DNA of 58,592 nt, filler included, from Sphacelaria rigidula (GCA_964200075.2; 8 parts of 8 records of this genome joined end to end with filler, not necessarily neighbours in it); one strand, 5' to 3'; shown: positions 1-58,592, counted from the first letter of the whole stretch. A program made the numbers and translations. Notes: generated by a model from the sequence alone, not told the origin.

Positions 1-876
1 AACCTCTTCGTCATGGAGTAATCGAGCTTTGAAATTCGGTCCAGGGGGTGTGCGATGACTCGCACAATTACGGTACCCGAAGGCTCGGCTAGACTACCTC
101 GCGGCAGTCATATCGGAAAGGCTCCTTGAGCATTCGCAAGCTTTGCTCAAGGCAGTGTGGGGAGTGCTTCCACTTGAATCCCCTATCGACTTGGCGCAGT
201 ACACGCGCCGGCCATACTCGCAGGAGCGTCGACCCTAGGTGAAACAACAGCTCGACATACTAATGTGCGAAGGTTATGGTGTGTAGAGTATAACAGAAGG
301 TGTGTGTGTGGGGGGGGGGGGGAGGGGTCGGGTGGTGTGGTCAAGGATACCGGAAGGNNNNNNNNNNGCCGTGGGGTAACTAATTGTTCGAATTCTAATG
401 GTGCGGAGGTTATGGGTGGTAGCTTCTAACAGAAGGTGGGGGTGTGGGGGGGGGGGGATGGGTCGGTTGATGTGCTCAACGATACCGGAATGTGTATTGA
501 TCATCATTCCACTGTGGTACGGCAGGGTATTGAGCCCTGTTTTGGACACTCTGGTACGGTTCGGAAATGCCTTTGCCGACAAAATGCCTCTTTTTCACTC
601 CTTTGTAAATACCCAAATTTCAGCCGATATACCCTACCAGAACGCACACCTTGCCATGTGCAACTGCGCCCCGCCTTCCGCCGTATATACCCGCGCGAGT
701 CAGGGCGGAGGATAATATTCGTCGTTCCCGCTGTTTTATTTTCATGTGTTCGTCGTCGTGTGCTCCACTTTCGTGCTCGCGACAAGATAGGCATAATAAA
801 ATGAGTAACGGTAGGCGGGAATTGAGTTGACACCGTTTTTTTTTTTTGCATTTCTGAAAAACATATTTTTTTGCAG

Positions 877-3800
877 GCCTCCGGCTAGAGATCATCGAGG
901 GAGAGGACGTGAAAGAGAGCCGCACCGAGAATGGGATAGGTCGCGATCGGGGCTTGATGGACCCCTCGGGCGCGATAAAAGGTGTAGAAATAACTATCGA
1001 GATGTGGGGGAGAGTGACTTTACCACGTGGTAGTTGACAGATATTTCTCGGAAATTTGTGATTTGTGCAGGTGCTGATACATTTCGAATAACACTAACCC
1101 TGACCCATACCCCAACTCCAACTAAGACATACCGAGACCCCTCGGGCAAGGGGTGTGCAACATGTTCGCCAGGGGAAGCGTGCGTTGCCAGACCTCAAAT
1201 CGGCGCCCCAGGCGCCGATTTAGACAAAAACGCGTTCTGCGCACGTTGAGAGCACGCCACGAGTACAGCCCTCGGTGTTTACACTAAAATCCAATACTGC
1301 ACCTGTCCACAAGCCGCAAATTTCCGAGAACTAGCTTGAACTACCAAGTGGTGAAGTCTGCTAGTGGGAGATGTTGACGGTTTTGGTGTGACGTATGGAA
1401 AAAACGTAATGAGCACAGAGGTGTTGGAGGTATCTCTGATAGGAGTGGCTGCCCCGCTTACTCGTGCGGCCTCCAGGCCAAGGATCTGTGCACACAGCAG
1501 CTGACCGCGTCCGCCAACGCCGCGGCTATTAACTAGGGGATAACAGGCTGAGTGCCCCTGCCCCACCCTTCCTCTCCCCTCCCCCCTTCCCCCTCAAAAC
1601 TCGAAGTTTCGATCTTGGGGCCTACGTGTCCAGAATATTTCTCCCGGTAGACCCTTGGTTCTGAGTACAAGTCGCTCCATTCTGTAATTTCTTGCCCCGC
1701 CCGGGATCATCACAGAGATGCCGTGGCAGAACGACAGGCCCGAGAATTCCGGCGTGGAGACAGTAACTCCCTTCATGGCTCCCCAGCGCGCGCGCCGCCA
1801 GGCCTCGGCGCGCTCGGCCGGAGAGATTTGGGCATACGAGATTCGGGTATGCCCGAAAAAGACTACGGTCGGGAAGCCTGGGCAGAGCGAGGCGGCAGCA
1901 GTAGAGGTAGGTCTGCAAGTGGCGGCGGCGGCAGGTCAATGGGGAGCGCGGGTGGGACCCCCGGCGGCTGGGGAGAAGAACGAAGTGGGTGGGGGGGTGC
2001 TGCGGGCGACAACAATCACCGCTCCGTCAGTCGCACCCCGGGGTCTCCTTCGTCCCGTACCTCGTCACCCGCCGTGGGCGGCGGCGGGGCGCCGACGTTC
2101 ACACACGGGCGGAGCGGGGTGGATCAACACCGCCGGCGGTCGGATCCTGATATCGATATTCCATACCCGTCCACATCCGGTGATAGTTACCCCCCACTTT
2201 CGGCCTCCGCGGATGGCGGTTCCGCCGCGCCTCTGCCTCCGCGACGCTCCAGCGTCCGAGGTGGGGGGGGTTCTTCCCCGGGATCGCCCGACGCGGGCGC
2301 AGCAGGAGGTGGATTCCACTCTCGAGGCGGTGGCAGTGGTGGCGACAGAGGTGGCGAAGGCGACAGAGGCGGGGGCAGAGGCGGCGGCGGTGGTGGAGGC
2401 AGCGGAGGTGTAGGCGGAGGCGGAGGCGGCAGTGGTAACGATTCGGACAGTTCGGCTTCATCGCGGTCGCGGTCGCGGTCCCCGTTGCGCGTTGCAAACC
2501 CTGATTCCTTCGGCATGGTTGTTGGCTCTTCCGGTGGTAGCGGCAGCGGGGGTGGAAGCGGTGGACATGGCCGCAGGCAGGCGGGCGAGGGGGTGGGGGG
2601 GCGGGACGGTGGAAAGGAGGGAGAAAATGGAGCAACATTGGCGGCGACAGCAGCGGGTCTGGGTGGAGAAGCGGCGTCTTTGAGTCACCGACGTCCTGCG
2701 CCGGCACCCCGACGGTTGTCCGGACTTGCTGCAATCATCGCCGCGCGTGGTGAAGATTCTCCAGAGAGCGAGGTATGCGAGGACGGATCGTGTGTCTGTG
2801 AATTTGTACCAGTGCTCGTGTAGAAATCTTCACCTTCGTCCGCGGTCAGAGGGTGTGGAACGTATCGGCGCTCTCGTGGTTCATCGGCAGCGTGGATTCT
2901 CTCGCTGACATCCCCGAAATCGCGGGAGCTCGAGTTATTTAGAAAACTTATGTGATGGGGAGATGTTGTACAAAAAAGCAAGGAGCGGTGAAAACCTCAA
3001 GCATGGGCACAGGTTGACTTTCGATCGGCCGAGAAAAGGGACGCCTCCGAGTCTTTCTACGATAGTCCTCCCCCCAAAAACAGCCAAAAACTGTCACGAA
3101 AACAAGGATCATACAGCGCCTGATGTTTGGTTTTAGGCTGCGTAAGGAGCCTCATATGAGCGACATGGGCGAAAACGAACCCAAGCGTGAGAATCCCCAG
3201 CTGCTCGTTGTGCTCGGCTTTTTTCATGTCGATTTAAGTGTAGATTTTGCCTCCCCAAACCAGCCACTGTTGCGGGGAAGGCTATCGTAGAAAGTGCCCT
3301 TCACTTCGTGGCAGGGTGTTTTCGCGCTGCAAGCTTCCGTCAAAATAGAGCAGATCAAATCAGATGAGAACGTTGAATCTTGACCGGTTTGGTTACGTTG
3401 CCGTGAAACACATGGTAAAAAGAACAAGCGGCTTGTATGAATAGAATGCATCTCCATGTTCCTGAACCAATTATATATTTTTTCCAATATAGTCTTTGTG
3501 ATTACCGCCTCTATTGATTTGACCCGCTCACTTATGACCCGGGCCCGTCATGTCGGTTCTGTCAACCCCTGGACTGTCATCGCCTAATACCCAGAGTTCG
3601 GATTATGGTCATGCCTATGACCGTGGACGCTGGCACCTAACGCTCAAAGTCTGTCACAGTCCGTTCCCTGTCCCGAGCCCTGATTCTGCGAAGCTTTACT
3701 AACTACAAGTACCCCCCAGTACACCCAGTGAAGGAACTATATCCTACACGCCCTCTATCCTAGCTTAGATAAACCGCAAACATCGCCTATATTATTAACA

Positions 3801-6800
3801 AAAACTCGTTTTCCTTCCCCCCTCCACTCCGTCTTGTCCGGCGAAGACCCGGCGTGCTCCGTCCCAGCTGTGCAGGGGACGGGTTCATAGGTACACCCCC
3901 GTCCCATGTGCTTCGTCTCGAAAGGGATGCGGGGTCAATGGTGAAACGACGAAGGCAAGCGACAAATAAGTAAGCCCCCTCACCCCCTCCCCCTTCACGC
4001 CCGCACCCCTCCCCCCGCCCGTGCGCAGGACCTCCCGACGTTCGGTGCCGACACAGACCTCCATGCCCCGATGATTGCCTCCGGCGGAGCGGAAGAAGAC
4101 GAAGCCGTGGTACCGGGCAGCATAAAGTCGATGGCTCCTACCATAGATTCTTCGTTCTGGCCTTTCCCGACTCCGGCCGTGTTCGACGAATCTGCTGCTG
4201 CCTTGGCCGGTACGGGGGGAAGTGGGGATTCTCCTTCTTCGCTCTTGAAGCAGGAGGTACGTACGCTCAGCCATTTTTCTGCTGGTGGTGGTCCGTTCGT
4301 TGTGGAAACACTATACCACTATATCACAAGAACAGGATAACTTTTTGTACATGTGTATTTTGGTATTTTTGACGGGGAAAGTAGGTTTTATCCTCTGTAT
4401 CTGTCCCTGTCTCTGCCTTTGTCTTTTTTTCTCGAAAGCTGCGTGTGCTTTGATTCAACGGGTTGATCGATCGATGGGTTGGTTCGTTCTGTCTCGTTTT
4501 GTCTTCGTGTCCGCCGCTTCGCATCCACACAGAACATGGTGGCGGGAGCAGGCAGGACAAGGATCTCCAACCCCGCCTCTGCCGCAGTCGGCCGCGACGG
4601 AATCATCACAACAGCAGGATCAACAGCGGCAGCCTCAGCATCGGAATCGGCGTCAGCGTCAGCGTCAGCGTCAGCGTCAGCGTCAGCGTCATTGTCTTTG
4701 GGCATCGGCTCGGGCGGAGGACTCGGAGTAATCGGTGGGCTATCGTCACGAGTTATCGGAACAACAGGAAGCGGGGCAGTGTCTCCATCCCGGGGTGGCG
4801 GACTCGGGGACTCGCCTCAACTCGCCAACGGGGCTCTCGTGGATCCGGAGCCTGAAATAGTTCAAGCGGCGGCAGCTAAGGCGGGCGGTGGCGGCGGCAG
4901 CGCTGTTGTTGAGGGAGGGAAGCAGCGATTGGCATGGGGCATGGGAGCGGTATCTGTTGGGTTTGTGGCGTCTGCTGATGCTGAGGTGAGTGCTTTTACA
5001 AGGATTTTGCCGGAGGGGGAGGGGGAGGGTACTCATGATTCGTAAGGGGGGATTCATGATTTTGCATGTCGTAGTTATAGGACCATTGGCCTCGTGTCCC
5101 TACAAATTCGGGGGAGCGGGAGGAATCTTCACCTCATATCTCTGTATATTTATATTTATATATATATGCCATATCCTTCAGAGGAAAACTCTACCGTAAC
5201 TTCACCAACCCCTTCTTCACGAGACTGTGATTTGGATGATGACCCTGGTTCGTTTCAGTACTATTATTCTCTCGTATTGTACCCAACTGTTATAGTTGAG
5301 CAGAGGAAGTTTATTAACCTTTACCCCGGCCTCCAACCGTCCATCAACCCGTCGAGCTAGTTCTTTGATCAGCTGCGCAGGATGTAGGCACCCTCTACTC
5401 CCCCCCCCGTCGCTCGCCACCCCATTCAAGTAGATGATATTATTATCAGACACCTCTCACCCCCCCGTCCCTTATAAACCAAATTTTCGCCGCTGTTGGT
5501 GTTCGGGATCGGGGTTGAAATGGTATTTGTTGTTTGTATCGTCATTGTTTATCGCGGTGTTGGTTCTTGGTACGTGTTGCTGGTATCACCATTGCCATTT
5601 GTTCTTGTGTCATCAGTCTCCGAGATGGTGAATAATATTTCTTGACGCCTGAGCATGCACTGCACTGGCACTGTACATACAGCGTACCGCAATTGACACT
5701 AGACACAAAATACGTTGATAAGATTTCACGATTGCGCTATTTGTTTCCACGTTGGATCGATGCCGGTCGCCCCGGTGGCTCAGTTGGTAACCTCGAAACC
5801 TTCTGACGGTTGGGTCGTGGGTTCGAACCTCGGAGCGATCTGGGATTTTTGCTCACACAGTGCCCAACCGTAGAGCGACTGTATCGTGGGTATAAAAAAT
5901 TAGACTTGACGGTCGACGAGGGAAAGGGACTGCTGAACCCCGCTCGCGACAGAAAATAAAGACAAGCACCGCAGAAGGAAGGTGGAGTACTAAAAAAAAA
6001 AACTCCTGTGTTGACCTTCCTCCTGTGTGACCCCGGCTGGTGAGTCCACACATACCGAAAGGTGTAGACCGACGCCCAGAATAAATGGGATGACAACACA
6101 ACACACACACACACACACACACTAGATGCTGTCACCTCCTTCCCTTAGAGTTGGCGTCGGTTGTCCACGATGCTGTAAAGCATGTCACTCGCTGTCTCTG
6201 CCAGGCGACCAGGTTGCCGTTTCTTTTTCGCTTGCGTTTTTTTTTTTGCGGTGACCATGATGGTGGTCGAGGCAGATCATATTGTGCGGGGTGGAGAAGC
6301 TCCGCCCCACGCAAAGCGGCTTGTCGTACTACGTCGTGTTCAAATGGTGAGACACCTATGAGGCAATGAAACGACACCTATGAGGCAATGAAATCGCGTG
6401 GCTATCCCTGGAAGTAGCGACGCCAGAAATGGAAGCAAGTCATTGGAGGGTGTCATTCGATATGCAAGATCCTTAGTACGTGGTACGTACACTTCGGGCC
6501 GAACAATCTTCATAGGATGCAGCTCACACTTTGTGCGACTCGCCGAAGAGATAATGGCGCTTCACGCTTGATGGTTGCGAGCGTGGCCCGGCGACGACCT
6601 GGCGTGCTCCGTCCCGGCCTTGTAGGGATGGGATGTCAATGATCCTATGACTGCGACATGCGAAATCATGAGTAAACCCCCCCCCCCCCCTCCCTTCCCC
6701 TCCTTCTCACCTTCCCGTACAGCTGGCTAACGCGTCGCCTTCATCGGACCAGGCAATGGAATCGGCAGCGGTAACGGCAACTGTAACGAGCAGTGACACA

Positions 6801-6971
6801 GGCTCGACGATAGGGGAAAGCTCTGCCTTGTCGGGGCTGACTGGTGGGATTCCTGCTCTAAAGCGGAGCGGAGTTGTAAGCGGAAGCGGAAGCGGATCCA
6901 ATGCAGAGAGTCCGTCGATCCCTCCGACAGGGAAGGCGACAGAGGGCAGGCCTGCGACACTCCAAAAGCGG
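877..6971 (+). CDS. Internal exons of an uncharacterised low-complexity (RG/RS/Gly/Ser-rich) protein; partial gene
   Basis: Five AG/GT-bounded exons with mutually consistent phases: 877-981, 1716-2772, 4029-4256, 4533-4985, 6723-6971. Translation is open across all junctions (RPPARDHRGRGRERE..., RGG/SRSRSRSP tracts, (AS)n from (GCGTCA)n at ~4650-4690). No recognisable folded domain. Confidence 0.7.
1088..1232 (+). mobile_element. Short dispersed non-autonomous repeat with CTAACCCT-like motif and GC-rich hairpin
   Basis: Perfect hairpin AAATCGGCGCC-CCA-GGCGCCGATTT at 1197-1221. Related copies at ~10355-10475 (-) and, weaker, ~11920-12020 (+). Confidence 0.5.
3049..3298. mobile_element. MITE (~250 bp), TIR G(G/A)CACTTTCTACGATAG, 4-bp TSD
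   Basis: TIRs gagtctttctacgatag / ctatcgtagaaagtgcc; flanks ctcc/cttc; internal sequence homologous to 8875-9135. Confidence 0.75.
3831..3973 (+). mobile_element. Two stacked end fragments of the C-run-anchored repeat family
   Basis: cccggcgtgctccgtcc... ending cataggtac-accccc (~3894), then cgtctcgaaagggatgcggggtcaatgg...aataagta-agcccc (~3973); acceptor AG at 4027-4028. Confidence 0.65.
5763..6121 (+). mobile_element. tRNA-derived SINE (tRNA-Gln(CTG)-like head, (CA)n tail), full-length copy
   Basis: A box TGGCTCAGTTGG 5776-5787, B box GGTTCGAACC 5820-5829, anticodon-like stem-loop aacc-TTCTGAC-ggtt, ~270-bp body shared with six other copies, (CA)n tail. Confidence 0.8.
6145..6675 (+). mobile_element. 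Long (~530 bp) copy of the C-run-anchored repeat family
   Basis: Homologous over its length to 45614-46081 (+) and 43049-43812 (-); ends atcatgagta-aacccccccc; contains an internal ~22-bp duplication at ~6350-6393. Confidence 0.75.
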
Positions 6972-7237
6972 GTGCGACTTTGTTGATATATATATATGCG
7001 TATAGGTTGCCTGGTTAACATGGAGCCTACTGCACCAACAGTGGAGTATGTCAATCGGCGAAATTCGGCAGAGGAGTTGGAATTCGCCATAGTTCGGTCG
7101 CACGCTGGCTTCACAGCGATCACCCGGCTCGTATAGGGAAGTTTTTTTTTTTTATCCGATACAAGGTGTTACATACCCCCCCCCTTCCCCCTCCTCTCCC
7201 CCGACCCGCGCGTTCCCCGGCCTCCCCCTGCGCTTGG

Positions 7238-7337
7238 NNNNNNNNNNNNNNNNNNNNNNNNNNNNNNNNNNNNNNNNNNNNTTAATTAATTAANNNNNNN
7301 NNNNNNNNNNNNNNNNNNNNNNNNNNNNNNNNNNNNN
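7238..7337. other. Artificial contig-joining linker
   Basis: N44-TTAATTAATTAA-N44 (stop codons in all six frames); identical linker recurs every 7336-7337 bp. Confidence 0.97.
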
Positions 7338-8229
7338 GTCTGTTGTTGGGGTTATGGTGGGGGGGGTGGTTGTGGGGGTGAGAGTGTGGTGGGGGGGGCA
7401 AGCGATAGCGTTCCGCCACGTGCCGTCGTATCGTCTTCAAAAGCTTCATCCCGGAGGTTTTCTGGAAAACGTATGACACGTCGATGACAAAACCTTTGCC
7501 AGTCGCGTGCGTAGGTCTTTGAAATAAATGTTTCTACGCTGTAATTTTCGTCCGTCGGTTTGGGATTTGACTTCGTTTGGGATCACACGGCTAGGGGTGT
7601 CAGGGCTCACCGTGCATAGATGGTCACCTTTTCGGAGTATTCCCGCCCCCAGGAAGAGTCTTCTACAGAGTAAACTATTTCCTATCGGCAAATCCAATAA
7701 TATATTAACATATGCGTGGTCAACACCGTTTCTGTACGTTACGCTTCACCTGGATCCATTCCCTGAGCGCAGGTTGCCGTCCCACCAGCTAGGCGGAAAT
7801 CATCAACGACGTTGCCGAATACCGGTAGTCAAAAAATGATGCATCAAAGCTAACTTCGGCATAGTTAGTTGATTAGAATCGCGGCAGGAGAGCCGCGTTC
7901 ATGGTTCCCGTCGTCCGCGGGAGCGTGAAAGTGAAAAGCTGGCGACGACAAAAAAAACGGTGTTACATATGGACGGGCTACGGAAGTGCTAGTCTGTTGC
8001 TCCCTAATCGAGCACAAGGCAAGAGCTGTGGTGGGGGAGAGATGTATTGGCCACTCGAAGCCACGAGCTCGTGCCGACGGAAGGGGGAAGAAACTCAGAG
8101 TACAATAAAAAAACAGGAAGCATGCGTGTACGGCAGATAACAGAGCATACTGTATCATGTCACCCCCCTGATAAGTTTGTTAACGTCGGTTTTCACAAAA
8201 CCAAATGTGGCGGCCACACTGCCAAATGA

Positions 8230-8420
8230 CTTTTTTCCTCTGTGTTATTCTATTATTTGTCCTTTGCTTGATCTGCTCTGTTTGACTCTTCTACCTGTCC
8301 TTTTTCCCTTCACTCTTCCGCATCGAGTGTTTCAGTTTTATTGTGTCTCGGGTACGTTTATCATGTGGATAATGACTATGGCTGGATCCCTGGTTAATCA
8401 GTTATAGTGCGACTATTAAT
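8230..8420 (+). mobile_element. Probable 3' end of a non-LTR retroelement with (ATCA)n tail
   Basis: Pyrimidine-rich stretch then ggctggatccc...tcagttatagtgcgac followed by (aatc)n; the same end recurs at ~12700-12770. Confidence 0.45.
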
Positions 8421-8874
8421 CAATCAATAATTATGATCAATGAACCAATCGATTGAGGTTTCGAAAAATGTGGTCACCGGGGGTGGGATGGGGGGTGTTA
8501 TACTCCATCACCCCCAGTACGCGCTCACCGGGATGTTGTGTGCATTGTTCCAGGCATTGTCTCCATATCGTGAAAGGGAGTATCTCCAGTACTAGGCAAG
8601 CAAAAAAGGCACCGATAAACCTTGGTGATGCACGGTTCAGAAGTGTTTCATTATTGAAGTCCACGCTTGCGGTACAATATGACGGTTTCACACAACCACG
8701 CGAAAATGCCTACTTTTCAACTCGAGATGCTCAATCCTGGATTGCCAAGGCTTGAGAGTATGTACTTATAGTCGTACATTGACACCGAGTAAAAAGTGTT
8801 TGAACTTTCGCACATGTGCTCAAAATGACGACCAAGTACCATGTCTTTGCAATCGAACAGTTGAACCAATCACA

Positions 8875-9135
8875 GACACTTTCTACGATACCCCCCCCCT
8901 CCCCCCGCCTGACCAAAAAAACACAGCCCAAAACTGTCACGAAGGAAACGGCTGTATAGCGCCTGATGTTTGGTTTCAGGCTGCATTAAGCGCCTCATAT
9001 AGGCGACATAGGCGTAAATGAACGCAAGCGTTGGAATTCCCAGCTGCTCCTTGTGCCCGGCTTTCTACATTTCGATTTACGTGCTCTCTCCCAAATCAGC
9101 GACGTTTTGCGGGGCGGGCTATCGTAGAAAGTGTC
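8875..9135. mobile_element. MITE (261 bp), second copy of the CACTTTCTACGATA family
   Basis: TIRs gacactttctacgata / tatcgtagaaagtgtc; perfect 4-bp TSD CACA (8871-8874, 9136-9139). Confidence 0.8.
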
Positions 9136-9183
9136 CACATTTAAGAGGGAGGTTCTCCTTCTTGCCGGTATCTCGAGACTCAC

Positions 9184-11838
9184 CCGTTCGAGGTATGCTC
9201 CGCTACGGTTGATGTACATGGCGGGGAGAGCAACAGTCGACATCAATGTAAAGGTGCAGGCCAGGATGTACAGGACCTTGAAGTATATCACCAGTCCCTG
9301 GGTTGTGTTTTTGGTAGGCAGCCGAGAACAAGAGCACACGGGGTGCAAGAAAAAGCAGAAAGCAACCATAGCGATGAATAAATTATGTACATATTACTAG
9401 TACTGTACCTCTTGAGGGGTTTCCAACGGGATCCGGAAATGATGAGAGCACGGATGGGTCGATTTGGTTGATTGACTGCTGCACATCGACCACTCCACTA
9501 GGAATCTGGTCGTTGTGACCAGGTCGACGCACTAGAGATGAACAGGCAGGACACTCGCAACAGGAAACGCGAGGAAAGGGAATGGGGGGATGTACTCATG
9601 ATCATGCATGCCATTGTCATATGACCATTGATCTTGCACCCGTACCGAGCCGAGATGGAGCACGCCGGGTTCTCGCCGGACCAGGCTCGCACTCAATCAC
9701 CAAGTGCGAAGCGCCGTGATGCGTTCGGGGAGTCGCATGAATGATGAGTTGCATTCTGCTAAAATTATCCGGCCCGAAGTGTACTGATTATCTTGCATTT
9801 GGATGACAGCCTACAATGAGTTTCCGTCGATGAACCCGTCCTCTCTTCGTCGGGACGAGTCCGCACTCTCGAGTTATCCACCGATATCCTCCCCGATACA
9901 CGCCTCCTTACATTTTGGTCTCGCGGCTTGGGTCAGCACTCACTCTGGCACCGCGTCAGCTGTCGTCAAACAATCTCGGTCAACTACTTTTTTGTTTATT
10001 CACGTCCCCACGCCTTCGACAGTGGACTTCAACAGACACTTCGAAGGAAAACCGCAACGCATCGAAAATCGAACTAACGGTCTCTCCGCCCTAATGGTGA
10101 CAGTGAAGCCGTTACACCACCAGGGGGCGGCGACCATTGTTGTTGATAAAGAGCCCTTCAATATCTGCACAGGTATCCGTTCAATCTGTGACTTTTTCTA
10201 CAACACTTTGAGCCTTGAGGTCGTATCTTCACCATTTCAACGCCCATGCTTTCTGTTCCGAGATTTTCCCGCTGAGAGTCACACGAGATTTCTGGAAGAT
10301 GGCTTGTTGAGAGGAACGCTCAAGAGACATTGGCGATTGGCAGAAGTTAAGCTTAGCGCTAGGGTTTGGATTTGAGCTCTGTTGACGCACACCTTGCGTG
10401 GGACACCGTCTGCATCCCCTTTGTCTGATGTCCCTGTCCGCCTTCGGCTGGGGTGTGGGCCAGGATTAGCCTTCGAGCTTGACGGAAACGAAGTGTGCCT
10501 TGTTCAAGCTGTCGCTGGGTCCGCGTAAACCCGGTGCAATGTACCCCCTTACTGGTGAGCAATTCACGCATTTACGCGTCAAGAAAGTGAAACAAAGTCG
10601 TGCTCACTTCAGGATCTACAACTCACCACTTGCTCCTTTCAATGAATCTGGCATACATACACCAGCTTCCGCAAAGTGTAAGCCACATTAATGACAAATA
10701 CGAGTGTACGGGGGATGCACAGGGTACATGGATATTCTTCCACCTCGTCCTCCATTCTGGAGAGGTGTCCCCGGAATTTTTCAAGTGCAAAAGCTATAAA
10801 ACACACGCCCAGCAAGAACTTCAAGGCCGAATACATGTAATAACAGTTCACCCATGCCGCGTGGGTGAAAGGAAAAACACTGCGTATGCTGCTCAACTGA
10901 AAGCACGCTAGAGGTGATTTCTCCGTAAGTACAAAAGTTGCCACCCCTCCCCCTGATATGTGAGGCACCCATGAGGCAGTGTGGATCCCGTGGCTATCTC
11001 TGGAAGTGGGGATACCAGAGAATGAAGCAACCCATTATAGGTTGCCATCCATATGCAAGACAATCAGTACGCTTCGGGCCGAACAATCTTAGCAGGGTGC
11101 TGCTCATCCTTCATGCGACTCGCCGAGCACATCACGGCGCTTGGCGATTGGCGATTGGTTGCCAGCTTGGTCCAGCGACCACCCGGCATGCTCCGTCCCG
11201 GCTTTGTAGGTATACGACGTCAATCGTTACATGACTACAGCAGGCAGAATCATTAGTCCACCCCTTCCCCCCCCCTCCCTTCAGCAACCAACCCCTCAGC
11301 CAATGTTTCCCGGGTGCGGATAGTCATCAGATTCAAGATCCGATGTAGTCCGATAGCAAACCACTGCATATTGAGACGATTCGCCCTCGCTTCGCAAGAC
11401 CTCGGATCCCGCCACGCTCTGATATTCCACACTTGAGCACTTGCGGGCGAATAAAACACCGATCTGCGGTTTAACTTTCAAGACCACTCATGGACCAACA
11501 ATTCACCCGCAATGTGGTAAGCGATTCACCCACCCCACTCTGGCCAACAAGTCGTCCATTTGACAGCCAAGCACACAGTCACCCGTTTGGGGGCCAGACC
11601 TTTCCAATAACTGCTTTTTAATAACATTCACACGTCTGTGGAGGGCGCAACAAACAGCACACGACCGCGACCAAGCCCTCCCTACAACCCGTCTCACCAC
11701 GCCCAGTTCACCCAGCTCCTCGAAGGTGGTATCGAGCAGCGGAGCTTTTCCTCGCCGGTACTTTTCCGCCGCAGCCTCCTCCTTCGCCTTGTCCCTGTCC
11801 GGGGGGACCCACTGCTTATCTCGGTATGCGTCCCGACC
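9184..11838 (-). CDS. Two exons of a TMC/OSCA-like multi-pass membrane protein (N-terminal region); partial gene
   Basis: Phase-0 exons 11838-11698 and 9297-9184 (CAG acceptors, GTGAG donors) splice to ...WVPPDRDKAKEE...DTTFEELGELGV|GLVIYFKVLYILACTFTLMSTVALPAMYINRSG. This resembles the G-x-G-x-x-x-YF motif preceding TM1 in TMC-like/OSCA-like proteins. Confidence 0.6.
9591..9825 (-). mobile_element. Truncated copy of the C-run-anchored repeat family
   Basis: Reverse complement reads ...cttcgggccggataa...cccggcgtgctcc...gcatgatcatgagtac-atccccc; sense to the - strand host gene. Confidence 0.7.
10957..11260 (+). mobile_element. Truncated copy of the C-run-anchored repeat family
   Basis: Begins after ccccctcccctg, shares cttcgggccgaacaatcttagcagg and ccggcatgctccgtcccggc, ends atcattagt-ccaccccttccccc. 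Confidence 0.7.
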
Positions 11839-12559
11839 CTGTCGGGTTTACATATGCAAGTCGGGTTTAGAAAAACTCAGCGTCAGAATACAGCGGTGAA
11901 TGGTCAGCACACTGCTCAAGGCTGACCCAAGCGCTAATCCCGCGCATGATGAGCGACCTCGGACTAAGAAGCGTGCATGCGGTACCCCACGGAAGGTGTT
12001 CGTTGTCGAGCGCTTAGGTCTGTCAGTTCCTCCACGGGGTTCGATTATCAGAGTCTGCACTAGATCGTAGTAGACAAAAGATTGAGCAATTGTGATGCCC
12101 TCGCTCATACTCCCAGGGAGACAGGGAAGACAAACGACAGTGTATTCGTGAGATCAAGAGTAGAGGATACGATTGAGAGTGAAAAGCGGTCAATTAGTGA
12201 ATGAATATTTTCAGTTCCGAAATGCCCGTCCACGCGGCCCAATATGCCTTCTGTAGTAGCGGGCCACTGAGGCCCTTGATATCCCTCAGTAGGATATCGA
12301 TGTGTAGCTGTAAACACACGCATGTAATAGAGACAACGAAAAGCACACACGGGACGAAAAAATGGCTAACTTGAAAGCGAATTATCAAAGCCACTCTGAA
12401 TCAGCGCTGTACTCCCAATCTCACGAAAACGTCGTTGAACGAAGAAATCAGCTAACGGAGAGTACGTGCCCCGCTACACGCCAAGTGCGCCCAAGGTACT
12501 CCACGCGTTGCCTGCACTATTTGCCTCCTATCGTATTTGCCCCCCTATTGTGTTCGCCT

Positions 12560-12770
12560 CCTATCGTCTTCCTACATTCTCTCGTTCTTCGGTTCTATCC
12601 ACAATCTTCATTTCTGTCCTTTCTTCCCCCGCTCTTTTGACTGCCTACGCGCATATTCATCATCAAATGTTTTGCTTTTCTTGAGTACGTCCACCATGCG
12701 ACCACGGCTGGACCCCGGGGGGGTCAGTTAAAGTGCGACAATCAATCATCAATCATTCGATCAATCAAAT
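12560..12770 (+). mobile_element. Probable 3' end of a non-LTR retroelement with (ATCA)n tail
   Basis: ggctggacccc...tcagttaaagtgcgac-aatcaatcatcaatc, homologous to ~8380-8430. Confidence 0.45.
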
Positions 12771-13497
12771 AAAAGGCAGTACACAGACGTCCGCAAGCAG
12801 CGGCACCAAGCAGCGGAAGTGATCTATCGCGCATAGGTAAACGGAGAGGTCAAACGATTTCACCGAAACCCTTCAGTGTGCGGCGTGGTCACCCGGCACC
12901 ACTCCAAAACTCACCCCCTCCCTACTTTTCTACTCACCACATCGGCTCGACATTTCTGACTAGCGCTCAGGCCTTACCCATCACTCAAAAAGCAGGGTAC
13001 ACATTTGCTGCAAGTCCAGCAGCATCATGTCCATACGTGAACTACCTTCAGTATCAGAGGTCTACGCGTGCCTGCCGGCTGAATTGCTCGGATTCAAAGT
13101 ACCCAGACCCCGCCCCCCCTTCATTTGGGCTCAACTGAAAAACTGGGTTTTTGTACAATTTTGCTACTCATGTGCCACCCGTTGGACGCTCTGAAAATCA
13201 CTTGCGCGACTCGAAAAGCGGTATGCTCGGACGGGGGCATGAATGGCCGAAGCATTGTGAATACCACTCCGTCAGTACTCAGAGACGTTCGCGTTATATA
13301 TATATATGTGTGTGTGTCTGTGTTTACTTTTGTGTATCTTCAGTTTTTTGCTGACGCCTGTGTAGAACTCCGCCCTTCGGGCGAGCGATTTTTCCCGCTC
13401 CTGGGCATACTATTTTTTGCTCTTGTGTTCTGTCTTTTTGTGCCACGTCGTAACCACGGACGCTAGATTTCCGGAACAGGGCCAATGTGATAAAGAA

Positions 13498-13516
13498 CGA
13501 CGACGACGACGACAGC

Positions 13517-13568
<52 letters not shown>

Positions 13569-13569
13569 T
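13498..13569 (+). repeat. (CGA)n(CAA)n microsatellite, possibly a retroelement tail
   Basis: Direct read; preceded by ccaatgtgata, similar to the tgaatgtggaga that precedes the (CAA)n tract on the - strand at 30093-30160. Confidence 0.85.
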
Positions 13570-14447
13570 CTATATTGGACAACCACCTCTTTCGGCGTGC
13601 GCGATTAATCGGGCGCGAGGCAAGGATGGACAATGACAACAGCAGTGCCGAATAAACCGTGAAATAGCCGCGCCGGTCCACTGAAATGATGAAATGCCGC
13701 GTGGTGATGGGATGCGAGTGGCTCGAAGGTAAGCGCTCAGGCACCAACGCTTCGTTTTACTCAGGTGGTCAACGTATTACTAGCAAGTAATATTTGTCGA
13801 TATCGCCTTCAGTATTGCGGAATGCTCAACAAACTCGGATGCAAACTGGCCGAGAGTGAAGTCGGTGTTGTCAATCAAGATGAACCCTTAGATTGCGGGG
13901 TAAGTCCATCTGGATCATGCACACTTTCTTCAAGTGAAATCGACGCCAATTCAACAGAAGGCCTACTCTCGCTGTCGTCCAAGGGTTGAAAGAAAAAATG
14001 GGAACACTTTGTTTCCCTGACGGAACACATACTTTGACCATTAGTTGGTGCAAACCAGTGGTATTCTCCACAGCCATGGAGACACACAGAACAACATGCA
14101 GCGGCAAATGAACCACCGGGAAAATATTGTAAAAGTGTTACATACATTTGAAGATTTGGGTGAAAAATGAGTTAGACTCGTCACTGAAAAAAGTAGAGAA
14201 CTCGCCGCTTCCTTGGTCAGCATTGGAAGGCATGCTTGAACGTGGCCACATGGACATCAAGGGCAGGACTCGAAAAAATGAAATTCAAATCCATTTCAAA
14301 ATGTGGAATAATATATACGAAATAAGGAATCAAATTTTCAAAGATTGGTTGGACTCGTGAGTGACCACCATAGCAGGAGGACAGCGAGAGCAGTAGAAAG
14401 ACACAAATAGAAGATTGGTGCCGTGATAGACCCCCCCTTCCCCCCCC

Positions 14448-14574
14448 GGTGAGACACCCGTGAGGCAGTGTATAAGCTGTGGTTGTCTCCGGAGGTGACG
14501 ATACCAGAAAATAAAGCAACTCATTGTAGGTTGTCATCCAAATGCGAGATAATCAGTAGACTTCGGGCCCAACA
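14448..14574 (+). mobile_element. Fragment of the C-run-anchored repeat family (cut by contig end)
   Basis: Starts after cccccccttcccccccc; ggtgagacacccgtgaggcagtg...cttcgggcccaaca matches other copies. Confidence 0.7.
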
Positions 14575-14674
14575 NNNNNNNNNNNNNNNNNNNNNNNNNN
14601 NNNNNNNNNNNNNNNNNNTTAATTAATTAANNNNNNNNNNNNNNNNNNNNNNNNNNNNNNNNNNNNNNNNNNNN
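14575..14674. other. Artificial contig-joining linker
   Basis: N44-TTAATTAATTAA-N44. Confidence 0.97.
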
Positions 14675-14814
14675 GTGCGCCGCCCCAAAAAGGGTGGGGG
14701 GTGCATGGTCCCACCACAAAAGAAAAAAAAAAAAAAAAACCGCCCCCCCCCCCCCCCCCCCACTCCTGTTCCCCGCTCGTTTTTCATTCACTGTTTTTTC
14801 GCATTTTGATGCAG

Positions 14815-17800
14815 GGAACGGTCAAAGCTCGTCTGTTGTCGATGGGCTACTCCACTCCTGAAGAGTTCGCGGCGGATGTGCGTCTCGTGTTCACTAATGC
14901 GATCACATTCAACCCGGAATCGCATTTCGTGCACACCTGGGCTGTTCATCTCCTCAACGAGTTTGACGTAAGTTCTTCACTCGCTTCCCTGTTCATGACC
15001 CTATTTGATCACTGGGACTGCCTGATATTTTAAAGCGTCATGATTTTTTCTGCAACACTATGATGGTTGAGACCCTGATTTCCCGGTCCGGCACTCGTTC
15101 AGTCAGAACACGTTGAAGCGTTCAAGAATCCTTTCCCAGAAGTGGAAGGCTGTATGACGTGTATATGCTCGAATCGATGTATTACTAGTAGCTAAAATTA
15201 TGGCGTGAGAAACGGGAACGCTTAACGCTCAACGTCCGCAGGTTTGCAAGCCACGTTGACGTAGCTTGTGAATATCTTTATCACTGTGTTGTCCTGTTGT
15301 GATATGATTTTTTTAGGAATTCCGTGGTGGACTCACTGTTTGATGAAAACAAGGCAATGGCCTGGTGCTCGAAAGCGTGGCATGAGCACGGGAAAGCATT
15401 TCCTTCTTCCCCTACTCGGAACCTGTTCAAATTGCACGATGTACTTGTTTGATTATCTACTCAGGCTGACCCATCACGTTGTTATGCACACATGCCCGCT
15501 TGTGCACGTTCTTTGTGTATGATGGTTCCCTTTTTGTTCCACTCATGTACCCCGTCGAGCGCAAACCTCAATGACTGCTGTACCCTACACCGTCTCTTGA
15601 TGAGGTATACCTGTTTTTGTGCACAACCCTGTTGCTGCTTCATGTCCATCGCCTATTTGTGTTTGCCATCCACAATTTTTACTCACACATGGTTTCATTT
15701 AGAACAATATCCTCGACTTCCCCCCCCCAAAAAAACAATACACACAAAACAGCAAGAGTTCTCGAAGCAGCTGGGCAAGCTGGACGAAAACTGGGCAAAA
15801 TCGTTGAACCACGCTTGTCAGCTGTGTCAGGGGCAGACCTGTACCTTGTGCGGCGACAAGTGCCTCAAGCTGGAGCCGCCGGTGATCATCTGCCAGCACT
15901 GCAACAAGCGTGTCGTACGAGGAGGTAATGAACGGCCGGAAGAAATGTCCGAACATGAACGTGTTTTTCGGGCGAAAAATAATCCCCCCCCCCCCCCCAA
16001 TCCTCGATTGTCCTCGCGAGTTAGTCGTAGCACAACCGACTCCTCGGCCCGTGCGAAATAAGCTGGAAATAGTGGTTCCGCGTGTGCCCAAGGTGTGGCT
16101 CGAATGATTTCATGACTGCGTGGTTCTACAAAAGTGCGTGCCCAACTCGTGAGCAGAAGCCGCTTGCTAGCATTCTTGACTGAATTTGTCGGGGCTTTCA
16201 AATCTGGGTACTGTACCGCTCTGGGCTTTGAGAAGACTGCAACACCGTTTCGCGGGTTTTCTAAGGTGATGGCCCGTTAGACTGCATTGGGGGATAGTGA
16301 TGTCTGGGAAGAGCTGATGAAGACGATCGTCTCGACAGAGACACCCGTGCCTCCAGGCAGAAAATCGTCCCCGATATTTGTGGAACATGGTTGATGAATG
16401 TGTTCGCCTTCCGTGTTGTGCTGAAATTTGACTGTCGGCATGTTGTATGAAGGTCACGACCACGAGCCGACCATTTGTTGTTTTTGTCGACTTTCCACTG
16501 TACTAAGAATAGTGTCAATGAGTCTCTGCGGTCGTTTAGATCTCTAGATCGATTTGGTAGTGCTGTTGGTGAGGTCCTCCCCGCATTGTATCCCAAAAAT
16601 GAAACACATATTTAAATCAATTTTTCGCCGCGGTATGAAAGTCATGCTGGTGATGCTCATCTTTGTCCACCTCCCCTTGGTTCCTTCACTCCCCCCCCCT
16701 CCCCCTCGTTTATGTCTCTTCTGCATCAACACCAGGCGTTTACCACATCACGCGCGACGGTTGCCGGCTGTGGTGCAGCCGCTGTCACCCAGCCCTGCCT
16801 CCAGAGCTCCCCATCGACGGTGATCCGGAAGCTCTTGTCGGCGGCTCGGAAGGCGGGGACGCAGAGCCGACCATCATCGGCGCTGGCGCCAGCGGTGGAA
16901 CGGAAGCGGGGGGTGAGGGTAGTGGCGGCGGCGATGGTGTTTCTGGCCAAGTGGGAGGCGGTAACGGAGACCAAGCTGCCGACGCGGTTGGTGGTGGTGA
17001 CGGTGGCGCCGGGGAGCAAAATCCAAGTGGATCGGCGGCGGCTGGGTCGAGGGCGGGGACGACGGGAGTGGGCGGCACTGCGAGCGCAACGTTCAATGTT
17101 GGCGCCTGCGCAAGCAAGGCGGCAAGTTCATCTTCGCCGTTGCGGTTGGCGTCTTCGTCCGGCGCTCGAACTTGTGCTGATCCTGCCAGTGCCGCCGGTG
17201 CTGCAAGCGCTGACTCTTCGACGAATAACTCCAGGAATAGTGATGGTGGGAACAGTAGTAGTAATAGTAGCAGTGCCATGGTGGTTGATGATGCCGCGTC
17301 GTCTTCGACAGCCGCTGTTGCCACTGCTGCTGCTGCCGCTCCCGTGGGGACATCTTCGGCTGGAGCAGCGGCGGGAGCGTTAAGCACGGCGGGTGAAACG
17401 CCTGTGACGGGTATGACTTCAGGAAATGGGATTGGTGCGTCGTTGTCAGTTGGAAATGGGATGGGCGGCGAGGGAGGGAGGGGAATAGCCGACGGAGCAC
17501 CGGGTGCCCGGTCGGCGGGGTCGGAGCGGGAGGGAGCGGTGACCGGTCCGCGAGCCGATAGCGTCGACGGGCCTGGGGTGACGGTTAGGGATACACCGGA
17601 GTCGGGAGGTGCGGCGGAGGCGGGGGCAGGGGCGGTCACGGCGGCTGCGCCGAAGCCGGAAGAGGAGCCAGTGGTTGAGTATCCGCCTCTGAGGAAGCGG
17701 GACTTGCTGCGGCGGAAGTTTGACGAGGAGATAAGTGAGCCATGGGTACAGTGTGACCGGTGCAACAGCTGGGTTCACCAAGTCTGCGCACTTTTCAACG

Positions 17801-20198
17801 CTCGGTCGAATGTCGGGGAGTCTACATTCGTGTGTCCACTGTGCCGACTGGGAGATTCGTCGGTCGGGCGGGCGAAACCCCGAGACACAACCCTTACTCC
17901 AACGGAGGTGAGTCGTGCAGGGTCAAGTCATGAGGAAAATTTTAGCGGTTCGCGTATTGTGGTTTGTACATGGATATGTAGATGTGCGCACCATGGCGCA
18001 GCCTGGGCTCCAGGATTCGAATAAGTCAAGCTGCGCTCGGCTTGTGTTTTTTTTTGTATTGCTTTTATACCAAACGAGCTCTCTTTTTTTTTTTCTTGGC
18101 TCGTGATGGTTCACGAATCCAGATGTACCACTGAAGTTGCGCGCTGCTCGATGTTCTTGGTGACTCATGTGACGAGAAATGGTCGTTTTCCTGAGCGAAT
18201 CACAGCACACTTGCCGACTTGTCGTTCGTGATACAAATCCGTGTTGCACGTTCAGTTTTTGCGACAGTACCGTTGTTCACTCTGTAGTGCGTCGTGGCGC
18301 TTGACAGCACGATGTCCCGTCCACCCACCCCGATGAACGGACACTCCCGTCTTCCGCCGTCGACAGAGTCACTACTCTGCACGGAAACGACCGAAACCCG
18401 ATCCGTGCCCAGAAAACGGGCATGCAACGCCACCGCAGGCTTCTGCAACGGCAGAGGACCAGAAGGGTCTCTTGGGCGCGGCGAGGTTGATAGAGGGGGG
18501 TGAGACAAAATCAACAGCGACGAAGCCAGAAGCTATATCTTCGTCGCAGTCGTCTCCAGCTCCCCCTTGCAAGAAATGCTGCTCGTCTGCCCGACTTACG
18601 GCGTCACTGCCATCAGCGATGAGGGTGACACCGAGGGCGGATGCGGCACCGACTGTGGGAGTTTCAGACGCCACACGTTCACTGCCGCTGCAACAACAGC
18701 AGGAGCTTGGCGAAATTTCCGCCGACACTGGTATTGGTTGTGCAGAAGCGGCACCGTCGTCGGGGGTGACGGAGGTGGCAGTAGCGCATAAACACTGCGA
18801 TTCAAGTCCTCCCACATCTGGACCAACGTCAACCCTTTCCCAGTCTACGTCTTCTGTGCCACTTCCAACCACACCGTCCACGTCGAGACCATCGCCAACG
18901 CATGGGTCAAGCGAAGCCGGGAACCCAGGGGGAGCATCAGCCGCGTCGTCAGTGTCCATCGCCTCTGGCAGTGGTGTGGCAGCGATGATGCCGGGGGGAA
19001 ATTCCTTGTCGGCAGCAGCATCAGCATATGCAGCAGCGGAAGACTCGAACGTGAACGCGAAGCAGTTGCCGGATGGTGGGGATACACTCGTTGCGGCTAA
19101 CGGCGACGACAGTGGTGGAGTTTTCATGGATGTTGATGGAGAAGATGGGAAAGCGGGGGTTGCGAAAGAGGGGGATTCGTCCAAGGCGCACGTGAGGGAA
19201 GGAGCGGGGGCCGAGGCTGGGGAAAGTTCGGAGGTTGGGGCGAAGGCAGACAACATTGATGTGAGCAGATTTCGGTTGTGTTGTTTGACATTCTTGTGTT
19301 GTGACCCTGACAAATACCTTTCGTATTTTTTTTCCTTGGTTCAACTGGTCTATGTTGTCTCGCCATGACCTACGTATGTTTGCTGCTGTTGCTTCTGTAC
19401 CATCGGATCGAGACGTGGTAGAAGGCGAATGAAATGTGTGATGGGTTTTGTGCTGCTACCATTCCTCTTTTGTTCGGCACTGATTCCCTGTTACATAATG
19501 GGAAAAGATGAGCTACGACGGTAATTTAAATAAAAGAAATACATTCGGGATTTCTTCGGCTGGACGTGGTATAGCATTGAAAGTTCGAGCATGGCGTTGG
19601 CGTTGTGTTGTGGAACAAACTACAATTGGAACGCGGTCAACGCCGATATACCCCGGACGCTACACAGCTGAGTAGCTCATTTTCTGGTCACGAGCACAAA
19701 AACAGAAACATCTTAATTTGTCCCGTGCCTAGTATCCCTCCATCGTGTAACTTTTAGGAGGTAGAATCTCTACTGTATGAAAACCTTACGCAGGGATTTA
19801 GTAGATATGGGCTCGACAAAATTTCTTCGCGGTCATGAGCTGAAACCGAAACACACCATGGATATACCTCATACATGTACGGTGTACAACGAGATACTAC
19901 AACTCCAAGCACCCTTTTATTCAACGGGCGGAGTATGCACAGCTACGCAACGCGAGTAGTCTGAAACGGGTTTGTAAAATGAGTATTTGTAGAACATTTG
20001 GCAAGGTGCTTTAGTCGACCGCTGTGGCTCGGAAGATTTAGGGGGCGGGTCTGAGTAGGATCGCCATTCGGTAAAATAATCGGAGACGATTTGATGTAAA
20101 TCTGCGAACATCACGACGTTCGCTAGTACCTTGTACACAAACACCTCTTGATCTTGACAACGAGATCACGACAGTCAACAGCAGTTGCTAACTCCGAT

Positions 20199-20239
<41 letters not shown>

Positions 20240-21824
20240 ACCCCCCCCCCGANNNNNNNNCTTACCCAACCACCCCTGATCTTTACAACAAAAAGACCAC
20301 AACACACCCCAAGTCCTAGCTCACGCTTCCCCCCCCCCCCCCCCCCCTCCCCACTCCAACGTATATTATGTTGGGTTGCCATTTGTATACGGGGGTGTCT
20401 TTTGGCTACCGTTGTGTTTTGTACTATTCGCCATGGCAATTTGCAGAGAGTTATTATGGTATTCGCGGCTTTGGTTTGAATTTATCGGTCTGCTTACAGT
20501 CGGTAAGCTCAGCAGAGAGGTGCAGAGAATTTAAAGCTTCAGGTGGCTGGCCGGTCGGCCCTATATCGAGTCTCCTTATGTACAAGTGAATCTTGTATTA
20601 CTATGCTCCCAGAGGAGGCTGCTACTGCGGCCACTCTGTCAGTACTCTACTAAAGTTACAGTCGGAGTTCGTCGAAGTTTTGTGGAGCAAGGTTCATACA
20701 TCTCCGAGGTGGTGAATGTACTCGAACAGACAGCTAGCAAGTACGCTGTGGCGGTTAGGAGTGATCCTCGCACATGTGTTGCGGACCTCAAATGCAGTAC
20801 GGAACTCTAGGAAGGTGAAAAACGTGCTTTCTTTTCATGTCACCCTCTGTGGCCAACGCCGTACCTTTTTATTCCCCTAGATCGTGATGTTAGTCCATGC
20901 AAAGTATACGTATGTCGAAGCATACTGTGTATTTTTTCACGTCGAATTTCGTACGCTAGTAGTGCAGCGATGAAGAGGTTGATTTTGCACGATTGCAGGG
21001 TTGAAAGATACGCTTGTATGGTGGTCTTTCGGAGCACTTTCGACCCATGTTGCGCTGTGGTCAATCCCCACACCAAAATACATTTCACGAAGGCGCAAGT
21101 GGTTGGGCGGGCCTCACAGTAGTGGGGAGGAATGAGACACAGTCGTGCATAGGTGGGGGGGGGAGTACATTTCACCGATAAACCCGTGGCTACCTACTGC
21201 GATATTCTCAGTTTACTCCTTGCACACTCATTGGTTTGTATTATAGTTATTTGAGACTTTGATGCAGGGACGGCATCTGTGAGTGACGTGTGCTGTCCTG
21301 TGCAGACCATGTCTCCGAGACTGGGCACCACCATACTCCATTATCGGTAATCTGTTGTATCCTCTATGTCTGTACCTACACACAACATGAAGAAAAAAAA
21401 CATTGTTCCCAAAAGGCGAAGGAAAATCCTGAAAAGTGAGGAGGGGAGAGTTTGCAACCAAGGACTAAAATATTCAATACTGAAACAAAAATGAACGTAA
21501 TCATATTTGTAATGACAGTAGATGATCGTTGACGGTAATGATCCTGGTAGCGATACTGACCACAGGACTGCATTATTGTTCATAATCACAGGTGTACGCG
21601 GCGTCGTCACTGCCGCACACGCCCCTCAGCCGTTACATCGAGTCCCGGGTCCGGCAGCGCTTGACCAAGCTTGAGAACGAGGGCGTCGCCGACACGATAC
21701 GCATCCGGCTGATTTCCAATGTGGAGGCCACCTGCGAGGTCCATCCGGTGCTGCGAGAAACGTTCTGCTGTAAGGATGGTTTGGGGGTCGGGCCCAACAA
21801 GAACGACGTGCCTGATGTGCTCAA
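14815..21824 (+). CDS. CBP: CBP/p300-family (KAT3) histone acetyltransferase, internal exons: bromodomain end, RING/PHD region, start of HAT domain; partial gene
   Basis: Exons 14815-14967 (GTVKARL...[17 protein letters not shown], bromodomain), 15753-15924 ([21 protein letters not shown]), 16736-17907 (WCSRC...[21 protein letters not shown]...FVCPLC, PHD), 18367-19260, 21592-21824 ([17 protein letters not shown]...IRIRLIS). All phases consistent; domain order is that of p300/CBP. Confidence 0.88.
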
Positions 21825-21911
21825 GTGAGTTCGTGTTCACGCTCTTTCGATCTTTGCCCTGGGACGGTTATTTACTCAAGAATCACGAATGTTTTTTTTT
21901 TTTCTTTTTGA

Positions 21912-22011
21912 NNNNNNNNNNNNNNNNNNNNNNNNNNNNNNNNNNNNNNNNNNNNTTAATTAATTAANNNNNNNNNNNNNNNNNNNNNNNNNNNNNNNNN
22001 NNNNNNNNNNN
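21912..22011. other. Artificial contig-joining linker
   Basis: N44-TTAATTAATTAA-N44. Confidence 0.97.
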
Positions 22012-24946
22012 CCCTCGTGATCTCGTTTTCGAACTCTTGTTTTCGAGAAAACCCCAGATATATCTACATCTCGTTTGGATCTTGGACCATCATATCCCAT
22101 CCGTGCATCAGCCAAATGTAGAAACAATGAATTCCTTGATATTCTTGCAGTCCACCTGAACCAGTTCTTCGAACAAAGGGACGTATCATCCACATGCTCC
22201 TTCTGACATGAACGAAAAAGCAACCACGTGCTCGTTCAAACACGTGACAATCTATACAAAAACGTGCCACGGTCAAAGATCATTGATGCATGAGCGCATA
22301 ATGTCTTCATCTTCAACCACCGGATGCACTCGCGTCATACCTGCTCACATACGACGAGCCTACGCATTTCATACATTTCAGCTCATTTTTACGATAACAG
22401 CAGGTGTCACCGTATCCTGCAGTCAGTACGTGCAAACCGCACAAATATGATTCGACTGTGTTCCTGCGCGAACAAGATTGTACGAGCTTCTCTTCATTTG
22501 GCATACAGCAGTATATTGAAAACTGCCCCATCCTAGGTCGTGACCAGATACCATTCATATCAGTACCGTTCGACCAAAAGTTCGCACATGCCTACCAAAA
22601 TTCTACTCAGCACATCAAAATTCGCACATGCATGCCAATGCTTCACTCAGTGCATGCAATGCCACCTTCCTCGCAGCAAACACCATGCATCGTCCGTGCC
22701 AACCAGATCAGCACAACACACACATGCCAAATATCGACGTGTACGCCAGAGTTTCACCCTACACGCGATACGATCATACTCGCTCAACAACCATGTTTCA
22801 TGCGCAAACATGACCACAAATCACACAATAACAAGCTGCAATCATTCTCGAAACGAGTCGCGAATACCAGTCATAATGTGTGTCCTCATCATTCTCAACA
22901 AGCACTCAATCACCTCAGCACTTGCTCCTCAACATCAGCACCCAACCCGGCGCTCACCACAACAGCAAACCCCTGAGGTAATGCCTTCTTTGTAGTCCTC
23001 CAGCCCGCTCCTGAGAAACAGCAGCACTCGAACCACAACCCCGTACACAGCGTAGAGCAGCGTTCCACTCGAATGCTCGTTCCTCGCGCCATGAGTCCAG
23101 CTACAGCTCGCACCCTCGTGGAGCCGCTCAGCTCGCCAATAAACGGTATATTCGCACCGCCGAACCAATGCGACAAGCCATCTGCCTCCACAGATACTTG
23201 GGCAGTACTGGACACCTGTGCTTCAGTCAGTTTTACAGAGGAAACGATAGGCGAAACGGGGTGGCGCAGATAGATTCACCATGAGCACGGTAAGCCCCAA
23301 GCTCACCCTGCTCGTTCGCAATCCGCGAATAACACCGCTCTGCAGCTTCGAACATGCAAGAAGCATCTCCAGCTACGCGCTGGTCCGGCGGCAACAAGCA
23401 ACTGGGACGTCCGCCCACCAGTACTTGACTTGCTCATTGGCCATTGTAGGCCTCGCCCTCTCAACATCGCCAACAGCAGCAGCAGTATCACCCGTGCTCG
23501 CTACAGCCGCCAACTCCTGCCCGGCTTGCTCCATGACGGCAATAGCGGCAACATCTCTAGCGCTCTCGTGCCTGTCCCCTCGGACTAGCGATGGCTGTGT
23601 GCCTTGTTCGCCTATTCCAACAGCACTGCCAGCGGCTGCTAATTCAGCACCGACTACTGTACTCTCATTGTTGTTGCTGCCCAGTGCGTCTCTTCGGACA
23701 GACACATCCTTCGACACCTTCGCGCCCCTCAACGTGGCACCGCGTTGTTGCTTCAGTCGCGGGCGAGCTGTTTCTACTACTGCACGCTCAGCAGGTGCAC
23801 TATCGTGCCTGTCCCCTCGGGCAGACACATGCTGTGTGACAAGTGCGCGCTTCACAGTGCAATGCACCCCACCGGACGACGCATGCTTGCGCAACGCGGA
23901 AAGCAGCTGCTGGTTCTCAACATCATGAGCATGTTTCAAGAACGTATCACGCATACATTTCGCTATACGTTTCGGCATAAGGACAGAAACTGCTGCCACC
24001 TCAAAGAGATTTGTCCATCGCGCCTTCACCTAATCTACATCTCGCAAATATTGCTCGTATTTGCATTAAAACTCGGCCGATTTCTCGCTCGAAAACTTGC
24101 GGCCGTACTATAGCATCTCCAGCGCCAGTACAGGAACAACACGATCATCGACGATGACATACTCCTGCGCCTCATCATGCTGAGCAGTCGAACAGGCTTT
24201 GCCCCTACCTCCACGCTTCTCATCAAGCGCCGGGCCACCACGACAGTGTACATAGTGGACAACCAGAAGGCACCACCTCAACAGCTCAACAGCACTTCCA
24301 GAAAAAACAGCATTTTTTCTCAATCACAGAAAAAAACAACTTTTCATACACCACGACGCGCTTGGCCACCAAACGACAATGGCCACAGCGCCTGTTCCTC
24401 ACGCAGGTCTCACCACGTGCTTGAACTCCTTAGACTCCTCCTCCTGACCGTACCTGGCCAAGCGTGGAACAAGCAACCCTCGCTGGCTCCACCAGGCAAT
24501 AATTGTGCCGCTTTGTCTGGAACGCTCACGGGTTCGCCAGCTGTCGATCAATCCCCCGCACCTCACGCACGAGTGATACCAGAACCCGCCCTAGCACTGC
24601 CTCAGAACCTCCTCGGTTCTGCTGCTCCAACTCCTCGCGACATTAACACGCCTTGAGCTAGTCTTGTTTGCTGCAAAGTGATCAGGCCTGCAGTCTTCCC
24701 TATCTTGATGTGTCAGTTGCTTTTCAGCGGACCTACCGCCTCAGCGGACTTAATGACCGTTCGTTTTAGACTTCTGTCACTCAAGATCAGGTCGTCATGT
24801 GGACCCCTCCCATCATGGGCACATGGGCTTCAGCAGCTTTATTTATGAATGTATTGAACCTCAGCATATACAGGAGAACAGAACCATAGCCTCCCTCCAC
24901 TAGAGTAGCAAAACCAAGCCTCACGTCATGGAGGTCACCCATCACA
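22012..24946 (-). mobile_element. Highly degenerate LTR retrotransposon, probably Ty1/Copia-like, with candidate 5' LTR
   Basis: Candidate LTR 24798-24946 has TGTG...CACA termini, AATAAA near its 3' end on the - strand and a PBS-like tgacgacctg next to it. Downstream are broken gag-like frames (23373-24262) and a YWWAD segment reminiscent of the Copia protease W-x-x-D-S-G motif. Many stops and frameshifts. Confidence 0.45.
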
Positions 24947-27900
24947 GCGTCCGGCAGTCAGACCCGCAACTCCACCGACACAATGTCCCTAACCTTAGGT
25001 AACAATGGTGGCTAGAGTCTACAGGACGCTCCGTGAGCTGAAGGACGCACAAGTCAGGCAAGAGTCTCGCCGTGAAGTGTTTGAAGCATGGACGGCATGG
25101 CTCGAGCGGCGGCAGCGCCGCTGGTGTTAGGTGAGCCACTACAGTCGCTAAAGTATGGTGAAGTATGGACATAGGAGGCATCACGGGTGTTTTTCGCAGC
25201 ATACGTTGAATATATACAGCGTCTGAGTCTCGCTAATGGACAAGACATTATACGGTATAAGAGAGTTAGCATAGGACAACGCATTCCTGTCTACATCCAC
25301 CGCTGCTTCGAAGACATGTACAAGGACGGTCGGGCTATGACTCCCGATGAATCGCTTGATGCTGTGAAGCAGCATGCCGGGTATACTACAACCGGTGGAA
25401 AGCATGACGCTACGCGTGCTGCAGCAGACCTGCGTAGGGTACTTACAATGAAGCAAAGCAATGGAAAGCCCGTAAAGGATCGTGCTGTGATGGTTAGTTC
25501 AAATATGAAACGGTGTTTTGCAGAGAACCTGATGGTGCAAGCCATGTACCGTGCGGGGGACAGGAATTGGTTGCCCGACCCGGCCGAGTCGGTTTCCATA
25601 GCTTTGGTTGACAGGATTTCGCCTCCGGAATTCAAGGAGTATGTAAAAGGTGTACTAACGTATGTTGACGGCTGGGAAAAGAACCCGACAGTGGTGTTCG
25701 AAAACATATTTGAGGCGACCGATCAGTGGAAGTTCATTGAAGCACATGGCCGGCGCGACTCTGCAACAAGTGCAGGTGGTATGCGCCGCAAACAGCAACA
25801 GCAACAGAAACAGCAGCCGTCTTCGCGAGACTTGTCCAATCGCGCATGTTACAACTACGGCGACACCGGACATATGGCCAAGGACTGCCCCAAGCCTCGC
25901 GCTCAAGGCGCGGAGCAGGGCAACGCACGAGATTCATAAGGATCTCGGGGCGGTCGTCACGGTGGACGGGACCGTGCCAATCAGGGACGCGGGCGTGGTG
26001 CCCGCGGTACCAGGAAATCGGCGGCGGATGGTGGTTCCTCCGCTGCTGTTTCTTCCACTACGTCATCAGGTGGTGGCTCTGGATCTTGTGGTTCGTCCGT
26101 AGCCGGGTGGACAGTGTACGTGGGATATGCAAATACTTGGGTGAGAAGTACTAGAGCGAACAGCTCGCAACCCATTGATTGGCCAGGCAGGATCCATATC
26201 TGGTGCATTCCGTACTGCTGCGACGGCTGTAACAGCGCCGTCTGCATATTGAGCGACGTGGTCTGGTTGGACCGACGATTAGCAGCTATCGATGCCAACT
26301 GCTGGAGGGCAGCCCTGGCGTTAGGTGACTCTTGGGACTGAACAGGGTTCTTCGGCAGGCGTGGTACCTGTCGACCGCAAGGCTGAATGCTTACGCGCGG
26401 ATGTAGCCTTGCCTGGTTCTGTAGGTTCGCCCATGGCCCGAGTTGTTCTGTATTCTGGGTCCGAGTCACCCTACGATAGGGGGGGGGGGGGGTATTTTGG
26501 GCCACTTATTGCACGAAATTCCAAGACAAGTCGCCGCTGAAATCAGCAACGGTTGCTCGAACGAGCTTGTTATAGATACATAACGCTCATTCATACCGAT
26601 TGACATCGTTTTGAACCAAATACAAGCGCATCGCGAGTGTCGCATGTCATCTGACACACTTATCAGCCTTTTTTTTCGTGCAACCAAATACCCCCCCCCC
26701 CATCGTAGGATGACTCGTCCGCGCTCACGTTGATCGGTGTGGAGTTGTTAGAGCAAATTTCTTCGCAGTTTGGCGGCGCTCAGCTTAAGATTCCGTTCGA
26801 AAACGGACCGCAAACGGTACAGACCGCCACGGGTGCTCCCGTAACGGTTACACACAGAACGGTGCCAGTTACTGTTGGCGTGCGTACGCCGTGGGGGACT
26901 GTGCAGTTGTAGTCCATTACATTCGCTGTCATGCCCAGTAGGAAGAACGTGATTCTATATGGGATGGCGACAATGAAGCAGCTCGGGATTGACCTATATC
27001 CGCTGGCGTTGGAGAAGTTACGTCCGCGTGCTGTGCCGGTGCAAACCGACGTGGAAAACCCCAGTTACTTTGCTGCAAGACGTGTGATCGTATCCATACG
27101 GTCATTCCAGAGCGCCAATGAGGAGGAGACTCCTACGGATGAAGCGGTGGAGCGCTTGGTCGATCGGGGGCCGGAAAGGTTCATGAACCCAGCAGAGGAG
27201 AGATGTTCAAGAAAATGTGCGCTTGAGGATCGTGTGCGGCAGGCCGAGCAGAAGGGCCTGAGCGCCGATGGCTCACATTGTCTGCGCGATGTTTTGGCTC
27301 GTCGCGTAGATACATTTCGTCGAGCGCTGCGTGGGGATCCGCCAGCGCGCGTGTAGCAAATGAAGGAGGCTGTGAAGGCCAAGCCTCGCCGCTGCGATCC
27401 GGTGAAGACCGTGTGGCTTGCTTCATGCATCACAGTTTTGGTGGCATCCGGTTTGTTGGTTAGGAATATTCAGGCAGTGTGGGTGAGTCCGGCGATGGCG
27501 GGTGCCGAAGAGGGACACAGTCCGTTTGGTCAGCGACTATCCGGCGGTGAACGCGCAAATGAAACAGTCTCCGGGGATGATGCCAAGCCAAGGAGACATG
27601 CGGGAGTTGCTGGGAGCCCAACAACAATATCGGTATGTCAGTTAACAGATTCCTGGAGAGCGCATTTTTTGGGGAGATGTGCTGTCTCTCTTGGTGAAGA
27701 TTGCTACCGTGCCTGTTCGTTCTGTTGCCGTGTACTGTTACGGATCGCGGCGTGGCATGATGGATAAAGACAGTACGATGGTGGGCCGTCGGTTTCAAAA
27801 CGACACTACGCCCGGAGTTCTGATTGCGGGAACTGGCTAGTAACGTGATCAGGGGTGAAGGCGGTGTAATCCGTCAAAAGACGGCATACATAAACATGCC

Positions 27901-29175
27901 TCTTTACATCTCGTTGGATCCGGTTCTTTACAAGGATCGATTCGACCAGCACCCTGGGGTTCACTTCCTGGAAGTGCCGAGTTTAACCCCACCAAATGGA
28001 AAAGAGAAATCGAATTGGCCTGAAGCTGTGATCGAGATATCGTGACGTTCATCGTGTATCGTTCTGCGTTGGATTTTCCCACGTGCTGTGAGCTTGCTCT
28101 TGTTTCAGACATAACGGTGAGACTGTAACGAGGTTGATTAAGACAACGAGCAGATGCCAGAAGATCGACATGATAGTAAAACGAGCTTTGTACACAAATG
28201 GAATGGTGAAATGTGTTATCATATAGTAAAAGTAAGTCATATCATGCATGAGCTAGCGAGACATCGTGACTTGAATGACCGAAATGCTATTGTTGTTCGC
28301 TCTAGTACGCGACTTGTACAGTAGAGACGCATGTCAACAGCAATCCTGGCCAACACTATTCTGTTTGTATCAGTACAGCCCGTGTAATGCCAATGATTCG
28401 CTGCCCTCGTTAGATGTCATTCGTACCGCGCAGCGCCAAACAGTCGGCGACGGTGTTCATTCTTTTCCTTCGAGTTGCAGTCAAGCTACTTTGGGTGACG
28501 ATGGTTTGTTTCGCGTGCGTGTTGGCAGTAGTGATGTTTTGTGGATTCCGTCGGATGATGAGGCTCTACGAACTCGCTTAATGGTGTGCGCTCACATGCG
28601 GTCGGCTGATCGCACCGTGGTGTGGCGCCGACTCTGTTTCGTTTGGAATAATACTATGTGTGGCCTCACATGGATTCCCACGTTCGCGAGTTCGTTCGCC
28701 AGTGTTTGCATTGTGTAGACACTCGTGCTGGTGAGATTGTACCTCGCCCGTATGGCGATACTGTGCATGGTACTGCGCCAGGTGAAGTTGTTCACTTTGA
28801 TTTTCTTTACGTCGGAAGTAGCGGACCTGAAGGTGCTAATGGTTTGCCTGAGGAGGATGGTTTTCGGTACGTTTTTGTTATCTTGGATGATTTGTCCAAT
28901 CTCGTTTGCTTGGAGCCGACCGAAGCTTGCACCGCCGAAGTTGCGGCTAAGCACTTGTTCCATTGGTTTTAGACTTTGAGGGTGCCGCGTGTTTGGTTTA
29001 GTGATACCGCCACGCACTTCAAGAACCGAGTGATCGCGCAGCTGAGCGATGCGCTGAGGGTGCAACACCAATTTGCTGTTGTGCATACCCCTTGGTCGAA
29101 TGATGCTTGCGAGCGCATGGTGAAAGAGGTTATTCGTGCGTTGCAGTCTATTTTGTGGGAACAGCGACGGCCGGT
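24947..29175 (+). mobile_element. Degenerate Ty3/Gypsy LTR retrotransposon (gag, protease, RT N-terminus, integrase); non-functional
   Basis: Gag 25187-25939 with mutated zinc knuckle CYNYGDTGHMAKDC; protease VVL(D>Y)SGS|ALTLIG...ILYGMATMKQLGI; RT start (PRR...WVSPAM...RLVSDY..VN) to ~27615, then RT/RNase H missing; integrase ~28440-29170 (WPHMDSHVREFVRQCLHC, VHFDFL, ILDDLS, FSDTATHFKN, PWSNDACERM). Order PR-RT-INT is Gypsy. Confidence 0.88.
26463..26716. mobile_element. MITE (254 bp) with GAG...CTC termini and 4-bp TSD, inserted in the Gypsy protease
   Basis: TIRs gagtcaccctacgataggggggggggggg-tattt / aaata-ccccccccccc-atcgtaggatgactc; perfect TSD GTCC (26459-26462, 26717-26720). Confidence 0.88.
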
Positions 29176-29248
29176 GTGTGAATGTGTGTGTGTGTTGTCG
29201 TCCCATTTATTCTGGGCGCTAGTCTACCCCTTTCGGAACATGTGGGCG
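29175..29248 (-). mobile_element. 3' end of tRNA-derived SINE inserted in Gypsy integrase (cut by contig end)
   Basis: (TG)n-ttgtcgtcccatttattctgggcg...cccctttcgg is the reverse complement of ~6045-6120. Confidence 0.75.
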
Positions 29249-29348
29249 NNNNNNNNNNNNNNNNNNNNNNNNNNNNNNNNNNNNNNNNNNNNTTAATTAA
29301 TTAANNNNNNNNNNNNNNNNNNNNNNNNNNNNNNNNNNNNNNNNNNNN
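29249..29348. other. Artificial contig-joining linker
   Basis: N44-TTAATTAATTAA-N44. Confidence 0.97.
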
Positions 29349-30092
29349 TGAGAGCAAAGCCTAGGGATTGATTCGTACGAGTCGAATCAATCATACTAAA
29401 ACCAAGTACTTTCCAGACGAATCATTATTTGTCCGACCCTTGATTGATTTTGGGGCATCATGTGATTTTTTCGTAATTGGCAATTTCATTGGGCTCTTAT
29501 CGCTCGCCACCGCTCATCACGCTGGGAATCTGAAGATCTTGGTATCCGCTCCACATTCCGAGAAAAAAATCATTTGTACTCAATATTGAGTGACTTACGG
29601 GCTGAGCGGTCATGGGGGGTCCTGCCACGTTTCAGCCCAGGTTCTTACTCTTCGGCATTTTCGGTCGTTCGAGCCTGTCCCGATCATATTTGTGAAAAAA
29701 TGCACACTTTTTTTGTCTTTACTTCTCCCTACTAATTGATTGCACTAGAGCGGAAGAACTGTTTTTCACGGTCAATAACACCCTTCTGATAAACGGGGTA
29801 TTCACTCGTATCGCCCGATAACACCAACTAACACTGACTCGGGCACTGTGTTTCGAGGATGATCTCTTTATTGCACCAAAATCTACCGACACTAGCATTT
29901 TCGAATTCTATCGAAGAGTAGTACGCGAGGAAAACCCCAAAATACCCTTGAATAGTTAGACCGCCCTCTACTGTATATACCAAGTAGTCGTCAATTCAAT
30001 CCACTTGGCATTGCACTGTCTGTATCACAGTGTACTTTCATGGGGTGCATATCCGGCAGATAATCAAGCAGTAGGCACTCTTGCATCCAATG

Positions 30093-30094
30093 GG

Positions 30095-30146
<52 letters not shown>
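30093..30146. repeat. (GTT)n microsatellite
   Basis: Direct read. Confidence 0.9.
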
Positions 30147-30452
30147 CTCCACATTCAAACCTGGTCACAGGCTAACTACCCCAAGCTAGGGTAGAAGAAA
30201 ATCATGAAAATAAAATCGTAGTACAGATTTTTTGCGGTAGAACATCAGCATGTTTTCGCTATGTGGCATGCACAGAGCTGCCGGTAGAAAGGACGACACA
30301 GGGAAACACCCCCAAGACGTGAACGCGAACGCGGTCGGCCGGGAAAAAGATTTTAGGCAGTTAACTTACAGCTTTGCATGCGCCAGGCGTTTGCTTTTTG
30401 CGCAATATTCTCGCATTGTTTCACCATATATGTCATGTTTTGTGACTTTTAG

Positions 30453-31147
30453 GGCGGCGAAAGGAGGGGATCTCTTCCAGAGGCTGGCGCTGGTCATGTG
30501 GGTCCTATGGAACGCCTTTTTGACTAACGTTGTCAGGCCCCTTCGTGGCTTTGTGGGCGCATCACTCGGCGGCGGTAAAGGCAGCACGACCATCACCTTG
30601 CAAAACGGCACAAGGTAGGTAGGTATATACGTTTGCTTGTATGTATATATGACGTAGTATGATTCACTGTAGCCATGAGAAGAGAGTGCTATTTTACTGT
30701 GCGTTTTTCTTCAACGCTAAAGTAGAGTCATGGCAGAAGAAAACGCGTATCTACGACTGTTCTTCATCCTGCTGTGCCGTTTTTGCGGCTTCTTGCTTCC
30801 AGGTGTACCAACTGTACGTTTTCGCCCCATTGCATCGCTCTTGTACGCGTCATGATGCGTCGGCATGGCATCCATCCCCTCAGGGTACGATATGGCAGCA
30901 CCCCTATAGCGGAGGGAGGGTTTTCGTTCGTGTTCGTGGCGAAGAACGCCTCGACCAGGGAGCGGTACGCCCTCAAGAAAATATTGTGTCAGGTACGTGT
31001 GGTGGTGGTAGGGGGGGGGGGGGGGGGGGGGGGGGGGGAAGGGGGAGGGTGGGAGGGGGTTTGTGGGTTCGCTCCGCTTGTGTACATGGGATTGAGATGG
31101 TTTCAAGCTTGTAANNNNNNNNNNTGTGAAGCAGTCATGGTTTTGCG

Positions 31148-31181
<34 letters not shown>

Positions 31182-34100
31182 GGGTCGTGGCGGTGCGCGC
31201 AAAGGATTGCTGGCAGTAGTGCTGGTGTTGCCGCTCCCCTTCCGTACTTGGTTGATGTACACTTGTCGCATGTTAACACTACCATTGAGATGTGTGCTAC
31301 ACACGCCTCTCAACGCCAAAGAATTGCGGCAGTAGATGAAGGAATGCGGTGTGCTGAACTCAAATCCCGCCTTAATTTTTTCCAGTTTGTGGTGCGTGGT
31401 GTTCCTGAGCAACCTGTCTACCCGCCTCATTCGTAGAAGGCTACGGCTGTAGACGTCGGCTATTACAGCGATCTGCCCTCGAACTAAAATTGCTGGCAAG
31501 AATTTGTCACTTGTCTTCCCGACCGCAGCGGAATGGGTTCCCCCTCGCCCGCAAGGATGCCCTCGTCGGTATCTTTGGTTTATGGTGTCCACTTGCATGC
31601 TGCATATGGACACACACACATATATATGTATATATATATGCTGGTGATCGAGCAGCGCATATGCTACGATGGTACTCTGGCTTGTGACTCGCGGACGTAG
31701 GTCGACGAGCAGAGGGAGCTGGCTTTGGCTGAGATGCGGTCGCATCGAGAGTTCTCGCACCCAAACCTGATGCCCCTGTTGGACTGCGCCTTCGTGGGGG
31801 TTTCACAGGGCGAGGCGGCGTTCATGCTGTTCCCTTTCATGGAAGGTGAGGGACGAAAACACTTGGTAGGGCGTATCTCGACAAAACTCAAATTCGGAAT
31901 CGAAAAATGGAATCGAATTCGAGTTTCGGTGTCGATGTATGCGGCAGCTGAATCCGCAACCAGTAGCGGAAATGATTTCTCTGTCCCCCTGTGTGTGTGT
32001 GTGTGTCTCTCTCTCAGTATACATATATATATATATATAGAAGATTTGAGAGCCATGACGACGGATCAGCTTACAAATAACAGCCAGTCCGAGAGGCCCA
32101 ACCGCTGACAAGAGACAGTATCGCTGTCCCGCTAACCGTCGTTGTGACTGGCCTCACGGTAGCGCTCTCTCAGCCACGTACAGTGGCGCCTATTTTTCTT
32201 CGATCTTTCCACGAAAGAGGTTTGCAAATGACTGTTTTCTCAAAAACTGCGCAGTAAAAATGGTGCCGAAACTGTGCGCTTTGGGGCCGAACGGATTCCG
32301 TACAGAATCGTGTTTGCGTACGTTGTTGATGCCCGCCTAATATGAAACCAAAACGCACGGAATCGAAACATTCTTTTTATTCTGTTATAGTGCACCCCGA
32401 GTGTTTTGTCCCGTGTTTCCGCGTCTTTTTGGGGGGCGATATATACGCGATGCTGCATGCTCTGCAAATAGTGGGCACGCTTTGCATCTCGAAACGTCCC
32501 AAGCGCTGACACCGATGCGAGCTTTTATAATGTTCCACGATATACTGATGCACCTAGTTTCGATTCAGGGCATCAGTTTGGATTTACCCAAGGAAGGATT
32601 CGGAACATGGGAAGCAGTTTAGTTGCGGTACGGCGGGGCAAACAAGAAGTTTGTGTTTATTTTGATTCCGATGCCGATGAATTATTTGCCGTAAGATACG
32701 CTCTAACATGTTGTTTGTTTTTCGAGTTCAATTCCTACGAACCATGTGCTTGAATCGAGACCTCGGCTCTAAGTGGCAGCAAGTGATTCGTCGCCGCAAC
32801 CATGTGTAGTTGAGCCGAGTTGAGCGGTGTATCGCAGTCACTTCGGTGTCTGAGCTTAAATTTCTCTGTATAGGCACCAAGCCCGTGCGTGGTATGTGCC
32901 CCCACACGAAGAATCAGAAGACTACCAAATAACTGCCCAGCCTTTGCAGTAAAATGAGTATTATTGTGAGTACAACGGTACGGGTAGGGGGTTTCTGTGG
33001 CAGCCATGACGTCCGTCAACATGCCATAAACTTTAACACGTACTCGCGCGACGTAGATTTGATGATTTCTATCGGAAGCTCTAGACAGGAGGAGCAACGT
33101 CTTGTTTCGCACCGGGGCTTGATTCATGATGCCGAAGGTGACATACACCCTTTCCAGACCATCTATGGTAGGTGCTCACGCGCACCACCACCTACCTGTT
33201 ATCCTGGCCCTAGATCGCCATCCCTCCTAATTCCTTGTGCTGAGATAGCAGAATAACCGACGTTTTCAAGATGAGATAATTCCATAGCCACAATAAGTTG
33301 CACCCCGAATTTCAACTCCATGGAAATAACTACCCCAGGACGCAATATGGGTATATTGGGTCGGCTGTAGATGCTTCATGCTGGTCACGCTAGAAATCGT
33401 CAAAAACCTCCGAGCGCAGACGGGGGGGCGTGGGTTCGAATCTCGGTGAAGTCACACGGTCTGGGATTTTTTTCTCGCATCATGCCCAACAGTGGAAAAT
33501 GACCATGTCGTGGGCACACAAAATTCGACTTCACGGTCGACGAGAGAAGGGGCCGCTGAACTCTTCGCGCGATAAAGAGAAGGACAAGCACCGCAGAAGG
33601 GAGGTGGGGTATCTTTTCTGGACGCCAAGCCTACACCTTACGGTACTCGAGTAGAAAAATTAACCATGGCTCGAATCATCCCCCCCTCTGCCCTTCTCTC
33701 CATCCAGATCCACGTAATGATATCAAGAGATACTACCGCGCTTGCTCTATGCAACGTACCAAAGTACCGAGACAAGAAGTGGTCATGGAGGATATTTCAT
33801 GCTGTGACTGGTTTCGGTGAACATCCGTTACCCACGTGTGTGCTGCAGTGGGTAAAATTGGATGGGAAAAATCTTTGAACACGCAACAGCGAACATGCTC
33901 TATAGCCAAATATTGTATGTCTCCCGAGCTTCTCTTGGACTACTTGATCAGATGCTTCATCTGGCCTCCAGAATTGTGAAGATACTTCTTTCCAACGCTT
34001 TCCTAGGCTCGTGACGAGGACAACACATACACCCATACACGATGCCTTGTGGCACCATATGAAAGCTAGAGACTACATCAAAGGCTGTCCTACTCCCACT

Positions 34101-35595
34101 CCTCCCTCCGTGCCCCCCGGGGTTTTGCCTCAATGCACGCGGACAGCTGGTACCAATACAGCATGCATCCCTTGCGTGCCCGCTGCTACCAAATGCTGAC
34201 GCCTTCATCGCCTCGCCGCGACTGCTGTACTGCTTGTGTGCGCAGGCTCGCTGCGAAATCTCATCGACCAGCGGGTGCTAGGGGGCGGGCCTCCTTTGGG
34301 TGAAGTGGAAGCGCTGGTTATTTTTGCGGGGGTGTGCCGTGGGGTGAAGGCGCTTCACGGTCACAGGCCGGCATGGGCGCACAGGCATGGACGTTGGAGA
34401 ATTTCAGCGTGAATCCATGTACTTGTTTTTTGCGGTGGTCGTTATGGTCGTGATACCCATCGTGGTCCTGTTCGTTGGTTTTTTGTTGCCATTTTTTTTC
34501 ACGCACTCCGTGTCTATTTCCCCTTGTTCTGAAGCGTCCTATGATCGTTCCGGCTCGCCTTTGATTTATGAAGGTGGCATATAGCGGCGTAATTTTAACA
34601 AAACGGAGGCAATATTGATATTAATATTCTTCACTGTGATACGGCACATGCTCCAAAAGTGCCAAGAACGACCTTGCCGCTCTCACCTGATACTACTTCG
34701 ACCCTCGCCTCCACATCACAACACAGAGACATCAAACCAGAGAACATCATGCTCAAAAGAGATGGAACACCCGTGCTCATGGACTTCGGCAGCGTGGCGC
34801 CGGCGGAGCGACGGGTTAAAGGAAGAACAGACGCCCTGGCGGTGCAAGACGAAGCCTCCCAGCACTGCACCATGCCGTTTAGGGCCCCCGAGCTCTTCGA
34901 TGTGGGGAGCGATGCGGTTTTGGACCAGAGGACAGACGTCTGGTCCCTTGGGTGTCTCTTGTACGCCATGCGCTTTGGCTACAGTCCATTCGAGTGCGAG
35001 TTTGCTGGTGCTGGCGGCAGCGGGCGGGGAGGAGGAGGTGTTGGTGATGTGGCCGGGGTCAGGGTCGTGGAGTGCTCATTTTTGAGGGTTATTGGGACGG
35101 TCGTGTTTCCGTCGTCGATGGGTCAAGGGGGGTTTGGTTGCTACTCCGAAGGCTTCCGAGATTTGGTGATATTCACGCTCCAGCAGGATCCATCGCAGCG
35201 GCCGTTTGTGGAGGAAGTACTGCAGCGGACGGTGGCCCTTTCGGGCGTGGAGGTGTGTTTGTGTTTTTGTTTGTGTGTGTGTGAAGACTGCTGTTGTGCT
35301 CGTGCTTTTGGAAGCATTAAAAGGGTGTCATGCCTTGTTTTGTTTTTCCTTCCCTCCCGGAACACACGCCGCACATGTGGCGTCGAGCGATTTATTTGTA
35401 CAGACACGACGTATGTGTGTGAGTGTGCATGTGAGAGTGAATGTGTTCGATTGCTGCTGTTGTTTTTATTGCTCGTCTCTACCAAGCATCTTCACAACGA
35501 ACATTTTCCTTGCCACTCTTGCTGTGCGTGTACACGCAATCACGACAACTGACGTACAGGCGCGAGAAAATCATGCGGCCATCGACATGGCATGA
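30453..35595 (+). CDS. STK16: Ser/Thr protein kinase of the NAK family, STK16/MPSK1-like; near complete, start codon uncertain
   Basis: Exons 30453-30614, 30884-30992 (IAEGGFSFVFV...YALKKILCQ), 31701-31845 (EMRSHREFSHPNLMPLLD...MLFPFME), 34246-34384 (GSLRNLI...WAHR), 34727-35252 (DIKPEN, LMDFGS, QDEASQHCTMPFRAPELFDV, RTDVWSLGCLLY..FGYSPFE) and probable terminal exon 35560-35595. EGGFS, DFGS and CTMPxRAPELFDV are STK16-type signatures. Confidence 0.88.
33400..33635 (+). mobile_element. Diverged tRNA-derived SINE copy
   Basis: B box gggttcgaatct and body tctgggattttt...tgcccaacagtgg...acggtcgacgag...acaagcaccgcagaagg shared with 5763-6121. Confidence 0.7.
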
Positions 35596-36584
35596 TGGCT
35601 TTCAGGTGGACAGGGGAACAGATGGAACGCCTAGTTTACTCTACTGGGGGCGCCGTTAATCGGGTGCACGTTGGTGCAGCCTAAAATGCAAATTTCCAAC
35701 GTGAAGGGTGTCCCGTGTTTCTCATTTTCATGAGGCACACGGCACACGGAATGAGGTGAAGATAAGAGGTCGCTACTTGTGGTGACCGTGGCAACGAAGG
35801 CTATCGCCGCTACACTGACCGAAACAGGTGTTGGGGACGCATGGAGATACTCGGCAACATGGACGCTATGGTCTCGTCCATCACATGCTAGGCAGATATC
35901 GAAGCGACACCTCTAAGCAAGGAGACCGTACATTGTAATTTAGGTGGTGTTGAAGTAGGCGCTTTCCGCCCTTGATGCTGTTTGTTCTTCGTAGGATCGG
36001 GGGTATCCGTTCAGTCTGTCTTCGTGTACCTGCAGATGGTGGGGTGTCTTTTTTTATCCCGACGTGACGTGGGCTCCCAGGCAGTTGGTGGTATTCAGTT
36101 GACTTTTTTGCCTTCCGCCCAAAGGCGAGATTCGAACATAAAAAAATGTTGAGTTGCATGGACATCAAGGCAGCATGTACACGCTACTCCCAGTCTGGCT
36201 TTTTTGTAGTTGTTGGCATACAAATCATCCGGATTTAATGACTATTCGACATGGCTCGGCGGACGAGAGTCCACCAGTGCACCTGTCCCAGGGTTACACT
36301 ACTACTTTTTTTTGTGTATATTTTCGGGTTCAAAATATGTACAAACATCCCAAAAGTCATGAGTTGAATGTGGAACTCAAGGTAGAAAGTAACCGAATGT
36401 ATAAATACGCCAAAATAGGTTAGTTAGTTGGCTTGAAGCTGAAGTTGCAGGGTAAGTCATGCGAGAGGGGAAGAGTCCACAGTTAGGACAAATCACCTCG
36501 TGAGTCAACTCAGAGTAATCATTTCAACGAATAGATCATACTATTCGTACACCATTAAACAGCGAATTGTGCGAATTGAGGTTT

Positions 36585-36684
36585 NNNNNNNNNNNNNNNN
36601 NNNNNNNNNNNNNNNNNNNNNNNNNNNNTTAATTAATTAANNNNNNNNNNNNNNNNNNNNNNNNNNNNNNNNNNNNNNNNNNNN
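36585..36684. other. Artificial contig-joining linker
   Basis: N44-TTAATTAATTAA-N44. Confidence 0.97.
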
Positions 36685-36791
36685 GGGATGCGCGGTCAAT
36701 CGTCTGATCACTAGGGCATGCATGTTCATGAGTACCCCCCCCCCCTCTGCTCAATGGTGTGATGACTATGGCATGCATGATCACGAGCACC
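36685..36791 (+). mobile_element. Two head-to-tail end fragments of the C-run-anchored repeat family
   Basis: gggatgcgcggtcaat...ttcatgagta-ccccccccccc, then tcaatggtgtgatgactatggcatgcatgatcacgagca-cccctcccc. Confidence 0.7.
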
Positions 36792-37299
36792 CCTCCCCCT
36801 CTGCTGGTTGCGAATAGTAGACTAGAGCGGAACCCGCTGCGAAACGGGAGTGGTGGTTGTGTACGAGCTGGGCAGACGGAGACGCGAATTTGTGTTTGGC
36901 CGACCCCGCCTACCCTCAATTTTGCTTCCTAGACGTTCACATCTGGTACAAACAATCGTCAGGGGATGCTGACGACATGTCATGCGGCGGGACATCGATT
37001 GTCCCCCCTATTTAGCGTGAGAGTAATAGACCGGATATTCGAAAGTTTCGCAAAACGCTTTTTTGGTAATTTCACAGTGAAACAACCTCAGGATCAGAGG
37101 ATAACGAAAAACTATTTCCCTCTCCATCAAATCCTGCATCCTCTCAATTTTTTTCCGACAATCACTTTTTTTTTTTAATTCTGCACCGTGAACCTGAGTA
37201 ACTGGCACTTTGAAAGGACAAGAAGGCGTTTTCCGAAACTCTATTACGGCGAGAGATTTTCGGCCGCGGGTCTTCATATATTTTGAATCCATTGGTGTC

Positions 37300-38272
37300 A
37301 GGATGTTAGGCCGGATGTTATGGTTCACAGATTTTTGACCCACGGACTCTTCGCTTCTGGGGCGATTGAGACGGTTTTTCACCGCCAAACTGGAAATATC
37401 GTCAACACACGTCTTGGACACTTTGCATCACCGTGCAGACAGGAGCCTAGCCCACTTTTCAGATTTGCTCGGCTCCAAGGTGTATCAAGAGCGGCCTCTG
37501 AACAGTAGCCCGTGTGCAAAGCAATCTGCGGCGATCTCCACAGACTACGCCGGATGTTATGGCAAACTGATTTTTGGCCCACGGATTCTTCAACGTAGAG
37601 ACATTTGACCCCCCTATTGTCCCCTAAACAGGGAAAATCGTCAACACACGTGTTGGACACTTTTCATCACCCCACGGAGAGAAGCCGAGCCCATTTTTCA
37701 GATCCGCTTGGCTCCGAGGTTTCAAGATTGGCCGCTGAACAAAAATTCGTGTGTGAAAATCCGTGCTTGCTGACCCCCGCTAGTTCGCACAATATTCTAC
37801 GGAGATCGCCGTGGATTTGTTTGCGCAAGGATTTTCATTCGGCGGCCGCTGCCCAAATGTTGGAGTCAAGCGAATCTGAAAAGAGGCCTACATTCCTCTC
37901 TGCACGGTGATGCAAAGTGTCCATGACGTGTGTTGGCGATGTTCCCTGTTTGGGGGTGAAAAAGTGGCTCAAACGCCAACAAAGTTAGCCGTCCGTGGGA
38001 CAAAAATCTGTGTGCCACAACATCCGACCTCTACTGGGCAATGTGACGGGGACCGACAAGCACAGATTTTCCCACACGACTCACTGTTCAGCGGCCAATC
38101 TCGAAACGTCGGAGCCAAGAGAATCTCAAAAGCGGGCTAGGCTCCTCTCCGCTGAGTGATGCAAAGTGCCCAAGACGTGTGTTGGCTATTTTCCCTGTTG
38201 GGGGGTCACACAGTGCCACAAACGTCCAAATGAACAATCCATGGGCCAAAACTCTGTTTGCCATAACATCCC
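37300..38272. repeat. Composite foldback: four ~240-bp units arranged as two forward then two inverted
   Basis: Units start ccggatgttatgg at ~37311 and ~37550 and contain cgtcaacacacgt.ttggacacttt; their reverse complements lie at ~37800-38028 and ~38045-38272. Confidence 0.75.
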
Positions 38273-40380
38273 GCTGGATGGCAACACATTCGTTTGTCCC
38301 CATATTTTTTATTCCCGGTCAAAGAAACCCGCTGCAAATTTCGGGTCGGGAACGATCTCATGCCAGCACAGAGATTTCCATACCACCAAGTTGCGATAAT
38401 TTGTTTACCCCCACAAGAGGTTCGAATTTCATGCGTAGCGTGTTTCAACAGCTCACAGTCCCGCAGGTGTCTCATGTGTTGTGGCGTTCTGTAGTGATGT
38501 GGCGTCACTGCCGTAGAGAGGTCATCACCACCCCACGGACACCAGTGCACACGCGGCCATTCGGCTGCCCCGCTTAATACATAGTTTCCGGTCAACTTCT
38601 CCAACCCCCAGAGGAATCGAAGGCCTCCAGAGGACGCGCGGCCCTCTGCGTAGGCGGGTCGATTCAGAAATCGGGCTGGGCGAGATTCGACACAACATAC
38701 TCCAGGCGTCGACCGCCACAGGATCGGTGCCGGTTGTTTACTGAAACTTTGCGAGGAACCCCGCTAGGTCGCCATGCACCAACAATGGCGGAAGACGTTG
38801 ATTCGTGCTTATATGAGTTTGATTATTGCTTTCATATTTCACTTGTTGAGGCGAGTTTACGAAAGCAGACACCATACGTCCATGACAACGCCCATACTTC
38901 TACAAACAAAACAACAAATGAAAGTAGCCTCCATCGGGGCACCCCGGGCAATCAAGACCGCAATTATTTTATCTCGTTTTATTTTCCCAGCAAGCTGCCC
39001 CCGCACCAAGAAGGCAGGCGCCCACAGAGGCTCGTGAAGAACCACCTTCATGAACTGACGAAAGTGCGCGGCAGACCATGCCACAACCATCATTCTCTAC
39101 TCATGTGTCGAGTAGCACGTCGCAGTCCCACGGTGAGGTGAGACGGCGAAGGTCATGGCACAAACGCGAGAAACGTCACGCCGGCCGCGTAAGAGTTGGA
39201 CGCTGATATCAGACACGAGCATGCTGCGGGTCCTCACAAAACCTCGCAGCAGACACGACGTTTCCAGCTTTTCTCGGCGTTCAACGGTGGTCCGCATCGT
39301 CCGAAGTTCCCACTCTCAACAAGACTGTACTCGAAGATACTACGAGCACATGACGAAACCAAGGAACATATTCCACTGTGGAAACTCGTGCAGGAAGCCC
39401 AATTTCAGGGCCGAAAAGAGGCCCTTTATTCACACCGAAATCGAGGCTAATATATGCTTTTTTATTCAGACACCTTTGGGACAAGGGAAGCGCGGGAAGT
39501 TCCCCAAACAATTCTAGGGAGGTCGGGAAGGATGACGTCGTCCAGCAGATGGAAGTAATTTGTCATCACTAGAGGTCAACGAGATCAATACTTTCAACTA
39601 GAACCAACCCCATGTTTTCGTTCAAACCCATTTCTTACAACCAGATGCCATGACCGCGGCCATCTACCGGTGACATATGCGCGCGCCCCTAGGAACGGTG
39701 TTGAGGCACCGACGGTGGATACCACAGCCATACAGCCCAAGGCACACAGCGCCGGGAAATATGGCCTTGATGCTGACCCAACCATTCAATATGACAACAC
39801 GCATTTTCCCCCTACACGGATCCATCTCCGCGGTGGAGACTCTGTAGGGTCCAACGATGTCCCCGAAAACAATCGCGCCACCGCGGCTTCGTCAAACCAG
39901 GCGTGAGCACCAGAGGATCAAAACGTAACGGACGCGAAGCGACATGATCTTCCCATGATTCGTGGGATATCGAGTATATCTCAACGTGTATAATGCGGTG
40001 GTTTTGTGTCAAATCACCAAACTACTTTGTTAATGGACCGCAGCATGTCGAGATCGGAGCGACCTCATCATAGGGGTGCGCAAATATTAACCGATCTTAT
40101 AATCTTGGGCCGAAGCCCTTTACATCGTTGAGAATGTGACTCACGAATACTTTAGAATACGCAATGAATACTATTCCCCCACCATCCCCTGATGAAAATG
40201 AGTGAACTTCGTGAAAGGGTCGACGACGTAACCCATGTAGCCGTACACGTTGGATCAATGACAGCTTATGAACCTAACGAAATGTTGCACAAGGCGTTAA
40301 CCCAACCATCGCATTGCGCATTGTTGGCACAGGGTGAACCCGCCACAAGGCCGACCGACGTACCGGGAAGTAGTTACCTT

Positions 40381-41487
40381 ATCACGGGTTTGGTAAACCA
40401 GCCATACACACCCATCGGCTAAATATACGGAATGCTGCTGCGGGACATGAGAGATACGACCACACAAATATTCAGTCGAGTGATGTCGAAGGAAATGCTG
40501 TCGTTCATGACACCGACGTCTCACGCACAGGAGCTTCGCTTTAATACTGTACCCCATAAGTTTATCGTGATCTACGGCACAAGATGTGCGCACACACGCC
40601 ACAGAGAGAACAGTCATCGCCCCATCAGGTCTTTGCTGCGGCAGCCATCACGCCACAACCAAAACGATAACAAACAACGCCGCCCCTACTAATATCCCCA
40701 TGTGTGTGGTGGAGGGCTCTGAACCACGTTCATTTTCATGAGGCACCAGCCTGCTGCAAAATCGTTCCTCAGCGTTTGCGACGGAATCGCATAACCTCTG
40801 GAGTCATGACACATAGTTTTCACGCCGGAGAGTCAACCGAAATCCCAAACCACTACCGCCTAATCACGGGTTTGGTAAACCAGCCATACACACCCATCGG
40901 CTAAATACACGGAATGCTGCGGGACATGAGAGATACGACCACACAAATATTCAGTCGAGTGATGTCGAAGGAAATGCTGTCGTTCATGACACCGACGTCT
41001 CCCGCACAAGAGTTTCGCTTTCATACTGTACCCCATAAGTTTATCGTGATCTATGACACGAGGTGTGCGTACACACGCCACAGAGAGAACAGTCATCGCC
41101 CTATCAGGTCTTTGCTGCGGCAGCCATCACGCCACAACCAAAACGATAACAAACAACGCGCTACCAATATTCCCATACATGTCATGGGCGCTGAACCATG
41201 TGCGTTTTCATGAGGCACCAGCCTGCTGCAAAATCGTTCCTCAGCGTTTGCGACGGAATCGCATAACCTCTGGAGTCATGACACATAGTTTTCACGCCGG
41301 AGAGTCAACCGAAATCCCAAACCACTACCGCCTAATCACGGGTTTGGTAAACCAGCCATACACACCCATCGGCTAAATACACGGAATGCTGCGGGACATG
41401 AGAGATACGACCACACAAATATTCAGTCGTGTGATGTCGAAGGAAATGCTGTCGTTCATGACACCGACGTCTCCCGCACAAGAGTTT
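40381..41487 (+). repeat. Tandem repeat, ~475-bp unit, about 2.3 copies
   Basis: atcacgggtttggtaaaccagccatacacacccatcggctaaata starts at 40381, 40863 and 41335 (periods 482 and 472). Confidence 0.92.
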
Positions 41488-41984
41488 TGCTAAGCAATCA
41501 CAGACCCACAACGGGTTTGACGAACCAGTCGTGGACGCTAGACCATGACAAACCAACAAGCGACGCGCGAAATAATTTAATAACTTATTTCATGGGTTCA
41601 ATGTCAACGTTCATAACATGCCGTATTTCCACTCATTAAGTTCGCTTTGTTTACACAACAAGCGCCGCACCGCCCGCGCCGCTTCAATTGACCCCAAATA
41701 GTAGGTTTACAAAGCAGCGGCAGCCAATAGCATATATATTGCGATGCTACTCGCAGGCCTGCGCCGCGGGCGCTACGAGGTGGTTGATGTGCTCCACGAA
41801 AGCGAAAAGATTAAAAATGCGATACAGCAGCCGATCGGCCCAGCGACTCAGATTGGTTCCCGCGACTGGAGCGTGAGTCCGATTTTAGGAGCAATCTTAA
41901 AAGTTTGATGACTCAATGCCCGACTGCGAAGCTTATACCCTGGACGGGCGAAACTCGAGTGAATGGTGGACGACGGAAACGCAC

Positions 41985-42175
41985 TACTGAACCCCCATCG
42001 CGAAAAAATAACACCAAGCACCGTAGAAGGAAGGTCGGTGGAAACCTAAAGTATCCGACATTAAAACATAATTTTGTGCTGACCGCCTTCTTCCTGTGTG
42101 ACCCCGGGTGCTGCGCGCACTAATAGCAAGGGATGACGTGCGGCGCCCGGAATAGAACGGGCGACTACACACACT
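41985..42175 (+). mobile_element. 5'-truncated tRNA-derived SINE copy
   Basis: ctgaaccc...caagcaccgtagaaggaagg...ttcctgtgtgacccc...cgcccggaataga...acacacac matches the SINE 3' half. Confidence 0.65.
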
Positions 42176-43048
42176 GCGTTCTACACCCCGATGCCGATCG
42201 CGCTTGATAACACCCAGCGTGACCCATCCATACCCCCCCCGTCCCCCCACCATCCTCCCTGGCCGCTCGTTACCAAATACTCGATATAAAAGACAGCATC
42301 GTTGCATGGCTATGGGCGGAGGCTGGTGGCCCGGAACTGACCTTTATCCTCACAGTCGAACTCCGATACGAATACGACATTAAGCTATTCGTTGACATCG
42401 ACGAGTGAGCCGTTCCGCCGGTATAATTCAAATACAAGAAATAGAGACAACAACGGACGCAACATATATACATCACCTGTACATAACTCGACTCCATCCC
42501 ATCCTCTGACCCCCCCCCCCCGCACACACACACACCACGCACACACACACTAGACACGAATTCGCCAGACGAGAAGTGGGCGGAGACTTGGAGGCGGGGA
42601 ACATATGTAAGGTTCCGTCCACCACATACTGCATGATCGTCGATGGAGTGCCCCCCCCCTCCCGCGAGACTCCCATCACTCCGGAACTGCGCAGGCCATT
42701 ACTGTCCGTGGAAGTGACCCAGCAAAAAAAAGCGAAGAAAATCATTAGTTTTCCCACCCTCACGCAAGATAATCACCTTACTCCTGGCCGAACAAACTTT
42801 GCACGTTGCACGTATCCCTTCATACGACCCGCGTAAGACACCACTGCCCTTCCATCTTATTGATGGATGGCGACACCACCGACCCTACCACATCCAGGGG
42901 TATCACATGCCGGCATCGTAACGACGCGGCGTTGACACACAGTTCGAATGCAATATCATGAGTACACTGCGACGACACTGGTTTGGCAAACCAGGAAAGG
43001 AAAAGAGTAGATGAGGGAGGGGAGGAGGGGGGTGGTGTTGGTGGGGGG

Positions 43049-43812
43049 GTAGTGATGATCATGGGTGCCATAGTCATCAAACGATTGACCTCGCATCCCG
43101 ACGAAGCCGGGACGGAGCACGCCGGGTTTTCGTCGGACTAGAGTTGCACCCAAGTCACCAAGCGTGACGCGCCGTGGTATGTTCGCCAAGTTGCTTGAAG
43201 GGTGGACTGCATCCTGCTAAAGAGTGATGCTACGGTAGGGGTGCACGATCACTTCCTGGGCGGAGAATTGTTAGGAGCCCTTTCTCTCATCCAAAACACG
43301 ACTTGTGAAAATAAGTGAGAGCACGCCAAAACAACCACTCTAATGAGCTGCGGATATCCCGAATGAATTTGTCAACGGGGATGCCCCGACCCATACTCTT
43401 GTGCATCTGGAATTGTTGGGAGCCTCTGAACCAGACACGATTTCGTGCAACATGTTCACCCCTACCGTAGCATTGCTCGAAGATTGTTCGGCCCGAAGCC
43501 TACGGGTTGTCTCGTATGGGGGGATGACAGCCGACAATGGGATGCTTAATTTCCTGGTATCGCCACCTCCAGATACAGCCACGGCTAACATGCCGCCTGT
43601 TGGGTGTTTCACAAATAAAACACCAGTGCGATCATCCCCATTGCGCGGAGTCGAGGTTCTCCCACGCCGCACAACATGGTCTACCTCGACTACCACCATG
43701 GTAACCACAATAAAAAACGCAAGCGCGCAAAACAAAATCGGTAACCTGATTGCCTAGCATACGCTGTGAGTCTCGTGTTCTATAGCGCCAACGCCAACCG
43801 ACGCCAACCCTA
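43049..43812 (-). mobile_element. Long copy of the C-run-anchored repeat family, interrupted by a MITE
   Basis: Reverse complement matches 6145-6675 and 45614-46081; G-runs on both sides. Confidence 0.75.
43222..43478. mobile_element. MITE (257 bp) with GAG...CTC termini nested in the above repeat
   Basis: TIRs gagtgatgctacggtaggggtg / cacccctaccgtagcattgctc. Flanks taaa/gaag; the empty site in sister copies reads ctgc-TAAG-attg, consistent with a decayed 4-bp TSD. Confidence 0.8.
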
Positions 43813-43843
43813 TCGAGAGGGAGGGAGGGAGGGGGGGGGGGGC

Positions 43844-43908
43844 GTACTCAAAATGTTGCTTGCCTTAGTCATTTGACCATTGACCACGCGCACCTTTCGA
43901 GACGGGGC
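43844..43908 (-). mobile_element. Short end fragment of the C-run-anchored repeat family (variant subfamily)
   Basis: Reverse complement ccgtctcgaaaggtgcgcgtggtcaatggtcaaatgactaaggcaagcaacattttgagtac-gccccccc; matches ~3905-3973, ~45195-45263, ~47945-48007. Confidence 0.7.
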
Positions 43909-43920
43909 AGGGCGGGGGGG

Positions 43921-44020
43921 NNNNNNNNNNNNNNNNNNNNNNNNNNNNNNNNNNNNNNNNNNNNTTAATTAATTAANNNNNNNNNNNNNNNNNNNNNNNN
44001 NNNNNNNNNNNNNNNNNNNN
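43921..44020. other. Artificial contig-joining linker
   Basis: N44-TTAATTAATTAA-N44. Confidence 0.97.
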
Positions 44021-44160
44021 CAGTGGTCTGATGACTATGGCATGCATGATCATGAGTACACCCAACTATTCCCGTTTTCCTCTCCACCCCCGCCTGCCCC
44101 ATGCGCACTCCAACTCATCCCCCGCCCCCCCGAAACTGGAACTTGATGCAATTTAAACAG

Positions 44161-47100
44161 ACGGAGAGGCGCGGCTCTCCGCGGAACTACACGGCCGCGA
44201 GGTTGGCGCAAGAGGAACACGGAGAGATGGCCCTTTGCACCTTCAAACCAAACCTTTCCGCGACAGCGAGCAGGTGAAGAATAGTGGCAGGAGGACGATA
44301 GTGGCCGCTATAAACGTGAAACGAACCCACGCGGGTGCTCATCGGTCGAGAGTGACAGTTGGAATCATTTGAAGACGACGGATACGAAAGCAAAATACAG
44401 AAAATGAGTTGTTCATGCAGGAGTCCACTACTTTGACAGCTAACGCGCACAACCCGTCCGTTTCCCCCCCGATCATCGGGACACATGGAACAACATTCAG
44501 TGGAAGGTAAGCGCACAGGCAAGGTATATTTCTTTTTTCCGCCATCATTTGAATCCATTCCCTTCCTCGAGACGAGTTCGCAAACTCGGGGGATTAACTC
44601 ATCTTTCCCTGTACCCGCCGAACACTTCGATGTCGCGGGTTGGACCAGCATTACTCCTGGAAGCGCGTCGACGCCGATATAATGTTTTTCGACCACTTCG
44701 GTTCCCACGATTTCACCATCGTAACCAGATGATGCCACGAAGTAATCGTACATGTCGCGGTTCGAAGCCACAAGCTGACGCCCTGGCCGGGTAAAATAGC
44801 CTTGAGCTGATCGGATCACGGGGGCGCGGCGGCGAGTAGAATACAACGAAACTCGAGATCTTCATGAAGGAGCACGAACTCCAAAAAGAAGTATAGAATC
44901 TGAAAATTCTAGTCCAACGTGTTGCGACCCATGCAACACGACGTGGCGTTGAATGCCGGCATGAACAACAGGGATCAAAATCGTTCTCGTCTGTTCGTCA
45001 TGCAGCAGAAAAAAATATTCCAATAAAATATGGTTCTACTCAGTATAGTAGTGACCACCGTCGTAGTAGCGGGGATAACGATGGTACGGCAAGTCATTAC
45101 CTAAAGTTCAAACGCAGTTTGACGCCTGACCAATCGTAATGACAGTAAATACATGTTCAAAATGCACATTTACCATCCTCGCGCCTCCGCTCCATCGGTG
45201 TTCCGTCTCGCAAGGCATGCATGGCCAATGATCAGCCAACCAAGGCGAGCAACAAATGAGTAACCCCCCCCTGCCCCCTCCGCTCCATCGCACCACCCGC
45301 GGAACCTGGTCGTTGCGTCGTCTTGTTTTGATAACCGTCGAAGTCCCTTCAAGGCGGAGGGACGGGGAAGGCCCACATTCCAGACCCTGTACGAAGCCCG
45401 CGATGCTAAATCAATACTCAAGGCCCGCCAGGTAAAGCGTGAGGGGACTAGGAGTACTTCATCACGATCCACGCAGTAGGACAGTATAATGCACGATTTC
45501 CTCCGGTAACAGACGGTCATAAAAACATTGGGCCCAGCTTTCCTTCCCCCCCTCAGCCTGGTCCGGCGAAACCCCGGCGTGCTCCGTCCCGGCTGTGTAG
45601 GGACGATCCCCCTATGGGGTTGGCGTCGGTTGGCGATGACGCTGTAAAACACGCCACTCACTGCGTAAGCTAGGCAACCAGGCTACCGGGTTTGTTTTGC
45701 GCGCTTGCGTTTTTTTGCGGTAACCTTGATGGTAATCGAGCGAGATTATGTTGTGCGGCGTGGGAGAACCTCAATTCCGCCCAAAGGGGATGATCATACT
45801 ACGCAGTGTTTACATGGTGAGATACCCATGAGGGAATGTGAAACCCGTGGCTGTCTCTGGAAGTGGTGATTCCAGAAACGAAGCAACTCATTGGAGGCTG
45901 CCATCCATATGCAAGATAAATCAGTAGGCTTCGGGCCGAGCAATCTTAGCAGGATGCAGCTCACCCTTCATGCAGATTGATTGTGAGTCTGGTTCGGCTC
46001 AAACCCGGCGTGTTCCGTCTCGGCTATGTAGGAATGCGAGGTCAATAGCCCTTTGACTATGTCAAACCAGATCATGAGTACACTCGCCCCTCCCTCGACC
46101 GCCTCCTCTCATGTTTTTTCCTTCACGTATTACCGCCAATACGGTGTAATATTTGTTTCTTGTTTTGGATTTCTTGTCTCTCACTAGGATATGATGAAGG
46201 AATGCACGTTCCGTCCGAAATTAGACTCGCACAAAACCCGGCTAGGACGCAGCTTGAGCCCTCGGAGGGGCAGGGGCGAGGTGTTCGATGAGCTCTTCAA
46301 GGATGCCAAGTTCCAGACTTTTGCCAGAGCACAGGTAACCAGACGTTCCTCGCTCTGAAGGAATGATATTATATTATAGATGAAGAACATTGTCGATAAA
46401 ATATCGTGCCATTAACATCTAATTAGAGCATACTTCGAAGTATATATATATATACACACACAGTGTACACCACAGGCCCACAGCACAACACCACATAGAC
46501 TACTGTCAAAGGGACGACTGTATGAAATGCGTGACCGCGCAAAGGTCTTTTAGACGGATGTAAATGACAGGTCGGAGCAATAGTGATGCTAATATCTGAG
46601 GCGAGCATGCATGTGCTGACGAGTCAGACGCTAGCTTCGTGTGGTGCTATTTTGTTTTGCAGCTTATGCTAAGTATTCGCAGTATAACTGTCATGCTAGG
46701 CACAGCTTTTTATCCTTTCTCTACAGTGTCTTTCCTTCAAGGTGTTTCCGCTCATTTACCTGGGCTACCTCTACCGTATCTCCACCACAACGGCTCGATT
46801 ATTTCTCAATCTCATAGATCACGAAACGCGAAACCATAGGGAACTTTCAATAAGCACTGGAAGACGTTCAGTCCGTCGAGTTTGTCGGGTTTAGATTTGT
46901 GCCAAATTTGATGAGCTATAATATCTACTCTAGATGCCAAGTTTTTGGCACATGCTCGAGACGAAGTCGTCCAGGCACTTACTAACTAGGAGCATCACCA
47001 CTTCTGAACGCTGACGGTGGAAATGGTGTGTGTATGTCAGACAGACAGACAAACAGACGGATAGACGGACAGATAGATGGACAGATAGATGGACAGACAG

Positions 47101-47182
47101 ACAGACAGACAGACAGACAGAGAAGGGACCAGAAAGGTGACGAAAAACAGTACATCATTTGGGACGACCGAGCAACACTGAC

Positions 47183-47236
<54 letters not shown>

Positions 47237-48833
47237 AAAATATCTCACTGATCCGAGTGTTTCTTTTTCCGTACGCAACGAATGCAGTAGTCTACCCGAT
47301 TTGTATATGTGTTCCTGCTCTTCTCTACCTGACGAAACATTTCCAACTATAATCGCCCCTTCTCTCTGGCTATCTCTCTGTCTCTCTGTCTCTCTCTGTC
47401 TCTGTGTGTCTGTCTGCCAGTCTGGCTGTCTTCTCTCCTCGCCCCCTTCTCAAAATACCATATCATCTCCCTACTATGATATCAATAAGTACGATCCAGC
47501 TCAATGAGCCTGGACTGAAACAGCTTGTCGCAAGCCTTCCCCATTTTCGTCACATGATTGGGAAAATAAAGTTATGCCCAATACACCCCGCGAGCGAGTT
47601 CGTGCGCGGATTACCCGGAGGGCTCAGCTAGACCGCCTCGCGGTGGTCGTGTTGGGTTGCCTCCCCGAGCGTTCGTACATCTTGGCTAGGGGGGATGTCG
47701 GAGTGTCCCACGAAGCCCCCTCTTATGTTAACACGATCAAGTTCGTGTAGTCCATGCGCCGCCCTACTTTGAACAGCTTCAGTCCCGGAGCTTGGCCCTA
47801 CAGCCTCTCGAGAGTGTACCGTAGGTAAAGTCAGGTATCAGATTTTTGAACACACATACGCAAGTGACAGGTATTTTTTTCATTCTTTGAGAAAAAAACA
47901 CAATCCTACTGGAATCTCCCCCCCCTCCCCCCCCCGAAAGAGATCTCCGTCTCGAGAAGGATGCGTGGTCAACGGTCAAGCGACTAAGGCAAGCAACGAA
48001 TGAGTACGCCCTACCCCTCCCGCGCCTTTCTCCCCCCTTCCTGCCCCACTTTGCTTGCACGGCCACTGCGTCAGAGCGCTGAGAAGTTGCAGGCATCCGA
48101 GTGCCCCTTCACGCCCGACATGATGAAGAAGCTCCGCTCTCCTTGCGGTGAGCGGATCACTCGCGAGGATAGTGACGAAACCGTGGGGTCAACCGAGGAC
48201 GAATTGCCCCTGCCGTGCCCTCCGGCGAGCACCTCGCAGACGGGCGGTGGAAACGATGCGGGGAACGACACCGAAGATGGCGAAGGCGGCGGGCGGGAGA
48301 AAACAAGTCACGCTGAAACAAATGATAGTGCTGGGGTCAAGAGTGATGGGGCTACTGCCGATGCTTGTGGTTGCACTGGTAGCGGCTCTACTCGGGACGA
48401 AACGGTGGTCATCACTCAGAACAAGACAGAAGAGGGTACCGTTGCTCAGGAAGGTGCTGTTTCGGGTACGAAAGGGTCCGAGAAAACGACTGGCGCCGGG
48501 GAAAAGGGTGGTATCGCCGCCGAGGAAGAAGGTGGTACCTTTCCCCAGAACCCGGGTACCATCAACCCCAAGATTGAGGGTATAAACCCCGAGGATGAGG
48601 GTACTACCCCCCAGAACGCGGGTACTACCTCTCAAAACGAGGGCTTCGAACCCCAGGCCGAGGCCACCACTCCCCAGACCAAGGAAGGTACCCCGCCAAT
48701 CGAGGGAGCTACCCCCCCGAACGACGGGACTCCCTCCCCAAGCGAAGGCATCATCCTTCAGGAAGAAGGTAGTATTGCCGAGACAGAAGGTACTGCCGAC
48801 GAACAGGCTAACCCTTTCACTTCCCCGGAGTAA
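44161..48833 (+). CDS. 3' exons of an uncharacterised protein with repeated CxFxP motifs and an acidic 7-aa-repeat tail; partial gene
   Basis: Phase-consistent exons 44161-44273 (LCTFKPNL), 45344-45431 (TFQTLYE), 46188-46334 (ECTFRPKL...VFDELFKDA), 48075-48833 (ECPFTPDM...stop TAA). Confidence 0.75.
45553..46081 (+). mobile_element. Short fragment plus long copy of the C-run-anchored repeat family in an intron
   Basis: cccggcgtgctccgtcccggc fragment (45553-45607), C-run, then long copy 45614-46081 ending atcatgagtac-actcgcccctccc. Confidence 0.75.
47036..47236. repeat. (GACA/GATA)n and (GT)n microsatellites
   Basis: Direct read (~47036-47120 and ~47186-47236). Confidence 0.9.
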
Positions 48834-49216
48834 AATCGATCACCCTCTCAGGCATCGGTAGTATGGTGCTGGTTAAGCGGGAGGGACGCTCTTTTCCCGG
48901 TAGGAAAAATTGGTGGCTGTGGCCTGGGGTATAGGAGGGGCGGAGTGGGGCGGCAAAGGTTTGAGCGACAGGCATGTGCTCGTAAGGGCGTGAGTGAACC
49001 TAAATGTCTTTTCCAAAAGACAGCCGATGTAAGGTGCTAATGTGCTTCGAGGCAGGAGGAATAGGGAGACGTATTATGTCCCACGAATCTTGACATCATT
49101 TTTACTGTGCCGTGGTGTACTCTTAGCTGTAGGTATCCTTCTGGTACTAGACGGGTGATGTATCAGAGCCGTCGTCGTGTTTTCCAGTTGGTGTGAACAA
49201 CGTTTGCCCCTTAGAA

Positions 49217-49217
49217 G

Positions 49218-49293
<76 letters not shown>

Positions 49294-49298
49294 CGTGT
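49217..49298. repeat. (GT)n microsatellite
   Basis: Direct read. Confidence 0.9.
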
Positions 49299-50744
49299 CA
49301 GGGGAGGGAGGAGGATCGGTCAGGCAACTAATCGTCTGAATAGTGGCTTAGATCTCCTGGATTCAAAATTACCTTGTTCAATTTTTCTGCTGGACTGTGA
49401 GGAATTCTCACAGGGGGTCATGTGGGATTTCTGTAACTGTATGTTTCCCGTCGACGAAACTGACGTGTCATGTGTAGTGTGTCATGACTACAGCATCGAG
49501 GTCCATAGTTTTGAGGAGCGGAGGGGTGAAGAAGGAGGGTGACATGGAAACCCGGTGAAAGTTAAAGTTAAGGTCGTGTACGAGTAGCGAAGACTCTGTT
49601 TTGTGTTTGTTTGTGGACTCCGGAAGATATACCGATGGTAATTTGGTGGGCAAGATGTCGAAGAGAGAAGGAGAGAGAGAGGGAGGTTCGTGGACTCCGG
49701 AGAATATACTGATGATATTTTGGTGGGCGAAGTGTTGAAAACAGAGAGACATAGATGAGACAAGAGCATGTGGTTCATGATGCTACATTGACAGAGAATC
49801 ATCACTAGTAATGGTACCACTATTATCAGCTGTGGCGTGGGACGTATACGTATATATGCCAGATACGTTCCGAGTGATAAAACCATACCGAAACTATGTT
49901 TATGTGTGCATCTTTTACGATAGAAGAAGGATATATACATATCTCAATCAATTACATTTCCATTACCAACCCGCGAGTATAGGGAGTTCATTCCGTTATT
50001 TTTTCACGACCGACACACGAAGGGTGAATGCGTGACCAGCTGTTTGCGACCCCTATCTCAATGAATCATCGATCATTCGCATCCATCGTCCCGTGCTGTC
50101 TAGCCCAACGCTCGCACTCGAGATGTTTCCGCTGAGAGCGGAAACTCGAATTCGTTAGATCAAGCAAATTTACAGTCGTGAACGTTCAACCGTGAATTGA
50201 ATACCGACCGGTAGTTTGTTCGATCAAGCGAAGTCATGAACATTCAACTACAAATATCGATGGATTACAAATAGGCGATGACAACACCTCGGAGACATGT
50301 GCCGCTTCCCCCCCTCCTCCTCCCCTCCTCTCCCGCCAAGAACAACCGCGCAGCCAGCCACAACGAATACCCTCAGCACTTGCGATAAGCAGCTCATTGT
50401 GCATCTAATGGCAAAAACGGTAATGTTAACTTGGCAGGTGAATCACCGTCGCCGTTTGAAAAAGACGGTTGACAACCGTGTCCGTCCGCGAGGAAACTCG
50501 AGTGTCTGCTCGTATGTCCGTCTTTGCAGGTTCACAAGGAAGCGTGGGCCATGAGATTATGCTTGTGGTTGCTGAAAGCGGAATGGTCGGCGTAATGTTT
50601 TTGTGGAAAGCAGTTCACCGAACTCCGGCATCATTCGTAGATTGAACAAATACTGTACTGATCTTCAGTGCGTGGAATGCTTCATGAACGGAACACTCGC
50701 TCTGTTCACTATATGTGGCATACTTTATGCTGTTGATACTACTG

Positions 50745-51082
50745 CAGTGGCTCAGTTGGTAACCTCGGGACCTTATGATTATTGAGTCGTGGGTTCAAAC
50801 CTCGGAGTGATCTGGGATTTATTCTCACACCATGCCCAGCAGTGGAGAGCGACTACGTCGTGGGTACACAGGAATCCGACTTAACGGTCGACGAGGGAAA
50901 GGGACTGCTGAACCCCTCTCGCGATAAAAATAAAGGCAAGCACCGCAGAAGGAAGATGGAGTTGCAAAAACAAACGAAAAACAAAACTCCTGTCTTGACA
51001 TTCCTCCTGTGTGACCCCCGCTGGTCCGCCCACATATACCGAAAGAAGTAGACCGCGTCCAGAATAGATGGGATGACAACAC
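50745..51082 (+). mobile_element. Near full-length tRNA-derived SINE copy
   Basis: gtggctcagttggtaacctcg...gggttcaaacctcggag...cagaatagatgggatgacaacac; colinear with 5763-6121. Confidence 0.8.
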
Positions 51083-51256
51083 TACTACCGCTGAACAGAG
51101 TGGCCTGGGGGTGCGTTTATATATGTGTAGATGCCTCAACTACGTCCTTCCGTGAGAGTACGCGTGCCAGGCAATTGGTAAGAGCGTAAATATATAGTTT
51201 GCACAGGCACCGTAGGTAAGGTACCGTACCGAGCGTACCCCTGGTATTTACCAGAT

Positions 51257-51356
51257 NNNNNNNNNNNNNNNNNNNNNNNNNNNNNNNNNNNNNNNNNNNN
51301 TTAATTAATTAANNNNNNNNNNNNNNNNNNNNNNNNNNNNNNNNNNNNNNNNNNNN
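51257..51356. other. Artificial contig-joining linker
   Basis: N44-TTAATTAATTAA-N44. Confidence 0.97.
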
Positions 51357-51510
51357 ACCGGTAGGTCGAATTTTGTGTACCCACGACATCGTCGCTCTCC
51401 ACTGTTGGGCATGGTGTAGGAAAAAATCCCAGATTGCTCCGGGAATTGAACCCCACAACTCAACCCTCAGAAGGTTGCGAGGTTACCACCTGAGCCACCG
51501 GCGTGACCGG
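51357..51510 (-). mobile_element. 5' half of tRNA-derived SINE (cut by contig start)
   Basis: Reverse complement ccggtcacgccggtggctcaggtggtaacctcg-caacc-TTCTGAG-ggttg-agttgtggggttcaattcccgg; 5-bp stem with 7-nt loop centred on CTG. Confidence 0.8.
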
Positions 51511-51989
51511 TCTGCCAATTTCTATCATCATTTGTACTTGTTCTTCGCCCAGAGACGATGCTTCAGCGTACCGTCCCTGGTGTGTTGCTTTCGAGCCGAT
51601 TAAGATCTTCAGCGAAAGCAGTCTTACGTATATTTGACCTTGAGGGCGCGTCAACACCTAGGTCGGTGTTTGGTTGCGGGCGAAGGCTGCCCACAGTTGT
51701 CGCGATGCCCCTTGCTCCTTTGTCGATGGGCAGCGCCTAGATATTTCGTGATTTAGGCAGCGTGCTCCTGAATGTGAATATGATGGTATCTTTTGGGCCC
51801 TTGTGGCCGATCGGTTAACACAAAGCGTAGCGCTTATCCCTGTTTGACTGGCTGCAGACAGGCTCAAAACGTTTTTGTCCAAAGCAACCGTCACGCGCAA
51901 ATTCATAAATTTGGCATTTTCTGCTATTGTTTTCTGCTCTTTCCTGCGCCCGACACGCATCTGGTTCGTTCGCGCATGTAATGGAGCAG

Positions 51990-52748
51990 GCGAGCGAACT
52001 GCGAGCGAGGTTAAAAGACTACTACATGGGCTTCTACATCCACACGTGCCCCAAGATGTCCTACAAGGGCTCCTTTTCGCCTTCCTTTCTCCTGTGCCCC
52101 GAGCGCTTTTGTTGGGTGCCACTAGGCTTATGCCGTCCGGTCCTCGACCGCCAAGGGTACGCCTGTCTATCAGACTTGCTGCGACGATCCTCATTATTGT
52201 CATCCGCATCGCCATCCTCGCAGTCAGCAGCCGGAGACCACACACTGGCAGCCGACGCGGCGCGACGGGCGGAGGCCGGAGGGGGGCTCCTCATCTTGCA
52301 GCAAAGCGGCAACGACGGCGACAAAAATGGCGCCGCCAGGGGCTCACGGACTGGCTCAGCCGTAAGAGACGCCAGCGGTGGCGGCAGCGGCGGCACTACC
52401 CCTGGACGGCAACACTCCTCCTTCTCTTCAGCGTCTTCCTCGGAATATCCAACGCCACCGCCCCCTCCATCAAGAATGGACTGTGAATCGCTGGAGATGG
52501 ATGTGTTTCCGATGGATATGCCTGAGGATGAGGCTAGGGCGAATGCGGAGATGGAGGCGGCGGCGGCGCAGGACGCAGCCGACGAGGCCTCGGGTTTGTA
52601 TGACATCCCGCTGTTGTTGAGGGACATGAAGATTTCCTTCAGGGCGCTTCCGCCTCAAAGCCAGGATGTGTTGAAGGCGCCGTTGCGTACGTATGCCGAC
52701 TGTTTGGGGCCTGAGCTCACCAGGAGGATTGTTCTGAAGTTGCACTGA
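51990..52748 (+). CDS. ATE1: Arginyl-tRNA--protein transferase 1, terminal exon; partial gene
   Basis: After CAG acceptor: [38 protein letters not shown], matching the ATE1 C-terminal motif YYMGxYIHxCxKMxYKxxxxPSxLLCP; stop TGA at 52746-52748. Confidence 0.9.
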
Positions 52749-55562
52749 GGCGTTTGCTTCGAGTTGGGTGTCTGTTCCGACGGGCTAAGGCTACGGCGGG
52801 TCAATGTGTACCCTTCAAGAACTCGCGGTGAGGTACGGACGTCCCGCGAACATGACGATCCTCGACACTGATCGGCGCTACTGATCGCGAAGAAGATTTC
52901 GTTGAAAAGGCCGTATGGAGATTCGTAGACGAACGCACCCTCTGTGAAGTTGCATCGTAAATGAGGAATGGTTGTCTTCGAAAAACGTCCGCGGTCTGAT
53001 GGGCTCCTGATGAGTTTCTACTGTCCAGTTGGAACTTTTGTTCGTAGGACTAATAAATCGCAGGAATTTGTCACCTGGTTTATTTTTTTTATCTGATAGA
53101 TGGAATAATTTCAACTTATATACATTTTGGTTCGATAAATAGGCCCATATGGAACGGCGTGTGTCTTCAAATGGTGACTTGGCACCTGTAGAGAAGGAGA
53201 AATACAGGGGAGGAGAAGGGATGTACAATCTTGTACATTAGCAATTGCTTTCGTACGCCAAAATGCCCGCCCATCACCACCGCTCGTGTGTGTCTGGCCT
53301 TGTTTGTAAAAAGGGAGGGAGGAGGGCGAGTTGGAGAAAAAATACAGTTTATGCATTTTGATGTCGATGGTACCAAGTTATTGTTCTGGTGGGGTGGTGT
53401 GTGTGGATTGCGGTTTGATATTTTCGTTGCCCGTGTCGATTTGACCGATCTTGTACTCGTGAGGCACGATCACATCGGAAAATTATTATTTTTTGGATTG
53501 AGTGTTGTGTCTCCTCGAACATCGAGTGAAATGGTTTTGCGGATTTGAATGGTTATGTAGGTCCTGTTGTCTGATGACAGGCTGTACGGTATTGCCGTGC
53601 GTGGTTTTTCAACTCCCGCGAAAGATTGATACCGTCAGTTGCGTATCACATCTCAGCAGGCAGGAGCAGAAAAGACACCGCAAAAATCGTGAAAGACAGA
53701 CGGGTGTTTTTTGGGCGCGGAGCGGAATATGTTCCTTCGTCATGGTGCCTGTAGTTAGCACCAGATTGATATAGCTGTAGTTGTGTGGTTGGTCAGCAGC
53801 ATATTTTTTGCTTATTTTGTTGATACGATGTAGCTGCTTTATTTTACACGATGTCCGCGCACGGACACTGAAAACATTTCGGATCGTCTTTGCAAAGGAT
53901 GCGTCTTGACAGGGAGCAGAGGAGATAACTCCGACTGTTTCCTTTTTGTTGCGTTTCTAGGGACGCCGCACGGCCGTTGCAGTTCGATTTCGTCAGTTGT
54001 GAAAGCGCACAACAGTTGCGTCTTCACAGAGAGCAAAGGAGACGATTCCGACATATCCATTCTTCTGTTTCGCCAGTGTTGGAGCGCACGGCAGTCGCGT
54101 TACAGCAAACTCAAACTGCTCGTGTACCCTCAATATTCATACGTGATCGCGATGTATTTTACGTACGAGTACGTATATACTTGTGTCGCTAAACCTACGC
54201 AGTCTTTGCCGTTGTGCGTACGGCTGTGGCAAGAGTGCACCCTGGACAGTGAGTCCACAAGAAATGTACTGCGTACAGTATCGAGCCTGTCTTATATCTA
54301 TCGCAATAGGTGATAGTTTCGAACGGTATGCGATAGAGTTTTCACCAAAATAATTTATTTTGCAGGGTGCGCAAAAGTGGTCATACCGCATAATTTCTCT
54401 CCAGTTATCTTCGCGGCTGCGGTGTTTTCGTTTTTATCGTATATTGGGGCTCTCAGGCAGCAGTGCTGCTGCCTATACGCCTAGATTGCGCGCTATCCGG
54501 TTGGAGCCATGGGAGTTTTCACCCTCACCCGAAATTTCTTCCATTTTCCTCCGTTTTTCCGCGGTGGTATGCCCCATCCCCCAATTGATACTCATTTTTT
54601 CCACGAGGTTAGTGTAAAGTCTTACCTGCTTCCTCTGCTCTTCCCGATTTGCAGATGCGCTGTCGGCAGGGTCCGCACATTCAGACTCATCCGGAATTTT
54701 TCGATTGTTTTTTCTGTAAGATTCCCCCATTCCCCCATTCTCCCACGATCTGTGGAGATTGTTGGCTTGGGGACCCAACACATGGAAAAAGGTATTATGT
54801 GAAAAATGGTTTACACCCTCACCGCTAGCCGGCGAAAAAGGTTACTTCTATTGATACAAGCCTCTTGCGTTAAAAGAACGAAAGAAAGAAGACGCTCATA
54901 CAGGGGGAGGTGATGGGGAACCACACATGAACGGAAAAATCCCAGAAGTGTCCATCGAGGAATGATCACTTCTCTACATGTATATGCTTTCACCTTTTCC
55001 GCACTTCTCACCCCCCCTCCCACTGTTCCTTCTGTTTGGACATATTAGCATCTCATGTATGTCGGGCCTCGTTGTTTTCCTTCTTGTCTCTTTGCTGAGT
55101 TGTCATACGCACACACGAAAGCCCATAATATGTGCCCTGTAGACACGTTTATGGCGTGGCTTCAGCACGATACGTCAGCGCCTTCAAATACCAAAAGTTA
55201 CCCCCACTCATTCCGTACAATCTGATTTCGGCTGACCGTCGTAACAGTTTTTAGTTTTCAGGGGTATTGTTGATCCATTTATGCTTTTCTTCTCGAAATC
55301 TTCGAGAAAAAAGCTTTTGTAGGATACAGAGAAAACAAAGTCCGCCCCTCTCTTGGTTTGGCACCACCGCTATAATCTCAATCGCCTTTGGAACATAATA
55401 ATTTCTCCCTCTTCTGTTCGCAAAGCTTTCTTCAAAAAATAAATCCACGTCTCCAATCAAGGTCTTGGTCGACCCAAAGTTACCCGCGTGAAATTAATTG
55501 GCGGCCATATGCGAAGTTTCGACTTCGAACCCGTTCCGAGAAGGAGGATTCGTTCCTTGAAG

Positions 55563-56004
55563 CGGGATCTTACAATTTGGGGATGGATCTTATATTATTG
55601 GGGATGGGAAACCCGGAGGATTGAAAACTTCGTATCCACACCAAATCTGTGAGTTATGGTTCTATTTCTTCACCTACTGATAGCTATTGAGAACTGCTAC
55701 ACCCCACATAAATTTGGATTTCGATCACCGAAATGTTGGGGTTCCCGGTGAAAAACCAATTTCGGAACCATTTTGGCGTCCGTTCGGACACCCGGAATTC
55801 CCCAAAATTGTTTTTTCACCTAGTACCCCAGCATTTCGTTGATCGAAATCGAAATTTATATGGGGTGTAGCAGTTGTCAATAGCTATCAGTAGGTGTAGA
55901 AATGGAATCATACTTCGAAGATCCGGTGTGGATACGAAGTTTTTAATCCTCCGGGTTTCTCATCCCCAATAATTAAAGATCCATCCCCAATTTGTAAGAT
56001 GCCG
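55563..56004. mobile_element. ~440-bp foldback element (long inverted arms of ~205 bp), MITE-like
   Basis: cgggatcttacaatttggggatggatctt...cacctactgatagctattga...gatttcgatca mirrored by tgatcgaaatc...tcaatagctatcagtaggtg...aagatccatccccaatttgtaagatgccg; short central spacer near 55768-55798. Confidence 0.85.
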
Positions 56005-58071
56005 TGCGTTCCTCATCTCATGAACATGTTGCACATGATGCGCTCTATATATATATACTCGTACACACATTTATTTACTATCATACTAATACTGGTGCAT
56101 ACGAATGAAATACATATACAGTATGAGGCATGCACATAATTTTTTTTTCTGACTTTTCATCGTTTCCCTCCTTTCCATGCTCATTATACTACCCGTAGCG
56201 GCTCTCTGGACTGCCACCCATGACGTCATTTTTTCAATCCATTAGACATCTTCGAGTTTGATTCCCAGCTGTCCGGTTCGACCAAGGTTCGACCCCAATT
56301 GTTCTCATGTCGTTGGGTTGGAACTGTGGCCAATTCTTCTAGCCCCTTCCCATTATGATTCCCTCCTTCCTGTCCACGGGTAAGCCCGTAGTCTTCTTGG
56401 GCCAGAGTCCAGGCGTATCGTTGCCCCGCTGACACAGTTTCCACTTTAATATTGTTCAATGGTCGAATCACGAAGATCGAGGATTCATTCCTGAATCCAG
56501 ACGTAGTTGGGAAACGTTAGCGCGTTTATTTTGGAAAACAACATTTGTATCATTTTGTGCACCGTCCACCATCTGTCGAGAGTGTACACTCCGTTTTGGG
56601 AAGGGTAAAGGGGCCGTAACGATTCCGTTGTTCTGTTCAAGGTGTGTGGGTATATCAGGTGATGAATTTGTTGAGGCATAATACGTCGCTTTGTGTGTGT
56701 GCTATCAAGCGTCTGCTGTGAACATGCTTCCTAACCATCAGGCCGAAAAACGATCAATCACCTCAGCACAATTTACTACAAGTACACGGTAATGTAATGC
56801 AGAGTGTAAGCTCGTTCAGCGGTTTAGTCGAGGACTACGAACTTCGGTTGGAGTCTTGTGATCAAGTACCTGCTGCTACGCGGCACCTTGCTGTAGGCAT
56901 GCTCGTTTCTTGAGTACCTACTTATCAGCAGCGGCGGACCTACTAGTGTCTTACAAATTGCAGGCAGACATCCGGCATCAACATGTTCAGCTCGTAACCG
57001 TAGTTCTACACGAGTACTTGACCCTTCGACCGCGAGGGTAGTCCATCTGAATCGTGCACACTTTTTTCAAGTGAAATTGATGCCGATTCAAGGCATGACC
57101 TACTCTCGCTGTCCTAGGGTCAACCCCTACACAGGTCGACAGCGGATGGGGCCTGCCTTGAGCCAAGCTGACTACACCGCAAAGCACCTCGTCTATCTTG
57201 TGCGCTTCTTTATATGCCAATTGCATGTTACCGCAGGTGGTGCTTGTTATGATGCGAAGACTGACTGCAGCACAGCTCGTGTTGAGACCGATATGTTGTC
57301 GTTTTCGTCTCATCACGACCGCTGGTAGCGGGTATAGCAGCAATCGGGTGAGTTTTTTTCGCCGACTCAACACATGAATGGGTTGTTGATGGAAACGATG
57401 GCTTGTTCATATACTGTATTTCATTGTGTGTGATGTCTCTATACGCAAGCACTGATCCTACGGCGTGTAGAATCGATTAACATATATTCCGTACTTGAAG
57501 CCTACTGCGCTGCGTCATGTGGTGTTTCGCCGACGATAGGGTCACCGTGGGTAACACGCCCTTAAAACGTAAGACACAGTCAACGGACTCGATCAAGCAT
57601 GTGATCACCGATATACGGGAGATCATGTGCAGTGAATATCGTAAGGTACGTCGTCAACAAGCTCCGACTTACTTCCACCCCACCACAGCGCACAAACTGG
57701 CGATGGATATCCCTTCGAAAGCACCAATACCAGGTATCAGGTATCGGTTTTTATACATGCCCGAAGATCGTTCTCCATTATGCCCTTCCCAGGCGCTATT
57801 TTTTAATATAACTCACGGTGTACGAAACCTGGCGTGACGCCTTTGCACATGCGAGCACTACTTGCTAACAGCCGTCATTTTAGGCCACAGTTGTGCTCAT
57901 AACCTTGGTTGGTACACGATGCAATATTCGCTTGTCGTGATTTCGGCTTCGCCTCCGGTTTTTGATTCACGGTAAGTATCACAGCAGCACTAGGAGGTAT
58001 TGGTAGATATCGTATTTGCTACACAGCGCAAGTTGAGTTGTCTAAGTTGGCTCCGTCGGTAGAGATATCAT

Positions 58072-58177
58072 CAGCTATGTTGCAGGGTGTACGAGCTACG
58101 TTGCAATGTGTATGAGCTACGTTGCATGGTGCATGGGCTACATTGCAAGGTGCATGGGCTACATTGCAAGGTGTATG
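58072..58177. repeat. 21-bp minisatellite, 5 copies
   Basis: (a/g)gcta(c/t)(a/g)ttgcaNgg tg(c/t)atg-like units; encodes (HAPCNVA)n in the - strand ORF 58019-58405. Confidence 0.85.
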
Positions 58178-58416
58178 CATAGAAGAGGCAGTCGAAACAA
58201 TCACTATTAACAGAAGCAGGATAATGAGTACGACGGTTTCCCCGTACGTGACTTTTGGCGAATCCAAGCTCTCTCTGGGCCTTGTACTAATGTTGTGATA
58301 CACAGTTTTGCCTCGTGCGTCACATGTCACATCATATGCGTACTGTAATTGTTCAGAGTTTGAATTCTGTCGAGTAGCCTTCTCTTTATCTTTGAAAGCC
58401 ACCATAGCACTCTACA

Positions 58417-58530
58417 GTGTGTGTATGTTGTCGTGCCATCTATTCTGGGCGCCGGTCTACAACCTTTCGGTACATGTGGGCGCACCAGCCGGGGTCACAC
58501 AGGAAGAAGGTCAAAATAGGAGTTTTTTTT
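58417..58530 (-). mobile_element. 3' half of tRNA-derived SINE (near window end)
   Basis: gtgtgtgtatgttgtc...tattctgggcgccggtctac...cagccggggtcacacaggaagaaggtcaa...ggagtttttt is the reverse complement of ~5990-6110. Confidence 0.75.
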
Positions 58531-58592
58531 TTTTTTTTTTTTTTTTTCTTTATTTTTTTTTTTTCGTCTGTGGCACTGAATTAACTTTTTTT

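What the first reader, a model, noticed from the sequence alone, without database searches (positions are those of the whole stretch)
3831..48007. One-ended mobile element family anchored to poly-C runs (fixed ...ATGAGTA|CCCC end, variable other end)
Seen: about 14 pieces in four independent contigs: 3831-3894, 3905-3973, 6145-6675, 9591-9825(-), 10957-11260, 14448-14574, 36685-36735, 36750-36791, 43049-43812(-), 43844-43908(-), 44021-44060, 45195-45263, 45553-46081, 47945-48007. Complete ends share a ~65-bp terminus GGGATGCG.GGTCAAT.GT...GACTA.GGCA.GCA...ATGAGTA joined directly to a C-rich run. The other end varies (about 50 to 530 bp) and usually also abuts a C-run. I see no TIRs, no poly-A tail, no tRNA head and no clear TSD. 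At least two subfamilies share the terminus, and pieces stack head-to-tail at the same C-run. A fixed end with variable truncation fits target-primed reverse transcription or one-ended rolling-circle (HUH) transposition. I do not recognise a described family with C-homopolymer targeting, so this is the best candidate for an undescribed system here.
Basis: partly seen in the sequence, partly recalled or inferred. Interest (0 to 1): 0.75.

Follow-up and report, generated by a model that had tools for sequence, protein, structure and literature searches.

The report
Brown-algal LINE retrotransposon targeting C-runs
These repeats are the truncated tail ends of a copy-and-paste retrotransposon and of its shorter hitch-hiking partner, both inserting at runs of C; the same kind of pair is already catalogued in the brown alga Ectocarpus, so this is ordinary.

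Summary
The repeats are real: all 14 listed pieces are recovered, plus 3 missed ones, and a C-run follows 122 of 160 complete 3' ends (background 1.4%). The family is not undescribed. Subfamily B's 65-bp terminus is the last ~20 codons and TGA stop of a single AP-endonuclease/reverse-transcriptase ORF. Three single genomic copies carry nearly the whole ORF up to the terminus; intact relatives end the same way; Ectocarpus homologues are 52-71% identical. Subfamily A is a ~560-bp non-coding partner with a defined 5' end whose tail is 82% identical to B's. Target-site duplications of 9-21 bp starting in the C-run exist (10 of 24 unbiased copies; shuffled 0.2), so the C-run is mostly target, duplicated at insertion, which explains stacking. 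This is target-primed reverse transcription by a LINE. It matches the published notes on Ectocarpus RTEX-1/2_Ec32 and RTEX-N1_Ec32 ((C)n 3' end, C-rich TSD, 60-bp shared tail). The RTE-X label is inferred; no labelled reference could be compared. HUH and Penelope-like readings fail. One oddity: 13 of 25 B insertions are only 60-65 nt long.

The parts
1368..1455 (+).
   Evidence: profile hit; tblastn of P0003 aa 1316-1344, E 3.6e-4
3831..3894 (+). Subfamily A: 5' head only (unit positions ~2-46) with a short remnant like the 3' end; probably an internal deletion
   Evidence: deletion is inference
3905..3973 (+). Subfamily B: terminal ~65 bp (last ORF codons and decayed stop), followed by C-run; stacked behind the previous piece
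5030..5118 (-).
6143..6674 (+). Subfamily A: near-full copy (unit 55-557), followed by C14
9593..9825 (-). Subfamily A: 5'-truncated copy (unit 329-557)
10957..11260 (+). Subfamily A: 5'-truncated copy (unit 260-556), C-rich runs on both sides
14448..14574 (+). Subfamily A: starts at unit 259 after a C-run; cut by the contig end
36685..36734 (+). Subfamily A: 3' end, cut by the contig start; followed by C11
36750..36789 (+). Subfamily A: ~40-bp 3' end inserted at the C-run of the previous copy; an ~11-bp C-led duplication flanks it
   Evidence: read by eye; tandem seen
42664..42964 (+).
43049..43817 (-). Subfamily A: near-full copy (unit 53-553) interrupted by a nested insertion
43222..43478 (.). 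Nested 257-bp MITE-like insertion with 25-bp terminal inverted repeats (22 of 25 matching); not part of the family
   Evidence: read by eye
43846..43908 (-). Subfamily B: terminal ~63 bp, stacked upstream of the A copy across a shared C-run
44021..44058 (+). Subfamily A: 3' end, cut by the contig start
45184..45197 (+). Left copy of the 14-bp target-site duplication of the B piece at 45198
45198..45262 (+). Subfamily B: terminal ~65 bp encoding the last 20 residues and the stop
   Evidence: tblastn aa 1341-1360, 70%
45277..45290 (+). Right copy of the 14-bp target-site duplication, preceded by a C-run
45553..46080 (+). Subfamily A: full-length copy (unit 1-557, one internal deletion), with the 5' head repeated near the 3' end
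47945..48006 (+). Subfamily B: terminal ~62 bp; translates to the last ORF residues and TGA

Best explanation
The pieces are insertions of one non-LTR retrotransposon (B; 4.6 kb or more; a single ORF of about 1,330-1,400 aa with AP endonuclease, RT and a C-terminal CCHC-like motif) and of a ~560-bp non-coding partner (A) that carries a homologue of B's last ~65 nt. SHOWN: the ORF runs to within 5-6 nt of the element's 3' end; the 3' end is fixed; 5' ends are truncated; insertions are flanked by 9-21-bp duplications that begin in a C-run; A and B share the tail. INFERRED from known LINE biology: the protein binds the 3'-terminal ~65 nt of the RNA (stringent recognition); the AP endonuclease nicks the G-rich strand at a G/C run; the freed 3'-OH primes reverse transcription; synthesis usually ends early; a second nick 9-21 nt away gives the TSD. 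Because the TSD copies the C-run, every insertion regenerates a target on both sides, which gives the head-to-tail stacks. A is moved in trans by B's protein. The pair corresponds to the brown-algal RTE-X elements and their non-autonomous partner.
For: B termini extend upstream into RT-coding DNA. 11 of 16 AP-endonuclease hits in the genome belong to this family by DNA similarity (4 plus a fifth partner form an RTE-type family, L115 and L123-L126). Single copies cover database protein P0003 from aa 1, 13 or 16 to aa 1360 and end at the terminus (L109, L131, L129). Pfam RVT_1 and Exo_endo_phos hits. Best solved structures are L1 ORF2p. Two metagenome contigs hold unbroken frames of 1,253 and 1,426 codons ending in the same peptide, TGA, five bases and a C-run. 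TSDs: 10 of 24 unbiased B, 19 of 57 all B, 5 of 20 A, against shuffled means 0.2, 0.8, 0.3. Left C-run longer than right in 12 of 24 TSD copies, shorter in 9, equal in 3. A/B tail identity 54 of 66 aligned bases. A has no stop-free frame over 56 codons. Ectocarpus homologues 52-71% over the RT piece, 11 of 18 hits. Published notes on RTEX-1/2 and RTEX-N1_Ec32 match.
Against: No intact ORF was seen in this genome: among 150 scored of 2,700 candidates the longest frame was 627 aa with stops inside, so present activity is not shown. TSDs were not called in 38 of 57 B and 15 of 20 A copies, and a stricter exact test gave only 6 of 136 (shuffled 0.4). A's mobilisation by B is inferred from the shared tail only; A's tail resembles a sister Ectocarpus family in places, though no such family was found here. 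No labelled RTE-X sequence could be compared, and the RT tree is a quick tree. No filled/empty site pair was available. The proposed 3' hairpins have no folding or covariation support.
Confidence: 0.93

Rival explanations
1. Chlamys-type Penelope-like element and its non-autonomous derivative: GIY-YIG endonuclease plus RT, (C)n targeting, pseudo-LTRs and a 30-40-bp tail.
For: Many Chlamys elements target (CA)n and (C)n and form partial tandems (PMC8557442 section 9); Ectocarpus has Chlamys families. A has a ~47-bp head repeated near its 3' end (46 of the first 47 positions identical) and forms tandems.
Against: The ORF joined to the terminus has an AP endonuclease and a LINE-type RT. The only GIY-YIG hit in the genome (1 of 1 candidate) lies in an unrelated gene-dense stretch with no terminus in its locus. 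The Ectocarpus Chlamys-1 is noted with an (A)n 3' end.
Confidence: 0.02
2. One-ended rolling-circle (HUH/Helitron-like) transposon with a fixed terminus.
For: Fixed end with variable other end, and tandem stacks.
Against: Variable-length TSDs are present; the terminus is the end of an RT-encoding ORF. An HUH-family search was not run.
Confidence: 0.01
3. Same LINE, but the C-run is mainly an element-encoded or RT-added tail, and insertion is not C-targeted.
For: The right C-run is longer than the left in 9 of 24 TSD copies, and the TSD starts 9-21 bases after the terminus in several. All examined intact relatives end in C-runs (2 of 2).
Against: C-runs are also strongly enriched upstream of 5' junctions (77 of 145 against 1.9%), the TSDs themselves begin in the C-run, and the left run is as long or longer in 15 of 24. 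A few added or templated Cs remain possible.
Confidence: 0.1
4. The 60-65-nt pieces are a separate mini-element transcribed and moved on its own, not truncated LINE copies.
For: 13 of 25 uncensored unbiased B copies are 60-65 nt, none 51-59 or 71-86; no simulation of three smooth null models reached 13 in a 6-nt window (0 of 5,000 each). Several sit directly between TSDs.
Against: Their 5' ends vary over six positions, they have no head of their own, smaller clusters occur at 37-40 and 87 nt, and the cluster sits on a C-rich patch that can pair with the C-rich target (1-4-base overlaps visible). A fragmented assembly under-represents long copies.
Confidence: 0.12

Closest known systems
RTEX-1_Ec32 and RTEX-2_Ec32 (Ectocarpus RTE-X LINEs; PMC12477816 Supplementary Material 3, read)
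   Same: Single EN-RT ORF, (C)n 3' end, C-rich TSD, thousands of mostly truncated copies (1,849 and 3,007 for RTEX-1a/b). Ectocarpus sp. proteins fall in the same RT clade and end in the same or a similar peptide.
   Different: Consensus lengths there are 5.5-5.9 kb; here 4.6-4.7 kb was traced and the true 5' end was not fixed. Copies here are decayed. The Ec32 sequences (.fa supplements) could not be read, so identity to these families is untested.
RTEX-N1_Ec32 (non-autonomous, 604-607 bp; same source)
   Same: Non-coding, about 600 bp, head of unknown origin, 60-bp 3' end 83% identical to the autonomous element (here 82%), C-rich TSD, can be tandem, very abundant.
   Different: Here ~560 bp with a ~47-bp head duplicated near the 3' end, a feature not in the Ec32 notes; no homology between A's head and B's 5' region was found, whereas weak homology is noted for Ec32.
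RTEX-1 of Saccharina japonica (PMC4421812, passages read)
   Same: An RTEX family reported from another brown alga.
   Different: No termini or targets are given in the passages read; no sequence comparison made.
Stringent LINE/SINE pairs sharing a 3' tail (PMC3747384, passages read)
   Same: Partner borrows the LINE machinery through a common 3' sequence; common in the RTE clade.
   Different: A has no tRNA head or Pol III boxes; the shared tail is coding sequence in B; no poly(A) or short-repeat tail.
Chlamys Penelope-like elements (PMC8557442)
   Same: (C)n targeting, 5' truncation, tandem stacks.
   Different: GIY-YIG endonuclease and PLE RT, against AP endonuclease and LINE RT here.

Membership tests
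Non-LTR retrotransposon (APE-type LINE) | AP endonuclease N-terminal to an RT in the ORF joined to the terminus | tested here: met
Non-LTR retrotransposon (APE-type LINE) | Fixed 3' end, 5' truncation, no LTR or TIR | tested here: met
Non-LTR retrotransposon (APE-type LINE) | Variable-length target-site duplication | tested here: met
   19 of 57 B copies against shuffled mean 0.8; 6 of 136 under a stricter exact test
RTE-X clade | RT groups with labelled RTEX references | not testable with these tools
   No labelled reference available; the quick tree shows only a 100-support clade with Ectocarpus proteins, far from the genome's RTE-type LINE (27.6% identity)
RTE-X clade | ORF1 (esterase or other), present in some RTEX elements per PMC3905857 passages | tested here: not met
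   No second stop-free frame of 200 codons or more on the sense strand of L206/L207. Not required: the Ec32 RTE-X families are also single-ORF
Ectocarpus-type RTEX-1/2 | Single EN-RT ORF, (C)n 3' end, C-rich TSD | tested here: met
Ectocarpus-type RTEX-1/2 | DNA identity to the Ec32 consensus sequences | not testable with these tools
   .fa supplements unreadable; two terminus motifs gave 0 hits in the five text supplements, which show no sequences in the parts read
RTEX-N1-like non-autonomous partner | About 600 bp, non-coding, ~60-bp 3' end ~83% identical to the LINE, C-rich TSD, tandems | tested here: met
   557-559 bp, longest frame 56 codons, 54 of 66 identical; TSD 5 of 20; tandems
SINE in the strict sense | Pol III promoter (tRNA, 5S or 7SL head) | tested here: not met
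   No Rfam family at the A copies, no tRNA, no A/B box by simple pattern
Chlamys Penelope-like element | N-terminal GIY-YIG endonuclease | tested here: not met
Chlamys Penelope-like element | Pseudo-LTR / partial tandem | tested here: inconclusive
   A has a ~47-bp repeated head; none was seen for B
Helitron / HUH rolling-circle element | No TSD | tested here: not met
Helitron / HUH rolling-circle element | HUH-Rep protein | not tested
   No HUH family search was run; the linked ORF is APE-RT

The most novel reading that the evidence does not exclude
This LINE lineage has a built-in short product: about half of its insertions are bare 60-65-nt cassettes, exactly the segment that the non-autonomous partner kept and that is also the last 20 codons of the ORF. 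That would mean a programmed stop of reverse transcription, or a dedicated ~65-nt RNA, in an element with almost no 3' UTR, no poly(A), and an AP endonuclease tuned to G/C homopolymers. It would be the smallest self-seeding retro-cassette of its kind and a clean system for mapping stringent RNA recognition.
Probability: 0.25. Interest if true: 0.45.

Novelty: new member of a known kind. Interest (0 to 1): 0.2.

Why it matters
It removes a candidate for an undescribed mobile system: the family type, its C-rich targets and its 600-bp partner are already in a curated brown-algal library. What remains useful is modest. The junction statistics suggest the C-run is target, not tail; the recognition signal overlaps the end of the ORF; and the 60-65-nt pile-up is a testable question about where target-primed reverse transcription stops. 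With roughly 20,000 ends in this genome, the family also matters for annotation and for why contigs break.

Tried and rejected
Penelope-like (Chlamys) reading: my first lead, from (C)n targeting and A's repeated head; dropped when the linked ORF proved to be APE-RT. Hammerhead ribozyme or other Rfam family in A: 3 weak hits in the window, none on a copy. 3' hairpins: single-strand folds were not better than shuffles (z -0.13 to -1.82 for the 4 references that covered the terminus; 2 of 6 references were mis-specified and folded flanks); the 5-bp stem showed 0 compensatory pairs in 25 distinct rows; the upstream hairpin was not testable on that alignment. A second autonomous family with an A-type tail: none among 94 scored of 3,790 candidates, best identities 35-56%; unscored candidates remain. 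Homology of A's head to B's 5' region: none. First TSD test with profile-defined boundaries and exact matches: weak, 6 of 136; repeated with anchored boundaries and one mismatch. Telomere-like bases at 5' junctions: 3 of 86 rows from 2 loci against 0.3% background, too few to claim. The careful RT tree did not finish; only the quick tree is reported. Earlier scan findings: none returned. Literature searches for a mechanistic study of C-run targeting or of this truncation pattern found none (listings only; the library lacks most subscription journals and Repbase Reports). No unbiased locus set was obtained for A, so its 5'-end and TSD counts come from similarity-chosen and chance loci.
Full report
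Window. The 58.6-kb window is eight unrelated contigs of about 7,237 bp joined by N-linkers. The source genome G000 has 244 Mb in 27,214 contigs. The nearest named homologues of the element's protein are from Ectocarpus, so the host is probably a brown alga; this is inference.

Observation. Exact terminal 20/21-mers occur 4,424 (B) and 2,215 (A) times, reversed controls 0. In twenty 10-kb contig starts chosen without regard to the repeat there were 18 3' ends, which extrapolates to about 22,000; this is rough and probably high because contigs often break at repeats. Among 164 distinct complete 3' ends, 122 of 160 readable ones have five or more C within 15 bp (background 1.4%), and 77 of 145 5' ends have such a run within 20 bp (background 1.9%).

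Subfamily B is a LINE. Searching with the window's 47936-48008 piece gave copies whose upstream DNA is shared for more than 1.5 kb and codes for a non-LTR reverse transcriptase. A genome search for the retrotransposon AP endonuclease gave 16 hits; 11 are this family and 5 a separate RTE-type LINE. The RT piece finds 18 database proteins, 11 of them from Ectocarpus sp. at 52-71% identity, and intact unnamed proteins of 1,360 and 1,328 aa with endonuclease and RT domains. Three single genomic copies cover P0003 from residue 1, 13 or 16 to residue 1,360 on one strand and end at the terminus, each broken by stops and frameshifts (L109, L131, L129). The window's B pieces match the last 15-20 residues, and 47944-48009 translates to those residues and TGA. 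So the conserved ATGAGTA contains the stop codon, and the 3' UTR is 5-6 nt. Two marine metagenome contigs have unbroken frames of 1,253 and 1,426 codons that end the same way and run into a C-run (4 loci from 175 candidates). The closest solved structures are L1 ORF2p, then R2. No intact ORF was seen in G000 (150 scored of 2,700 candidates).

Subfamily A is a non-autonomous partner. Full copies are 557-559 bp with a defined start, no frame over 56 codons, no Pol III boxes, a ~47-bp head repeated near the 3' end, and a tail identical to B's at 54 of 66 aligned bases. Copies are 76-94% identical to the majority sequence. No second autonomous family closer to A's tail was found among 94 scored of 3,790 candidates, so B is the likely driver (inference).

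Junctions. With profile-defined boundaries and exact matching, TSDs were called in only 6 of 136 copies (shuffled mean 0.4). With anchored boundaries and one mismatch they were called in 10 of 24 unbiased B copies, 19 of 57 B copies overall and 5 of 20 A copies, against shuffled means of 0.2, 0.8 and 0.3 (copies with N or short flanks were left out: 74 B and 26 A were examined). They are 9-21 bp and begin in the C-run; the window has a 14-bp example around 45198-45262. The left C-run was longer than the right in 12 of 24, shorter in 9, equal in 3, so no long added tail is needed. Since each insertion duplicates the C-run, it leaves two new targets, which explains the stacks.

Mechanism. Target-primed reverse transcription: the protein binds the last ~65 nt of the RNA, nicks the G-rich strand at a G/C run, primes cDNA there, usually stops early, and a second nick gives the TSD. 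The domain content, fixed end, truncation and TSDs are shown; binding, nick position and trans-mobilisation of A are inferred from known LINE/SINE pairs (PMC3747384, passages). Hairpins in the tail are possible by eye but unsupported.

Comparison with what is known. The Ectocarpus TE paper (PMC12477816; passages; Supplementary Material 3 part 1 of 3; supplement searches) lists RTEX-1 and RTEX-2_Ec32 as single EN-RT ORFs with a (C)n 3' end and C-rich TSDs, and RTEX-N1_Ec32 as a 604-607-bp non-autonomous element with a 60-bp 3' end 83% identical to them, found in tandem. That is this system in all features that could be compared. The paper's sequence files could not be read, and they bear directly on membership. 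An RTEX-1 is also reported from Saccharina (PMC4421812, passages). A quick RT tree of 45 rows (42 chosen from the proteins returned, 3 from G000) puts two G000 fragments with P0003, P0059, P0006 and the Ectocarpus protein P0042 at support 100, far from the genome's RTE-type LINE, but holds no labelled RTE-X. So 'works like, and is, an APE-type LINE' is tested; 'is RTE-X' is inferred. Chlamys Penelope-like elements also target (C)n (PMC8557442; abstract, passages and section 9), but the GIY-YIG test fails. PMC11203168 and PMC3905857 were read as passages only.

What is left over. Among 25 uncensored B ends not chosen for length (28 examined, 3 censored), 13 are 60-65 nt, none 51-59 or 71-86 nt; three smooth null models never reached this (0 of 5,000 each). 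The length equals the segment shared with A. Microhomology with the C-rich target at a C-rich patch of the element is the plain explanation; a programmed stop or a separate short RNA is not excluded. I found no paper on this or on the mechanism of C-run targeting in the searches run.

Verdict. A real, abundant and largely decayed LINE with its non-autonomous partner, of a kind already catalogued in brown algae. New member of a known kind; interest 0.2.

Noticed in passing
window 5763-6122 (+); also 50747-51085, 51357-51510(-), 33425-33611, 41956-42176, 29174-29248(-), 58417-58543(-): A second repeat family of ~350 bp with tRNA-like A- and B-box motifs at its head and a (CA)n tail: a probable SINE. 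27 hits in fetched loci, 5 in the 200 kb of unselected contig starts. ARAGORN calls no tRNA. [quoted passage not shown] No shared tail with the RTE-type LINE loci was found.
   Followed up: partly
window 43222-43478: 257-bp MITE-like insertion with 25-bp inverted repeats nested in an A copy; flanks are compatible with a decayed 3-bp TTA-type duplication.
   Followed up: partly
L140-L144 (e.g. L143:1317-3671, minus): A separate RTE-type LINE with a 785-aa open stretch holding endonuclease and RT; 27.6% identical to B over the RT.
   Followed up: partly
L208:~3100-3150 and C-termini of P0069-P0095, P0116: Distant relatives (38-55% protein identity) keep the short motif at the ORF end that lies in the shared tail here (peptide like CVVNG or CEVNG); in L208 the matching DNA is followed by TA-rich sequence, not a C-run. 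Suggests an old recognition motif with changing targets.
   Followed up: no
L180 and L182, 5' junctions: Telomere-like TTAGGG bases between the TSD and the element in two loci (3 of 86 rows; background 0.3%).
   Followed up: partly
L061 / L077 (G000 contig C4, ~36-46 kb): Gene-dense, apparently intron-free stretch with a small GIY-YIG gene; looks like giant-virus DNA (impression, not tested).
   Followed up: no
L132:62-3689 (+) and 3803-6688 (-): Two long B copies facing each other, the second lacking its 3' third.
   Followed up: no
window 40377-41491: Tandem array of a 472-bp unit, 2.3 copies, 94% matches.
   Followed up: no
window 37307-38274: Four ~200-240-bp related segments in direct and inverted arrangement, like the subterminal repeats of a DNA transposon.
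   Followed up: no
window 3076-3299 and 8919-9136: Another dispersed repeat (79% over 225 bp) that also begins right after a C-run in both copies; a similar start follows C-runs in L110 and L194.
   Followed up: no
L133:6361-8001 (minus): 547-aa open frame of tandem ~37-aa Cys/His repeats resembling EsV-1-7-type zinc fingers (label recalled, not tested).
   Followed up: no
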